The translations under genes were made by a program, and so were the position numbers. From an uncultured delta proteobacterium (GTDB lineage: Bacteria > Myxococcota_A > Polyangia > Polyangiales > Polyangiaceae), in contig CAWJCS010000002.1 of NCBI GenBank assembly GCA_963841435.1, forward strand, positions 352,001 through 416,000: DNA of 64,000 nt, read 5' to 3'. The notes below the pieces were generated by a model. It saw only the letters and a list, made by a program, of their open reading frames with translations. It did not search any database and was not told where the DNA came from. This document shows, one piece after another, positions 1 through 64,000 of this stretch; positions within the stretch are counted from its first letter, which is position 1; every line of letters begins with the position of its first letter.

Positions 1-720
1 TATGCCCTTCGGGACGTGAATCTCGAGGTGCAGCCGGGCGAGCTACGCGGGATCATCGGCCCGAACGGCGCGGGCAAATCGACCCTTTTTCATTTGATCG
101 CGGGCCACCTGCGCGCAAATGGCGGGGGAATCGCGTTTCGGGGCACGGCCATCGAGCGGCTGAGCCCGCACGAGCGAGCGAAGCTAGGCATTGCTATCGT
201 CTACCAGGGCGCGCGCATTTTTCGCGGCATGAGCGTCCAAGAAAACGTGATGGTTGGCGCGCACCTGACGGCACGGCACGGTTTCTTGGAAGCCGCGTGG
301 CAGTCGCCCCGCGCTCGCCGTGAAGAAGCGTCGATGCGCGTGCTCGCCAAAACCCTGCTCGACGAGGTGGGGCTCGCGGGGCTCGCCGATCGCCCCGCCG
401 AATCCCTTCCGCTCGGGCAGCAGCGGGCCTTGCAGCTCGCGCGCGCGCTGGCGGCCGACCCGGCGCTACTCCTTTTGGACGAGCCGGCATCGGGGCTGCG
501 CGAGCAGGAACGGAGCCGTCTCGCCGAGCTGATCCAGCGGCTTCGGGCGCGCGGGCTGACGATCCTGCTCGTGGAGCACGACGTGCGGCTCGTGACGAAC
601 CTTTCGGATCGCGTCACGGTTTTGGACCTTGGTCGCGTGATCGCCGAAGGGACGCCCGCTACGATTCGCGAGGACCCGGCCGTCATCAGCGCCTACCTCG
701 GCTCGGCCGCCACGGCATGA
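1..720 (+). CDS. livG: Branched-chain-amino-acid-type (HAAT) ABC transporter ATP-binding subunit, LivG-like; 5' end lies outside the window
   Basis: Walker A GPNGAGKST, LPLGQQR signature, LLLDEPASG Walker B, VEHD, C-terminal VISAYLG; frame open from base 1. Confidence 0.9.
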   Translation, partial: YALRDVNLEVQPGELRGIIGPNGAGKSTLFHLIAGHLRANGGGIAFRGTAIERLSPHERAKLGIAIVYQGARIFRGMSVQENVMVGAHLTARHGFLEAAWQSPRARREEASMRVLAKTLLDEVGLAGLADRPAESLPLGQQRALQLARALAADPALLLLDEPASGLREQERSRLAELIQRLRARGLTILLVEHDVRLVTNLSDRVTVLDLGRVIAEGTPATIREDPAVISAYLGSAATA

Positions 721-1388
721 ACGTGATCGAAGTCGAACGGCTCTCCGTACGCTACGGAGCAGCAGTGGCGCTCGACGGCGTGTCCCTCAGCGTGGCTGCG
801 GGCGAAATGGTCGCCCTGGTCGGTAGCAATGGAGCGGGAAAGACCACGCTGCTCGACGCGCTCTCGGGTGTCGTCAAGAAGGACAGTGGCGAGATTCGGA
901 TCCAGGGGCGTCTCGCCCACGTGCCCGAAGGCCGGCAGCTCTTTTGTGATCTCACGGTTGACGACAACCTTCGACTCGGGGCATTCCGCTCCGGTGATCG
1001 CGATCCGGCCTGGGTCTACCGCCTGATGCCCGCGCTCGAGCGCACCAAGAGACAACAGGCGGGTAACCTCTCGGGCGGCCAACAGCAAATGGTGGCGATC
1101 GCGCGTGGGCTGATGTCGCGCCCCGACGTGCTGTCGCTCGACGAGATGTCGCTCGGGCTGGCGCCGGTCATCGTGCAGGATCTAGCGCGCGTGCTTCTCG
1201 ACCTGAATGCCGAGCGTGGCCTGGCCGTGCTCCTCGTCGAGCAAAGCGTGCGGCTGGCGTTCTCGCTCTGCACGCGAGGGTACGTGTTGGAAACGGGCAA
1301 GGTCGTCGCCAGCGGGACGACCCGAGAGCTCGAGCAGAGTCCTTTCGTCGAGAGCGCTTATCTCGGTGCGCGGGGAGGAGCACCGTGA
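717..1388 (+). CDS. livF: HAAT ABC transporter ATP-binding subunit, LivF-like
   Basis: GSNGAGKTT, HVPEGRQLF, LSGGQQQM, LDEMSLGLAP, LVEQ; ATGA overlap with upstream gene. Confidence 0.92.
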   Translation: MNVIEVERLSVRYGAAVALDGVSLSVAAGEMVALVGSNGAGKTTLLDALSGVVKKDSGEIRIQGRLAHVPEGRQLFCDLTVDDNLRLGAFRSGDRDPAWVYRLMPALERTKRQQAGNLSGGQQQMVAIARGLMSRPDVLSLDEMSLGLAPVIVQDLARVLLDLNAERGLAVLLVEQSVRLAFSLCTRGYVLETGKVVASGTTRELEQSPFVESAYLGARGGAP

Positions 1389-2242
1389 GCGACTTCTTCT
1401 CCTACCTCGTGCACGGCATCGCGGTCGGCTGCGGCTTTGCGCTGCTCGCGAGCGGGCTCATCATCATCTACCGCGTGACGCGCGTCGTGAACCTCGCGCA
1501 GGGCACCTTCTGTGTCGTCGCTGCGTTCACGGCAGCCACGCTGCTCGGCTCCGGGCTTCCCCACGGCGTGGCCGAGATCCTCGCGATCGCCGCCGCCGCG
1601 GCGTTCGGATTCTCGACGGGAGTCGTGGCCATCACCAGGCGGGGAACGAGCCCCGAGGCGTCGCTCATCGTCACGCTGGGTATTGGCATCCTCGGCTACG
1701 CGTTCGAAATCCTGCTTTGGGGTGACCAGCCCCGCTCCTTTCCCGGCGTCGCCGGTTCGCTCGAGGTCTTCGGTCACGAATTCCCCCGCCAGTACGCGGT
1801 CGTCATCGTGGTGACGCTGGCGGTGTTTGCGCTGCTCGAGGGGTTCTTCGAGCGCACCTATTGGGGCAAGGCCCTGACCGCTTGTGCGTCGAACCCGTAC
1901 GCCGCGAGGCTCGTCGGCATTCGCATCGTCCGCATGGGCCTCGTCGCCTTCACGCTCGGTGGCGCGCTCGGCGGCGTGGCAGGCGTGCTGCTCACGCCGC
2001 TCAGCCCGATGTCGTACGACAGCGACCTGATACTGTTCGTCAACGGCTTTGCGTCGGCGATCCTCGCGGGACTGAGGCGGCCCGTGCTCGCGCTCGCGGG
2101 CGGCCTCGTCCTCGGCGTCGCGGAGGCGCTGGTGGCCGGCTACGCCAAGGCGTCGTACCAGAGCGCGCTCGCGCTGCTTCTCACGCTGGCCATTCTGGTC
2201 GTGCAGGGCGCGCGTCGCCCCGCCCTGGAGGAGCGCGAATGA
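1385..2242 (+). CDS. livH: HAAT ABC transporter permease, LivH-like
   Basis: Hydrophobic; ALLASGLIIIYRVTRVVNLAQG and WGKALTA...NPYAARLVGI motifs; GTGA overlap. Confidence 0.9.
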   Translation: MSDFFSYLVHGIAVGCGFALLASGLIIIYRVTRVVNLAQGTFCVVAAFTAATLLGSGLPHGVAEILAIAAAAAFGFSTGVVAITRRGTSPEASLIVTLGIGILGYAFEILLWGDQPRSFPGVAGSLEVFGHEFPRQYAVVIVVTLAVFALLEGFFERTYWGKALTACASNPYAARLVGIRIVRMGLVAFTLGGALGGVAGVLLTPLSPMSYDSDLILFVNGFASAILAGLRRPVLALAGGLVLGVAEALVAGYAKASYQSALALLLTLAILVVQGARRPALEERE

Positions 2243-3210
2243 TGCGAAACCGGCCATATACGCTGGTTCTCTTGCTCGCGTGCACCCTGGCCCTGCCCGC
2301 CGTGCTCGACGACAGTCAGCTTTCGATCTACGTGCTCTGCGCGCTGACGGCGATCGTGACCATCGGTGTCTCCCTACTGATGGGGCAGGCGGGGCAGGTT
2401 TCACTCGGGCAGGGGGCGTTTTACGCTGCGGGGGCGTACACGGCGGGGGTGCTCGCCACTCACGACTGTCCGACGCTCCTCGCCCTGGCGGTCGCACCCG
2501 TGGCGGCCGCCATCCTCGCGGCTTTGGTCGGCGTGCCCCTGCTCATGCTCCGCGGGCATCATCTGGCGTTCGGCACCTTGGCGACGCACCTCATCTGTTT
2601 GTCGGTTGTCGGCGAAATGTCGGTTACGGGCGGTGACGTGGGGCTTCAAGGAATTCCTCGGCTCGGCGTCGGCCCCGTCGCCTTCGATTCCGTCCGGAGC
2701 TATGCCTATCTGAGCGCATTCGGTCTTCTTGGCGTCGCGCTCGTCGCGCGCAACATCCTGGCATCGCGTCCGGGGCGCGCGCTCAGAGCGCTCTCGAGCA
2801 GCGAGTTGGCCGCGGCGTCGTCCGGGATCCCCGTCGGCCCCTACAAGCTGGCCGTTTTTGCGCTCTCGGCCGCTTTCGCGGGCCTCGCCGGAGGCATCTA
2901 CGCTTTTTATATGGGCTATCTCGCCCCGGGCTCTTTTCCGGTTCTCTTGTCCGTGGAGTACGTCGTGATGGCGACGATCGGCGGGCTCGGGACGATTGAG
3001 GGCGGCGTCGTCGGCAGCGTGGTCGTGCTCTTGCTGGTTCACGGGCTCAGCAGGTTGGCGACGACGAGCGGCATGCCGGACACCGCGCCGGTGATCCTTT
3101 CTTACGCCGTGTACGCACTGCTCCTGATCATGGCGGTGTTGTTCCTGCCGGGCGGTGTCGTGTCGATTCCCGCTGCCTTGCGGCGACGGTTCACGGCACC
3201 CAAGACGTGA
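2239..3210 (+). CDS. livM: HAAT ABC transporter permease, LivM-like
   Basis: LLMGQAGQVSLGQGAF, LRGHHLAFGTL, SRPGRALRAL, IGGLGTIEG; start taken at ATGA overlap 2239 inside ORF 1861..3210. Confidence 0.9.
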   Translation: MMRNRPYTLVLLLACTLALPAVLDDSQLSIYVLCALTAIVTIGVSLLMGQAGQVSLGQGAFYAAGAYTAGVLATHDCPTLLALAVAPVAAAILAALVGVPLLMLRGHHLAFGTLATHLICLSVVGEMSVTGGDVGLQGIPRLGVGPVAFDSVRSYAYLSAFGLLGVALVARNILASRPGRALRALSSSELAAASSGIPVGPYKLAVFALSAAFAGLAGGIYAFYMGYLAPGSFPVLLSVEYVVMATIGGLGTIEGGVVGSVVVLLLVHGLSRLATTSGMPDTAPVILSYAVYALLLIMAVLFLPGGVVSIPAALRRRFTAPKT

Positions 3211-3284
3211 TCAGCGCGCTCGCAGCGCGCGGAGCCAGGCCCCGGCCTGCTCTCGGCCGCGCACGGTGCGTGGCCGAGGCAACG

Positions 3285-4727
3285 TCACGGAGGTTCCGGC
3301 GCGGGTTCGGTCGGCGCGGCAGGTTCTGCCGGCGTGGCCTCGGCCGGTTCTTCGGCGGGTGCCGAGGGCCGAGGCGCTTCTGCCGCCGGAGTCGCGGTCG
3401 CGTTGGGTTCGGGGGCCGCCGCGGGCGCTTCGGGTGACGGCTTTTCCCCGCCGAATCCCAACGTTACGTCGAAGAGGTACATGATGCCGATGCCGAACGC
3501 GTGCGTCGTCGATCCGGGTGCGATCGGAACCACGGGCGGGAAGAGCGCGTACGTGCCAGAGCGGCCGTTGCGCATCTCGTAGTACGAGGCGTAGAGATCG
3601 ACGGTCTTCACCGGGCTGAACGTGTACCCGACCGACCACTCTAGCCCGTTCAACCCGTTCGTCGTGCAGGGCAGCTTGCCCACCCGGGTGCAGCGGCCAC
3701 GGTCGGCGACGCCGAACGAGCCCCACACCGCATGGTTGCCGAGGTGCTGCTGAAGCGCCCCGTAGATCGCGTCGCGCTGGTAGCCGTCCACCGCCCCGAC
3801 CACCGTGTCCTTCGTCCGATACGTCAAGCGCTCGACGATGGCCGCCAGCCGGGTGCGGGTGGGAAATTCGTACCAGGCCAGGAACTCATGGGCATCGTCG
3901 GTCGAGCTCCGATTCGTGAGAGTGGCGCCGGGTGAGCCGCCGACCCAATTGGCGCCGAAGTAGTCCATGTGCCGCTCGTACGCGTAGTGGAGGCTGAGCG
4001 ACCCGATTTCGAAGTTCAAGAGCCCCGATAATAGGACGGGGCTAATCGAAGCCTCGATCTCCGTGGTCCTCGTGCGGCCCTCGTTCACCGAGACAGCAAG
4101 CCGAGCGGACAGCCCAACGAGGGTGGGAGTCCAGTATTGAATGCTGTTGCCCTGCCGCCGGTTGAACGCCGCGTCCGATCGGGACGTGGCGTGCCCATTT
4201 TGGGTCGTCGTGCCCGGTATGTTGAAGCCCGGGTTGCCCGTCAGCGTGTTGTCGAACGGGTTCAGGCCGCGGAGCGCACCGAGGAACAGCGTCGGGTGCT
4301 TGTACGGCGTGTCCCAATTGCCGAAAAACAGCGTGCCGTAGTCACCCTTCACTCCCACCCCGCTGTTGCGCGATGCCCACGGGGCCGTGAGCACTGGATG
4401 ATCGCCATCGGGGTTCACGGCGTTCTCGACCTGGAAGAACGCCTGGATGTGTCCGCCGAGCTCGATCTCACCCCGAAAGCCGATGTTGGACGTGCCCGAG
4501 GTGATACGAAACCTGTTGGGCAGGTTTTCGCCGGTGTAGTCGTCCACCGTCACCTGGCTCGCGCCGCCGGTTTGGGGAGAGAGGCCCTCGGGCGTGGCTC
4601 CGCTCGTGCGAAAGTTGTCCAGGAAGGGCTGCAGGGTGCCGTAGAGGCTCACCTGGCCCTCCTGTGCGGATGCCGGCAGGGAGACGGCGAGCCCCCCCAG
4701 GGTGAGAAGCGTTGCGATGCATTTCAT
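3285..4727 (-). CDS. Gram-negative general porin with Pro/Ala/Glu-rich C-terminal tail
   Basis: Signal peptide (ASA-Q), VSLYG, SNIGFRG, SRNSGVGVKGDYGTLFFG, NSIQYWTP, terminal strand GIGIMYLF. Confidence 0.8.
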   Translation of the reverse strand: MKCIATLLTLGGLAVSLPASAQEGQVSLYGTLQPFLDNFRTSGATPEGLSPQTGGASQVTVDDYTGENLPNRFRITSGTSNIGFRGEIELGGHIQAFFQVENAVNPDGDHPVLTAPWASRNSGVGVKGDYGTLFFGNWDTPYKHPTLFLGALRGLNPFDNTLTGNPGFNIPGTTTQNGHATSRSDAAFNRRQGNSIQYWTPTLVGLSARLAVSVNEGRTRTTEIEASISPVLLSGLLNFEIGSLSLHYAYERHMDYFGANWVGGSPGATLTNRSSTDDAHEFLAWYEFPTRTRLAAIVERLTYRTKDTVVGAVDGYQRDAIYGALQQHLGNHAVWGSFGVADRGRCTRVGKLPCTTNGLNGLEWSVGYTFSPVKTVDLYASYYEMRNGRSGTYALFPPVVPIAPGSTTHAFGIGIMYLFDVTLGFGGEKPSPEAPAAAPEPNATATPAAEAPRPSAPAEEPAEATPAEPAAPTEPAPEPP

Positions 4728-4933
4728 GGTGTTGTCCTCAAACGCGCGCCCCCCTTGCTGAGGCGCGCCTGCGACTAAGCCAGGAGTCGGCGAGCCGCCA
4801 GCAAGATCCGCTGGTGGCCCGACACTGGGCCTCGGTGCGCCAGCGCTGAGATCGAGTGCCGTAAACCACTACCGAGCTTCGTAATGGGTCGTGGGTCGTG
4901 GGGGCGGTGAAGCGCGGGCGGCGATTCGAGCGG

Positions 4934-6082
4934 CTACTGGGCGACGCAGTTGGCCTTCATGACATCCCAGATCGCGTCGCCAGTGGCCTTGGACCCCGCC
5001 GTGGTGGGGTGAATGCCGTCGGAGGTGTACTCGTTGTGCCCGTTCCAGGTGTCACGCAGATCGAGCCAGTAGCACTTCGGGCTGGTGAGCCCGTCGCACA
5101 GCGCCTTCATCTGGGGCCGCAAGCTGTCCAGACAAGATTTCAGCGATGCGAAGCTGGCGCCGATCGGGTCCGGATAGAAGAAGTAGACGATCTTCTCCGT
5201 GCCGTGTTGCGCCATGTTTTGGAACAGCGAGGTGGCAGCGGTGAGTGCGGCCGCGCCATTGTTGTTGATGAGGCAGTCGTTGCCGCCGCCGTCCATGAGC
5301 ACGTACTTGATGGTGCCGGAGCTCTGAACCGCCTTGTCGTATTGACTCGGGATCTGGTTGTTGGCGAGCGTCGTGCCACTGACCGAGTTGTTGACGTAGC
5401 GGTCGCTCTGAGGCAGAGAGCCTGCCGCTTTTGCCTGAGTCTCGATCTCTTGCGTTATCTGATGACTCGCCGCGATGAACGACTCGCCAATCACGGCGAC
5501 ATCCTTTCCGGCGGTCTGTCCTTTCACGCACGCGCCCGAACCGGCCGAGCCTCCGCTTCCACCGGCGGCGCCCGCCGCACCAGACGCACCTGACATTCCA
5601 GCGGCTCCGCTTCCGCCACCGGCGCCCGCGCCGCCTTGGCCGCCGAACATGCCAGCCATTCCGGCCATGCCGCCTGTGGGTCCGGTTCCACCGGCGTCCG
5701 CACCGCCGTCCCCAGCGCCACCGACGCCACCGGTGGCGCCCGCCGCGCCGCCCACGCTCCCGCCAGAGCCGGCCACTCCGCCGGTGCCACCCGTCAGCGA
5801 ACCGCCCGTGCCGGCGCTCGAGCCTGCCGCGCCGCCGGTACCGCCCGTGACGGTGCCGCCCGTGCCGCTCACGGCTCCGGCGCCGCCGGTGCCGCCCGTG
5901 ACAGCGCCTGCGCTGCCGCCGGTACCGGCCGAACCACCGCTGAGCCCGGTGCCGCCGGTGGTGCCCGCACCGCCAGTCGCTTCGACGCCAGTGCTACCTC
6001 CGTCGCCCAAGCATGCGCCAAGGCTGAGGCTCAAGACGCCTACCTGTAGGCAGCCGATGAATGTCAGTCCTGTCGATCGCAT
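4934..6082 (-). CDS. SGNH/GDSL-family esterase lipoprotein with Gly-rich linker
   Basis: Lipobox LGAC; blocks VIGES, GGGND, DGIHP; AGGAGG RBS before ATG at 6082. Confidence 0.85.
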   Translation of the reverse strand: MRSTGLTFIGCLQVGVLSLSLGACLGDGGSTGVEATGGAGTTGGTGLSGGSAGTGGSAGAVTGGTGGAGAVSGTGGTVTGGTGGAAGSSAGTGGSLTGGTGGVAGSGGSVGGAAGATGGVGGAGDGGADAGGTGPTGGMAGMAGMFGGQGGAGAGGGSGAAGMSGASGAAGAAGGSGGSAGSGACVKGQTAGKDVAVIGESFIAASHQITQEIETQAKAAGSLPQSDRYVNNSVSGTTLANNQIPSQYDKAVQSSGTIKYVLMDGGGNDCLINNNGAAALTAATSLFQNMAQHGTEKIVYFFYPDPIGASFASLKSCLDSLRPQMKALCDGLTSPKCYWLDLRDTWNGHNEYTSDGIHPTTAGSKATGDAIWDVMKANCVAQ

Positions 6083-6153
6083 GTTGCCTCCTGAACGCGA
6101 GAGCCAAGCCAAGTTCGTCTTCGTGCTTGAAAACCCTGCGGCACCACCTGATG

Positions 6154-6170
6154 TATCAGGTTACCTGATA
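6154..6170. promoter_or_regulatory. Palindromic operator TATCAGG-TTA-CCTGATA (candidate MarR site)
   Basis: Perfect 7-3-7 inverted repeat ~70 bp upstream of the SGNH gene, extra half-site CCTGATG at 6147; motif recurs at 6894, 8380 and 9148. Confidence 0.75.
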
Positions 6171-6407
6171 ACCATTGCCTCATGCAGGGCGAGCTGACAA
6201 GGGCCTTTCTAGGGCGTTGACGAAACTGCGCGGCTTTCCTGAAGAAGCAACGACCGTGGTCGCCGCTGACGCCAAAAAATGCTGACCGTGGAAGATCGAT
6301 GAGCCCTGGTGCCCGCCGCGTCGTCCCCCCAAGTCCAGCGTGGGGACGAGCCGGGCGTGGGTCGAAGCGTGAGGCGATCTGGAACATCGTCGGGTCGATC
6401 GGAGAAG

Positions 6408-6878
6408 CTAGGCGGGTGCCGCGGATTTTCGGCGAGGCACCATGATCACGTGCGCGGCCTCGAGCACGACCTCGTCGCGCTGGTTGTAGACGACGGTGCC
6501 AAACTTCACGATGCCGCGGTCCGCCTGCGAGCGAGAGGGTCGGGCCTCGGTGACGGTGCCCTCGATGCGCAGGGAGTCGCCGGGGTGAACCGGCCGCAGC
6601 CATCGCATTGACTCGATCTCGACGCCCGCACCTTGACCGGACAGTCCGAGATCGCTGTCCACGATGAGCCGCATGGCCACCGCGGCCGTGTGCCAACCAC
6701 TCGCGACCAATCCGCCCAACAGCGTTCCACGCGCGGCGCCTTCGTCCAGGTGAGGCGGCTGCGGGTCGAACTCGGCGGCGAAGGATTTGATGCGTTCTTG
6801 GGTGATGGTGATGGCGCCTGGCGACCTGAAGCGCAGGCCTACGCTGAAGTCGTCGAAGAATCGGCCAGGTGATGGCAT
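6408..6878 (-). CDS. MaoC-family (hotdog-fold) dehydratase
   Basis: FFDDFSVG, FAAEFDPQPPHLD, ASGWHT, RWLRPVHPGDSL; start MPSPG at 6878. Confidence 0.88.
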   Translation of the reverse strand: MPSPGRFFDDFSVGLRFRSPGAITITQERIKSFAAEFDPQPPHLDEGAARGTLLGGLVASGWHTAAVAMRLIVDSDLGLSGQGAGVEIESMRWLRPVHPGDSLRIEGTVTEARPSRSQADRGIVKFGTVVYNQRDEVVLEAAHVIMVPRRKSAAPA

Positions 6879-6893
6879 GGTCTCGGGGTAACG

Positions 6894-6910
6894 TATCAGG
6901 ATGCGTGATG
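6894..6910. promoter_or_regulatory. Degenerate operator TATCAGG-ATG-CGTGATG
   Basis: 12 of 14 arm positions match the consensus; just upstream of the MaoC start. Confidence 0.6.
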
Positions 6911-6961
6911 ACGAGCGCTCGCGCAACGAGCGGTTCGCTCCGCCCCCGACCGGTCGTCGCT

Positions 6962-7868
6962 CTAGAGCTCGAGCTTGGGGAGCCGAATGCCGGACGGCTG
7001 AAGGTGCTGAGCGAAGCGCGCCTGCCAAACCGCTGCGATTGCAGCCGGATCCCACCCGCCGCCACGGAGCTCGGTCACGAGCTCTGCCGGGTGCGAGTAC
7101 AGACACAGCCGGTCGCCACCGATCCCGATCGCCTGCCCCGTGATCCCGGCGGACGCGTTCGATGCGAGGAACACCACGAGGCCGGCGCAGTCTTCCGGCA
7201 TGCCGATGGCGTGCTCACGCCGCACGGCGGCCGGCAGGGGCTCGCCCGCTGCGACGCGCGGCACGAGCGGCTTGTACAGGGGGATGGTCGCGGTCATCGC
7301 CGTCCACGCGGTCGGCACGATGGCATTCACGGTGATTTCCGCGCGCGCGAGCTCGAGCGCCCAGGTGCGCGCGAACGCAACGATGCCGGCCTTCGCGGCC
7401 GCGTAGCTCGTCTGGCCGAAGTTCCCGAACTGGCCCGCCGGGGAGCCCACGACGATGATGCGACCGCCCTCGGCCTGCTCGCGCATCCGGATGGCCGCTG
7501 CTCGCGCGCACAGAAATGTTCCGCGCAGGTGCGTGCGCACGACCAGATCGAAATCTTCGTCGGTCATCTTCCACAGCACGGCGTCGCGCAGCACGCCGGC
7601 GTTGGTGACGACGGCGTCGAGAACGTCCGAACGAGTCGACGGCGCACGCGATCAGCGCGTCCGCCGCCGCGCGATCCCCGACGTCTCCGCCCACGGCGAC
7701 GGAGCGCTCGCCGGCGAGCGCTCGGGTCTCCTCCGCGGCACCCGAATTTAGGTCGTTGACGACCACGGAGGCTCCGGCCCGCGCGAGCGCGACCGCGTAC
7801 GCGCGCCCGAGGCCCTGGCCCGCACCCGTGACGACCACTACCTTGCCCTCGAGATCGCTCGGGCTCAC
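6962..7868 (-). CDS. SDR-family oxidoreductase, split by a +1 frameshift near 7622
   Basis: N-terminal TGAGQGLG in one frame; NAGVLRD and YAAAK in the next; removing one T from CGTTCTCGAC gives FGRLDAVVTNAG. Confidence 0.85.
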
Positions 7869-8359
7869 CGGTAGTACCTGAGCAAACACTCGGCGACGAG
7901 CGCAGGCTTGGGAAGGTCCCTGACCTCGATCGTGAACACCAAAGCGACCTGCACGCCCCCAGCGATTTGGGTCGCGTCGAGGACCTCACCATGGCCGCGG
8001 AAGTCAGCGCCGACCGGCAACGCTGCGGGAAAGCGGACCTTGTTCAGGCCGTAGTTGATCGAGGTCGCTGCGTCCTCGACCACGACGAGCTCTTGCGAAA
8101 TGGGCCCGAGCATCGAGAGGGTCAAAAACCCGTGTGCAATGGTGCCGCGGAACGGCGTGTGGCGCGCGCGCTCGGGGTCGACGTGGATGAAGTTGTGGTC
8201 GTTGGTCAGGGCGGCGAATTCGTTGACGCGATCCTGCGTCATCCGCTGCCATTCCGTGGGCCCGAGCTTCCGCCCGCTGTGGCGCGGCAGCTCAGCGATC
8301 GTGGTGACCAAGGGGCCGATTGTCGTGCTCGAAGGGCTTTCCGCCGTGTTGGTACGCAT
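7865..8359 (-). CDS. MaoC-family dehydratase
   Basis: FAALTNDHNFIHVDPERA, TIAHGFLTLSM, NYGLNKVRF; AAGGAGG RBS. Confidence 0.9.
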   Translation of the reverse strand: MRTNTAESPSSTTIGPLVTTIAELPRHSGRKLGPTEWQRMTQDRVNEFAALTNDHNFIHVDPERARHTPFRGTIAHGFLTLSMLGPISQELVVVEDAATSINYGLNKVRFPAALPVGADFRGHGEVLDATQIAGGVQVALVFTIEVRDLPKPALVAECLLRYYR

Positions 8360-8375
8360 GTGCCTCCTTGGCACC

Positions 8376-8400
8376 CTAGTATCAGGTTCCCTGATACTAG
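8376..8400. promoter_or_regulatory. Perfect 11-3-11 inverted repeat CTAGTATCAGG-TTC-CCTGATACTAG (candidate MarR operator)
   Basis: Read directly; lies immediately upstream of the maoC-SDR operon RBS. Confidence 0.8.
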
Positions 8401-8500
8401 CGCATTGTCGCAGGAACGGAAGGCCCCCCGTGCGGGCCGATCGGCTCCGCCGGTCGGCGCCCGTCCCGAAAGGGGAGGAGAACCGCGGCTAGCCTTCCAT

Positions 8501-9097
8501 TTAGGCGGCGCGCCGTGACTGGGCGCGTTTGGGCGCGGGCGTCCGGGCTTCCTGGCCGGCCGCGGGCTGGGCGGCGTCGTGAAAGCCACCGCCGAGGTTG
8601 CGAACGGCGGACTTGATCATCGCCAGGAACTTCGACCGTTCGGGCCGACTGAACCCCCGCAACATCCGCGTCTCGAAGTCGGCGACGGCGGACTCGCAGG
8701 CGGCGACCACGCGCCGCCCCTTGGCCGTCAGGCTCGCGGGTCGCTTGCGGCGATGGTTGGGGTGCGCGTTGCGTTTGATCAGTCCGGCCCGCTCCAGGCG
8801 GTGGATGACCTCGTGCATCGACTGCGCCGTCATGAACGAACGCCGCGCCAGTTGCGAGCTGGACAAGGGCGCGCCATGGCGATTGAGGACACTCAACGTC
8901 GTGAACTGAAGTGCCGTCAGGTCGTGCCGCGCGGCGATTTCGCTGACCGAGCCGAGCACGAGCTGCTCTAGCCGGGCAATGGCGTAGGAGATCCCGGGCT
9001 CCGGGCTCGGGGGTGCCTTACCGTCGACCTTGTCCATGTGGGCATCGTGCCATGGCGACCGCCGCCGTACGTGGAGGAAATCGATCCGCATCCCCAT
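8501..9097 (-). CDS. MarR-family transcriptional regulator (start may be 9037)
   Basis: LTALQFTTL, SSSQLARRSFMTAQSM winged helix, LERAGLIKR...RRK...LTAKG. Confidence 0.9.
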   Translation of the reverse strand: MGMRIDFLHVRRRSPWHDAHMDKVDGKAPPSPEPGISYAIARLEQLVLGSVSEIAARHDLTALQFTTLSVLNRHGAPLSSSQLARRSFMTAQSMHEVIHRLERAGLIKRNAHPNHRRKRPASLTAKGRRVVAACESAVADFETRMLRGFSRPERSKFLAMIKSAVRNLGGGFHDAAQPAAGQEARTPAPKRAQSRRAA

Positions 9098-9147
9098 AGT
9101 GCTCGATCAGTGCTCGCAGTGCTCGATGGCGCCCCATGGGTCGAATA

Positions 9148-9164
9148 TTTCAAGGAGCCTGATA
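9148..9164. promoter_or_regulatory. Degenerate operator TTTCAAG-GAG-CCTGATA upstream of the MarR gene
   Basis: 12 of 14 arm positions match; position fits autoregulation. Confidence 0.6.
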
Positions 9165-9209
9165 TTGGGCGTCCCGGGGGCGCCGTGGCGCGCTTTTTGC
9201 GTCGCTGCC

Positions 9210-9656
9210 TCAGCCCAACACCGACGCCACGCCGTGCGCAGCGAGCTCGCGCTGAAGGCGCTTCACGGCTTCCCTGGCCTGCGCACGCTCGGCAGGAAAG
9301 AGGCCGATGTGCTCGAAGGCATCGTCGAGGTGGGCGGGCGAGTAGCAGCGAATGGTCGGATTGACGAACGTCAGCGCCGAGCCCATGAACCGAAGGGCGA
9401 GCGAGGAGGAAACGATCGCCGTCGGCGGGTTTTTCTTGTTCACCTTCCGCAGTCGCTCAACCTGAGCCTTGGTCGGGTGACCTCCCTCCGTCACGACGAG
9501 CAACCTGAAGCTTGCCACCGCATGTTCGAGATTCGAGGCCGCGATCAGCCAGCGGTCCCACTCGGCGTCACTCGGGTTGAATTTCGTCTGGCAAGAGACC
9601 AGCAAACGCGCCTCCTTGATCGCCTCGAAGACGAGGTCGAGATTTGCTGAGCCCAT
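9210..9656 (-). CDS. Hypothetical protein, myxobacterial STAS/SEC14-like
   Basis: PSDAEWDRWL, LVVTEGGHPTKAQ, AIVSSSLALR pattern. Confidence 0.55.
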   Translation of the reverse strand: MGSANLDLVFEAIKEARLLVSCQTKFNPSDAEWDRWLIAASNLEHAVASFRLLVVTEGGHPTKAQVERLRKVNKKNPPTAIVSSSLALRFMGSALTFVNPTIRCYSPAHLDDAFEHIGLFPAERAQAREAVKRLQRELAAHGVASVLG

Positions 9657-9848
9657 CCGTTCACGATATCATCCTCGCAGGGTGCGGGAAGCCGTTCGCG
9701 GATTCGGAGTAGTACCCTCGCGCCTCGACTCCAGGCGTGAGTTGATCGATTCGTTGGCGTTCGCGCGCCTGTAAGTTTTCATCGTTCCGCGAGACTAGGC
9801 CGCTCGGCCCATAGCGAATCACGACGACGCGGCGATACGCTCGCAGCC

Positions 9849-11165
9849 ATGGCAGTTCAGCGCTCGCGTTGCTCTCGCTCCTTCATCATCGATCAGCCAT
9901 CGATGGGAAGCGCGAGCGCTCGCCGCTCGCGTGGTCTCCTTCGAGCGCCGCTCGCGGCGGCGTCTGCGTGCGCGCTGCTCGCGTGCGCGACCGGTTGCGG
10001 TGACACCGGGCAACCGGCCGGCGCGGCGGGCAGCTCGGGGAATGTCACGGGCGGAGCGGGCAGTGGTGGCAGTTCGGGTGGAGGATCCGGCGGGAACATG
10101 GTGGGTGGCTCGGCTGGAACCGCGGGAGGCTCGGCGGGCACCTCCGCCGGCAGTGGTGGCGCGTCGGCGGGCGCGGGCGGCGCGGCGGGCATCGCGGGCT
10201 CGGGCGGCGGCGGCATGGCGGGCACGTCGGCCGAAAGTGGAGGCACCGGCAACGCGAGTGGTGCGGGCGGCGCCGCGATGGGAGGTGCTGCGGGCGCGTC
10301 GGGATCGGGCGGTGGAGCGAGCGGGGACGGTGGCAAGGCCGGCGGCGGTCCGAGCGGGGGCGGAGGCGCTGCCGGTTCGGGTGGCGCTACGCAGAGCAGC
10401 GGCTGCGGCAAGGCGCCGCCCGGCAGCGACCGCTACAGCATGGACGTGGACGGCACGATGCGCGAGTACATCCTCTCCGTTCCGGACGGCTACGACCAGA
10501 GCAAGCCGTACCGGCTCATCTTCACTTGGCATCCACTCGGTGGCTCGGCCCAGCAGGTCGCCGGATCCGGCAACAACGGCTACTACGGGCTCAAGAGCGC
10601 CTCCAACGGAGAAGCAATCCTGGTCTCGCCGGAAGGTCTGCCCTTCCAAGGCAGCAACCTCGGCTGGGCCAACACCAACGGTCGCGACATCGCCTTCTTG
10701 AGCGCCATGATCGAAAAGTTCAAAGCGGAGATGTGCATCGACGAGAGCAGGATTTTCTCCACGGGATTCAGCTTCGGCGGCATGATGTCGAACGCCGTCG
10801 GTTGCGCCGGGCTGGCCCGAGCGATCGCTCCCATGGCGGGCAACTCGCAGGTGAGCGGCTGCCAGGCGGGCACCCAGCCCGTCGCAATGATGGGCTTCCA
10901 CGGGGATCACGACTCCGTGGTCAACATCTCCGGAGGGCGGGCGGCGCGCGACGTCTTCGTGGGACGCAACCACTGCACCGACGCGACGATGCCCGCCGAT
11001 CCGGGCTGGTGCGATGGGGTCGCTCAGAACTTCCAGCCGTGCAACTGCGTGAGCTACCAGGGCTGCGACGCGGGTTACCCCGTGGTCTGGTGCGAGTACA
11101 ACGGGGATCACATGGCAGCGCCGAGCTCGGGCACCACGATCTGGAACTTCTTCGCCCAGTTCTGA
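9849..11165 (+). CDS. Feruloyl-esterase/PHB-depolymerase-like alpha/beta hydrolase lipoprotein (CE1-like); start uncertain
   Basis: Lipoprotein-like signal and Gly-rich linker, REYILSVPDGYD, CIDESRIFSTGFSFGG (GxSxG), HGDHD, C-terminal GDH...IWNFF. Confidence 0.8.
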   Translation: MAVQRSRCSRSFIIDQPSMGSASARRSRGLLRAPLAAASACALLACATGCGDTGQPAGAAGSSGNVTGGAGSGGSSGGGSGGNMVGGSAGTAGGSAGTSAGSGGASAGAGGAAGIAGSGGGGMAGTSAESGGTGNASGAGGAAMGGAAGASGSGGGASGDGGKAGGGPSGGGGAAGSGGATQSSGCGKAPPGSDRYSMDVDGTMREYILSVPDGYDQSKPYRLIFTWHPLGGSAQQVAGSGNNGYYGLKSASNGEAILVSPEGLPFQGSNLGWANTNGRDIAFLSAMIEKFKAEMCIDESRIFSTGFSFGGMMSNAVGCAGLARAIAPMAGNSQVSGCQAGTQPVAMMGFHGDHDSVVNISGGRAARDVFVGRNHCTDATMPADPGWCDGVAQNFQPCNCVSYQGCDAGYPVVWCEYNGDHMAAPSSGTTIWNFFAQF

Positions 11166-11278
11166 GCGCGTCGCCGTCTTCAGCTCCAGCAGAACGGCGC
11201 GCGCGGGTGTAATCCTCGCTCGGGGTCGCCGTCAGCACCTGTGAAGCGCGCAACGAGGGACGCGAGAGCGCTCCTGTC

Positions 11279-11301
11279 TAGCTCAAAAATTAGCTCAAAA
11301 A
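11279..11301. repeat. AT-rich direct repeat TAGCTCAAAAA x2 (period 12)
   Basis: Copies at 11279 and 11291, intergenic upstream of the GH5 gene. Confidence 0.7.
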
Positions 11302-11502
11302 ACACTAGCCCGCGGGGTAGGGGTCTATTTGTGACCAGCGCCGCTCGACTGCCCGTGCGGAGCGCGGGTGCCGCGCGCGGGCTGATACGGAAACTCGAGG
11401 TTGCAAGCGTCGATGGTCGGGGTTTCGTCGCGGCCCGGCGCGCACCATTCGCCCGGCTTCGGGCAGGGTCGATCGGACCGCCCGCGCCGATGTAGAGTTC
11501 AA

Positions 11503-12696
11503 ATGGTCATGGTGCGCCCGGCCCCCTTTTTTGCTCGCATGTTGGCCGTTGCTCTGTCGATGGCGACCGCAGCGTGTCTGACGCCATCGCCCGCACCGTG
11601 CCCGCCCACGGCTCCATCCGCCACGTTCACACCCGCTGCCCCGCCTCAAGCCGTCGAAGCGAGCGTCCCGCTCGAGTCGATGACGGAGCTCGACGCGTGG
11701 GACGCGGTTTTGCGGATGAGCCCGGGCATCAACATCGGCAATACCCTCGAGAACACCACGCACTGGGAAACCGGCTGGGGCAATCCAGTCATCACCGAAG
11801 AGTACGTCCGGAGCCTCGGGGCGCTCGGCTTCAAGACCGTCCGCCTCCCCGTGGCGTGGAATACGTACGCAGTCGACGGTCGTATCCAACCCGAAAAGCT
11901 CGCGCGTGTTCGTGAGGTCGTCGATTGGATCACGAACGCCGGCATGTTTTGCGTCCTCAACGTTCACTGGGACGGCGGCTGGATCGATTCGAGCCAGAAG
12001 GGAAAATACCAAAAGCTCCACGTCTTCAGCAGCGAGGCCGAAGAAAAATATCGCTCCTACTGGAGCCAGATCTCGAGCTACTTCGCTGGCAAGAACGAGA
12101 AGCTGATCTTCGAAGCGCTGAACGAGGAGACCAACTTCGAAAACGAAGGCTCTCTCGACAAAGCCTACGCGACGCTCACGCGCGTGAACCAGCTCTTCAT
12201 CGATACCGTGCGCAAGACCGGCGGCAACAACGCGAAGCGACTGTTGATTGTCACCGGTTACACCACGGACATCACGAAGACCTCGAGCCCCCTCTACCTT
12301 CTCCCGAAGGACACCATCGCGCACCGACTTTTCATCTCCGTCCACTACTACACCCCGTGGCCGTTCGTCGGAATGACCGAGGACGCGAGCTGGGGGAAGA
12401 TGGCGCCGACGTGGGGAAGCCCGAGCGACAGAGAGGAGCTCAATCGTCTCTTCGACATGATGGGCGAGTTCTGCTCCAAGCACGACATTCCGGCGTTCAT
12501 CGGAGAGTTCAGCGCCACCGAAAAGAAAGAGTCTGCTTCGCGCGTTCGCTGGCTCTCCGCCGTCATGGACGCCGCGCGAGCCAGGAAGATGGTCCCGGTA
12601 CTCTGGGATACCGGCAGTGCGGTTGCTCGGCTGCCGCCCCATGTTCCCAGTGCCGATCTGCAAGAGGTGCTGCAGCACCTCGCGGCACCGCAATGA
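11503..12696 (+). CDS. Glycoside hydrolase family 5 endoglucanase/hemicellulase lipoprotein
   Basis: GINIGNTLE, GFKTVRLPVAW, LNVHWD, FEALNE (acid/base), HYY, FIGEF (nucleophile), LWD. Confidence 0.92.
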   Translation: MVMVRPAPFFARMLAVALSMATAACLTPSPAPCPPTAPSATFTPAAPPQAVEASVPLESMTELDAWDAVLRMSPGINIGNTLENTTHWETGWGNPVITEEYVRSLGALGFKTVRLPVAWNTYAVDGRIQPEKLARVREVVDWITNAGMFCVLNVHWDGGWIDSSQKGKYQKLHVFSSEAEEKYRSYWSQISSYFAGKNEKLIFEALNEETNFENEGSLDKAYATLTRVNQLFIDTVRKTGGNNAKRLLIVTGYTTDITKTSSPLYLLPKDTIAHRLFISVHYYTPWPFVGMTEDASWGKMAPTWGSPSDREELNRLFDMMGEFCSKHDIPAFIGEFSATEKKESASRVRWLSAVMDAARARKMVPVLWDTGSAVARLPPHVPSADLQEVLQHLAAPQ

Positions 12697-13853
12697 TCGC
12701 GCCACGCGTGCTCGTCTTGCTCGGGACGGAGGCCGCCTGGTCGCGCGGCGTCCTCCGCGGCTTCATGACGATCGCCCACGAGCGGGACTGGACGTTGCTT
12801 CACTACGACCCGGGCTCGGACTTGAAGTGGGTGGCCCGCGAGTGGGCCCCGACCGCCGTGGTGTTCGGCCCGGAGCTCGAGCCGGCGGCACTGGCCCGGC
12901 TCTCCCCCGCGGCGCTGATTTCGGTGACGGTCGATCGCAGCGAAAGTGGCATCGCCTCCGTGTGCCTCGACGAGGAAGGCATCGCGGCACTCGCGCTCGA
13001 GCATCTGATCACGCGGGGGTTCCGACGCGTGAGCACCTTCCGCTACGACGAGTCACCTTTCGCCGTGGCGCGAGAGCACGCGTTCGTCGAGCGCGCGCGG
13101 GCGGCGGGTCTGGACGTCACGGCGGGTTGGGGCAACGGCGACTACACGAGGTCCGAGCGGCAGGAACGCCCTGCCGCCATGGTGGCATGGTTGCGCTCGC
13201 TGCCGAAGCCCTGCGGTGTGTTCACCTCCACGGACGGATGGGCGCGCGCCGTGGCGCGCTACGCGCGCGAAGCCGGACTGCGAGTTCCGGAAGACGTCGC
13301 GCTCGTCGGTGCCGACAACAACGTCCTCGGATGCGAGCTGCTTTCGCCGCCGCTCTCGAGCGTGATCATTCCGTGGAACGATGTCGGCCGGCAGGCGGCG
13401 ACGCTCGTCCGCCTCGCTCTCTCCAAGCAGCCGATCGCGGGGAGACGCGTCGTCGTTTCTCCGCTGACCGTCGCGGCGCGACGCTCCTCGGACGTGCTGG
13501 CGGTCAACGATGTGCTCGTCGCTCGCGCCGTCACCTGGATCCGTGAGCACGCGGACCGGCGCCTCACCGTAACGATGGTGGCTCGCGCCGTGGGTGGCGG
13601 CCGGCAGCGCCTCGAGCGGCGCTTTCGGCGCTCGCTCGATCGCACGATTCAACAAGAGATCCGGCGGGCGCACGTCGAAAGAGCGAGGCACTTGCTTGCC
13701 ACGACGCGTTCCAGCATGGCCGAGGTCGCAAGACGAAGCGGCTTCACCAGTGCTTCACTGCTCAACGTGGCGTTCCAGCGCGAGCTCGGCATGCCGCCTG
13801 GAACGTACCGTCGTCGGCTGCAGAGGCAGCAGGATGATCGTGACGACGACTGA
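12693..13853 (+). CDS. xylR: XylR-like regulator (LacI-type sugar-binding domain plus AraC HTH)
   Basis: LRVPEDVALVGADN...SPPLSSV, LERRFRRSL, VARRSGF...FQRELGMPPGTYR; ATGA overlap with GH5. Confidence 0.85.
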   Translation: MIAPRVLVLLGTEAAWSRGVLRGFMTIAHERDWTLLHYDPGSDLKWVAREWAPTAVVFGPELEPAALARLSPAALISVTVDRSESGIASVCLDEEGIAALALEHLITRGFRRVSTFRYDESPFAVAREHAFVERARAAGLDVTAGWGNGDYTRSERQERPAAMVAWLRSLPKPCGVFTSTDGWARAVARYAREAGLRVPEDVALVGADNNVLGCELLSPPLSSVIIPWNDVGRQAATLVRLALSKQPIAGRRVVVSPLTVAARRSSDVLAVNDVLVARAVTWIREHADRRLTVTMVARAVGGGRQRLERRFRRSLDRTIQQEIRRAHVERARHLLATTRSSMAEVARRSGFTSASLLNVAFQRELGMPPGTYRRRLQRQQDDRDDD

Positions 13854-13890
13854 CGAGTCCGCAGCAAGGGGACGAAGGGCGTCCCGATGT

Positions 13891-14982
13891 TCACGGGCTC
13901 TGAGTTAGAAGCCCGAGGCGCCAAGGAATGCGATTGTAGTCGCCGCCCGTGTCGGCCGTGGGATCGTCGCCCTGAAAGAGGTAGCGCATGTTGCAGGGCT
14001 CGATCTCGAGCGTCTGGTCGTAGCCTGAGCGGAGCATCTCGCCGTGGCTGATGTCCTCTGTCCACGGCGCTCCCTCGAACGTGACGTTTCGCTCTCCGGC
14101 GAAAGGAAACGAGCCGCTGCCCTGCCACGGCAGCCACGGTCCCTCGAGGTCGTCCGCGATCCACGAGCGATAGTAGCGGTGGTTGTTCGAAGTCTGGTCA
14201 AAGGCCTCGATCAGCGCGAGATACTGAGTCCTGCCCTTGATTTTGTAGACATTCGAACCCTCGAAGAGTCGGCCGTGATTCGTGTCTCGAAGGACGACGA
14301 CCGGCTCCTCGAAGCCCATCGGAAAGGTATCGATGCGCGTCTTGCTCTTGTAGTAGAGGCCCTCGTTGCTCGAGAAGAACAGGTGACACCACGCCGAGTC
14401 ACAGATCACCCAATAGTCGAGCCACCCGCCGCCGTTCTCGGTGATGATCGCGGGCGTCGCCGAGAAGAAAGGTGCCGGGGGCGACCACCCCGTCGGATCG
14501 CCGGGGTCGTCCGCCGTCGAGTACATCGGCGGGCCCGACTGAAAGACGAGATACCACTTGTTTTGGGGCCTGAAGTAAAAGAGCTCCGGAGCGGCGACGT
14601 AGGTGTCGAAGCCGGGCGTCTGATCCATGTAGGAAAACGACGCACTCGACGGGTCCGACCAGTCCGTGAAGCTCGTGTAGACCAGGTTGTACGTCCCCGT
14701 GGTCGAGACGGAGCTCGCGTACACGTGCCAGCGGTCGTTGAAGTACACCGGCGACGGATCCTTCACTGCCAGGAGGTCGTGCGCGGCGTCCGAGATCGGC
14801 GCGATCAACGGCCCGGTTCCCGTCCACCGGACGCTGGGCGCAAGCTCACAGGTCCCGTCGCCCCCGTTGTCCGGAGCACTTTCCGTCTCGGACGACGAAC
14901 AGGCGAAGAGTGGAAGCCCGCTGCAAGCTAGATAGGCGATTTCGAGCGCGCCAAGTCGAATCTTTCGAGCTCGCGTGGTCAT
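13891..14982 (-). CDS. GH62 alpha-L-arabinofuranosidase lipoprotein
   Basis: VKDPSPVYFNDRWHVYAS, APELFYFRPQNKWYLVFQ, LDYWVICD, LFEGSNVYK, WTEDISHGEMLRSGYDQ, PWRLGLLT. Confidence 0.92.
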   Translation of the reverse strand: MTTRARKIRLGALEIAYLACSGLPLFACSSSETESAPDNGGDGTCELAPSVRWTGTGPLIAPISDAAHDLLAVKDPSPVYFNDRWHVYASSVSTTGTYNLVYTSFTDWSDPSSASFSYMDQTPGFDTYVAAPELFYFRPQNKWYLVFQSGPPMYSTADDPGDPTGWSPPAPFFSATPAIITENGGGWLDYWVICDSAWCHLFFSSNEGLYYKSKTRIDTFPMGFEEPVVVLRDTNHGRLFEGSNVYKIKGRTQYLALIEAFDQTSNNHRYYRSWIADDLEGPWLPWQGSGSFPFAGERNVTFEGAPWTEDISHGEMLRSGYDQTLEIEPCNMRYLFQGDDPTADTGGDYNRIPWRLGLLTQSP

Positions 14983-15005
14983 GGTGGGTCTCCGTAGACG
15001 GCGCG

Positions 15006-15890
15006 TCAGTAAAATCGCAAGTTGTTGACGGCGATCGTGTAGGCGCCGGGCTCGAGCATGTAGTCGGGTGGCGGATAGCTCATGAAGGGTTGAATCACCA
15101 GGCGCACGATGTTCTGCCCGGTCACTGGCACGCAGGAGGCCTCGCTTCCAATGCCGGGTGTGAGGACGCTCCACGGCAGTTGAAATCGCGTCCATGTGGT
15201 GGCGTCCGGCGGGAGCGCCAGTTCCACGGCGGCGTCCTTGCAGTCGCTCGCCGTCGGGTTGTCACAGAGTCCACGGTCAGCGGTCGGGATCGTGTCGAGC
15301 ATGCCGAGACTCACGCCGAACCTGCCGGATGGAGAGGCACCCCTGATCGAGAGCTCCAACCCCTGATATTCCCGAGCGTCCACGCAAGCGGGCGTCGAGC
15401 CGTTGTCCGGGAAATAGAACGAGAGCAGTCCACCCCAATTCATCGCATTGGTGTTTGCGATCTGCAGAGCGTAGCCGCTGTCGCCCTCGCCGGTCACCAT
15501 CGCGGTCGTGATGACTCCCGTCCCGCCGTTCATGTCGGAGCCGTCGCCGACGTGCAAAAAGGCGCCGAGCACCGCATCGTCCGCCGGCGGAACCGCGTTG
15601 AGATAGAAGGTGTAGCTCGCCGGTGCCCCACCTGCGTAGTCGTCGAAGTCGGCGATCGTCGGCATGCTCACGCGGCTGCACTGAGCAGTTTCGGCAGGCA
15701 ATGGAGCCGCGACGCCGCACTGGTTGAAGTTCTCCCCGCCGATGCCTGGCGCTCCGGTGCCGCCCGTGCCGCCCGTCGAGTCCGGGCCGCCGCCCGACGG
15801 TTCGGCGCCGTCGCCACCACATGCCGCGAGGGTGTGGAGGGTCAAGACCAGGGTGGTGAGGGTAAGAAAGCGGGGGAACGGACGTTGCAT
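15006..15890 (-). CDS. Lipoprotein with carbohydrate-binding-like (CBM11/galactose-binding fold) domain
   Basis: Lipobox LAAC; IADFDD, WGG, CVDAREYQGLELSIRG, WTRFQLPWS, IAVNNLRFY. Confidence 0.6.
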   Translation of the reverse strand: MQRPFPRFLTLTTLVLTLHTLAACGGDGAEPSGGGPDSTGGTGGTGAPGIGGENFNQCGVAAPLPAETAQCSRVSMPTIADFDDYAGGAPASYTFYLNAVPPADDAVLGAFLHVGDGSDMNGGTGVITTAMVTGEGDSGYALQIANTNAMNWGGLLSFYFPDNGSTPACVDAREYQGLELSIRGASPSGRFGVSLGMLDTIPTADRGLCDNPTASDCKDAAVELALPPDATTWTRFQLPWSVLTPGIGSEASCVPVTGQNIVRLVIQPFMSYPPPDYMLEPGAYTIAVNNLRFY

Positions 15891-16835
15891 GGCGGGTGCT
15901 TCTTCCATGAGCGGCACCGTCGGCGGCACGTTGCCGAGCTTGCTCCTCATGACGCGTAGAGTGCCGCCCAAGTGGGGCCTACCAAAGGAGCTCGAAATCC
16001 ACGGTGGGGGGCTCGTTGGCTCGACTCGCGAGCGAGCCAACGGTGGCTGAGTAGCAACGAAGACGAGCCGGAACAAGTGAGCTTCATCGCGCGAAGCGAC
16101 GAGACGCAACCGCTCACGGTCGGTGACGCACGTGCACAGCGACGACGGCGAGCGCGAGCTCCTTCGAGCCGCGCGCTCGCTCATGGTTTGCGATCGGAAT
16201 GGGTTTTTCGGAGCGATGCGCCCCGAGCGAGCCGGCCATCGGGTGACCCGAAACCGCACTTTGGCGATCCAAGATACGCAACGCACAATCCTCCGCCTGC
16301 GCGCCGCGAAAAACTCGAGCTCGGCTCGACGCCGAGAGTGGCGAGACGCCGATGGGATGCACGCGCCGGGCTCGGCCGCTAGTCGCCGTCCCAATCGGCA
16401 CGCCGCGTATTGCAAATCCGACCACCTCTCATGATTCGTCGCGCCACGGACGATCGTGCAGCCCGGGGGACCCCGGAGGGCAGAGCGCAACGCAAGCGAA
16501 CCGCGCGAGAAGCGGCGATGCTCGCTTTTCTGACCTCGCCGGCGGGGTTTCGCATTCGTGCGTGCTCTTTGCGCGGGGCAAGGAGGCGGCTCGTGCAAGA
16601 TGCGACCGCACGCACGGTGCCGCGCGGCTCGTGCGCTCGCGCGAGTCCGTTGCAGAAGTGTCAGGTCATCGAGCGCGTCGCAACGCGCGCGAGCTTCTCG
16701 AAACCGTAATGCGTCTGCCGCGCGTGTGGCCGTCGTCGTCTCGCGCGCACGCGACGGTGCGCGCCGACCTCTCACTTCGCCTTGGGTGTCGCTTTTGGTT
16801 TACACGCGAATCGCGCGGTGGTACGAGGTCCGTGC

Positions 16836-17528
16836 ATGTCGGGGTTGCGGACGGCATTGGCGTTGGGGCTTTCGTTCGGTCTCGCTGCGGGCTGCGGCGG
16901 CGACGACGACAGTTTCGGGAACGGCTCGAGTGCCGGTACATCGGGCACCAGCGCCGGCAGCGGCGGCAGCGCCGCAACCTCCGGAAACGGCGGCAACAGT
17001 GGCAAAGGCGGCTCCGGGAGCGGTGGCAGCGCAGGCAAGGGTAGCGGCGGTAGCTCCACCGGTGGCAGCGCGTCCGGCAGCGGCGGAGCGGGCGGAAGCT
17101 CGGGCAGCTCTGGCGGTGATGCAGGCGCGCCCGCGGGCGGTGAGGCGCCTGGCGGCAGCGGCGGCGCCAGCGGCGCTGGCGGCACCCGTGGCGGCTCCGG
17201 CGGAAGAGGTGGCTCCGGAGGCAGCAGTGGCGCTTCGAACGAGTGCCCCGGCTCGCTCATCGGCGGCGCCTGCGTCACGACCGGACTGAGCTGCGACGTC
17301 GAGGGCGGCTGCTGTCTTTGCGACCAAATCCCGAACTGCTCGCCCGATCCGGCTTGGTACTGCCTGCTGCCGACGGACGACGTCGCTTGCGGCGACGCGC
17401 CCCCCGCCCTGATGAACGATTGCACTTCGCCGGATCTGCGCTGTCAATATTGCGAGCCTGAGGGGCCGGTCGTGCGCGAGTGCCTGAATGGCAAATGGCG
17501 CGAGGGCGCCCTCAAGATCTGCCGCTGA
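16836..17528 (+). CDS. Lipoprotein with Gly/Ser linker and C-terminal 14-Cys domain (paralogue A)
   Basis: Lipobox AAGC; Cys spacing matches 21193..21792. Confidence 0.8.
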   Translation: MSGLRTALALGLSFGLAAGCGGDDDSFGNGSSAGTSGTSAGSGGSAATSGNGGNSGKGGSGSGGSAGKGSGGSSTGGSASGSGGAGGSSGSSGGDAGAPAGGEAPGGSGGASGAGGTRGGSGGRGGSGGSSGASNECPGSLIGGACVTTGLSCDVEGGCCLCDQIPNCSPDPAWYCLLPTDDVACGDAPPALMNDCTSPDLRCQYCEPEGPVVRECLNGKWREGALKICR

Positions 17529-17800
17529 CAAGGAGTGAATGGGAGGCCGAGGCATTTTTGCCAAACGTGAATCGTCACCGTCATGGTGCGAAGGGGACAT
17601 GGGGTTTCATCGTCGAGGTGATAGGAGAGCAATCGTCGAACATAGAGTCACCCGTCGCAAGCCGGTGGCATCGTGAGATGTCGTTGCTGGCGGCGGGAAC
17701 GAGGGGTCAAAACCGGGTAGTCAGCTAGGGAATCGGGAAGAATACGGAACCAACGAATCCGGGTCTTGGGCGATCGTCGGGATTCATGCGGAGGTGTGTC

Positions 17801-20800
17801 ATGTCGTTTCGAATGGACCGAGCGAATCGGGTGGGACGGGTGTGGTCGTTGCGAGCCTTGTTGTTCGCCCTCGCAGCGCTGGCCTGTGGGACTTCGTTGG
17901 TCGGCTGCAGCAGCAAGGACTCTTCCGACGCTCCCGTCATCGAGAGCAAAGAAGGTGAGCTGTGGACGGATCTGGGGGTTACCGACCAAAAGTATTCCGA
18001 ACGCTCGCCAGCCAACTCGCGCACGTTTCGCGCGGACACCGCGCGGCTGCTGAGAGTGCTCGACGCTGCCGAGAAGGACGTTTCCGAGAAGGGCACCGTG
18101 GTGCTCGAGCTGCCGTTCCCGGACGGGACGGTGGAGAACGTCCTCGTGAAGGTTGCGCCGCTGCTCTCGCCCGAGCTCGCAGAGCAGTACCCCGAGTTTC
18201 AGACGTTCATTGCGAGCGGCCTCGACGATGCAACGGCGAGCGGCCGGCTCGATCACACGACCGCCGGCTTCCACGGCATGCTGATCACGGAGCGGGGCAC
18301 GCTCTACGTCGATCCCGCAGGCGGGGACGACCCGTCACTCTACGTCAGCTACTGGAAACCGACCGGCTCGCAGTTCGATTGCCACAACGACGCGGAGCGT
18401 GAGCTCGACGGCGGCTTCAGCACGCGGGCATTTCCGATCAATCACCCATCGGGCGCTCAGCTCAGCACGTATCGCCTCGCGGTCAGCGCCACGGGTGAGT
18501 ACACGACGTTCTTCGGCGGCGCGGCGGGTGCTGCTGCGCAGATCACCACCACCATCAACCGGGTCACGGGGATCTACGAACGTGATCTCGCGATCCGGCT
18601 CCAGCTCGTCGCCACGAACATCTACACCGACGCGGCGACCGACCCGTTCACCGGCGACAACGTGAGCGTGATGCGCGGCGAGAACCAGACCGACCTCGAC
18701 GCCGTGGTCGGCTCGTCGAACTACGACATCGGACACATCTTCAGCCAGGGCGGCAGCGGCGGCATCGCGAGCCTCGCCACGGTGTGCGGCGGGCAAAAGG
18801 CCTGGGGCGCGACCTCGCTCGGCAATCCGTCGGGCGACGCCTTCGACGTCAACTTCGCCGCCCACGAGATGGGTCACCAGTTCGGCGGCAACCACACGTG
18901 GGTCGCCTGCGTCCCGTCGCAGTTCGTGGCGAGCGCGGCCTACGAGGTCGGTAGCGGCACGACGATCATGGCGTACGCGGGCGTCTGCTCGCCGAGCGAC
19001 ATCCAGCCCCACAGCGACGACTACTTCCACGTCAAAAACTTCGAGGAAATCACTGATTTCCGCGATGGCGCGGGCGCCTGCGGCGTCGTGAGCGCGACCG
19101 GCAACACGCCGCCCACGGTGGAGGCCGGCCCGAACTGCACCATCCCGCGCTCGACGCCGTTCACGCTGACCGCGCAGGGTGACGATGCCGACGGCGACGC
19201 GCTCACCTTCACCTGGGAGCAATACGATCTCGGCGGCCAGCAGGCGTTTCCGCAGAGCACCGACGTGACGGGGCCGCTCTTCCGCTCGCGCCCGCCTTCG
19301 ACCAGCCCCTCGCGCACCTTCCCGCAGCTCGCGGATCTCTTGAGCGGGGCTCCCACGACTTGGGAGGTGCTACCGAGCGTCGATCGGACGATGAGCTTCC
19401 GCGTGACGGCGCGCGACAATCGCGCCAATGGCGGCGGCGCCGACTACGACTCCATGAGCGTGACCGTGAGCGGGAGCCCGTTTACGATCACCGCGCCGTC
19501 GAGCACGCTCGAATGCGGCGGGACGGCCAATGTCACCTGGCAGGTGGGCGGCGGCTCGATCGCCCCGAACGTCAACGTGCAACTCTCGTCGGACGGCGGC
19601 GCGACCTTCGCCAACGTCCTCGCCGGCACGGCGAACGACGGCGCGGCGAGCATCTCGGTGCCGGTGGGCCTGAGCGGCGGCCAGACGCGCATCCGGCTGG
19701 TCCCGTCGGCGGAGTGCTTCTTCGCGCTTTCCGGCCCGCTCTCGATCACGGACACGGCGGATCCGACGGTCACGGCGCCGCCGGACATCCCGGACGCGGA
19801 GTGCACCGCGGGGGGCACCGCGGTCGCCGTCGGAAGCGCGACGGCGACGGACCAGTGCGATTCGTCGCTCTCGATCACGAACGACGCGCCCGCGCTGTTT
19901 CCGCTCGGTCCGACCACGGTCACCTGGACCGCCACGGACGACAGCGGCAACGACGACACGGACACCCAGCTCGTCACCGTGGTCGATACCACGCCACCCG
20001 CGTTCACCGCGGTGCCGGGCGACATCACGACCACGACGTGCGGGTCCTTTTCGATCGGAACCGCGACGGCGACCGACGGCTGCGATACGAGCGTGACGGT
20101 GACGAACGATCGTCCGGCGCAGTTCCCGCCCGGAACGACGATCGTGACGTGGACCGCCACCGACGCCAGCGGCAACGTCGCAACCGCCACGCAAAGCGTC
20201 ACCGTGATCCTCGGCGACAACCCCGCGTGCTGCCCGGCGGGCACGAACATCATTCAGGGTAACTCGAACAACAACGTCCTGAACGGGACCAACGGCTCCG
20301 ACTGCATCCTCGGCAAGGGTGCGCAGGACACCATCAACGGCAACGGCGGGAACGACTACATCTCCGGCGGTGATGGCAACGATGTCATCAACGGCGGCGG
20401 TGGAAACGACGTGATCTTCGCCGGGAGCGGTCAGGATATCGTCAACGGCAACGACGGAGCCGACTACCTCGACGGCGGCGACGGTGACGACACCGTCTAC
20501 GGCGGCGCCGGCAACGACACGCTGCACGGCGGCCAGGGTCAGGACTCGCTCCAGGGTCAGGATGGCGACGACGCGCTGTTCGGCGACTCCGGGGACGACA
20601 ACCTCCAGGGCGGCAACGGCAACGACGCGCTCGTCGGTGGCACCAACAACGACCACTGCAACGGTGGTGCCGGAGCGAACACCATCGCGCAGTGCGAGTT
20701 CGGGGCGCCGAACGCGTGCATCGACGACGTGCAGAACGGGACGGAAACCGGGATCGACTGCGGCGGCGCGTGTCCGCATTGCCCCGAGGGCGGCGGTTGC

Positions 20801-21184
20801 GCGAGTGCCAGCGATTGCCAGAGCGGTCTTTTTTGCGTCGGCGGTTCGTGCGAGCTGCCACCCGGTGGCTCGGTCAATCCCGTCTTCACGGAGCTCGTCT
20901 TCGACACCGACTGGGGCAGTGGCTACTGCGCACGGCTGAGCGTGACCAACGACTCGGCGGCCACGGCGACCGGTTTCACCGTAACGCTCGCGATGAACGG
21001 CGCCACCATCTACACGTCGTGGAACGCCACCTTCAGCGGCGGTAGCATGGTGACGGTCACACCCTTCGCGTCGCACGCGACGCTGACGCCCGGCGAGAAC
21101 GACAGCTCGATCGGCTTTTGCGCCAATCGAGCCGTACCGGGAGTCGGCTCGCCGAGCGTCGTGAGCACCACCGCGACGTTCTAG
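17801..21184 (+). CDS. Reprolysin-like (M12B) zinc metalloprotease lipoprotein with HYR, RTX Ca-binding, Cys-rich and CBM2-like modules
   Basis: Lipobox LVGC; HEMGHQFGGNH, Met-turn TIMAY; two DTxxP...GxTxVTWTATDxSGN repeats; GGxGND nonapeptides; DWGSGYCA...WNATF...GFCA. Confidence 0.9.
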   Translation: MSFRMDRANRVGRVWSLRALLFALAALACGTSLVGCSSKDSSDAPVIESKEGELWTDLGVTDQKYSERSPANSRTFRADTARLLRVLDAAEKDVSEKGTVVLELPFPDGTVENVLVKVAPLLSPELAEQYPEFQTFIASGLDDATASGRLDHTTAGFHGMLITERGTLYVDPAGGDDPSLYVSYWKPTGSQFDCHNDAERELDGGFSTRAFPINHPSGAQLSTYRLAVSATGEYTTFFGGAAGAAAQITTTINRVTGIYERDLAIRLQLVATNIYTDAATDPFTGDNVSVMRGENQTDLDAVVGSSNYDIGHIFSQGGSGGIASLATVCGGQKAWGATSLGNPSGDAFDVNFAAHEMGHQFGGNHTWVACVPSQFVASAAYEVGSGTTIMAYAGVCSPSDIQPHSDDYFHVKNFEEITDFRDGAGACGVVSATGNTPPTVEAGPNCTIPRSTPFTLTAQGDDADGDALTFTWEQYDLGGQQAFPQSTDVTGPLFRSRPPSTSPSRTFPQLADLLSGAPTTWEVLPSVDRTMSFRVTARDNRANGGGADYDSMSVTVSGSPFTITAPSSTLECGGTANVTWQVGGGSIAPNVNVQLSSDGGATFANVLAGTANDGAASISVPVGLSGGQTRIRLVPSAECFFALSGPLSITDTADPTVTAPPDIPDAECTAGGTAVAVGSATATDQCDSSLSITNDAPALFPLGPTTVTWTATDDSGNDDTDTQLVTVVDTTPPAFTAVPGDITTTTCGSFSIGTATATDGCDTSVTVTNDRPAQFPPGTTIVTWTATDASGNVATATQSVTVILGDNPACCPAGTNIIQGNSNNNVLNGTNGSDCILGKGAQDTINGNGGNDYISGGDGNDVINGGGGNDVIFAGSGQDIVNGNDGADYLDGGDGDDTVYGGAGNDTLHGGQGQDSLQGQDGDDALFGDSGDDNLQGGNGNDALVGGTNNDHCNGGAGANTIAQCEFGAPNACIDDVQNGTETGIDCGGACPHCPEGGGCASASDCQSGLFCVGGSCELPPGGSVNPVFTELVFDTDWGSGYCARLSVTNDSAATATGFTVTLAMNGATIYTSWNATFSGGSMVTVTPFASHATLTPGENDSSIGFCANRAVPGVGSPSVVSTTATF

Positions 21185-21192
21185 GCGGAGCG

Positions 21193-21792
21193 ATGAGCGC
21201 GCGCGGGGTTCGCTCGATGGCGGTCCCCGCGCGCGCGCGCTTTTGGTGCTCGGCGCGCGGCGGGGCGGGAGCGCTCTCTTTTTTGCTCGCCGCGCTGCAT
21301 TGGTCGTTCGGCTGTCGTCACGAAGCGGAGCCACCCGCCACGACGGCAGCCTCGAGCCCGGTGACGGCGCAAGAAGCGCCGCCCAGCGTGACCGCACCCC
21401 ACGCGCCGGCGGGCCCCGCCACGGGCCTCGACGCTGGTCGCGCTCCCACTGCGGCGAGCGTCACTCTGCCGACGGCGGCGCCGAGCTCACCTGAGCCCGA
21501 CGAGCGCTGCCCGCAAAGCCTCGCCGAGGCGCAAACATGTCGGAGCGTGGGAAAGACGTGCGGCGTGGGTGGCGCCTGCTGTGTTTGCGAGGTGACGCCG
21601 GCGTGTGGCCCGGCGCCACTCTGGTCCTGCGTGACGCCTTCGACCGACGTCGAGTGCGGCTCCGGTCCGGCCGAGCCCAAGAGCGAGTGCGGGGCGGATC
21701 GGCGCTGCGCGTATTGCGTGGGAAAGCGCCCCGCCGTGCGGGAGTGCGCGCGTGGGCACTGGTATGCCGTCCCCGCGCGTTCCTGCCGCTGA
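21193..21792 (+). CDS. Probable lipoprotein with Pro/Ala/Thr linker and C-terminal 14-Cys domain (paralogue B)
   Basis: Hydrophobic signal ending SFGC; Cys spacing matches 16836..17528. Confidence 0.75.
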   Translation: MSARGVRSMAVPARARFWCSARGGAGALSFLLAALHWSFGCRHEAEPPATTAASSPVTAQEAPPSVTAPHAPAGPATGLDAGRAPTAASVTLPTAAPSSPEPDERCPQSLAEAQTCRSVGKTCGVGGACCVCEVTPACGPAPLWSCVTPSTDVECGSGPAEPKSECGADRRCAYCVGKRPAVRECARGHWYAVPARSCR

Positions 21793-21866
21793 CGAGCGCC
21801 TGCGCGGGGCGACCTGCTGCTTACATTTGCGTGCTGGGCTCGTCTAGTGGATCGATCCCAACGACC

Positions 21867-22685
21867 ATGAAGCCTCCAAGCCGACCCGGCGGCGCCCGCG
21901 CCGCGGATGAGCGTGTGTTCGGGCGCCTACGCGCGCGTGTTCGACGCCTCGCGTCGCGCGCACGCCCCAAAGGGTGGCTCTCCTTCATCGGCCGGCACGA
22001 GCTCGGCTCGATCCTGGCGTTTTGTGCGCTCGCGGCCAGTGCCCTGGTGTTCGTGAAGGTGGCGTCGGAGGTAAGCGAGGGCGAGCTCCAAGACATCGAT
22101 CGAGGGCTGCTGCTGCTCCTACGCAACCCGGCGAACATCGCCGATCCGATCGGTCCGGCGTGGGTGGAGGAGATGGGCAGGGACTTTTCTGCGCTCGGCG
22201 GCGTCGGCGTGCTGACGCTCGCGACCTTGGCGGTCGTCGGCTATTTGGCCGTGCTCGGTCGCCCGCGCACGGCTGCCTTCGTCGCTTCCGCGGTGTCGGG
22301 CGGCGCGCTGCTCGCGGCCCTGTTGAAGACCGCGTTCGGCCGACCGCGGCCGACGGTCGTGCCACACCTGTCGCACGTCGCGTCGTCGAGCTTTCCGAGC
22401 GGACACTCTATGCTCGCCGCAGCCGTGTACCTTTCTCTCGGTGGCCTGTTGGCTCGCCTGGAGGAGCGCCCGATACTTCGCGCATACGTCTTGCTCTGGG
22501 CCCTTGGCCTCGTCACTCTCGTCGGAGTGAGCCGCGTCTACCTCGGGGTCCATTGGCCCACGGACGTGCTCGCCGGGTGGGCCGCGGGCGCTGCCTGGGG
22601 GGCGCTCTGCTGGCTTCTCGCAAAGTGGCTTCAGCGCCGAGGTCACCTCGAAGGGACCTCGGACAGGAAGCGGGGTCCTGACTAA
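21867..22685 (+). CDS. PAP2-family membrane phosphatase
   Basis: KTAFGRPRP, SFPSGH, SRVYLGVHWPTDV. Confidence 0.92.
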   Translation: MKPPSRPGGARAADERVFGRLRARVRRLASRARPKGWLSFIGRHELGSILAFCALAASALVFVKVASEVSEGELQDIDRGLLLLLRNPANIADPIGPAWVEEMGRDFSALGGVGVLTLATLAVVGYLAVLGRPRTAAFVASAVSGGALLAALLKTAFGRPRPTVVPHLSHVASSSFPSGHSMLAAAVYLSLGGLLARLEERPILRAYVLLWALGLVTLVGVSRVYLGVHWPTDVLAGWAAGAAWGALCWLLAKWLQRRGHLEGTSDRKRGPD

Positions 22686-22853
22686 ACGGCTTTGCGCAAG
22701 AGGCACGAGCCGCGGCGGCAGCGGGTCGCGGCGGCCCGGCAACGTCGGGGGAAGCCGGCGCGGCCGGAGCGATGGGTGGAGCCGCAGGATCGAGCGCGAC
22801 TGCGGGAACTGGTGGCGTTGCCGCGGCATCGCGGAGTGTGCTCAAATGCCCCG

Positions 22854-24230
22854 ATGGCGGCGCCGCCCCGGTGGCTGATCCTCGGCCTTGCGGTCGCGCT
22901 CTCGGCTTGCAAGGGCGCTTCAAAGCAACACGAGCGAGCTTCCGCGAGCCCGCCCGCACGGACGGTTGCAAGCGCGTCTGCTCGAGCCGCAGCGAGCGCC
23001 AGCACCCCCGTGCCCACGGCGCCGTCGCCCGCCGAGCGACCACCCGAGCCGTTGAACGTGCTGCTCGTCAGCATCGACAGCTTGCGGGCGGACGTCCCCT
23101 GGCTCGGCTACGGGCGGCCGATCGCGCCGAATCTCACGCGGCTCGCGGCGGATTCAGTCGTCTATACACGCGCTTACTCGGCCTCGAGCTACACGGCGAA
23201 GAGCGTCGCGACGATGCTGAGCGGGCGCTACGCGTCGACACTCTACCGCGACGGGCGGTTCTTCGCGCGCTACGCCGCTTCGAACCATTTTCTCGCCGAG
23301 GTGCTCGGTGAGCACGGGGTTCGGAGCGTCGGCTGGCAAGGGCATTTCTACTTCGACCACCGAAGCGGGTTCGAGCAGGGCTTTTCGGAGTGGAGGCTCG
23401 TTCCGGGTATCACTTTCGATCCGGAGACGAGCAACGACGTGACGAGCGACAAGATGACGGCGCTCGGCATCGAGCTCCTGTCCAAGCCCGAAAACACGGG
23501 CGGGCGCTTCTTTGCCTGGGCGCACTACATGGATCCGCACGATCAGTACCTCGCGCACCCGGAGGCGCCGAAGTTCGGCAAGAAGGCGCGCGATCGCTAC
23601 GACGCGGAGATCTGGTTCACGGACCTGTGGATCGAGAAGCTGCTCGAATTCGCGCGCGCGCAGCCATGGTGGTCGAGGACGGCGCTCATCGTGACGGCGG
23701 ATCACGGCGAGGCTTTCGGGGAGCACGGTATGTACAAGCACGCCTTCGAGCTCTGGGAGGTGCTCGTCCGGGTGCCGCTTCTGATTTACGGCCCGGGCAT
23801 CGAGGCGCGCCGCATCGACGAGCGCCGCTCCCACATCGATCTCGCGCCCACGATTCTCGAGCTGATGGGCGTCCCGGTGCCACCGGAGTTTCAGGGCTCG
23901 TCACTCGCTCCCGAGCTGTACGGCGCCGCACCGGTTTCGCGCGAGCCCATCCTGTGCGAGCTCGCCGAGGACACGCACAATCCACCGCGGCGAGCGCTCA
24001 TCGATGGCGCGCTGAAGCTCATCGACTTCGGCCGCGACCACTTCGAGCTCTACGACCTCGACGCCGACCCGCGCGAGCTTCACGACTTGGCCTCGAATCA
24101 CCCGGCGGAGCTCGCTCGGATGAAGCGGGAGCTGCTGGAAAGATACGAGCGACTCCCCACGGTCGCGCCGTTCGGCGGGCTCAAGCTCCACGACGGCAGC
24201 CGCGCGAACGGGCCCCGCGGGCCCGGCTGA
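22854..24230 (+). CDS. Sulfatase-like (alkaline phosphatase superfamily) lipoprotein
   Basis: LSAC lipobox, NVLLVSIDSLRAD, HYMDPH, TADHGE, VRVPL, ELYDLDADPRE; YTAKS in place of canonical C/SxPxR. Confidence 0.85.
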   Translation: MAAPPRWLILGLAVALSACKGASKQHERASASPPARTVASASARAAASASTPVPTAPSPAERPPEPLNVLLVSIDSLRADVPWLGYGRPIAPNLTRLAADSVVYTRAYSASSYTAKSVATMLSGRYASTLYRDGRFFARYAASNHFLAEVLGEHGVRSVGWQGHFYFDHRSGFEQGFSEWRLVPGITFDPETSNDVTSDKMTALGIELLSKPENTGGRFFAWAHYMDPHDQYLAHPEAPKFGKKARDRYDAEIWFTDLWIEKLLEFARAQPWWSRTALIVTADHGEAFGEHGMYKHAFELWEVLVRVPLLIYGPGIEARRIDERRSHIDLAPTILELMGVPVPPEFQGSSLAPELYGAAPVSREPILCELAEDTHNPPRRALIDGALKLIDFGRDHFELYDLDADPRELHDLASNHPAELARMKRELLERYERLPTVAPFGGLKLHDGSRANGPRGPG

Positions 24231-24261
24231 AGGAAGCGCCGCGGAAATCCCGCTGGGGACG

Positions 24262-25344
24262 ATGTTCGGTTGCGAGACCGCAGCGCTGCGGCTAACGCGA
24301 AGGGGCGTGAGGGCCCGGACGTGCGTCTTCGTTCTTGCTGGGCTCGGCGTGGTGCCGTCCGCTCGGGCCGAGCCCGCGCAGCGCGATTTTGCCTACGAGT
24401 ACCGCGCGCCCGCGGAGTGCCCGGAGGCGAGTGCCTTCGAGCAGGCCGTGCTGTCGCGGCTGCCGGCCGCGCGCGTCGTCCCGCGCGACGACGCGACGCT
24501 GGTCTTCGATGTCGAGCTCGCGTCCGGGCACGACGACTTCTCGGGCGTGCTCGTCATCGGGCTCCGCGACGGGACGCGAGTTCGGCGCGACGTGCTCGGG
24601 GGCTCGTGCGCCGAGGCCCTCTCCGCCCTTGCCGTGATCGCGGCGCTTTCTCTCGACGGCTACCGCCGCGAGCCCACGCCGCCCGAGGCACCCAACGTGG
24701 AGCCGCCGAGCAATCCCGCTCCCGCACCGCCGGCTCGAGCGCCGCGCGCCGTGCCGCGCGATCGCGAGCCCCCGCCGGTGGCCGCGCGACGGCGCGCGTC
24801 GGTCACGCCCGGACTCTTCGTGGCGGCGAGCTGGGAAAGCGCCGTGGCTCCGACCGCGCCGCTTGGCGTGCTCGGCGGTTTCGATGTCGAGCTCTCGCCG
24901 AGGGGCGTCCTCCAACCGTCGCTCCGGCTCGGCCTGCTCGGTACCGCCGCGGCCACCGAGACCGCGGGCACGGCGAGCGCGGACTTTCAGCTCGTGACGG
25001 GCCGTCTCACCGCGTGCGTCCTCGGTGTCGGGCACGTGAGCCTTTCCGCGCGCGGCTGCGTCGATCTCGACGCGGGCACGCTGAGGGCCAGGGGCTCCGT
25101 CGAAGGTGGAGCGACTCAGACGATGCCGTGGCTGGCGGCCGGGCCTTCCGCGCGTGGCGCGTTCGCGCTGACGCGCTGGCTCGCGCTCGAAGCGACCGCC
25201 GGCCTCCGGCTGCTCGCACGCAGCGATCGCTTCGTGTTCCGGCACCCGGCTCCCGACGGCATGAGCCTGCCAAGCACCGTCGTCCACGACGTGTCCGCCA
25301 TCTCGTTCGGGCTCGGCCTCGGGCTCGCCGCGCAGCTGCGTTGA
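24262..25344 (+). CDS. Exported/outer-membrane hypothetical protein of a myxobacterial ECF cassette; start uncertain
   Basis: Signal peptide ARA-E, APAECP...SCAEALSALAVIAAL, Pro linker, amphipathic beta-strand C-terminus. Confidence 0.65.
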   Translation: MFGCETAALRLTRRGVRARTCVFVLAGLGVVPSARAEPAQRDFAYEYRAPAECPEASAFEQAVLSRLPAARVVPRDDATLVFDVELASGHDDFSGVLVIGLRDGTRVRRDVLGGSCAEALSALAVIAALSLDGYRREPTPPEAPNVEPPSNPAPAPPARAPRAVPRDREPPPVAARRRASVTPGLFVAASWESAVAPTAPLGVLGGFDVELSPRGVLQPSLRLGLLGTAAATETAGTASADFQLVTGRLTACVLGVGHVSLSARGCVDLDAGTLRARGSVEGGATQTMPWLAAGPSARGAFALTRWLALEATAGLRLLARSDRFVFRHPAPDGMSLPSTVVHDVSAISFGLGLGLAAQLR

Positions 25345-25484
25345 GCTGCCAAAAACGGGTGTTGGGGGTTCGAGGCGACCGCTGGTGCACGACATTTTGC
25401 GCAATCAATTCATGCCGTTCCACCCTGGGGATCGACGCGGTCGCCCGGCGACATGGGAGGATCAGCCCGGACGTTTCCCCGCTG

Positions 25485-26078
25485 ATGACGATGAGTAGCG
25501 CACGACCCACGCTCGGCATCCCGCAGGCGCTGGCCGAACGCGGCCTTCCCGAGCGCAGTGCGACCGAGGACGCGCGCGTGCGCGCCGCGTTCGAAGGACA
25601 CTTCGAGCTCGTGTGGCGCTCGCTCCGGCGCTTCGGCGTACCCGCTGGAACGGCGGACGATGCGGCGCAGCACGTCTTTCTGACGCTCGCCGATCGGCTC
25701 GGCAACGTCGAGGTCGGTCGCGAGCGCGCATTTTTGGTCGCAACGGCTGTGCGCGTCGCCGCGAACGTGCGACGCCGTTTCGAGCGGGCGCGCGAGGACG
25801 CTTTCGACGAGCTCGAGCCCCTCGCGGATCCGTGCGCGTCGCCCGAAACCCTGCTCGAAGAGAAGGACCGGCGGCTCGCGCTCGATCGAGCGCTCGCGGC
25901 GCTGCCGCTCGAGCAGCGCGCCGTGTTCGTGCTCTACGAGCTCGAAGGATTCACGTTGCCCGAGATCGCCGAGAGCCTCGCGATCCCACTCGGCACCGCG
26001 ACATCGCGATTGCGGCGCGCCCGTGATCGCTTCGAAGCCTGGGCCCTCGCCCAGGGCGGCAAAGGAACGTCACCGTGA
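25485..26078 (+). CDS. ECF sigma-70 factor
   Basis: HFELVWRSLRRFGV...ADDAAQHVF (region 2); LPLEQRAVFVLYELEG...EIAESLAIPLGTATSRLRRAR (region 4). Confidence 0.92.
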   Translation: MTMSSARPTLGIPQALAERGLPERSATEDARVRAAFEGHFELVWRSLRRFGVPAGTADDAAQHVFLTLADRLGNVEVGRERAFLVATAVRVAANVRRRFERAREDAFDELEPLADPCASPETLLEEKDRRLALDRALAALPLEQRAVFVLYELEGFTLPEIAESLAIPLGTATSRLRRARDRFEAWALAQGGKGTSP

Positions 26079-27010
26079 GCGAATTCCCCCGACTTCTCGA
26101 TGCGAGCCCGAACCCGCTGACGCGCGAGCTCTTGCGCTCCGGGCTCGGCGAGCGCCCTTCGTCGATCGCGGCTCGGCGCGCGGCCGTTTCGCTCGGGCTT
26201 TCGGCGGGGTTCGCGGCGAAGGCCGCGGGAGCCGCCGGAATCGGTGGTGCAGCCGTCGTGGGCGGAGGTGTCGCGGGCCCGACCGGCGCGGCGATTGGCG
26301 CGACCGTGCTCGTGAAGTGGTTCGCGCTCGGCGCCATGGCCGGCGCGCTCGTCGCGACGGGGTCGAGCCTGGTCGTGCGCGCGAACGAGGGTGGGGCGTC
26401 GCACGCGCGCGCGAACGTGGGCGAAGTGGCGGGCCCCAACGAGACGGCGCCGCCCGCCGACGAGACGGCGCCGCCCGCCGACGAGACGGCGCCGCCCGCC
26501 GACGAGACGGCGCCGCCCGCCGACGAGACGGCGCCGCCCGTCGCGAACGATGCGAACGCTTCGCCCGGAGCCGCTCCGCTTCCGCCGGGCGCGCTCGCTG
26601 ACGCAAAGGCAAGCGTCGCCCGTGGAACGGCTCGGCACGGCGCGGTGGGCGCCGAGCCCCAGCGACCGCCTCAAAATCCTCCCGCCTCTGCTGCCGCTTC
26701 GCCCGGCATGCCCGCTGTGGCTGGGTTTTCCGGGCCCAACGGAGCGCTCAGTCGCGAGCTCGAACCCATCGATCGCGCGCGTGCGGCGCTGGCGCGCGGT
26801 GCGGCGCCCGCGGTGCTCGCCGAGCTGTCGCGCTACGCAGCCGTCCGCGAGACGGGCACCTTCGATCGCGAAGCGCTGCTCCTGCGCATCGAGGCGCTGA
26901 CCTTGCTCGGCGAACGCGCTCAGGCGGCCGAGCTCGCGCGCGGCTACCTCGCGCGTTACCCCAAGGACGCCCACAGTGCGCGGCTCCGCGAGCTCGGTGG
27001 ATCCAACTGA
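26075..27010 (+). CDS. Putative anti-sigma factor (TM segment, Pro/Ala linker, TPR-like C-terminus)
   Basis: GTGA overlap with sigma gene; IDRARAAL...EALLLRIEAL...YLARYP motif. Confidence 0.7.
   Translation: MSEFPRLLDASPNPLTRELLRSGLGERPSSIAARRAAVSLGLSAGFAAKAAGAAGIGGAAVVGGGVAGPTGAAIGATVLVKWFALGAMAGALVATGSSLVVRANEGGASHARANVGEVAGPNETAPPADETAPPADETAPPADETAPPADETAPPVANDANASPGAAPLPPGALADAKASVARGTARHGAVGAEPQRPPQNPPASAAASPGMPAVAGFSGPNGALSRELEPIDRARAALARGAAPAVLAELSRYAAVRETGTFDREALLLRIEALTLLGERAQAAELARGYLARYPKDAHSARLRELGGSN
26439..26540 (+). repeat. In-frame 21-bp tandem repeat ACGAGACGGCGCCGCCCGCCG, ~4.9 copies (ETAPPAD)
   Basis: Four identical units plus an 18-bp partial, read directly. Confidence 0.95.
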
Positions 27011-27065
27011 TGGGGATCGATCGCCCTAGGCACCCGACATGATCGAGGTGAGAGGACATCTTCAA

Positions 27066-27908
27066 ATGAGAAAGCTTCCAAGGGTGGCGTGGGTGGGTTC
27101 GGCGGTGCTCGTGTTCGCGGTGGGCTGCGAGGTCGAGCAGTCGCTCGGCGACGTGCCGATGGGGGGCGCGGCGGGCAAGGCCGTCGGCGGATCGGCCGGC
27201 AGCACGTCGCAGCCCGGCAAGGGCGGCAACGGAACGGGCGGAACGGCCGGCGCCGTGAGCGGGGGAAGCGGCGGCGCCGCTGCGGGAAGGAATGCGGGCG
27301 GCGCGGGCCCGGTTGCCGGCACCACGGGGCACGCCGGCTCAGGCCCGGCGGCGGGAAGCGGCGGAGCGATCAGCACGGGCGGGACCGGGGGCGTAGCCGG
27401 CGACGACGCGGGCGGCGATGGCGGTGAGGGCGGGGGCGACACTTGGTGCGTGGGGCCGGACAATCCGACCCTCGCCGATGCTCCGGGTTGTCCCTGCGAA
27501 CCGCAGCCGGGGGTCTGTGTCGCGATCGACAACGGCATCGCGCTGTCGCTCTGGGCTCTCGACTGCGTCAACGGCTATTGGGAGAGGGTCAACGGCGGTG
27601 CGTGCGGAGCGCTCGTGGGCAGGAGCTGCCTCGTCGGCGATCGCATCTACCACGACGGCGAGGCCGTCCCGGATCCGTACAGCACGTGCAACACGTGCCG
27701 CTGCGAGGCCGGTAAGGTGACGGGGTGCACCGAGATCGCATGTGACGCGCCGTGTGCCGAGGGCACGGAGCCGCAGGCACGCTGTCGCGAATGCGGGCAG
27801 GCCGGCGGCTGTACCATCATCGAAACGGGTTGCTTCGAGCCGTGCGACCAGACCTGCACGCTCGGTTTCTGCCTCGACGGGCTGTGCCAAGTCGGACCCT
27901 GCGACTAG
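27066..27908 (+). CDS. Gly-rich, Cys-rich lipoprotein with a pacifastin/VWC-like motif
   Basis: Lipobox AVGC; CLVGDRIY...CNTCRCEAGKVTGCTEIAC. Confidence 0.75.
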   Translation: MRKLPRVAWVGSAVLVFAVGCEVEQSLGDVPMGGAAGKAVGGSAGSTSQPGKGGNGTGGTAGAVSGGSGGAAAGRNAGGAGPVAGTTGHAGSGPAAGSGGAISTGGTGGVAGDDAGGDGGEGGGDTWCVGPDNPTLADAPGCPCEPQPGVCVAIDNGIALSLWALDCVNGYWERVNGGACGALVGRSCLVGDRIYHDGEAVPDPYSTCNTCRCEAGKVTGCTEIACDAPCAEGTEPQARCRECGQAGGCTIIETGCFEPCDQTCTLGFCLDGLCQVGPCD

Positions 27909-27990
27909 CGACGCGGCCCGCCGCCCTCGAGTCGTCGCGTCGTGGTTCGCGCCGCTTTTGACGTCGTTCAACCCCAGCGTGCGACAACCG

Positions 27991-28836
27991 TCAGTTTAGA
28001 TCGACGCTTTGGATGACGATGGCAAGATCGTGGAGCTCGCCTTCGGGCAGGTTCCAGTAGCCGTCGAGCTTTGCCGGCAGCGTGAGCCAACCGAACTGTT
28101 TCGGGTTCGAGCCTCTGAGGGCATAGCGCTCGAGCGCGGTCTTGCCGTCGCGGTTCTCGTGGTAGCGCGCCACCTCGACGCGGTTGAAGGCGCCGTCAGG
28201 GTGCAGAAACAGCTCGACAGAGGTGGAGAGCCCGCCGTCCGTGACGCGGTAGCGGACGCTCTCGGAGCCGGATTCCAGGAACCTCACACGTTCTTTCTCG
28301 AGCAAGAACGACGGCAGGAGACTGAGCTCCGCCGCACAGCGGGCGAACGCCGAGACGTCGAGCTCGTGTGAGTGGTCGTCGGCGATCGTCAGCAGCGACA
28401 GTGCCTTCACGCGCCGCGTGCCGTGGCCCTTCTCGTACGCATCGAGCGCGACGAGCGAAAGGCCCGGCGCGAGGCTGAGCTTGCCGTACCAAAAGAACGC
28501 GGGGGGCTCGACGCCGTAGGTGTACTCCCCTTGGATGGGCATGAACGGCCGCCTGGTGCCTGGGCGGAGGTTGCCGCCATGCAGCACGTGCGCGCTCCGG
28601 ACCCGCGGGTGACCGAGCGCGCCCGCCTTTCGCAGGTAGCGCGCGGCGGCCTCGGGCAGCGTGGCAAGATCGGCCTCCGTGACCAGCGCCGAATCGTGGC
28701 CTCCCGACGGGACGTGCTCGCGTGCGAGCGTTTCGAAGTCGTGGCGGCAGCGCCGGTCGATCAACACGAGGCCGGTCACGGTTAGCCCGACGACCGCCAG
28801 CGCGGTCAAGGCCCACATCTTCGCGCGGGGTTCCAT
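27991..28836 (-). CDS. DUF6544-like membrane-anchored protein
   Basis: N-terminal TM; DLATLPEAAARYLR, PPAFFWYG, DAYEKGHG, RCAAELSLLPS. Confidence 0.65.
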   Translation of the reverse strand: MEPRAKMWALTALAVVGLTVTGLVLIDRRCRHDFETLAREHVPSGGHDSALVTEADLATLPEAAARYLRKAGALGHPRVRSAHVLHGGNLRPGTRRPFMPIQGEYTYGVEPPAFFWYGKLSLAPGLSLVALDAYEKGHGTRRVKALSLLTIADDHSHELDVSAFARCAAELSLLPSFLLEKERVRFLESGSESVRYRVTDGGLSTSVELFLHPDGAFNRVEVARYHENRDGKTALERYALRGSNPKQFGWLTLPAKLDGYWNLPEGELHDLAIVIQSVDLN

Positions 28837-29179
28837 CTGCGGTCTTTAGCGCAATCCCTTCCGGGCTGCACAGGGCGTCGGTCCTTCGCGGCCGCGTTGG
28901 GCGCGGTCAACCCCTGCAAGGCGCGGCGCGCGCGAGGGCATTCGGTGAATGCAGCGAGTCGTTCGACCGGGCGAACGCGGGATGCGCCGGACGTGCTCTA
29001 AAACGCGCCCGTCGAGACAGACGCACTCAACGCAGGGACGGCGTCCATTTTCGGATTTTCTGGGCGTCGCTGGCCGACCTGTTGGCCTCGCGGCGAGCTG
29101 CGGCCGCTCGCTCGACCGCCGCCGCGACGACGGCCCGTGGCATCGCGAGCCCCACGTTTTTCACGCCGCCTCGCCTTGA

Positions 29180-29695
29180 AGGTGTTCACGCCGATCCGGA
29201 ACATCGACGCGGAGGTGCTCTGCTTCGTGTCCGTCTTCGAGCACGTCCGGAACCCACGCGAGCTCATGCGCGCGGCCGTCAACAATCCGAAAATCCGTTA
29301 CGTGTTCCTCGTTGGGCCCCTGGTGAGCCCGGCCCTTTTCATGTACCTGGGCTTCGACGACGTGTATCACCGCATGCTGAGCGGCGGACACACCCAGCTG
29401 TTCACGCCTCAATCGCTCGAGTGGCTAGAGTCCGAATTCTCGCTCGAGCGCATCGGCGAATGGTGGTTCAGCACGGATGCGCGCGTCGCGCGACGGAGCG
29501 GACCGCGAGCGCAAGATGATGGATTTCGCGAGAGCAATCCTGGTGCGGCTCGACCAGAAGAAGGTGAGCCCAAAGACACGCGCCACCTGGGAGAAGATGA
29601 TGTTCGAGTTTCTCGACGCGGCCCAGCTGGCGATCGATCGGAAGAAGCTTGCGTCGCAAGTGCACGTCGTGTTCCGGAAGCGCGCACCGGGGTAG
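29180..29695 (+). pseudogene. C-terminal remnant of a class I SAM-methyltransferase-like gene, frame broken near 29479-29515
   Basis: SVFEHVRNPRE, LSGGHTQLFT, IGEWWFSTD then MMDFARAILV...VHVVFRK in another frame; no SAM-binding N-terminus found. Confidence 0.5.
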
Positions 29696-29716
29696 CGCGA
29701 GCCTGGCTCGGCCGTT

Positions 29717-30802
29717 TCAGAAAGCGACCGACACGGTCGCGCCCGGCCCCCGCCACTGGACGGCGACTGCCGCGGCCGCGCCGCTCGGCCACACGAGGTA
29801 GGTGACGACGGTTCCGACGCCGAGCACGCCCGCCGCGACGAACGCGCCGAGCGCCGTCGTGTGCGAGCGATCGCGCACGTCGAGATCCGCGTTGAGCTTG
29901 GTGCACTCCGGAGGCACGAGCTCTCCGGCAGGGGGCGCACAGTACGAATGCGTCGCGCCCGACATGCCTTCCTTCCGCGCGATCGCGGCGCGCGTGTCCG
30001 ACACGCGACCGTCCGCCGCCGAGGCCCGCAGCGTGTAGCCGACGCCGATCCCGGCTGCCGCCGCCGTCAGCACGCCGCCGCCCAAAAGCACCCAGGTGGC
30101 GCCCGAGCCGGACCCTCCCGCGTCGGAGGGGACGCCGGTCGGCGGTGGCGGCGTTGGGCGCAAGCTCGGCTCGGCCTGCCCTGGCGTGGCGGTCCCCGCG
30201 CTCCCCGGGGCGACGGACAGCGAGACGGCCAAACGATCGCCAGCCGCGACCAGCGTGCGGCGGATGGGCGAAGTGATCGCGCCGAGGCGCAGCTCGAAGG
30301 CGTGCTCGCCGGGCTCGAGCCAGACATCGGTCCGGAGCGGCACCGCGCCGACCTCCCGGCCGTCGACGAACACGACCGCGCCGCCCGGCTCACCTGCGAC
30401 CCGCACGCTGCCCATGTGGCGCCGGCACTCGGCGAGGCGCTGCTCGGCGTCCGCGCGATCGGGCGGCAAGGCGTTGATGTACCGCTCCCAGTGCTCGGCC
30501 GCGTCCCGGTAGCGGCCGAGCTTCATCTCGACTTCGGCGAGCGTCGCGGCAAGGTCCTTGTCCTTTTGGAGGTCCCAGGCGCGCAGCAGGTCCTGGCGGG
30601 CACCCTCGAGATTGCCGCTGCGGTATTCGGCGATACCCTGGCGCATCAGCGCCGCAAACTCCTGCTCGTCGTCCGCCCTCGCGACAGCCGGTCCCTTCGA
30701 GCCGGTCGGGTGCTGGGCGGCTGCGGACGGTGACCACGCCGAGACCACGCCGCTGGCGAGCAGGGCACACAGGGGCGCGAGCCGGCTTCGGAGTCGAATC
30801 AT
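29717..30802 (-). CDS. TPR/PEGA-domain exported protein
   Basis: Signal peptide AAA-Q, helical TPR-like region, GAVVFVDGREVG...LEPGEH, hydrophobic C-terminal segments. Confidence 0.8.
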   Translation of the reverse strand: MIRLRSRLAPLCALLASGVVSAWSPSAAAQHPTGSKGPAVARADDEQEFAALMRQGIAEYRSGNLEGARQDLLRAWDLQKDKDLAATLAEVEMKLGRYRDAAEHWERYINALPPDRADAEQRLAECRRHMGSVRVAGEPGGAVVFVDGREVGAVPLRTDVWLEPGEHAFELRLGAITSPIRRTLVAAGDRLAVSLSVAPGSAGTATPGQAEPSLRPTPPPPTGVPSDAGGSGSGATWVLLGGGVLTAAAAGIGVGYTLRASAADGRVSDTRAAIARKEGMSGATHSYCAPPAGELVPPECTKLNADLDVRDRSHTTALGAFVAAGVLGVGTVVTYLVWPSGAAAAVAVQWRGPGATVSVAF

Positions 30803-30806
30803 GGTC

Positions 30807-32456
30807 TCAACCGCCCCCCAGGCTCTTCTCCAGCCGACGGAGCCGCTCCTCGACCGGGTCGGGGGTGGCCGGCTTCGGCCGCGACGTTGGGGGCGCCGCA
30901 GCGGGCGCCGGCGCTGTCGTGCGTTTCGCCGGGCGCGGCACGGGCACCTCTCGCGGTGACGATCTCGGCGGAGCGGCGATCGGCGCTGGCGCGGTGGCGC
31001 TCGCGGTCGACGTTGGCGCGGAGCTCGCGGCGGCCGGAGCGTCCGGCGCGCGTGCGGGCAACCCCGATGGCGGCGCCGTCGGCATCGATGCCGACGGCGA
31101 GAGCGACGGCGCCGCCGAGATCGCGATGCCGTCCGGCTGTCCAGCGAGCCCGGAGGAGCTCGTGAAATGCATGAAGGCCACGGTGCCTCCCACGGACGCG
31201 CCGATGAGACCGCTGAGCAAGAGCACCTGCCGCACCCGGTTCGGTCTCTCGCCCGGGATGCTCGGCCAGTCACGGGAGTACAGGCCGGTGGTCACGGGTG
31301 CGGCGGTCCCGGGGGTGATCACACGCTGCGTCGAGGGCGCTATGGACGGCGACGGCGACGCTGGCGCCGGTGCCGAGAGTCGCTCGGTCCTCGGAGTGAG
31401 CGGGACCGTGCCGCCGAAGCTCGCCACGGGCGCGCCCGGGGCGGCGCCGTGCGGCGCCGAAAGCCCCGGAGTGCCCAGCGGCACGAGCGGCGCCGTGCGG
31501 CGCCGCGCACCCGGGGTCGCGAGCTCCCGCACACCGACGTCCAGGCCGTGCACGTGGGCGTAGGCCGCCCAGGCGGCCGCGCACTCACGGATGGCACGGG
31601 CGAACTCTTCCATCGAACTGAAACGCTGCTCCGGAGCCTTCGCCATCGCCCGGCTGACGAGCAGCGCGACGTTGCGTGGGACGCGGGCGTCGACCTCGTC
31701 GAGCAGGGGTGTCTCGACGGAGAGCACGGCGCGCGAGATTTCCCACATCGAGGGGTGCGGCGCGTCCGTGAGCTCGGAGATCGGGTGCCGGCCGAGCAGC
31801 GCTTCGTACATGATGACGCCGAGCGCGTAGATGTCGCTGCGTGGTGTGAGCTTGTGGAGCTGAAGTTGCTCGGGGCTCATGTAGAGCACGGTACCGTGCG
31901 CGACGTCCTTGTCGGTCGTCCAGTTCGTCGCATCGGCAACCTTCGCGATCCCGAAGTCGAGGATCTTGAGCCCCTGATCGCGGGTCACGAAGAGATTCTC
32001 GGGCTTGAGGTCCCGATGGATGGCGCCCGTGATGTGCGCGGAGTGCACGCCGTCCGCCGCCTGGGCCGCGAGATCGAGCACCTCCTCGACGGACAGCGCG
32101 CCGTGCTCGTTCAATACATCCCGGAGCGAGCGCCCCCGCAAGAGCTCCATCACGATGTAGAGCAGGCCCGTCTCCGTCATCCCGGCGTCGATCACCTCGA
32201 CGATGTTGTGGTGGCGGAGTCGGTTCAGGAGCTGCGCTTCGGCCTGCCCCCGCCGCAATGATTCGCGATCGATGCCTCCCGGACGATGGAGCACCTTGAT
32301 GGCCACCTCACGACCCATGAAGGTGTTGATCGCGTGGTAGACGCAGGCATGCCCTCCCTGGCCGATGAGGTCCTTGATCTCGTACTTTGAAAGGAAGGTA
32401 TCCCCTGCACTGAGGGGACCCTGCGCGGCCCGCTGGGACATCCGAACGGAGCTCAT
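30807..32456 (-). CDS. Hanks-type Ser/Thr protein kinase with TM segment and Pro-rich tail
   Basis: IGQGGHACVY, VAIK, IHRDLKPEN, DFG, GTVLYMSPEQ, SDIYALG. Confidence 0.95.
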   Translation of the reverse strand: MSSVRMSQRAAQGPLSAGDTFLSKYEIKDLIGQGGHACVYHAINTFMGREVAIKVLHRPGGIDRESLRRGQAEAQLLNRLRHHNIVEVIDAGMTETGLLYIVMELLRGRSLRDVLNEHGALSVEEVLDLAAQAADGVHSAHITGAIHRDLKPENLFVTRDQGLKILDFGIAKVADATNWTTDKDVAHGTVLYMSPEQLQLHKLTPRSDIYALGVIMYEALLGRHPISELTDAPHPSMWEISRAVLSVETPLLDEVDARVPRNVALLVSRAMAKAPEQRFSSMEEFARAIRECAAAWAAYAHVHGLDVGVRELATPGARRRTAPLVPLGTPGLSAPHGAAPGAPVASFGGTVPLTPRTERLSAPAPASPSPSIAPSTQRVITPGTAAPVTTGLYSRDWPSIPGERPNRVRQVLLLSGLIGASVGGTVAFMHFTSSSGLAGQPDGIAISAAPSLSPSASMPTAPPSGLPARAPDAPAAASSAPTSTASATAPAPIAAPPRSSPREVPVPRPAKRTTAPAPAAAPPTSRPKPATPDPVEERLRRLEKSLGGG

Positions 32457-32770
32457 CCTAGCCCATCTCCGTGAGCCGGCAGCGGGCGGGACAGGGGCCG
32501 CCTCGCGCTCGCGTTCTCGCAATCTTCGAGCACATGCCCCGTTCGGCAGGTCAGGGGTCGCCGTTGCAGCTTTTTGCTGGGGGCGCACCTCGGGTCGGGC
32601 GGAGCGGCCAAGCCGGGCAGGGCGAGCACCCGAGCGAAGGCGCGGCGACACGCGGACTGGGTCGTTCTGCTCGCGGTGGTCGCGGACAGACGGTCGCCGG
32701 TCGCGGGGCGACTTCTCGCCCACAGCCGTTTTGTGCAACGCTTGACCCCGCCCGGCCGATTGGTCCTACG

Positions 32771-34740
32771 ATGCGCACGTTGAATCGGTTCTTCGCCATT
32801 GCTCTCGTCGCTGCGGCCTCTTACGCCCCGCTCGCGGGGTGCGGCAAGAGTGACCGTCCATGCGAGGAAACGCTGACTTGCCCCGGTACGATCCGGGCGG
32901 GGTCTGCCGGTGCGGGCGCGACCAGTGGCAGCGGCGGAGCTGGCACCGGTGGCACGGGTGGCACGACTGGCGGTGGCGGTCGAGGCGGCGCTGCCGCCTC
33001 CGGTCAGGGCGGCGGGTCGGGAGACAGCGCTCTTGGCGGGGGCGGCGGGAGCGGGCAAAACGGGGGTGAAGGTGGAGCTGGCCTCTCCGACGAAGGTGGT
33101 GAGTCGGGAGAAGGCAATCTCGGCGGAGGCGGCAGCTCGCAAGGGGGCGGCGGCTCGGACGCGGGCCTCTCGCAAGATGGGTCCCCATGCTCGGCCGGCC
33201 CGGAGTGCGAGAGCGGGTATTGCGCCGACGGCGTCTGTTGCAATGGCCTCTGCGATGGGCAGTGTGAATCGTGCAAGGAAGGCGGCTCGGTGGGGACATG
33301 CACCCCCGTTCTGGGCACTCCGGTCGCGCCGCGCGCTGACTGCGCGGGGACCGCGCCTTGCAAAGGCGAATGCGACGGCAATGAGACCGAAGCCTGCACC
33401 TTTCCCGATAGCTCGGCCGTTTGTAGTGCCGCCATCTGCACGAACGGCCAGATCACGACCGCGTCGGTTTGCAACGGCTCGGGGGCCTGCACCACGACCA
33501 CCAACAGTGCCTGCCCAGCCGGTGGCTGTGCTCCCGGCAACATGGCGTGCGCGACCAGCTGCACGTCGAGCTCCTGCGGTGCCGGCACCTATTGTGATAC
33601 GACGGGCGCCTGCGTCACGACGCTCGGTCCCGGGCAGAGCTGCTCGGCCGACGTGCAGTGTGGGTCCGGACACTGCGTTCGACGGCGTGTGCTGCGAGAC
33701 TTCCTGCACGGGCCAGTGCATGATCTGCAACTCTGCCGGGAGCTGCGTGCGCAAGACATCCGGAGCTCCAGCGAATGGTCGCGCTGCTTGCACGAGCAGC
33801 GGCACGACTTGCGGCGGCACCTGCAACGGCACTTCGGACACCTGCGCCTATCCTGGCTCGAGCACGAGCTGCGCGACCCCCACGTGCTCCACCGACACGA
33901 CGCAGGTCAACTCGATGGCGTGCAACGGACAGGGCGCCTGCGCGCCGCAGACGATGAGCTGCAACTCCTCATCGTATTGCAAAGGTGGCGCGTGCGTTAC
34001 GAAGGTCGCCAACGGTGGCTCGTGCCAGGGCAGCAACCAGTGCCAAAGCGCAAACTGCTCCACGGATGCCGTCACCGCCACGAGCATTTGCTGCCAGGCG
34101 GGCCGTTCGAACTGCGGCAGCTGCGTTCGACCTGCAGAGCGACGCCTCGCATTGCGGCAGTTGCTCGAATGCTTGCGGCGCGAACCGGGCCTGCCAGAGC
34201 GCGACGTGCCAGTGCACGGGCTACGCGTTCCCCCCGGCATGCGGTCGGTGCGGAAGCTTCGGCTTCGAGTCGGGCACCACGGAAGGCTGGGTCGCGGACA
34301 CCGACCCCAATTTTCCAGTCAACGGCGGCGCCAACAACGGGGTCACGAACGTCACGTTCACCCAGACTCGAGTCCACGACGGCAGCTATGGCCTGGCTGT
34401 CCCCGGCCTCACGAGCTCCGAGGTCGTTTCCGTTGCCGTACCACTGTGTACGGGATCAGCGTCCGTCGCACTCGGCGGCTTCACGATGTCGGCCTGGGTT
34501 TATCTCACGGGTACGACGTTGGACTCGCTTGCGTTCCTGTTCCTCGACGCTTGGAATGCCACGTCGCAAGTCAGTAGTCCCGTCCTGACGGGTAACAACA
34601 TCACGATGAACACCTGGCACCACGTGACGGCAACGTTCAGCTCCGCCATCCAGGCCGACCACGTGGCCATCCGGCTCAACCCGAATACGGCCTGGACCGG
34701 CACGATGTACATCGACAGCGTCGACGTCACGGGCCCGTGA
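32771..34740 (+). CDS. Cys-rich surface lipoprotein (~655 aa) with C-terminal carbohydrate-binding-like domain; +1 frameshifts near 33678 and 34126
   Basis: Lipobox LAGC; CADGVCC repeats; removing one T from each TGCGTTCGAC restores CVDGVCC and CVDLQSDASHCGSC; C-terminal FGFESGT...WHHV...MYIDSV. Confidence 0.8.
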
Positions 34741-34744
34741 GCCC

Positions 34745-36613
34745 ATGAAGGCACCGAAGGCGTCGCAGGACCCGCTGGAGCGGGGGCTCAAGCTACAGCG
34801 CAGTGGGCGCACGAAAGAGGCGGAGTCGGCCTTCCGGCAGCTGATCTCGAAGAACGCACGGCACCACCGGGCGCTGTCCGCGCTCGGCATTCTCATGTTC
34901 GAGACCGGGCGCGTCGAGGAAGCGACTCGCTATCTCGAGCGAGCCGTCCAGGTCGAGCCAAACCCCAAATATCTGACGAACCTCGGCGAGGTCTACCGGC
35001 GACAAGGTCGATTGGACGTCGCCGCGGAGGCATTCGGACGGATCCTCGAAACCGAGCCGAGCTATCCGGACGCGCGCCTGAACCTTGCTTCGGTCCTCGG
35101 CGAGGCGGGCGTCTACGCGCCGGCGCTCGAGCTGCTCCAGCAAGCGGCGGCGTTCGGTCCCGACGGGCCACGCCTCCGGGTTACTCTCGCGTGGGTACTG
35201 TTCCGCCTCAATCGGCCCGACGAATCGTTGGTCCACGCCCGGCGCGCCGTCGAGCTTGCTCCGGACCTCGCATCGGCTCACGGGCAGCTCGGCGACGCCC
35301 TCGATGCGACGGGCGAAAAGGCCGCGGCCCTCGAGAGCTACCGCCGCGCCACCGAGCTCGACCCCTCCAACGACCGTTCTCACAGCGACCTCATCGTCGC
35401 GATGCTCTCGGGTCCGGACTACGACGCCCGGGCCGTCTTCACCGAAGCGCGCGCCTGGGCCGAGCGCCACGCAGAGCCGCTACGAAAGTACCTGCGCGCC
35501 CACGAAAACGACAAAGATCCCGAGCGCCGCCTACGCATCGGCTACGTCTCACCCGATTTTCGGGCGCACGCGATTCAGCAGTTCCTGGTGCCTCTCTTCG
35601 AGCATCACGAAAGGGCCGCATTCGAGATCTTCTTGTATTCGTCCGTGGATCGGCCGGACGCGGAGACCGAATGGTATCGGACGTTCGCGGGGGACCACTT
35701 TCGCGACATTCGACCGCTCGATGACGTTGCGGCCGCCGAGCTCGTCCGCCGCGACCGCGTGGACATTCTGGTCGATCTGGCCCTCCACAGCGCGGGGGGC
35801 CGCCTCAGGACCTTCGCGTGCAAGCCGGCGCCCGTGCAAATGAGCTGGCTCGGCTACGTCGGAACGACGGGCCTCGACACCATCGACTATCGCATCACCG
35901 ATCCTTTCGTCGATCCGCCCGGCACCGAGCTCGGCGCCTACTCCGAGGCCTGCCTCCACTTGCCCGAGACGCTGTGGTGCTACTCGGCGCTCGACACCGA
36001 GCTTTCAGTCGGTGCCCTGCCTGCCCTCGGCGCGGGCCACGTCACGTTCGGTTCTCAGAACACCTACCGCAAGCTCCACGACGCGGTCTTCGTGCTCTGG
36101 GCGCGAGTGCTGAATGCGGTGCCACGGTCGCGACTGTTCCTCTACGCAGAAGAGCATGCGCGCGAGCGGCTCCGCCGAGTGTTCGCTCACGAGGGGATTG
36201 ACGCGGACCGGATCGTGCTCGGAGGCCGGGTTTCGCGCCACGAGTACCTCGAGCGCTATGGTCGCATCGACATCGGGCTCGACACGTTCCCGTTCAACGG
36301 GGCGACCACGACGCTCGACGCGGCGTGGATGGGCGTGCCGGTCGTCAGCCTGAGCGGCTCCTCCGGGTTGCAGCGTGCCGGGGTCAGCATCGCCACGAAC
36401 CTCGGACTTCCCGAGCTTTTCGCGAGCTCCGAGGACGGGTTCGTCGAAACGGCCACCGCGCTCGCGCGCGACCTCGATCGGTTGAGCAAGCTTCGCGCCG
36501 AGCTTCGCTCCCGACTCGAAACGTCGCCGCTCGGAGACGCGCCGCGCTTCGCGCGCCATCTCGAAGCGGCCTATCGTACGGCGTGGCGGCGCTACTGCTC
36601 GGCGCCCGGCTGA
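34745..36613 (+). CDS. TPR-containing GT41 (O-GlcNAc transferase/SPINDLY-like) glycosyltransferase
   Basis: N-terminal TPRs; RLRIGYVSPDFRAH, DILVDL, KPAPVQMSWLGY, LDTFPFNGATTT...WMGVPVV. Confidence 0.92.
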   Translation: MKAPKASQDPLERGLKLQRSGRTKEAESAFRQLISKNARHHRALSALGILMFETGRVEEATRYLERAVQVEPNPKYLTNLGEVYRRQGRLDVAAEAFGRILETEPSYPDARLNLASVLGEAGVYAPALELLQQAAAFGPDGPRLRVTLAWVLFRLNRPDESLVHARRAVELAPDLASAHGQLGDALDATGEKAAALESYRRATELDPSNDRSHSDLIVAMLSGPDYDARAVFTEARAWAERHAEPLRKYLRAHENDKDPERRLRIGYVSPDFRAHAIQQFLVPLFEHHERAAFEIFLYSSVDRPDAETEWYRTFAGDHFRDIRPLDDVAAAELVRRDRVDILVDLALHSAGGRLRTFACKPAPVQMSWLGYVGTTGLDTIDYRITDPFVDPPGTELGAYSEACLHLPETLWCYSALDTELSVGALPALGAGHVTFGSQNTYRKLHDAVFVLWARVLNAVPRSRLFLYAEEHARERLRRVFAHEGIDADRIVLGGRVSRHEYLERYGRIDIGLDTFPFNGATTTLDAAWMGVPVVSLSGSSGLQRAGVSIATNLGLPELFASSEDGFVETATALARDLDRLSKLRAELRSRLETSPLGDAPRFARHLEAAYRTAWRRYCSAPG

Positions 36614-36636
36614 GGGCTCACCCGTCGCCTCCTTCT

Positions 36637-38425
36637 ATGCCGCGCGTTTCCCGACAGCACGACCCGGCCGCACCGAAGCGACGTGAGCGCGCCCGAGTCC
36701 CCGCCTGGCTCTACGTCGTGATGGTGGCCGTGCTCGCCTTCGCGGCCTACAGCCGCCTTCCCGCGCTGCGCGCTCCAGTTGCGCTCGACGACTTCACGCA
36801 GCGAGCGCTCATCGAAGGCAAGCTCGCGCCGGCAAGAAGCATCCTCAATCTCTTCGATTTTTACGCGAATGACAGCCGTGACGCCTTCCTCGACCGCGGA
36901 GCAATCCCGTGGTGGGAATACGTGCCGCACGAAACGGCGCGCTTTCTGCGACCGCTCCCGAGCGCCCTCGTCTGGCTCGACTTTCGCGTCGCCGGTTACG
37001 ATGGCTTCTTGCCACACGTTTTTTCGCTGGCGTGGTGGGTTGCGGCCGTCGCGAGCGGCTTCGTGCTGTTTCGGGGGTTGCTGGGAGCGCGCGCCGCGTT
37101 GCTCGCCACCTCGGTGTTCGCGGTATCTCCTGCGCACACCGTCCCGGTCGTCTGGCTCGCGAATCGTGGCGTGCTCGTCACGCTCGTGTTCGGGGCGTGG
37201 GCGCTGCTCTATTACGCGCGCTTCCGCGAACGGGGGCTCCGGCGTGACGCCATCGTGAGCGGCGTGCTGTGGGCGGCGACGTTTTCGACGGGGGAGTACG
37301 CCCTGTGTTTCGCCGGGTACGTGCTCGCCATCGAGCTCTCGCGACGCGAGGAGACTGCCCTCTCGCGCTTGCGAAAGGCTTCGAGCTTCTTGCTGCCGTT
37401 CGTCGTCTACCTCGCCCTACACGCGGCGCTCGGGTACGGAGCACGAGGGTCTTCGTTTTATCGGAGCCCCCTCGCGGATCCGAACGGCTACCTCGGCGGC
37501 GCGCCGCGCGGGCTTGCCGTGCTGCTGGGCTCGCTCTGGTTCGGGATCCGCGACGAAGCCCTGACGGCAGCGCCCGCTCGCTCGCTCGCTCGTGCTCTGG
37601 GGCATTCCGCTCGCGAGCGTTCTCGGCCTCGCGCTGTTTCGCACGGGCGCGAGCCTGAAGCCCGAACGCCGAACGCGCTTCGTCTGGCTCGTGGCTGGAT
37701 CCGCGATCGCTCTTTTGCCGGTGCTTTCGGCGGGCGCTTCCATGCGGCTTCTCGGCCCGGCCGCGCTCGGCGCGAGCGCCGGCATCGGACTCGTCATCGA
37801 AAGGGCGCTCTTTGGTCGGTCCCGGCAGGAGACGGGCGCCGGCCCAGCGAACGTCGTCGTTTCGCTCGTGGCCCTCGGCCTTGCCGTCTCGCACTTCGCG
37901 ATCGTGCCCGAACAAGCACACGCGTTCACGGCCCTCGCCGCGCAGAAGGAACCGGAGTTCGACGCGCGAATGGCGTGGGTGCGGGCACGAATGACCCCGG
38001 AAAAGTCCACCATCGTCGTGCTGCGCAGCGTTTCGCCGCCAACGGCGTTCGTCGCTCCCTTCATGCTGCGAGACGCCGCGCCTGCACGCTTTCGAGTCCT
38101 GTGCCAGGCGTACGGGCGGATCGCTGTCGTACGTTCCGGCCCGCGCACCCTGGACGTGACTCAAGACGGCAACGAGCCCCTGGTGCACTTCGGTGTGGGC
38201 AATCCGGTGCGTGCCGTCCCATTCCAGGTGGGGGAGGTCGTGGAGGTGCCGGGCATGCGGGTCATAGTCGGCCAGCTCGACGCGGATGGCCTGCCCAAAA
38301 AGCTTCATTTCGAGTTCGATCGGGATCTCGACGATCCGTCGTTCTTCTGGATCCAGGCAGGTGTTTCCGGGTTCTCCGAGGCGTTCCTGCCCCCCGTCGG
38401 CTACGGGATGCTGCTTGCGCCGTGA
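36637..38425 (+). CDS. Polytopic membrane protein, possibly a GT-C-fold glycosyltransferase; frameshift at a (GCTC)4 tract
   Basis: TM1 followed by LDDF, FLRPL, HTVPVVWLANR, many TMs; reading continues in ORF 37592..38425. Confidence 0.65.
37576..37591 (+). repeat. (GCTC)4 tetranucleotide tract at the frameshift site
   Basis: Read directly; three units would be in frame. Confidence 0.85.
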
Positions 38426-38474
38426 TCACGCGTGACATGAAGGCGCCCCTCGTGCCCGCTTGGATCTCGCAACG

Positions 38475-38790
38475 CTACGGCTCGAGCCGAACGCGATAGG
38501 CTTGGCTCCGCACGCCCGGAGCGAGCGGTCCGCTCGCGCAGCCAACCACGACCTTGCCGTCGGCGCTGATGGCGTGTGCGCTCTCCAAGCTCCAGTCCTC
38601 GAGCATGTCTTCGAAGCCCCGCTCGTGCATCGCGTCGAGAAGGCTCCGCATGCCACCGGCGCGGTCCCAGAAGAAGGCCTCGCTCGGGTTCGCGGCGGGC
38701 GCGGCCGTCCCGACGATCCGCTTTCCATCGCCAGAAACGTCTCTCGCCGCGCTCCCGAAGTCGCCGAGCTCCGGAGGTCTCGGGACCACA
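38475..38790 (-). pseudogene. Orphan C-terminal fragment of a HAF-repeat-like extracellular beta-propeller gene
   Basis: SAARDVSGDGKRIVG, EAFFWDRAGGM, AHAISADGKVVVG; upstream sequence is occupied by another gene. Confidence 0.6.
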
Positions 38791-39189
38791 TCATGGGCAA
38801 CTCCTCGAGCTGACGGCCACTCCGGATGGCGCGATGCTGAACGCGATTTCACCCTTGTGCCCCAATCCATTCGCTTCGAGCACGTAGTGCCGGCCTGGCT
38901 CGAGTTTGGGGCAGCCCGGAAGGCCACTGCCATACGGCCACGTCGCCGCGGGAGTGATGGCCCCTGCGCACAGGCGGCTGGCCCCTCTGCTCCCATCTTG
39001 CCGGCGGATGGAAACGAACTCGACCTTCTCTTCTCCGCGAAGAAAGAGCCCACAGTCCTGGAAGGAGAAGACCAACCCTGAGGGGAATTGCATCACGTCG
39101 ATGCGGAGGTCGCGCGAGCACGCCAGCAAGCCGATGCCAAGTATCGTGACAGCGGGGGTCAACGGATGGACGCGGCGGCCGGCTCCCAT
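38791..39189 (-). CDS. Small lipoprotein, candidate immunity protein for the upstream Rhs C-terminal domain
   Basis: Lipobox LLAC, four further Cys; starts ~30 bp after the Rhs stop with an AGGAG RBS. Confidence 0.6.
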   Translation of the reverse strand: MGAGRRVHPLTPAVTILGIGLLACSRDLRIDVMQFPSGLVFSFQDCGLFLRGEEKVEFVSIRRQDGSRGASRLCAGAITPAATWPYGSGLPGCPKLEPGRHYVLEANGLGHKGEIAFSIAPSGVAVSSRSCP

Positions 39190-39220
39190 GCTTAGTCATC
39201 TCCTCGAGCTTTCTCCGAGT

Positions 39221-42200
39221 CTACCGAGACACCACGAAACGAGCAATCTCGGCAAAAGGGGCCATGCCGCCAGGGCTCTTCACTAGGTCCTGCAAGACAT
39301 AGTCCTCGAACATGTGTGCTTGCTGCTCAACGCCCGCCATTAGGAAGCGCAAGAACATCTCGTGGGGGGCGCTGCTCGCCGCGTACGCGTACGGATCGAT
39401 CCCCAGGAGGGAGCCTCCGATACCCAAAGAAAGACCGTCGGCCGTGACCGAAAGGAAATGCCCGTGGGATCGTTGCCAAACGTGAAACGCCTCGTGGGCG
39501 AGCGTTCCGGCGGCGTTGAGACTCTTGAAATTGACTTCGTTCGCAGCGTTCGACTTCACAAAATAGCTGGGCTTGAGCCAGATCTTCCGGCCGTACGGAT
39601 TCATCCCCACCGCGAACTTGCGCAATGCGGCGGGCATCGCCTCGACGTCGATAGAGTCGTAGTCGAGCGAACCACCATAGTAGCGCTTCAGAAACGCCCG
39701 CTCGTTCGCCGTGAGCGGACGCTTTCCATCTGCGTCCACATGATTGATCGGGTCGTTCCCACAGTACGCGTACACGTTCGTGTCCCCAGCCCCGAACCCG
39801 ATCGGATCCTTCGAAAGCCAGCGTCCGAGCGCGCCCGAGTAGTCTCGCGCGCCGAAGCGGGTGTAGCCGGTGTAAGCGTCGTCGAGGCCGCCCGCGAAAC
39901 CGAAGGGCTGGAAACCGGGGTTGGTGTCGCCCGTGACGTGGCCGAAGGCGTCGTAGTCGAGCTTTTGTTCGACGACGCCGGTCTGGGCGTTGACGACGAG
40001 GCGCACGCTGCCGACGTGGTCCTTGATGACGCGGTAAGGGACGCCGGCGCGCAGGATGTAGTCGGGGGCGCCGCCGATGGCGTCGTCGGCGTAGATGAAG
40101 TGCATGAAGATGCCGGCAGAGTTGACCTGGCCGACGGGACGCAGGCCGTCGCGATAGACCCACGCAGCGTCGAACTTACCGTCCACCTGGCGGGCGACGC
40201 GGCGGCCGAGGCCGTCCACCTTGTAGCTGATGACTCGCGTCGTACCCGAGCGGTTCTGCGTGACGGACAGGAGGTTGCCGAGCGCGTCGTAGACGAGCTC
40301 GTTGGCGTCGTCGCCGTCGCTCATGCGCAAGAGGTCGCCCTGCGGAGTTGCCTCGACGTCGGTGCTACCGAAGCGCGTCAGGCGATCCTGAGCATCGTAG
40401 TCGGCGTCGGCGACGAGGGCGCCATCGACGCTCACCGAAGTGCGGTTGCCGTTCGCGTCGTAGTCGTACTCCGTCGTGGTGCCGTTGACCGTCTCCTTCA
40501 CCAGCCGGCCGAGCTCGTCGTAGTCGTAGTCGATGCCGCGCTCGCCGTTGCCGATGATTTCGTCGATGTGCGTGATGCGGCCCAGTGCGTCACGCTCGAG
40601 CTTCTCGGTGAAGTTGACGTTGCCCTGGAAGGCCGCACGCAGACGCGACGGCTCGCCAAAACCATTGTAGTCGGTGGCCGTGGTCACCGTGCCGAGCGTC
40701 GTGTTCGTGATGAACCCGCTCTTCGCGTCACGCTCGATTTGGTACGTGACGTTGTTGGCGGTGGCCGAGGTCACGAGGCCGTCGTCGTCGTACGTGAACT
40801 TCGCCGTGCTCGAGCCGTTGACGGTCATCGAGGCGAGGAAGAAATTCTCGTCGTACTTGGCGGTGACGCTGCCGTCGATGGCGCCTGACCAGGTGCTGCC
40901 CGTCCAGAGTGGCCCGTCGTGGCTCAGCGTGACTTTCACGCTGTCCGAGCGATTGACGGACGTGAGCATGCCGCCCGAGTCGTAGCCATAGCTGATGGTC
41001 GCGTCGGGGATCTCGAGCGACTTCAAGCGGCCGCTCGCGTCGTCGTAGTGAAAGTCGAGGTTTTGACCGTCGGAGCGCGCGATCTGCAAGAGCTGCCGGT
41101 CGTCGTTGTAGTCGTAGCGGGCGCCGCCCACGGGCAGGTCGTTCTTGCCCGACCCGGAAACGGCCGGGGGCGTGCTGAGCTCGAGCAGGCTCGTCTTGGG
41201 CTGGTACGCGAAGGTGTGCGCGCCGCGGCCCGGAGGCGTGAGCGACAGGAGATTGTCGTCGTCGTCGTAGTCGAACGTGACCGCTTCGTCGTCGGGGCGG
41301 AGCAGCGACTGGATGCGCCCCACGAGATCCGACTCGTACTTCACGCGGTTCCCTTCAGGGTCTTCGCGCTGGGTTAGAAAGCCGTTGGCGTCGTATTCAT
41401 AGGCGACGCGGCGGACGTTGCCGTCGGCGCTCGCTGTCGTCTCGATGAGGCGCCCGAGCTCGTCGTACTCGAAGTGCAGCGACGGCAGCCCCGCCGCGAC
41501 GACGTTCGGTGCGGCGGCCGCGCTCGTCGAGCGTCGTCGTTCTCTGCCGGCCCACCGGCGTCGTCGTCGTGATGCTCCGATCGTCACGCAGGTAGAGCGT
41601 CTCGAACAACCGACCGTTCACGTCGGTGAGCTCGTCCCATTCCTCGACCGACAGCGCATTTTTGATGTCCGTCAGGCGCTTGCCGCGCATCTGGGCAACC
41701 TCGAGCGTGGAGCCGCTCGGAAGCTTGGTGGTGACGGTGCCGGGGTAGAGGGCCTGAGCGCCAAAGGCGGGGTCAGGGAGCAGCAGCGCGGTGGTCGTGC
41801 TGCCGTCAGCGCTTTTGAGCGTCCGGCTGATGGCCGTGTCGTCCCAGCGCACGATGCTGCTGTCGGGCAGATGGACCACGCGCTCGAGCGTCCCGCCGAG
41901 CCCTGCGACGAAATCGTAGGTCGTCTGGCGGCCGGCAGCGGTGGTGACCGAAACGCTCGTGCCGCCTTCGATCGCAACGCGCTCCAGGGTTTCCGTGTAG
42001 CCCGTCGGGTCGGTCGTGCTCGTGAGCGCGCCGTCCACGTACACCGCGTTGGTGATGCCACCGAGCGGGTCGGTGACTTTGGAAATTAGATCCGCGTCGT
42101 ACTCGAACGCGGTATCCCGACCGAGCGGGTCCGTGACTTTGTCGATACGGCCGCGATCGTCGAGCGTGACTTTGGTTTCTTGCAGGAAGGGCCCCTTGAA

Positions 42201-45200
42201 GCCCGTCAGATTGCCGCTCGGGTCGCGGTCGACCAGCGTGACCTGGCCGTTCTTGTCCTTGAGCGTCTCGAGGTGACCTTGCTCGTCGTAGCCGAGCTCG
42301 AGCTCGGTGACGCCGGTCACGGCATCGATGGTCGCCTCGTGCCGCCCGCGCTCGTCGAAGCGGAACAGTGTGGTGCCGTCGGTCGAGGGGACCAGCGACT
42401 GATCCGCTGACAGATCGGGCAAGCCGGGCGCGACCTTGAAGACGCTTTCACGCGTGGCCACGAACAGCGCGCCGTCGCGCCCCACGGCGATGCCGTCCGG
42501 CTCGGTGATGCGCACCTTCTCGGCGAGCTGCCCTTCCTCGAGGCTGGCGTCGCCTCCACCCATGACGGTCTGGATCAAGCCCTCGGTCGTGACCCGGCGG
42601 ATGCGATCGTTCCATTGATCGGCGATGTAGAGCGAGCCGTCTTCCGACAGAGCGAGGCCGCGCGGGCCGTTGAGCTCGGCGTTCTGGGCGCTGCCTCCGT
42701 CACCGGAGAAGCCGGGCGTGCCGGTGCCGGCGACCGTCAGGATGATGCCGCCTGGCGTCACCTTGCGGACGCGGTGGCCGCCTTCCTCTCCGTCGACGCC
42801 GCGCTCGGAGATGTACACCGTGCCGTCGGGGGCCGCGACGACAGCGCTCGGCTCGACGAGCGTCGCCTCGCGCGCCGGCAAACCGTCCCCGCCTTCACCG
42901 CCACCTGCGAACACTTCGAGCACGCCGCCCTCGAAGCGAAACACGCGATCGATGTCGACGATGTAAAGCTCCTCCCGCGGCCCGAGGGCGAGCCCGTCTA
43001 CCTTCGCGAGGTCCGCCACGGCCACCGGATTGTCCGAGGCGGGACCGACGAGCGTGCTGACGGCTCCGCCCGGTGCGATGGCGCGCACGGCCTTCTTGCC
43101 GAAATCCGACACGATGATGGTGCCGTCGTCCTTGACCACGACCCCCTGGGGCGAGCCGAGCACGAGGTCGCCCGCCTCGCCGCTCGCTCCGGCGCCGGCC
43201 ACGACCGTCGTCACTCCCTCGGGGTCGATGCGCAAAATCCTGCCCTGCGGGTCGAGTGAGTCCTCTTGGTCGTCAGTGACGATCAGGCTGCCGTCGGGCG
43301 CGACGCCGATTCCGTCCGGCGTGCCGAGGTCTTCTTGATTGCTCGGGCGCGTGACGACGAGGGCCACGTTCTGCGCGGTGCGAAGGTCGCCCGTGCCGAA
43401 GAAGATGGTCTGGCTCGCCGGATCGTAGGCGTGCAAAACGTCGAGACCGAAGCCGCCGAGCGCGTAGCCCTTCGCATCCCAGACGCCGATGGGTACTTCC
43501 TGCACCTGGGACAGCACGGCGTCGCCGATCGGCGTCGTCTCCTCTGTGGTCCCGGGAATGCCGAAGCCTTCGCCCGCCGCGACTTCGCCGTCGAAGACGA
43601 AGCCGGTGACGACGCGCGCGATCTGCGGCCCCTGAACGAGCCGCCCGAAGCCGTCCTTGCCGTCCCACGACACGACCCGTTTCAGGTTCGGCTCGGGCGC
43701 GAGGGTCTCCTCGAGCGTCTGACCCGCGACCTCGACGACGGAGATCACCTGCTTTAGCCCCGCGGGAACGTCGTCCGAAAGCAACGGTAGCTCGAGCTGG
43801 AAACCGGGCCCGTAGCTCGTGGTGCGGTCGGATTGATAGTGAAGGGAATAGGGTGTCCCGGCGATCGGCACCGCTTGCGACAGCGCTTGCGGCTCGACCA
43901 CGGCGGCGCCGCGACGGGTCGGTTCGTCGAGGACGCGCGTCGCGATGCCCTGGACGTTCGGGGCGATCGCATCCGGGGGCGCCTCGACCGGGAACAGCAT
44001 GTCCCACGAGGAGAAGTGGTTGACGCGCGAGCGCCAGAGCGTCGCGCCCTTCTGGTAGCGGGCGCCGAGCGCGGCGCGTTCGTCTTCGGTCACGCCGGCG
44101 TCGAGCGCGGCGCTCGCAGCGTCCTCGGCGCCGTCGCCGTCGAGATCGAGGACGGCCTTGCCGTTGACGATGTCCAGGACCTCGATGACGCGGCCCGTGT
44201 TGCCGTGCTGCCACTGGCTCTGCTTCTTTTCGTAGTAGCCGAGCGGGACGGAAGAGCCGACGGGTAGGTCGAGGAAGTTCTCGACGTAGACGCTGACCGG
44301 GGTGGAAAGCGCGACGCTCGTGGCGCCAAGCGCGTCGGCCTCCGCGACATCGATCGAGAGGCCGTAGCTCAGCCCACCGGAGACCGGGAGCGTGCCGGGA
44401 GCGAAGCGGGCGGTCGAGACCCAGTTTTCGGCCGTCGGCGGCTCGAAGGGGTACTCGGTGACGCGCAGCGACGCGGCGTCGAGCTTCTTCTGGTCACCGC
44501 CGGGAAGCCGCGCCGTGAGCGTCGTCCCCGGGCGGAACACGAGAAAGGGCTGGCGGGCCCCGAACGCGTCGTCGATCGGGTCGCCGACGGCGGTCTGGGT
44601 CCCGGTGCTGCCGGAACGCACGGACGAGAGGTGCTCGCTCGCCGCGATCATGCCGACCTCGGGGAGCCGGTCGTAGCGCTGCCAGCCGGGCAGGGCGCTC
44701 CGCTCGACGCTCAGGTAGCCCCCGCGCTCGTAGCGGAACACGAGACGCCCGCCGCCATTCACCGCCAGGTCGAACAGGCCGTCGGGGCGCGATTCGGTGT
44801 AGCCGTACTCGTCGTGTCCCACCACCGAGACGCGCACGCCGGCGAGGGCCTCGCCGGCGCGATCCACGATTTTACCACGCACGATGGCCACGCGGCGCCG
44901 GTCGAACGCCGAGGGTTTCGCATCCTTTTGCAGTGGGTCCGCGCCGGAACAAAGAAACGTGGCTGCGAGGTCCACCGTGGTTGCCACCGAGCGATCGAGC
45001 GCGGGGGCGAGGCCACAAAAAGGCGTGGTCAGCCGGCAGTCGAGATCGTCGCAGTCGGCGCGGCCATCGTGATCATCGTCGGCGCCGTTGTCGCAGGCGG
45101 TTTCCGTAGCGCCAGGCTCGGCGGAAGGACCGGCACCATGGGGCGCCTTTTCGCCGCCGCAAGCGGCGACGAGCAAGAAGAGCAGGCACAGGGAAGCCCG

Positions 45201-45221
45201 AGGGCGAGGGGGGAGCGTCAT
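39221..45221 (-). CDS. Teneurin-like Rhs/YD-repeat lipoprotein (~2000 aa) with C-terminal HEXXH domain; +1 frameshift near 41515
   Basis: Lipobox VAAC; Cys/Asp motif; GYTESRPDGLFDLAVNGG; FN-plug-like region; NHL repeats; YD repeats; core PFGFAGG...RFGARDY...GRWLSKDPIG...DPINHVDADG; HEAFH. Confidence 0.9.
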
Positions 45222-45326
45222 GCCAGCCGATCGGGCGCGCGAAAACGCTCGTTGCAACAAAGTGCGTCGGGCGCGAAAACAATCGAAGCGCAACGAGCGG
45301 GGCGCGGCGACCGAAGGGACCAGGTG

Positions 45327-45509
45327 ATGTCCCGGTGGTCCTTTGGTTCGGGTGGTTTCCACGACGAACGAGGCAGCGTCAGTGTGGAGTACGCGGTGCT
45401 GCTCTGCGTCGTGGCGATTGTTTGCGCCTTCGCCGTCGCCGCTCTCGGTGCCCCGCTCGTCACGGCCTACGAGGGCCGCGTGACCCTGCTGCTGCTGCCT
45501 TTCCCCTGA
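45327..45509 (+). CDS. flp: Flp-like pilin
   Basis: DERG|SVSVEY followed by a hydrophobic helix; 60 aa. Confidence 0.75.
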   Translation: MSRWSFGSGGFHDERGSVSVEYAVLLCVVAIVCAFAVAALGAPLVTAYEGRVTLLLLPFP

Positions 45510-45625
45510 GCGCTGCAAGCGACCGGAGAATCTTGCAACGGCCGAAATGGCCCGACCGAAGGGGAGGGGAAACGGGAGCGGGGCCGCCCGGACGGTCTTG
45601 TCCCGCAAAAGGAGCAATCGAAGCC

Positions 45626-45850
45626 ATGAAACGACTCATCAAGAACATCAAGCGCTTCACCGGAGGCCACGTGGTCGTCGCGGACGAGCGAGGGCTCTCG
45701 ACGGTGGAGTACGTCATCATCCTCGTGCTGCTCGCCGTGATGGCCATCGTGACGTGGCGCAGCTTCGGCGACGCCATCAAGGGTCAGGTCAACAGCGCAA
45801 CGAACGACATCAACGATCTTCGTTCGGGTGATTCCGCTCCGAGTCAGTAG
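45626..45850 (+). CDS. flp: Flp family type IV pilin, probably the major pilin
   Basis: DERG|LSTVEYVIIL Flp motif; AAGGAG RBS. Confidence 0.92.
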   Translation: MKRLIKNIKRFTGGHVVVADERGLSTVEYVIILVLLAVMAIVTWRSFGDAIKGQVNSATNDINDLRSGDSAPSQ

Positions 45851-45873
45851 CTCGAAAGCGGGACGACTTCAGC

Positions 45874-46428
45874 ATGGCCCCTTCCCTGATCGTCGACTCC
45901 GCCTCGCTTCTCGTGGGAGGCGTGGGCGCGGTCTGGGACGCCCGTTCCGGGCGCATCCCCAACCGCCTCACGCTCCCCGCGGGGGCCCTGGCCATCGTGC
46001 TTCACGTGGCGCTCGGCGGACTTTCAGAGGGCGTGGAGAGCATCCTCGGGCTGTTGCTCGCCGGGCTCTTGCCGTTCGTGCTTTCGAAAGCCACCCGTGG
46101 CCGCGCCATCGGTGGCGGCGACGTGAAGCTGTTCGCGGCGCTCGGCGCCCTCGAGGGGCCACTCGTCGGGCTCCAAATAGAGCTCTGTGCCTGCATTTTG
46201 CTCAGCACGTTCGCGCTCTTGCGCCTGGCCTTCGCGGGAAAGCTCCTTCGAGTGCTCGGCAACGCCCTCCGCTTGTTCGCCAACCCGCTCCTGCCGGCGC
46301 GCTTTCGAAAGCCCCTTTCGCCCGAGGCGCTCACCGAGCTTCGCATGGGCCCGGCGATTCTCGGCGCGGTCTTTTACGCGTGCTTCGCCAACCAGCTGGC
46401 ACGGTGGGTGCCGTGGCTCGCACTCTGA
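45874..46428 (+). CDS. cpaA: Prepilin peptidase A24 (CpaA/TadV)
   Basis: WDARSGRIPNRL and GGGDVKL catalytic Asp motifs. Confidence 0.92.
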   Translation: MAPSLIVDSASLLVGGVGAVWDARSGRIPNRLTLPAGALAIVLHVALGGLSEGVESILGLLLAGLLPFVLSKATRGRAIGGGDVKLFAALGALEGPLVGLQIELCACILLSTFALLRLAFAGKLLRVLGNALRLFANPLLPARFRKPLSPEALTELRMGPAILGAVFYACFANQLARWVPWLAL

Positions 46429-46442
46429 GCTCCGGGGTCGCG

Positions 46443-47358
46443 GTGCGCTACGGCGCACGCTCGGTGGCGGCCACGGGTCGCGACGAGCGTGGCGTCGTGT
46501 ACCTCGAGTTCTTGCTCGCGTTCATGCCGGTGTTCGTGCTGTTCCTCGCCGTGTGCCAGCTCTCGCTGCTCTACACGGGAGCGCTCGTGGTCCGGCATGC
46601 TGCCTACGCGGCCGCGCGCTCCGCCATCGTCGTGCTCGAGGACGACCCGGCGCGCTACGAACAGGTGCCGCGCGGCATGCTCACGACCGAGCCCCCCGCG
46701 CCCGGCACCGGGCCGGCGTCGCTACTCGCCACCCTGGGCCTTGCCACGGGCGCGAACCCGGCGGCGCTCGCGCAGCAGGCCATCTCGTCGGTCGAACAAG
46801 CCGCGGCGGGGAGCTCGAACGACCACGATTTTCCGCCTCAGCAGGGCGCCCGCATGGTGACGATCCGCACGGCCGCCTACCTCTCGCTCATCACCCTCGC
46901 GCCCAAGGCCCCGCCCGCGGGCTCCCGCAACGATACGCTGAGAGCCAGCATCTCGCAGGATTTCTTCGCGGATCTCGGCCTCGGCCCTCGCGTACACGGA
47001 CGCCGCGGCCGTCGTCACGCTGCACGTCGGCGGCACCGAGGCGCTGGCGGCGGAGCCCATCCCGCTCGACGCCCCCGTCACCGCGAGAGTCACGTACCTC
47101 TACACCTGCAAGGTTCCCATCGTTCGCGCGCTCATCTGCCGCACGCTCGCCTCCCTTTTGCCCGCGGGTGACGAAGGGCAGCCTGGAAATGGTGACGAGC
47201 CCACGCCGGCGCAGGCGCTCGCCGACCGCCTTCGCCTCGCGGAGCGTCCAAGCTGGCTCACGATCGTGATGGAGCCCGGCGCGCGCGTCAGCGTGATCGA
47301 CGCTGCGGTGACGCTGCCGAACCAGGGCGCTCACTACGAGCACACGGAGGGCGGATGA
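46443..47358 (+). CDS. TadE-like minor pilin; +1 frameshift near 46980
   Basis: DERG|VVYLEFLL...VRHAAYAAARSA; removing one C continues as ALAYTDAA...VTYLYTCKVP to the stop overlapping the next ATG. Confidence 0.8.
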
Positions 47359-49172
47359 CCCGCCACGAAACCCGGCTCGACGAGCGCGGCGCGATGGCGC
47401 TGGTCACGGTCTTCTTCGCCGTCTTCGCCGTGGGCATGCTGTACGCGTTCGTGGGCAGCGTCGAAGCGGTGTTGTTTCGCGAGCGCATGCAGGATGCCGT
47501 CGACTCTGCGGCGCTCTCGGGCGCCGTGATGCACGCGCGGAGCATGAACTTCATCGTGCTCGTCAACATGGTGATGGCCGCGCTGCTCGCGATCCTCATC
47601 GCCATCAAGCTCGCCGAGACGCTGGCCATCATCGGGATGATCATCGCCGCGGTGCTCGCCTGGCCGACGTTCGGCGCGAGCCTCGCCGCCATCCCCGTGC
47701 TCAAGCCCGTGCAGGAAGCGTTGCACGACGCGTACGACTCGCTAAAGGGGCCCGTCGACACCGCGCTCGAGGGCCTGCACACGCTCTCGAGCGCCGTCCA
47801 GGCGGGCGCCGTCGTCGCTGCCGAGCTCCAGGCGCAAAGTGATCTCGAGAAGCACTGGAAGCCTCCCGTGAAATTCGGCGCGGTGATCGGGCGCGTCGAG
47901 CTCACGCTGCCGCTCGAGGACGACTCCTTCGGCGTGCTGTGCGAGCACGGCGGCGAAACGGCCGCGGAGCTCGCACTGTTGCCGCTCGATCCGGTGTTCG
48001 ATGCCGTCCCACCGTTCGCCAAGGCGAAAGGCGCGCTGGTGTCCGCCACCGGGGAGATGACCGGCGCCATGCAGAGCTGGTTCTGCGGGGGAAGCAACGA
48101 CCACGCCCCCACGTTCGAGCGCACGGTCGAGCGCGCCTATCCGCGCTTCGCGGCGAACGACCTTTGCGAGGACACGAACGCGCCGCCCGAGGAGTCGGCA
48201 GACGCCTGCAGCGAGGCCAGCCGGTTCGACGAGGACTCGACGCCCGACAAGGACACGGGAAAGTGTCGAGCTGGGACGAATTGCTCGATCGGCGGGCCGT
48301 ACGAGCAGCGCGTCGCCGCGGCTCGCGTCCAGTGCGACCCGCAAACGCAGCCCACGCCGTTCTTCTACTGGTATCAGCTCCGACAGGGTCACGTTCGCTA
48401 CCTCTGGAACGTCAACCACTGGGAGCGGCAGGAGCCGACCTACGACCCTCCCACCGTCTACCCGCCCGATCTCGAGCATGCGCCGTCGACGACGCGCCCT
48501 CCCTGCGGCCCGCCCCGCACCAACCGCGTTTACGCCGACGGCTACAACGTGACCGTTCGTCGCGCCAGCGACGTGAACGAGGTGCTGCCGGTGTGCAGCA
48601 CCGAGCAGCCGCCGCTCGCTGCTCCGTTGATCACCCGAGGAACCGACCCGGACGAGCCCATCTATTCGGCGCCGATCACCTTCACGGAGGTCACGCACAT
48701 CCTGGGCTGCAAGAAGAACGTGCAGGTGTCGCTCGGCGGCGGGGACGACACGCCGCCCCAGAGCGACGGCGACTCGCGCTCACCCAAGCGCGTGCTCGCC
48801 GGGGTCGATCTCGGGGCGGAGGATTTCCAAATCCGCGGCTTCGTGGTCGGCGATTTCGACGCGGGCAGCGCGTCACGGCTGGTCCGACTGTCGCTCTTCG
48901 GGCGACGTGCACCGGAACAGCCGCTCGGTGAGCTCAGAGCGCTCGGCAACGTCGCGGTGGCTCAGACCGAATACTTCTACGACGGCGCGGAGGGTCGTGA
49001 CGCTTGGATGTGGAACATGAAATGGCGCGCGCGTCTCAAGCGCTTCAAGGTGCCCGAGTCGGGCGCGCTCGACGGGTTGACGGGCGCCTGCGGCGCGGGA
49101 GAAGGGGGCGAGACGGGCTGCGGCGCGCTCGGCGACGTGCTCGGGCGGCTGGGCGATCTGATCGCGCATTGA
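47355..49172 (+). CDS. Large TadG-like minor pilin with a Cys-rich insert
   Basis: DERG|AMALV, MQDAVDSAALSGA...ARSMN, C-terminal MWNMKWRARL. Confidence 0.8.
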   Translation: MTRHETRLDERGAMALVTVFFAVFAVGMLYAFVGSVEAVLFRERMQDAVDSAALSGAVMHARSMNFIVLVNMVMAALLAILIAIKLAETLAIIGMIIAAVLAWPTFGASLAAIPVLKPVQEALHDAYDSLKGPVDTALEGLHTLSSAVQAGAVVAAELQAQSDLEKHWKPPVKFGAVIGRVELTLPLEDDSFGVLCEHGGETAAELALLPLDPVFDAVPPFAKAKGALVSATGEMTGAMQSWFCGGSNDHAPTFERTVERAYPRFAANDLCEDTNAPPEESADACSEASRFDEDSTPDKDTGKCRAGTNCSIGGPYEQRVAAARVQCDPQTQPTPFFYWYQLRQGHVRYLWNVNHWERQEPTYDPPTVYPPDLEHAPSTTRPPCGPPRTNRVYADGYNVTVRRASDVNEVLPVCSTEQPPLAAPLITRGTDPDEPIYSAPITFTEVTHILGCKKNVQVSLGGGDDTPPQSDGDSRSPKRVLAGVDLGAEDFQIRGFVVGDFDAGSASRLVRLSLFGRRAPEQPLGELRALGNVAVAQTEYFYDGAEGRDAWMWNMKWRARLKRFKVPESGALDGLTGACGAGEGGETGCGALGDVLGRLGDLIAH

Positions 49173-49182
49173 CGAGGCGACC

Positions 49183-49683
49183 ATGACGAGACCTGAACGG
49201 GGACGAGCACCAAGGCACGGCGCGAGCGCAGGGCGCGGCGTGGCAACCGCCGAGGCCGTCGTCGCCTTGCCCGTCCTCGTGCTGCTCTTCGTCGCGCTCT
49301 TCTATTTTCGCGATCTGTCGGCCGCGCGGCACGAGGCCGCCATGCAGGCGCGGAGCTGCGCCTGGCTGTACTCCGCCGGCAACTGCCGCACGGTGCCGCC
49401 CGGCTGCGAGCTCGAAACGGAGCCGGCCGTCGACGATCCGCCGATCCCCTTACCCGACGCGGGCCCCGTGTCCGGCATCATCGACGGCCTGTTGAAGAAG
49501 GCGCTGCGCAGCATCTTCGGCGACGCGGCGGTCGCGACGGCCCATCGCGACGTTCGCCGTCCCGCGCCGCTCGGTAAAAGCAGCGTGCGCGTCTCGTCCG
49601 AGTATCATCTCCCCTGCAACCTCGCGCCGAGCCGGCCCCTCGACGTCGCCAAGGATGCCTGGAGGATCTGGTGGGGGCCATGA
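49183..49683 (+). CDS. TadE-like minor pilin
   Basis: GRG|VATAEAVVALPVLVLL, ARSCAW. Confidence 0.78.
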   Translation: MTRPERGRAPRHGASAGRGVATAEAVVALPVLVLLFVALFYFRDLSAARHEAAMQARSCAWLYSAGNCRTVPPGCELETEPAVDDPPIPLPDAGPVSGIIDGLLKKALRSIFGDAAVATAHRDVRRPAPLGKSSVRVSSEYHLPCNLAPSRPLDVAKDAWRIWWGP

Positions 49684-50630
49684 CGCGCCTCGCTCGCCCG
49701 AGCCGGCCCTCGCTCACCGTCATCGAGCCGACCTTCGAACGGAAGGCGCGTCGCGCGATCTCGACGGCCATTGGCGCCCTTCGCGTCGCGCTGACGCTCG
49801 CCGCCCTGCTCGCTCTCGCCTCCCTCCGTTCGGCGCACGCCGCCGAAGAAGAGGTCGGCGCCCGTCTCTCGCGGTTTGGGGAAGCGCTCAGCGAGCTCGA
49901 AGGGCTTCATCCGCACTCGGCGCCACGCCGACTCGTCATGAACGGCATGGAGCTCGGCGTCCTCGGCATGTCCACGGAGCTCGAGCTCGACGAAGCGCTC
50001 GAGCGGCTCGAATCGACTTGCGGGCGAGGCGGGCTCGACGTACCCGGGGCGCTACTGCACGAGCCGGGAAATGCCCCGGGCGGGGGCGCGCTCGGGCGGC
50101 TTTCTCGCGGCGTGCTCAGGCAACGGAGCGGCGACCGCGGCGTGCTCGCCTGCCTGGACACCGGGGAGCGCCTCGCTCGGACCACGCTCGCCGAGCGGCT
50201 CGGTCGCCTGGCGAAGACCGGCGATCTTGGCGCCGTGGGGGCACTCCGGTTCGCTTTCCTCAGTCGCACGGGCCGAACGACGACCGTGCTTTTCATCTGG
50301 AGCACCGGCAGCCTGCCGATCCTTGCGGCGTTTCCGAAGACGGGTGATGCGCCGGGCCGCGATCTCGACGGCATCCCGCGGCCCGAGGGGTCGCGCCGTC
50401 TGCTCTCCGCCGCCGAAGCGGGCTCGCCGTACGCGCTCGGCTTGTACGAAGACGCAGCCGCCTCGCCCAATCCGCTCGCCACGTACGCCGCCCTGCTCGG
50501 CGCGCGCGGCTTCACCGTGACGCGGGTCTCCGGCGAACGATTGTGGGCCCGCCTGGGCACCCGGGAGCTCGTCGTCAGGGTGACCAGGCACGGCTCGAAA
50601 GCGCTCTATTCACTGGCCCTGCTCGGCTGA
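49680..50630 (+). CDS. Exported hypothetical protein of the Tad locus
   Basis: ATGA-coupled; signal/TM ending AHA-A; GDAPGRD...PRP...RRLLSA motif. Confidence 0.7.
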   Translation: MTRLARPSRPSLTVIEPTFERKARRAISTAIGALRVALTLAALLALASLRSAHAAEEEVGARLSRFGEALSELEGLHPHSAPRRLVMNGMELGVLGMSTELELDEALERLESTCGRGGLDVPGALLHEPGNAPGGGALGRLSRGVLRQRSGDRGVLACLDTGERLARTTLAERLGRLAKTGDLGAVGALRFAFLSRTGRTTTVLFIWSTGSLPILAAFPKTGDAPGRDLDGIPRPEGSRRLLSAAEAGSPYALGLYEDAAASPNPLATYAALLGARGFTVTRVSGERLWARLGTRELVVRVTRHGSKALYSLALLG

Positions 50631-50725
50631 CTGGGCGCCCGCGAGAGCTTTCCTGCAACGACCGAGGGCCTGCTGCCGATGAGGGGGTGAGGGCGCCCGG
50701 CAGCGAGCGGCGCTCCGCGAGGACC

Positions 50726-51484
50726 ATGAAAAAGTCTCCCCTCCTCATCGCTCTGGCTTTTGCGGTCGCCGCGGGCGCCGTGGGCCATCTGTACCTGGCC
50801 CGGCTCGAAGCGGAGGTTTCGGGCGGTCCCAAAGTGTCGCTCCTGGTCGCGGCGGAGGAAGTTCCGCTCGGCTCCACCCTCTCGGAGAAAGCGCTCGCGG
50901 TGCGTGACGTGCCGGAGGCGTACGTGGATGCCCGCCAGATCCACGCGAGCGACTCGAAGAAGATCCTCGGCGCCCGGGTTTCGACGGCGCTCGGCGCCAA
51001 CGACGCGATCCTCTGGAGCGACGTTGCGGGGGCAAGCACCACACGAGCGCTCTCGACGCTCGTCGAGCGCGGAATGCGTGCCGTAGCGATCGAAGCTCGC
51101 GCCGGCAGCTTCGACGGCCTGCTCAGACCGGGCGACCGCGTCAACGTGCTGTTCACGGCGAGCTCCGGGAGCGAGCCGGGCGCGACCTCCACGCTGTTGC
51201 AGAACCTGCTCGTTTTGTCGGTGGGCGGCAGCGTCGCCAAGACCAGCGAGGGCGGGGCTCGCGCTCCAGGCGCTCAGCGCGGGGGCTCCGTGACGCTCTC
51301 GGCCAGCGTCACCGACGCGCAGCTCATCACGCAGGCCAGGGAGCACGGCCGGTTGTCGCTCACGCTGCGTAACGCCGACGACATCGCGCTTGCGACGGGG
51401 GTCGCGGAGACGACGGCGCAGGATCTCCGGCAGGCGACGGTCGGCGGTGGCGTGGAGCAACGTGCAAAAGGAGGCCGTCCGTGA
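50726..51484 (+). CDS. cpaB: Flp pilus assembly protein CpaB/RcpC
   Basis: TM, SAF-like LLVAAEEVPLG, GMRAVAI, GLLRPGDRVNV, LLQNLLVL, GRLSLTLRN. Confidence 0.92.
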   Translation: MKKSPLLIALAFAVAAGAVGHLYLARLEAEVSGGPKVSLLVAAEEVPLGSTLSEKALAVRDVPEAYVDARQIHASDSKKILGARVSTALGANDAILWSDVAGASTTRALSTLVERGMRAVAIEARAGSFDGLLRPGDRVNVLFTASSGSEPGATSTLLQNLLVLSVGGSVAKTSEGGARAPGAQRGGSVTLSASVTDAQLITQAREHGRLSLTLRNADDIALATGVAETTAQDLRQATVGGGVEQRAKGGRP

Positions 51485-52683
51485 GGGGGCGCTTCCCACC
51501 GAGCTCGGGGCGAGCGTCCCGCCTCGCGTCGCTGGCGCTCGCGCTTTCCTGTTCGGTCTCGAGCGCGGCGCTGGCGCAAGGTCCGACCCCGCCGAAGCCG
51601 GCGGCGAGCGATGCCGCGGCTGCGCCTTTCGACATCATCGAGCTGTCCGTCGGCGAGCAGACCACGATGCCGACACAGAACGTGAAGAGCTTCTCCGAGG
51701 GAGTCCGCGGGATCATCGACGTGCGCATGACGAAGGACGCCAACGAGTTCGTGATCGTCGCGCTCGCCCCCGGCACGACGACCCTCCTGCTCCTCATGAT
51801 GGACGGGGCGGAGCGCTACTACCGGATCGAAGTCACCGACCCGAACGGACCGAAGAAGAAGGCGAAAGCCCAGGGGAGCGTCGAGGCGCGCGACAACATC
51901 CGACTCGATTTCTACTTCGTGCAGCTACAAAAAAGCTACGGCCACCAGCTCGGCTTCGGCTGGCCCTCCTCCGTCGCACCGACGTTCTCCGCTTCCTACG
52001 ATCTGAAAGAGAACGTGCTCTCGAGCGCTACGGCGGTGATCTCCGACCAGGCGCTGCCCCGCCTCGACATCGGCCAGACCTCGGGCTGGGCCAAGGTGAT
52101 GCGCCAAGCGGCCGTGGTGACGGCCAACGGCGAGAAGGCGACGTTCACGACCGGCGGAGAGGTCAACGTCCCGATCCAGACCGCGCTCACCTCGGGAGTC
52201 GAAAAGATCTCTTTCGGCTCCGCGATCGGGGTCGAGCCGGCCTACGACGCGAGCACGGGGCGTGTCGAGCTTCGACTTCACGCGGACATCTCCGAGCTCG
52301 ACAACGACCACGGCACGGGCATCCCGGGCCGTGTGACCTCGGGGCTCGACACCGTCGTCAACCTCGAGCTGGGCCAGTCGTTGATCCTCGGTGGCCTGAG
52401 CGCACGCAGCGAGCGTCACTCCAAGACGGGGCTGCCCGGGCTCTCGCAGATTCCACTGCTCGGCGTGTTCTTCGGCACCAACAGCAGCGCCGAGGAGTCG
52501 GTCGAAAACGTCGTGGTGATCGTCCCCTCCGTCGTCGATTCGGTCTCGATGCAGTCGAAGGCTCGCCTCGACGAGGCTCTCGCGGCATTCCAGGATTTTT
52601 CGGGCGACATCGACGCCGTGCACCTCGTTCCTCGCGCGCCGCGCACCGCGCCGGCTACGCCGGCTGCGCCGAGGCGACCATGA
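51481..52683 (+). CDS. cpaC: Tad secretin (CpaC/RcpA-like)
   Basis: Signal peptide; ELSVGEQ...ALAPGTTTL N-domain; GEKATFTTGGE, LGQSLILGGL, GLPGLSQIPLLGVFF. Confidence 0.88.
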   Translation: MRGRFPPSSGRASRLASLALALSCSVSSAALAQGPTPPKPAASDAAAAPFDIIELSVGEQTTMPTQNVKSFSEGVRGIIDVRMTKDANEFVIVALAPGTTTLLLLMMDGAERYYRIEVTDPNGPKKKAKAQGSVEARDNIRLDFYFVQLQKSYGHQLGFGWPSSVAPTFSASYDLKENVLSSATAVISDQALPRLDIGQTSGWAKVMRQAAVVTANGEKATFTTGGEVNVPIQTALTSGVEKISFGSAIGVEPAYDASTGRVELRLHADISELDNDHGTGIPGRVTSGLDTVVNLELGQSLILGGLSARSERHSKTGLPGLSQIPLLGVFFGTNSSAEESVENVVVIVPSVVDSVSMQSKARLDEALAAFQDFSGDIDAVHLVPRAPRTAPATPAAPRRP

Positions 52684-54320
52684 GCGTGGTTCAGCTCCGC
52701 ATCACGGGCCCCGACGGACCGGCCGGGCTCGAGATCCATCAGCAGGGGCGAGTGTGGATCGGTCGCGGCGAAGACTGCGCGATCCGGCTCGGATGGCTGA
52801 ACGTATCCCGGCACCACGCCTCTATCGAGCTCTCGGGGGCCGACGTTATCGTCACGGACAACTCGGCCAACGGCTCGCTGGTCAACGGGGTTTGCCTGCG
52901 CGGCAGCTCGCACCGCCTTTCGCACGGTCGTGGAACGGTCTTGATCGGGCCGTATCGCATCGACATCGCGCGAGCGGAGCACGCTTTCCGTTCTTCCCCG
53001 AAGCCCGACGAGCGCTTGCCTTCGCCGCGCGAGGCCGAACCCGGCGCCACGCCGGCGCCAAAACCGAGCGTCGAAGCACGCCGCGCGATCCGCCGCCAGC
53101 TGCTCGAGCACCTCGATCTCGCCGGTGTCGGACGGCAGGCCATCGACCCCGACACGATGCGCCCCAAAGTCGTCGCGGCCCTCCGGCGGATCCTGGCGGA
53201 GTCGCCGGACGTGGTGCCCGCGGGTGAGGCGCGCGAAGCGCTGGTCGGCGAGCTCGCGGACGAGGCGCTGGGGCTCGGTCCACTCGAGCGGCTGCTCGCC
53301 GACGAAGGCATCAGCGAAATCATGGTCGTCGACCCCCACACCATCTTCGTCGAGCGCAAGGGGCGCCTCGAGCTCACGACACTCTCGTTCACCGACCAGG
53401 AAGCGGTGCGCGCCGTGATCGAGCGTATCGTGACGCCTCTCGGACGGCGGATCGACGAGTCGACGCCGCTCGTCGACGCGCGCCTCAGGGATGGATCGCG
53501 CGTGAACGCCGTCATCCCACCGCTCGCTCTGCGCGGCCCGTGCATCACGATCCGGAAGTTTTCCAAGACGCCTCTCGCCATGAGCGACCTCGTCCGACTG
53601 GGGTCGATGTCACCCGAGATGGCGGAATTTCTGGAGCGCTCGGTCAAGGTGAAGAAGAACATCGTGATTTCCGGGGGAACCGGCAGCGGCAAGACCACGC
53701 TGCTCAACGTGCTCTCGGGCGCCATCCCGGCGCGGGAGCGCGTCGTCACCGTGGAGGACGCAGCGGAGCTGAGGCTCATGCAGCCGCACGTCGTGGCTCT
53801 CGAAGCACGGCCGCCGAACCTCGAGGGCAAGGGCGAGTATTCGATCCGCGATTTGGTCAAGAACGCGCTTCGCATGCGGCCCGACCGCATCGTGGTGGGC
53901 GAGTGCCGAGGCGGTGAGGCCATCGACATGTTGCAGGCGATGAACACGGGGCACGACGGCTCGCTCACCACGACCCACGCCAACAGCCCGCGCGAAGCCG
54001 TCGCGCGTATCGAGACCTTGTGCCTGATGGCCGGGCTCGACCTGCCGGTGCGCGCCGTACGCGGGCAGATCGCCGCGAGCGTGCACCTGATCGTGCAGCA
54101 GACACGCTTTTCGGACGGAGCGCGCCGCGTCTCGAGCATCGCCGAGGTCTCGGGCATCGACGACCGCGGCGAGGTGGAGCTCAGGGAAATCTACCGTTTC
54201 GCGATGCGTCGAGCGGACGCCGCCTCGAGCGAGGGCGAGTTCCTCGCCACCGGGTTCTTGCCGACCTTCCTCGACCAATTCGCGGTGCACGGCTTCCTCG
54301 ATACCGGGAGCGCACCGTGA
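52680..54320 (+). CDS. cpaF: CpaF/TadA ATPase with N-terminal FHA domain
   Basis: FHA IGR...VSRHHA...SANGS; GLGPLERLL, GGTGSGKTT, RMRPDRIVVGECRG, TGHDGSLTTTHAN. Confidence 0.95.
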   Translation: MSVVQLRITGPDGPAGLEIHQQGRVWIGRGEDCAIRLGWLNVSRHHASIELSGADVIVTDNSANGSLVNGVCLRGSSHRLSHGRGTVLIGPYRIDIARAEHAFRSSPKPDERLPSPREAEPGATPAPKPSVEARRAIRRQLLEHLDLAGVGRQAIDPDTMRPKVVAALRRILAESPDVVPAGEAREALVGELADEALGLGPLERLLADEGISEIMVVDPHTIFVERKGRLELTTLSFTDQEAVRAVIERIVTPLGRRIDESTPLVDARLRDGSRVNAVIPPLALRGPCITIRKFSKTPLAMSDLVRLGSMSPEMAEFLERSVKVKKNIVISGGTGSGKTTLLNVLSGAIPARERVVTVEDAAELRLMQPHVVALEARPPNLEGKGEYSIRDLVKNALRMRPDRIVVGECRGGEAIDMLQAMNTGHDGSLTTTHANSPREAVARIETLCLMAGLDLPVRAVRGQIAASVHLIVQQTRFSDGARRVSSIAEVSGIDDRGEVELREIYRFAMRRADAASSEGEFLATGFLPTFLDQFAVHGFLDTGSAP

Positions 54321-55177
54321 GCCCGAGCACCTTCTGGCTGGGGCGCGGGGCGCTCGGGGCGGCGTTGTTTGCGCTTTTCATCGCCGGCTGGTCGGAGCTC
54401 GGGCGGCCGGGCGGCTCGCTGCGTGCCCCGCTCGAGCGCTACGCGCGGGCTCTCGATGCCCGCTTGCGCTTTCTGCGGATGACGCCATGCGGACGCGTCA
54501 TCGTGCGGGCCCAGGTGCTCGGCGTCGGGCTGGCGGCGGCGGTACCGTTGCTCGGCGGCCACGCCGTCGTGCTCGGTTTGCTGCCGCTCGTCGTGTTCGG
54601 GCCGAAGGCGTTCGTCGAGCGACGGGCGGCGCGCCGCACCGCAGCCGTCGACGCTCAGCTCGAGCAGTGGCTCGGGGCGGTGGCCAACGCTCTCAAGGCG
54701 AGCCTCTCGCTCGGCGAAGCCATCGCGTTGACGAGCCGCCTCGTCCCGCCGCCGATGAATCAGGAGATAGACCTTTTGGTACGCGAGTACGAGCTCGGCA
54801 CGCCGCTCGACGAGGCGCTGCAGCGCTTCGCGGAGCGCGTTCCCTCGAAAACGGTGGCGGGCGCGGTGCTGGCGTTGAAGGTGGCCCGCAACACGGGCGG
54901 CAATCTGCCCGAGATGCTCGAGAGCGCGGGCGTGGCACTCAGGGAGCTCGCGCGGCTGGAAGGCGTCGTTCGTTCGAAGACCGCGGAAGGCAAGGCGCAG
55001 GCCTGGGTCGTGAGCGCGATCCCCGTACCGCTGGTTCTCGGGATCTCGAGCATCGATCCACACTTCTTCGATCCGCTCTCGCGGACGTTCGTCGGAAGCG
55101 TCGTCATCCTGGCCGCGACGGCGCTTTGGGTGACCGCAATCCTGATGGCGCGCAAGATCCTCGCGGTGGACGTGTGA
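54317..55177 (+). CDS. tadB: TadB-like inner-membrane platform protein
   Basis: NALKASLSLGEAI, TGGNLPEML, KTAEGKAQAW. Confidence 0.9.
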   Translation: MSPSTFWLGRGALGAALFALFIAGWSELGRPGGSLRAPLERYARALDARLRFLRMTPCGRVIVRAQVLGVGLAAAVPLLGGHAVVLGLLPLVVFGPKAFVERRAARRTAAVDAQLEQWLGAVANALKASLSLGEAIALTSRLVPPPMNQEIDLLVREYELGTPLDEALQRFAERVPSKTVAGAVLALKVARNTGGNLPEMLESAGVALRELARLEGVVRSKTAEGKAQAWVVSAIPVPLVLGISSIDPHFFDPLSRTFVGSVVILAATALWVTAILMARKILAVDV

Positions 55178-55178
55178 G

Positions 55179-56093
55179 GTGAGCGTGACGATCACGTTGA
55201 CCGAGCTTCGCATCCTGTTCGTGGCCCTCGCCGCCGGCAGCGTCGTTTCGCCCGTCTACCTGCTCGCGCGCAGCCGGCTGCCGCCGCCGCCGCGTTTCGG
55301 CAGGCGCGGGGCCGCACGTGAGCGTGCTCGCCGGACCAGCGCGTCTTTTTCGCTGGCTGACCCGGCGCTGAGGTTCGCGGCCGGCCTGCTCTCCAAGCTG
55401 CCGATCCCCCGGCTCGAAGCGGCGCTCGAGACCGAGCTCCGGCGCGCGGACTACCCGCTCGGCCTCACGGCGCACGAGTACGCGGCCCTCTCTCTGTTCT
55501 CGGCGGTGCTGCTCGGCGGGCTGACACTCGGCCTCGCGCTGACGATGGGAAGCTCGCCCGCGGTCGCCGTGCCCGCGGTGGCCTTCGGCCTGCTCCTGCC
55601 CAAGCTTCAGATCCAGGAAATCACTCGCGCCCGGGTGAAGGAGATCACGCGCGGGCTACCCCACGCGATCGAGATCGCGGCGCTCTGCATGGGGGCCGGA
55701 GCGGACTTTCCGGGCGCTCTTCGCCTGCTCGTGGGCGCCGACGACGACGCGACGCGCGGCGCGCTCAACCGAGAGCTGTCGCTCATCCTCGAGGAGCTCG
55801 AGCTCGGTCACACGCGACGCGAAGCACTGCTCGACTTCGCGGAGCGCGTCCCGACGCCCGCGGTACGCGACTTCGTCAGCGCAGTGATTCAGGCGGAGGA
55901 GAAGGGCAACCCGCTCGCCAAAGTGATCCAGATCCAGGGGCGCATGCTCAACCAGCGTCGCAGCGTCGCAGCCGAAGAAGCCGCTGCTCGCGCCGGGGTG
56001 CTGATGATCGCGCCGCTCATGCTCTTGCTCGTCGCCATCCTCCTCATCTTGATGGGGCCATTCATCGCGACCTCCGGAGGGCTATCACCGTGA
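55179..56093 (+). CDS. tadC: TadC-like inner-membrane platform protein
   Basis: LPHAIEIAALCMGAG, LGHTRREAL, IQAEEKG, AEEAAARA...PL. Confidence 0.9.
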   Translation: MSVTITLTELRILFVALAAGSVVSPVYLLARSRLPPPPRFGRRGAARERARRTSASFSLADPALRFAAGLLSKLPIPRLEAALETELRRADYPLGLTAHEYAALSLFSAVLLGGLTLGLALTMGSSPAVAVPAVAFGLLLPKLQIQEITRARVKEITRGLPHAIEIAALCMGAGADFPGALRLLVGADDDATRGALNRELSLILEELELGHTRREALLDFAERVPTPAVRDFVSAVIQAEEKGNPLAKVIQIQGRMLNQRRSVAAEEAAARAGVLMIAPLMLLLVAILLILMGPFIATSGGLSP

Positions 56094-56926
56094 CTCATTG
56101 GGTGGACGTTCACAGGCCGGGCGCCGCCGCCGAGCGGTTCGCCCTCGAAGGTACGCTCGTTTTCATCGTCGAGGATGGCGAGGGTAGGCTCGTGCCGCGC
56201 GACGACGCCTCGGGCCGCCCCGGCATCGAGCTGGTTCCGGGAAGCGCCGGCGTGAAAATCGCGGTGCGACGGGGCTTTCCAGGTCGAGCTCGGGCACACG
56301 GCGCGGAGGTGCAGCAAACGCTGCTCGCCTGGGGCGACGATCTGTTCGTGGACGACGTGCGCCTCGCGTTCCTTCAGCGCGCCAAAGGCGGAAGCCGAGT
56401 GTTCGTGCTCGTCGCGACGGTGCTCGCGGGCGCCACGGTGGTCCTCGGCGCGCTCCGCGAACCGAGCGCGCGCGGTAGAGCGAACGATCCGAAGCCACCC
56501 CCGCTCGCCGCGGCCGAAAAGAGCTGCACTGCGTCCGGCGAGGCCGCGGAAGCCCGCGCGCGCGAAGCCGAACGACGCGCGGACGCCAAGCGCGCGCGCT
56601 ATCCATTCGATCCGAGCGACGGCGTGGAGACGCTCCCCCTGCTCGAGGAGGCCGCCTCGTGCTTCCGCGCGGCGGGTCGCATCGAAGACGCGCGGCGCTC
56701 GCGCGCGGCGCTCGACACGTGGCGCGAGCGCCTCGACGGCGACTACGCCTCGCTCAGGCTCGCTCTGCGCGGTGCGTTGGCGGAAAACCGCAGCAACGCA
56801 GCCCTCGAGGCGGTGCGCGATCTGGAGAGCCTCTTGTCCGGGAGGCGCGACGATCCCTACTTCGAGTGGCTGGAAAGCAAGCGCCGTGAGCTCGAGCGGA
56901 CGCTCGCACGCTCGTCGAAGCGCTAG
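56090..56926 (+). CDS. Bitopic protein with degenerate FHA-like N-terminus and helical C-terminal domain
   Basis: GTGA-coupled to tadC; LAWGDDLFVDDVRLAF resembles an FHA C-terminus; one TM. Confidence 0.6.
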   Translation: MTHWVDVHRPGAAAERFALEGTLVFIVEDGEGRLVPRDDASGRPGIELVPGSAGVKIAVRRGFPGRARAHGAEVQQTLLAWGDDLFVDDVRLAFLQRAKGGSRVFVLVATVLAGATVVLGALREPSARGRANDPKPPPLAAAEKSCTASGEAAEARAREAERRADAKRARYPFDPSDGVETLPLLEEAASCFRAAGRIEDARRSRAALDTWRERLDGDYASLRLALRGALAENRSNAALEAVRDLESLLSGRRDDPYFEWLESKRRELERTLARSSKR

Positions 56927-57029
56927 CGGGAGCGCGGCGCGCGGCGGGCAGCGGGCAGCGGGCAGGGCGCGCTCCGCGAGCTCTGGTTTCGTCGAAGCCT
57001 CGGCGGGTACCGCGCGTCGCGTCTCGCGA

Positions 57030-57180
57030 AACGCCCGCGGGGCGCGTCGTGTGCAGCGCCTTCTGCGGAACGCCCGCGGGGCGCGTCGTGCGCAGCGCCT
57101 TCTGCGGAACGCCCGCGGGGCGCGTCGTGCGGAACGCCTTCTGCGGAACGCCCGCGGGGCGCGTCGTGCGGAACGCCCGC
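57030..57180. repeat. 39-bp tandem repeat (~3.8 copies) containing the hairpin CGCCC-GCG-GGGCG, REP-like
   Basis: Units begin at 57030, 57069, 57108 and 57147: AACGCCCGCGGGGCGCGTCGTGCGCAGCGCCTTCTGCGG with minor variants. Confidence 0.9.
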
Positions 57181-57290
57181 AGCGTGCGTCTTGCGCAGCG
57201 CGTCTTGCGCAGCGCGCGCAGCGTGCGGGCGCTCACGCGTTCTCGATGTGGTCCGTGTCTGGGGAGCGTGCGGAGGGGCCGCCGCATGAG

Positions 57291-57319
57291 TTGCTAAATT
57301 ATAAGAACCAGGGTATCAT
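57291..57319 (+). promoter_or_regulatory. Sigma70-like promoter TTGCTA-N17-TATCAT for the transposase gene
   Basis: AT-rich island, 17-bp spacer, ends 15 bp before the ORF. Confidence 0.6.
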
Positions 57320-57334
57320 GTAGCCTTATTCAAG

Positions 57335-58115
57335 TTGGCTCCCGCTCGCCACCGTCGCTACGCAAGCCAACCCCAGCCACGCTCGGGGTCGCGCCAATTA
57401 CTCCTCCCTTTCGAGTCGAGCTGGGGAGGCGCGCGCAAGGGTGCCGGCCGCAAGCCGGGCCCCCACCCGCGCACGCCGCATCGCGCGCGCCCGAAGCACT
57501 ACTTCGGTCACCCCGTGCACGTCACGTTGCGGGCTCGCTTGGGCTCGCTGCGCAGCCAGGCCCTCTTTCCGACGGTGCGCCTCGCCATTTCGCGGGCCAC
57601 ACGCCAGGCGCCGGAGCGCTTTCGCATCATCCACTTCTCGGTGCAGTCCAACCACCTGCACCTGCTCGTCGAGGCTGGCGAGCGGCGCGCCCTCACGGCC
57701 GGCGTGCACGGGCTCGCCATCCGCATCACCCGCTACGTCAACGACCTCTTGATGCGCCGCGGGTCGCTCTGGGCCGACCGGTGGCACGGGCGCGCCCTGA
57801 AAGCACCCCGAGAAGCGCGGAAATGCCCTCGTCTACGTGCTTTCGAATTTTCGGAAGCATGCGTCGCGCTCCGTGCCGGCGGGGGTGGATCCGTGCTCAT
57901 CGGGCGTGTGGTTCCACGGCTGGCACGGTGTCGGTAGAGGGCCCCCGCCGCTTTTCGGGAGAGCGCCGCTCGGACGGCACGGCGAAGAGGTGCCCGTCTC
58001 GCAGCCGCGCACCTGGCTGTTGCGCGAAGGGTTCCTCAAAGCCGGGCGCGTGAGGTTCCACGAGGCCCCGCGAGGCTCCCCTCGCGAAACCCCGAAAGCC
58101 TCCGCTCCGCCCTAA
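57335..58115 (+). mobile_element. REP-associated tyrosine transposase-like (RAYT, Y1 HUH) gene; +1 frameshift near 57822
   Basis: WGGARKGAGRKP, PVHVTLR, FSVQSNHLHLLVEA (HUH), LWADRWH; removing one A gives EARNALVYVLSNFRKH with the catalytic Tyr. Confidence 0.85.
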
Positions 58116-58141
58116 GCAGCAATCGGGAAGCAGCAATCGGG
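58114..58141. repeat. 14-bp tandem duplication AAGCAGCAATCGGG x2 at the transposase stop
   Basis: Read directly at 58114 and 58128. Confidence 0.85.
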
Positions 58142-58383
58142 CGCCGGGGCGCAAACGAGGCCGAGGATTTTTTGAGGCGACCGCCGTCCCTCGCCGAAAC
58201 GCCGCCGTGCCGCGCCGTTCCACCGAAGGTCCGGAAATGGGCGGCGTCAAAGGCCCGCCGCTGCGCACCCTGGCGCTGCATGGGGCGCTGCACGGGTAGG
58301 TCACGAGGGCGCCCTCGGCGCGCTGGGCGGCTTTGCGCGGGAAGAAACCTGCAACGACGCCGGCGTGGGGCCGATGGGAGGGC

Positions 58384-59043
58384 GTGCCTGCGAACGCAAC
58401 CACCCGCTCGCCCCGCGTTCTCCTTGTGGCCACCGCGCTCTTCGCGTGCCTGGTCTGCTCGGCCTGCGGCGCAAGGGGTCCCGAGGATGCCGCCAGCGTG
58501 GGCGCCCACGACGGGGCGCCGAGCGCGACATGGCTCGCCGCGGAAGGCGAGCGGGCGGCGCTCCGCGGCGACACGGTGCGCGCCGAGCAGTACCTCGCCC
58601 TCGCGGTCGAGCGCGGGTACGACGAGCGCCGCGCTCTTCCCCTGCTGCTCTCGGTTTGCATCAGAGGGTCGCGGCTGCGCTCCGCCCTGAACCACGCCGA
58701 GCCCTACCTGCGCGATCACCCCGACGATCAATCGCTCCGCTACCTGGTCGCCACGCTCGACGTGAGCCTCGGCGACGAAGCGGGCGCACGGCGGGAGCTC
58801 GAGGCGCTTTTACGGGGCGACCCTGCCCACGGGGCCGCCCTCTACCTGCTCGGTACCCTGGAGCTCGACCGCGAGCCCGAGCGGGCAGCGGATCTGTTCC
58901 GGAGCTACCTCGAGAAGGAGCCGGACGGTCCGCACGCCGCTGACGTACGCGAACAACTGCGTGACCTCGACCTCGAGCGAGCGCACGCCACGACGCAGCG
59001 AAGCGCGCTCGCGGCGCGGGCAGCCAAGCGGGGCTTCCGATGA
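58384..59043 (+). CDS. TPR lipoprotein (TadD/pilotin-like position)
   Basis: GGGAGG RBS; lipobox CSAC; RAEQYL, TPR-like helices, YLEKEPDGPHA. Confidence 0.75.
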   Translation: MPANATTRSPRVLLVATALFACLVCSACGARGPEDAASVGAHDGAPSATWLAAEGERAALRGDTVRAEQYLALAVERGYDERRALPLLLSVCIRGSRLRSALNHAEPYLRDHPDDQSLRYLVATLDVSLGDEAGARRELEALLRGDPAHGAALYLLGTLELDREPERAADLFRSYLEKEPDGPHAADVREQLRDLDLERAHATTQRSALAARAAKRGFR

Positions 59044-60161
59044 TTCCGACGAGCGTGTACTCGTCGTCGATCCGCACGTTCTTGGCGCCCGTTGCCGAGC
59101 TCCTCGACGACGCGAGCGTCACCGAGATTTTGGTGAACGGGCCGGATAGCGTGTTCGTCGAGCGGAAGGGGCGCCTCGCGCGTACGGAGGTACGGTTTCG
59201 CTCCGCGGATCAGTTGCTCTCGGCGCTCAGGGTCGTCGCGCAGTACGTCGGACGCCCGCTCGACGAGCATCACCCCATCCTGGAAGCGCGCCTGCCCGAT
59301 GGTTCGCGCTTGGAAGCGGTGCTCGCGCCCATCGCCTCACCGGGCCCCTCGCTGTCGATTCGCCGTTTCTCCAAGGACAAGCTCACGTTGGAGCGACTTT
59401 TGGAGCACGGTGCGCTCACGTCGGATGCGACCGAGACGCTGCGCGTGCTCATCGAGTGCAAGCAGAACGTCGTCGTCGCCGGGGGCACCGGGTCGGGGAA
59501 GACGTCGCTTTTGAACGCGCTCTCCTCGCTGATTCCACGCGACGAGCGCGTGATCGTGATCGAGGATGCGCGCGAGCTCGCTCTGCAGCGCGAGCACGTC
59601 GTGCAGCTCGAAACCCGCGCGCCGGACGCTCGCGGGCAAAACGCCGTCACCGTCCGGGATCTGTTCAAGGCGTCGCTCAGGATGCGCCCCGATCGCATCG
59701 TGCTCGGCGAGATCCGGGGGGGCGAGGCACTCGACCTCGTCCAGGCGATGACGAGCGGGCATGGCGGCTGTCTGGCCACCGTTCACGCCACATTTCCCAT
59801 CGACACCTTGAACCGGCTCGAGACGCTCGCCCTGATGGGGGGCGTCGATTTGCCGCTGGCCGCGCTGCGGGCGCAGCTCGCGTCCGCGGTCGACATCGTG
59901 GTTCAGACGGCTCGCTTGCGGGACGGACGGCGCATGGTGACGCACGTGACCGAAGTCGTCGGCACGGACCCGGTGCGGGGCTACCGCATCAAGGATCTCT
60001 TCGTGGCCGTGCCAGGCGAAACTGCGTCGGGGGCCAGCGGACCGATGGAGCTCGTTGCGACGGGTGTGCTGCCCGACTGTCTGCCGATGCTCAGAGCCCA
60101 CGGCGCGGATCTGCCGCGAGCGGTGCTCGACCACGCGCGGCGTGCCCGTGACGCTGCTTGA
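59040..60161 (+). CDS. cpaF: Second, short CpaF/TadA-family ATPase
   Basis: VTEILVNG, GGTGSGKTS, IEDARE, RMRPDRIVLGEIRG, SGHGGCLATVHA. Confidence 0.93.
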   Translation: MIPTSVYSSSIRTFLAPVAELLDDASVTEILVNGPDSVFVERKGRLARTEVRFRSADQLLSALRVVAQYVGRPLDEHHPILEARLPDGSRLEAVLAPIASPGPSLSIRRFSKDKLTLERLLEHGALTSDATETLRVLIECKQNVVVAGGTGSGKTSLLNALSSLIPRDERVIVIEDARELALQREHVVQLETRAPDARGQNAVTVRDLFKASLRMRPDRIVLGEIRGGEALDLVQAMTSGHGGCLATVHATFPIDTLNRLETLALMGGVDLPLAALRAQLASAVDIVVQTARLRDGRRMVTHVTEVVGTDPVRGYRIKDLFVAVPGETASGASGPMELVATGVLPDCLPMLRAHGADLPRAVLDHARRARDAA

Positions 60162-60174
60162 ACGGAGAACCAGG

Positions 60175-61833
60175 ATGCTAGACGATCAGCGAGTATCGAG
60201 GATCTTGGGCATGGAGCTTGCTACTCGTCGCGGCTCGCTCAGGCTCTGGTTTCGCCCCGGCGACGACCGCGCTTTCGTGGTCGGCAACTGTGCCGGCGCC
60301 GACCTGCGCCTGACGAGCGCCAGCGCCGGCGCGGTGGCGTTCCATCTGGAGCGACGAGGTGCGCGAGTCGAGCTCTTTCCCGGCGATGCCTCGCGCGAAA
60401 TCTACGTCGATGCCGGACGCGTGACCCGACCGGTGCTGCTCCGGCAGACCTCGGTCATCGACGTCGGCGAGGATCGAATCGTCGCCACGACTTTCGACGC
60501 GACCGAGCTCGCCCAGACCGTGACGTTTCCGCGCGCAGGTGCCGAGCGCGACCGCGTCACCGCGCCGCAACGCGAGAGCGACCCAACCCGACTCGGCCTG
60601 CCGGCCCCCGAGCTCGCCGGGCCCGTGACCGACGCGCTGCCCACCGTCGCCTATGCGCCGGGCCGAACGCGCGAGCCGGCGCCCTCGCCTGAGCCCCCGC
60701 GCTGGGAACGCACGGAGCCGCTGAACTTCGCCGAGCGCCCGGTCGTGCGGGAGCCGCTGGGACCGACGGGCACGCAGATCGTCAGCGCTGCGGAGCTCAA
60801 CCCACCCAGGGCTCCGGCGCCCGAGCCGCGACCCGACGCGGTCGAGCGAAGCGAAACGCCGGCGCCCCCGACTCCCGCGCCCGAAGCGGACCCGGACGGC
60901 GTCGCTCTCACTCGAAAGCGCGACGCTGCTTCCGAGCCGCCTGCGCCGAAGCAAGCGACGATCGCCGATGAGCCGGCGCAACGCAGCGCACCCTCGGCGG
61001 CCTCGCCGCCGGCTCACGTCGACAAGGCGCCGGAGCGGCGCCGCAAGGACATCGGCCGCGCCACCACGGCGCTCGATGTGCGAGCGCTCGCACCGCCGAT
61101 GGTTGAAAAGGCGCCCGCGCGGCCGGCGACACGGCGCCCGAGCCCAGCTGTCGAGCAGCCCACGCTCGTGTCCCCTCCGGCGCGGGGCGCCGGCTTTTTG
61201 GGCGCGTTAGGGCGCTTCGCGCGGGGGCTCGCCACAGCCGGCAAGCGCTCACCCGCGGAGAATCTGGCGGCGGTCGGACGCGTCGCACGAAAGCGACCGC
61301 TCGTCGTCTTCACGGTTTCGATCATGCTCGCGTGTGGTGGTGCGGTGGCTCTGACGGCGCTGTCGCGACTCGGACCGAGGAGCGCCCCTCGCACGCCGCA
61401 GCCGCCACTTCACTCGCAAGTCGCGCGCCCCGCCGGCGACGCGAGCGCCAGAGCTTCCGGCGCGCTACGCCCCGCGCCGCTCGGCGGCCCGCGCACCGCG
61501 ATCTCCGGGAGCGCACCACCCGCGGCGAGCGAAAGCCCCCCGCCCCCGACCAGCGCCGTCCCCGAGCTCTCGATCCGCGCACCGGCGCCCGCTGCCGAGC
61601 CTTTCGCATCGCCGGCGCCCGCCGGGGCCGATCCGGACGTCGCGGCCGCCATCGACGCGCTCGTCGCTGGTCGCGATGCCGAGGCCCGCCTCGCGTATGC
61701 ACGCCTCGCGTCGCGCCCGGGTGCAAACCCCGCCTACGCCGCGCTCGCCGCGCTGCTCACGCGTGCCGCGGGCGACGTGTGCCAGGGAGCCGCCGCCGAG
61801 GACCACCCGTTCTGCCCGGAGGTGAAGCGATGA
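60175..61833 (+). CDS. Degenerate FHA-like domain, Pro-rich linker, TM and short helical C-terminus
   Basis: FVVGNCAGADLRL...FHLER...IDVGEDRI; TM LVVFTVSIMLACGGAVALTAL. Confidence 0.65.
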   Translation: MLDDQRVSRILGMELATRRGSLRLWFRPGDDRAFVVGNCAGADLRLTSASAGAVAFHLERRGARVELFPGDASREIYVDAGRVTRPVLLRQTSVIDVGEDRIVATTFDATELAQTVTFPRAGAERDRVTAPQRESDPTRLGLPAPELAGPVTDALPTVAYAPGRTREPAPSPEPPRWERTEPLNFAERPVVREPLGPTGTQIVSAAELNPPRAPAPEPRPDAVERSETPAPPTPAPEADPDGVALTRKRDAASEPPAPKQATIADEPAQRSAPSAASPPAHVDKAPERRRKDIGRATTALDVRALAPPMVEKAPARPATRRPSPAVEQPTLVSPPARGAGFLGALGRFARGLATAGKRSPAENLAAVGRVARKRPLVVFTVSIMLACGGAVALTALSRLGPRSAPRTPQPPLHSQVARPAGDASARASGALRPAPLGGPRTAISGSAPPAASESPPPPTSAVPELSIRAPAPAAEPFASPAPAGADPDVAAAIDALVAGRDAEARLAYARLASRPGANPAYAALAALLTRAAGDVCQGAAAEDHPFCPEVKR

Positions 61834-62504
61834 GAATGCTGCGTGTGCTCGTGCTGGTTTTGGTCACGACCGCTTGCCACCGCGCGCCACCGCCCGAACG
61901 TCCGCGGTTCGCGGTTGCGGTTCGGCTCACCGTGGACGGCCACGAGCCCTTGCCGGGCGCGATCATCCTCAGGGACGAACAACCCTTCGGCGTCACGGAT
62001 GCGGAGGGTCGCGTGCTCTCGACGATTGGCGCCGTGGAAGGTCAGAACGTCAAGCTCAGGGCCCGCTGCCCCGCAGGGTTCGTCGATGGCAAGGTCGAAG
62101 CGTCCGTGCGGCTCGCGCTGACGAGGCGCGTCGAAAGCCGCGCTCCGGAAGCGCAGAAGGTGGAGCTCACCTGCAAGAAGCTCACCCGCGCCGCGGTGCT
62201 GGTCGTCCGTGCGCCGGGGGGTGGCACCCTACCGGTGCGAGTCAACGGACAGCCGGCCGTTACCACCGACGCGGCCGGCAACGCCCATGTGCTGATGGAA
62301 GTGCGCCGCGACCTTGGAGCCGTCGAGGTCGAGATCGACACGAGCGACAAGAAGCACCTCGTGCCCAGAACCCCGCGTCGGCTCTTTGCGCTCGACGGCA
62401 GGGACGCCGTGCTCGTGCTCGAGCAAAGCTTCTCCGTTCACAACCGACAGAAGGCGCCCGCCACGCCCGCTCCCCAGCGGCACGTCCCCACGAGAATCGA
62501 CTGA
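61830..62504 (+). CDS. Lipoprotein with carboxypeptidase-regulatory/PEGA-like beta domains
   Basis: ATGA-coupled; lipobox TTAC; EPLPGA...GVTDAEG and VRVNG...TTDAAGNA repeats. Confidence 0.7.
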   Translation: MRMLRVLVLVLVTTACHRAPPPERPRFAVAVRLTVDGHEPLPGAIILRDEQPFGVTDAEGRVLSTIGAVEGQNVKLRARCPAGFVDGKVEASVRLALTRRVESRAPEAQKVELTCKKLTRAAVLVVRAPGGGTLPVRVNGQPAVTTDAAGNAHVLMEVRRDLGAVEVEIDTSDKKHLVPRTPRRLFALDGRDAVLVLEQSFSVHNRQKAPATPAPQRHVPTRID

Positions 62505-62509
62505 GCCGC

Positions 62510-62833
62510 ATGACGGGCTCGGCCAACACCAAGAAAGCGGCTTGCCGGCAACCAACGGGGGACCCGGACTTCGATCCTCCGGCATCGGTAGAAACGTTGC
62601 TCGTTTCCGGAAACCTGATGCCCGACCTCGACGGGCGCGTGCTCGGCGCGCTCGTTCCGTGGGTCTCCGAGCTCACGCACGAGGAGCTCGGCTGGGTGCG
62701 TGCGGTGCTGCTCGCCCAGCTGACGATGGATCCGGAGCTGCGTGGTCTCGTGGCCCGCGTCGCCCGCGCTCGGGAAGCCGCGCCGAGCGACGCTCCGGGT
62801 GGCCCCCTCGCGCCGTCCGGGCGAAGGGAGTAA
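62510..62833 (+). CDS. Small hypothetical protein (QLxxDP paralogue 1)
   Basis: EELGWVRAVLLAQLTMDPELRGLVARV aligns with the next gene. Confidence 0.6.
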   Translation: MTGSANTKKAACRQPTGDPDFDPPASVETLLVSGNLMPDLDGRVLGALVPWVSELTHEELGWVRAVLLAQLTMDPELRGLVARVARAREAAPSDAPGGPLAPSGRRE

Positions 62834-62846
62834 GCTGGATGCCGTC

Positions 62847-63119
62847 ATGAGCGCTCAGGGAAGCTCGGGAGCTCTCGATCGAGCCGGGAACGGCGGCAGC
62901 GCCGCGCTCGAACGGCTACGCCGCGGCGAGATCACGCTGGACGCGTACCTCGATTTTCGTGCAGACGAGAGCGTCAAGGCGCTCTCAGGCTCCATCCCGG
63001 AGGAGCGGCTCGAGATGATCCGTCTTGCCATGCGCGAACAGCTCGCCACCGATCCGGTGCTGCTCGCGATGGTGGAGGCCGTGACCGGCGGCAAGCCCGA
63101 GGCGAATCCGGCGCGCTGA
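62847..63119 (+). CDS. Small hypothetical protein (QLxxDP paralogue 2)
   Basis: ALERLRRGEITLDAYLD...ERLEMIRLAMREQLATDPVLLAMVEAV. Confidence 0.7.
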   Translation: MSAQGSSGALDRAGNGGSAALERLRRGEITLDAYLDFRADESVKALSGSIPEERLEMIRLAMREQLATDPVLLAMVEAVTGGKPEANPAR

Positions 63120-63134
63120 AACGAGGGGGCTGGC

Positions 63135-63875
63135 TTGACTGACCGAGCGCCGACACCGCTGAGACCTCGCGCACCGGGTGTGGAGGACCCAGCGGAAGTG
63201 CTCGCCAGATTCCACGAGCACCTCGAGCTCGTGAACATCATCGCGGCGCAGGTGCGCCGGAGCGTCGGCCCGTCCGCCGATCGCGACGACCTCGTTGCCA
63301 ATGGGCGCGAAGGCTTGCTCGAAGCCGCGCGGCGCTACGACGCGACCCGGGGCGTCCCCTTCAAGCTCTACGCCAACTACCGGGTGCGCGGAGCCATGAT
63401 CGACGGCGTCCGGAAGTCCGCCGCGCTGCCGCGCCGCACCTACGAACGCCTCGTCGCGCTCCAGGCGTCGAGCGCGGTGAGCGAAGGTGAGCTCGAGCAT
63501 TCCGGCGTTGCGAAGTGGTTGCCGACGGACGTTGCCGAAGCCGAGGATCTCTTGGCCGAGCACCTTTCGGGCATGGCGGCGGCCGCTGCTCTCGCCACGC
63601 TGACGGGCCGCGGCTACGACGGCGACGCTCGCACCGAGCCCGGAGCGTCCGTTTCGCCCGAAGAAGAGCTGTCGCGCGCGGAGCTCATCGCCCGGGTGAA
63701 GCAAGCCGTCGAGGAGCTGTCGCCGGAGGCTGCGGCCGTCGTGAGGCGACACTATCTCGAAGGCGAGCGGCTCGAAGACATCGCGCGCGACTACGAGATG
63801 AGCAAATCGTGGGCGAGCCGCCTGCTCACGCGTACCACCGCTCGGCTCGCGAAACGCCTCGCGTCACTCGCCTAG
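63135..63875 (+). CDS. FliA/WhiG-like (sigma-28 group) RNA polymerase sigma factor
   Basis: DDLVANGREGLLEAARRYDATRGVPFKLYANYRVRGAMIDGVR; SPEEEL; region 4 LEDIARDYEMSKSWASRL. Confidence 0.88.
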   Translation: MTDRAPTPLRPRAPGVEDPAEVLARFHEHLELVNIIAAQVRRSVGPSADRDDLVANGREGLLEAARRYDATRGVPFKLYANYRVRGAMIDGVRKSAALPRRTYERLVALQASSAVSEGELEHSGVAKWLPTDVAEAEDLLAEHLSGMAAAAALATLTGRGYDGDARTEPGASVSPEEELSRAELIARVKQAVEELSPEAAAVVRRHYLEGERLEDIARDYEMSKSWASRLLTRTTARLAKRLASLA

Positions 63876-64000
63876 CGCCATCCAACGAGGAGCGAGTGGC
63901 TAGGGCTCTTGACCGGGCCTTGGCCGCAACCCGCTCGACATGGCCGTAACGAGCCAGACACCCATGGCTTCCGCCGCCGGGCCGTCGGCAGTGAGCTCCA

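Follow-up and report, generated by a model that had tools for sequence, protein, structure and literature searches.

For bacterial teneurin-like proteins (TLPs) no obvious delivery machinery has been described, and the word "pilus" is absent from the main text of the 2026 paper, which left their delivery open (PMC13018210). The papers on the Kil apparatus of Myxococcus xanthus (PMC8460266, PMC12075869) left the toxins of Tad-type contact killing unnamed, and neither main text contains the word "Rhs". In Bdellovibrio a Tad operon is driven by FliA according to passages of PMC5430801. Here we analysed a window of 64,000 nucleotides, i.e. the whole stretch of DNA presented above, in which a TLP gene and a Tad locus lie head-to-head. 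The TLP-Tad module recurs in Polyangiaceae soil myxobacteria beyond the source genome. Because many genomes place the two parts under a common predicted promoter, both questions become open to a direct test.

The window gene running from 45221 to 39221 on the minus strand encodes a bacterial TLP with a lipoprotein signal, a TTR/FN-plug/NHL/YD shell, an Rhs cleavage motif and an HExxH tip. The features of the locus are given below, where "motif" denotes the promoter-like, σ28-like motif found upstream of TLP and Tad genes.

29717 to 32441, minus: Ser/Thr kinase and TPR-PEGA protein, recurring cargo of the TLP-Tad island; motif at 32542-32567
32771 to 34588, plus: predicted lipoprotein rich in cysteine, with a frameshift and a motif at 32735-32760
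38791 to 39189, minus: 132-aa predicted lipoprotein, 31 bp past the TLP stop, immunity candidate
39221 to 41587, minus: TLP 3' piece with YD shell, Rhs protease motif and HExxH...E tip of ~165 aa
41397 to 45221, minus: TLP 5' piece with lipoprotein signal, acidic disulfide repeat, TTR, TIP-like region, FN-plug, NHL and start of the YD shell
45230 to 45255, minus: motif before TLP, GCAAC-N16-CCGAT (10.9 bits, p 0.05)
45290 to 45315, plus: motif before flp1, weak by matrix (8.1 bits, p 0.13), a divergent pair with the TLP site
45327 to 45509, plus: Flp pilin 1
45535 to 45560, plus: motif before flp2
45626 to 45850, plus: Flp pilin 2
45874 to 46428, plus: prepilin peptidase (CpaA/TadV)
46443 to 47358, plus: TadE-like minor pilin, split near 47160
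47355 to 49172, plus: TadG-like minor pilin, 605 aa, cysteine-rich C-terminal part
49183 to 49683, plus: TadE-like minor pilin 2
49671 to 50630, plus: conserved protein of the locus, no assigned family
50655 to 50680, plus: motif before cpaB
50726 to 51484, plus: CpaB/RcpC
51481 to 52683, plus: short secretin (pilus N-terminal domain and secretin, no BON match)
52680 to 54320, plus: FHA-fused CpaF/TadA ATPase
54317 to 56093, plus: TadB and TadC
56090 to 56926, plus: predicted membrane protein, degenerate FHA-fold N-terminus (HHalign 98%)
57026 to 57937, plus: 39-bp repeat array and REP-associated tyrosine transposase remnant, an insertion foreign to the system
58333 to 59043, plus: TPR protein with predicted lipobox, presumably TadD-like
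59040 to 60161, plus: second CpaF-like ATPase, without FHA
60175 to 61833, plus: predicted membrane protein rich in proline, N-terminus a degenerate FHA fold (HHalign 89%)
61836 to 62504, plus: conserved predicted lipoprotein, last of the Tad locus
62847 to 63119, plus: 90-aa protein, found in relatives directly ahead of the island sigma or close to it
63135 to 63875, plus: FliA/WhiG-like sigma factor, island copy (core paralogue on contig C5)

Pfam matches of the TLP were TTR_TEN1-4, FN-plug (weak, E 0.009), TEN_NHL, RHS and TEN_YD-shell, and the top match in the PDB was the bacterial TLP 9pt5/9ifo (E 1e-206 and 1e-66) with both pieces covered. Together with the lipobox LLVAAC this bears out an earlier interpretation of the window (the sequence-only reading), which had named a teneurin-like Rhs gene with its own lipoprotein signal. 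Its start at 45221 (minus) and that of the first Flp at 45327 (plus), both ATG, are separated by 105 bp as claimed. In correction of that interpretation, the assembled reading frame is broken near 41510 and the TLP is spread over two frames. A low-depth contig from another DNA run differed from the window by a one-base gap at the break and three further genes of the window are split; thus the frameshift is likely, though not proven, to be an assembly error. TLP relatives were unbroken with about 1950-2050 aa.

C-terminal tips differed among 10 relative TLP copies. Pfam matches among these putative toxin tips included RNase and peptidase-like domains, and the downstream genes varied too; in genome G010 an RNase tip was paired with barstar. 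The tip of the window TLP and its downstream lipoprotein had no match in Pfam or NCBIfam. A search among proteins of similar length recovered one homologue, and the Atlas gave leads only, with eCIS_core on 12% of one cluster and DUF7480 at low recognition. Two relatives that share the tip of the window TLP carry a different downstream gene. The 132-aa lipoprotein is a candidate, not a confirmed immunity protein. A zinc-protease-like tip with a lipoprotein partner would fit a target in the envelope.

The full Tad assembly set recognized in the sequence-only reading was confirmed with two Flp, prepilin peptidase, two TadE, a TadG-like protein, CpaB, secretin, FHA-CpaF, TadB, TadC, TPR protein and a second CpaF. 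Pilin matches were below curated cut-offs, and prepilin motifs were seen. TadZ/CpaE was not detected among the locus proteins scanned, and the TadG-like pilin had no sequence match in the PDB. The FHA richness proposed earlier amounts to one canonical FHA domain, which resides on CpaF, and two degenerate FHA-fold domains. The sigma-28-like gene said to end the locus did match FliA/WhiG, albeit below the family cut-off. The island with its kinase and PEGA genes reaches beyond 38791 to 63875, starting at ~29.7 kb and running slightly over the end of the window. The REP-transposase remnant at 57335-57937 breaks into the Tad locus. We found no tRNA in the window and noticed no integrase among the genes called in or beside it; a scan of viral contigs yielded no relative. 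VgrG, reported missing from the window, was not found in the genome (95% complete), while the search for PAAR and Tc covered 30 window proteins only. The genome carries a T2SS and scattered type III export-like genes.

The link between TLP and Tad had been proposed from adjacency in one genome, which might have arisen by chance in view of a TLP that is broken as assembled and of Tad loci being common in the order. A survey contradicted chance. A TLP shared the contig of 13 Tad loci, drawn from 11 genomes and four genera; twelve of these cases came in addition to the window, and 11 of the 13 were head-to-head, a layout kept at ~50% protein identity across the four genera. All linked TLPs fell into one clade (26 of 87 TLPs, support 1.0), and the linked Tad loci were likewise confined to one clade. 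Each of the 17 genomes with the TLP clade also had the related TadG/Tad subtype, which occurred in 42 of 383 Polyangiaceae genomes. Nine metagenome loci of the clade, four of them with at least 7 kb upstream, yielded two further divergent pairs. Tad genes were absent beside other TLPs (0 of 59 loci, 35 with at least 8 kb upstream) and beside non-clade metagenome TLPs (0 of 12). In genome G281 the TLP is inserted between flp1 and flp2, and in genome G094 it is head-to-head with a lone Flp. The surveyed genomes are related, so that these counts overstate independence. Given the number of cases, the clade specificity and the common upstream motif, we rejected a chance adjacency as extremely unlikely.

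On the other hand, the linkage is not obligatory. Across 13 pairs TLP and Tad diverged partly in step (Mantel rho 0.43, p 0.006), with conflicting trees for several pairs. The counter-case named in the sequence-only reading, relatives that carry the Tad locus with unrelated neighbours, applies in part: for 11 of 24 GTDB loci of the Tad clade the retrieved stretch, in several cases a short contig, contained no TLP, and the clade TLP was not found in 5 of 22 genomes of the Tad clade. In the wider family the two-ATPase Tad locus is common in Polyangiales, mostly without TLP, and none of 40 stretches had a neighbouring TLP. Several clade TLPs adjoin kinases or PEGA genes or stand alone. Genome G153 has clade TLPs and its single detected Tad falls outside the Tad clade; genome G176 has two TLPs on a long branch within the clade, which lack the motif. 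Overall, TLPs were present in 146 of 383 genomes, mostly without linked Tad.

The motif emerged de novo from a set of 45 pilin upstream regions that excluded the window. It beat dinucleotide shuffles at p ≤ 0.05 in 22 of 25 upstream regions of clade TLPs including copies far from Tad, and none of 50 other TLPs reached 14 bits, a score attained by 46 of 6382 genes of genome G000. The sites in the window itself had modest scores. Held-out cpaB upstream regions contained the motif in 15 of 18 cases with inner operon genes near zero. The strict pattern was composed after the window sites were known and serves as a supporting detail, not an independent test. Kinases (10 of 24), a lipoprotein family (6 of 7) and pilins of unlinked Tad loci (19 of 44) have the motif upstream too, which makes it the mark of a wider regulon. 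With the sigma family present in as many as 120 of 383 genomes, the motif is not assignable to one particular sigma. The back-to-back position of TLP clade and Tad clade with a common motif makes a joint switching-on probable. TLP and Tad are likely co-regulated by this motif and presumably co-expressed.

Co-regulation by itself does not require cooperation. TLP and Tad may be passengers of one sigma regulon on the same mobile island, mutually dispensable, with the toxin-immunity pair aiding upkeep of the island. We regard this as possible, though not our preferred explanation: kinases, lipoproteins and unlinked Tad loci share the motif, module order is shuffled among loci, integrase, ParB, holin and lysin genes lie beside three loci, and passages of PMC10433427 describe toxin-immunity pairs on mobile elements as frequent in myxobacteria. 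Against it speak a head-to-head layout that outlasts such divergence, TLPs between or opposite pilin genes even off the main locus, and the lack of Tad near any other TLP lineage examined. If co-regulation alone holds, a sigma-28-like contact regulon is still defined in these bacteria.

We favor, with a probability of roughly 0.5, the view that the locus is a mobile contact-antagonism module in which the pilus touches a neighbour and the surface TLP delivers the toxin, both with the same upstream motif and under one sigma-28-like factor. By helping clade TLPs to reach neighbouring cells, the pilus may serve as their hitherto missing contact partner, in which case the two would be mechanically coupled. 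The motif would be a promoter for the island FliA-like sigma or its core paralogue, and kinases and FHA domains could tune pilus assembly. The TLP would leave via Sec and signal peptidase II and reach the surface by the T2SS or the Tad secretin, while its YD shell, as in the solved Bacillus TLP, would cleave off and retain the tip. Once the pilus catches and holds a neighbouring cell, the surface-anchored TLP would discharge its variable tip into that neighbour. Targets would be competing relatives without immunity and not prey in general. If this view holds, Tad pili would join the polymorphic-toxin routes and the two-ATPase Tad locus of Polyangiales would gain a role.

A stronger version appears unlikely to us. 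In it the Tad pilus would be a dedicated export or delivery machine for a polymorphic toxin family, encoded on a mobile island together with a sigma factor and a kinase switch of its own, and bacterial teneurin-like toxins would gain their first delivery route. Also improbable is that the Tad machine itself exports or delivers the TLP, be it by a T2SS-style push through the secretin or by carriage on the TadG-like tip in the manner of TcpB and TcpF. The tight linkage, the common motif, the large TadG-like pilin without PDB match and the lack of a VgrG match in the genome agree with export, as do the carriage of TcpF by TcpB and the proposal of Kil tips as effector carriers (PMC12075869). However, a T2SS is present, the majority of TLPs have no linked Tad, Tad loci of this architecture often occur where there is no TLP, and a shell of ~2000 residues would be a large cargo.

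The sequence-only reading had likened the locus to Kil of M. xanthus (PMC8460266, PMC12075869). Common to both are Tad-type parts, an FHA-fused ATPase, a short secretin, extra FHA/TPR proteins and the TadE/TadE/TadG minor-pilin trio. Kil differs in its single ATPase, its secretin with a BON domain, its division into two clusters and its four tips, while the window has one contiguous locus, two ATPases, two Flp genes, a secretin without BON match and a linked TLP; membership in the Kil system was therefore rejected. The two CpaF paralogues fell into separate clades in trees that include no named Kil sequence (KilF/KilC), and six Polyangiales genus names were absent from the Kil tree source file. 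A Kil-type predation machine with the TLP as prey-killing effector is very improbable in spite of the type III export-like genes, since variable tips and adjacent immunity-like genes suit conflict among relatives.

Bdellovibrio hit/tad (PMC3818213, PMC5430801) resembles the window locus in that, according to passages of these papers, bd0109, a gene with RHS/YD repeats, shares a transcript with Tad genes and FliA drives the Tad operon. Bd0109 lies within the operon, whereas the window TLP is divergent from Tad. The same passages regard Bd0109 as regulating the pilus and do not present it as a toxin of teneurin fold that has a variable tip and an immunity gene. The large signal-peptide Rhs kin-discrimination toxins of the M. 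xanthus Mx-alpha prophage are, in passages of PMC10433427, T6SS-independent, probably surface-displayed and on mobile elements as well, but have ~4000 residues and no pilus link described there.

Also among the closest systems are bacterial TLPs (PMC13018210, PDB 9pt5/9ifo), with which the window TLP shares TTR, FN-plug, NHL and YD shell, the variable tip, the small downstream gene and the lipoprotein signal described for Myxococcota TLPs. Its aspartyl self-cleavage motif R-x12-DPIG-x20-DADG (about 39730-39850, the second motif being DADG) places R at -13 and the second Asp at +24 relative to the first one, the spacing of R2103/D2116/D2140 in BiTLP. The FN-plug cleavage-site Ser, retained in 5 of 8 aligned relatives, is Ala in the window TLP. 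What sets the window clade apart from published TLPs is a minimal N-terminus without the long extensions of most other TLPs (anchor-to-match distance 72-165 nt in 21 of 22 rows versus a median of 834 nt), the pilin-type upstream motif and the linkage to Tad.

The protein whose gene starts at 45221 (−) in the window has a lipobox, in line with the lipoprotein signal claimed in the sequence-only reading, and a teneurin-type series of domains, its best match being the solved bacterial teneurin-like protein (TLP). The window sits on contig C2 of a 7.8 Mb genome (G000, 95% complete). The TLP gene is split near 41510, as are three other genes of the window, and the TLPs of relatives are unbroken with about 2000 residues. 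One contig (depth 2.3) from another DNA run has a one-base gap relative to the window at this break, which is likely, though not proven, to be an assembly error. The same run has a two-base gap at 39391; since conservation of the frame seen in the window continues beyond that position, we take this gap for noise.

The tip of the TLP begins after the Rhs protease motif and, read by motif only, may be a zinc protease with HEAFH and EQQ kept in relatives. A predicted lipoprotein gene lies 31 bp downstream; because two relatives with this tip type each have another downstream gene, it is only a candidate immunity gene. Ten TLP copies have N-terminus and shell in common and differ in tips and downstream genes, one variable pair being an RNase with barstar. 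Among transposase-like genes at contig ends, G000 also has Rhs fragments and another TLP, less closely related and spread over several frames (G000:C1 414000-422596 and C3 1532000-1551364).

The Tad locus opposite the TLP is the only one found in G000. It has two ATPases and a FliA/WhiG-like sigma factor gene, called sigma-28-like in the sequence-only reading; the label FHA-rich held in part, one FHA domain being canonical and two degenerate. VgrG, noted as missing from the window, was found nowhere in the 95% complete genome, which has a T2SS and parts of a type IVa pilus. That the Tad apparatus itself exports the TLP or carries it at its tip is quite improbable in our judgement. The locus also contains a 39-bp repeat array with a REP-associated tyrosine transposase remnant (57026-57937). 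Elsewhere lie a lone, strongly diverged FHA-fused CpaF-like protein (G000:C6 620002-621741, 23% identity, no Tad genes around) and scattered type III export-gate genes (G000:C6 1570390-1572315 and 1049888-1050922), one an FHIPEP hit and one presumably SctU/FlhB-like.

Adjacency in a single genome had been the sole evidence for a TLP-Tad link. The adjacency is real and conserved across family genomes: 13 Tad loci in 11 genomes have a clade TLP, from the branch holding the window copy, on the same contig.

Arrangement of TLP and Tad genes in genomes (G-handles) with both on one contig
G000, G004 (twice), G015 (twice), G008, G010, G086, G281, G270: head-to-head
G096: head-to-head with a 10-kb gap
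G278: in tandem
G266: 26 kb apart

In G281 the toxin cassette is placed between flp1 and flp2, and in G094 opposite a lone Flp gene apart from the main Tad locus. The Flp-type prepilin at L064:7638-8165, whose long tail is rich in Pro, Ser and Gly, faces a clade TLP.

A TLP was present in 146 of 383 family genomes (three candidates scored per genome), and the window's TadG-like gene was matched at E ≤ 1e-50 in 42; the unpublished G276 counts only in these tallies. Among the matches listed, besides which there were 68 weaker ones, 24 TLP matches in 17 genomes form a separate group with at least 47% identity, and all 17 genomes are TadG-positive; G010 is an eighteenth, its TLP of this group being fragmented. 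The synteny survey suggested by the sequence-only reading thus gave conserved linkage specific to clade TLPs, with a Tad gene near none of 59 more distant TLPs (of 79 genome-collection loci; 35 with at least 8 kb upstream). Among metagenome loci, Tad genes accompanied 2 of 9 clade TLPs versus 0 of 12 others.

The two-ATPase Tad locus is widespread in the order Polyangiales and beyond, and no TLP was found on 40 stretches whose loci do not belong to the linked Tad clade (30 kb or less per stretch, some of them short). This clade, supported by SH-aLRT 99 in a quick tree of the ATPases and by 0.90 in one built from five genes, comprises 24 GTDB loci from 22 genomes: 13 are linked, 6 have the TLP on another contig and 5 gave no TLP. 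Tad loci with no TLP on the stretch covered, proposed as evidence against the link, make up 11 of the 24. Contact delivery with a strictly required pilus and the exporter reading are, even jointly, rather improbable. All linked TLPs fall into a single clade (26 of 87 TLPs, support 1.0, one fragment omitted). TLP and Tad distances of 13 pairs are correlated (rho 0.43, p 0.006), although several pairs are mismatched. The co-occurrence, linkage and distance figures all overstate the case because related genomes are not independent.

Other species of genus g1 have core-type Tad loci and G270 carries both types, which points to transfer. Integrase, ParB, holin and lysin genes lie beside three Tad loci; none were noticed next to the window's. 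They belong to a group of some 20 conserved genes (L194, L196, L197, L037, L038, L040; G015:C15, G015:C21, G008:C450), most of the remainder without PHROG or Pfam match; the group may be a small prophage or an integrative element not described before.

De novo discovery in 45 pilin upstream regions, the window left out, yielded the motif ATTT..GCAA-N14/15-..CCGA(T/C), which has two boxes. The right one is similar to the -10 element of sigma-28 promoters, whose consensus is GCCGATAA. In held-out tests, 14 bits or more were reached by 16 of 22 rows for clade TLPs (15 of 21 when only distinct rows count), by none of 50 other TLPs (start sites of distant ones being less certain) and by 46 of 6382 G000 genes; 22 of 25 clade-TLP upstream regions, some near-identical, beat dinucleotide shuffles. 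The motif precedes cpaB in 15 of 18 held-out cases, and neither the secretin gene nor tadB in any of 17 cases each. Its presence does not simply follow from adjacency, since clade TLPs unlinked to Tad have it too. The window's own sites are weaker by matrix, yet all have GCAAC-N16-CCGAW; this pattern, picked post hoc, occurs 7 times in the window (0.32 expected), and the island of TLP, Tad and cargo holds 6 of its 16 intergenic sites in the genome. The sigma family of the island factor is present in 120 of the 383 genomes, additional copies adjoining the island. The motif also stands before kinases, one lipoprotein family and the pilin genes of other Tad loci, and in G000 before kinase-PEGA modules at other sites. 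TLP and Tad as independent passengers of one regulon is a somewhat unlikely reading.

Ser/Thr kinase and TPR-PEGA modules, frequently preceded by the motif, repeat on the island (window 29717-32441; G000:C2 416287-418340) and off it (G000:C5 1538494-1540864; G000:C2 1076210-1078927). A TPR-glycosyltransferase family 41 gene (34745-36613, O-GlcNAc transferase-like) lies between the toxin gene and the kinase module of the island. A 90-aa protein (62847-63119; paralogue at G000:C1 230025-230357) is encoded close to the sigma gene of the island at many loci and could, as a guess, be an anti-sigma factor. The lipoprotein family preceded by the motif, an uncharacterized one (cluster c22, with L044:17174-18271 and its homologues), is encoded close to clade TLPs, has the motif upstream in 6 of 7 cases and is a candidate accessory factor.

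We favor, at about 50%, contact delivery of the TLP toxin assisted by the pilus. TLP and Tad genes would be co-transcribed, the TLP displayed on the cell surface and the pilus would assist contact with a neighbouring cell, probably in conflict among relatives.

TLPs and two-ATPase Tad loci are each of known kinds. A full-text search, to which most subscription papers are closed, turned up no publication on their conserved pairing with a shared motif; the portions available of PMC3482391, PMC11821767 and two 2026 preprints describe no such link. Nor does the available text of PMC13018210, which defines TLPs and states their delivery as unknown; its supplements may show such neighbourhoods. Kil, the Tad-like contact-killing apparatus of Myxococcus xanthus, is defined in PMC8460266 and PMC12075869, and Kil-like predation by TLP and Tad is very improbable. 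Rhs-based kin discrimination is covered in PMC10433427, and Bdellovibrio offers precedents for both the Tad-RHS link, an RHS/YD gene co-transcribed with Tad, and FliA control of a Tad operon (PMC3818213, PMC5430801).
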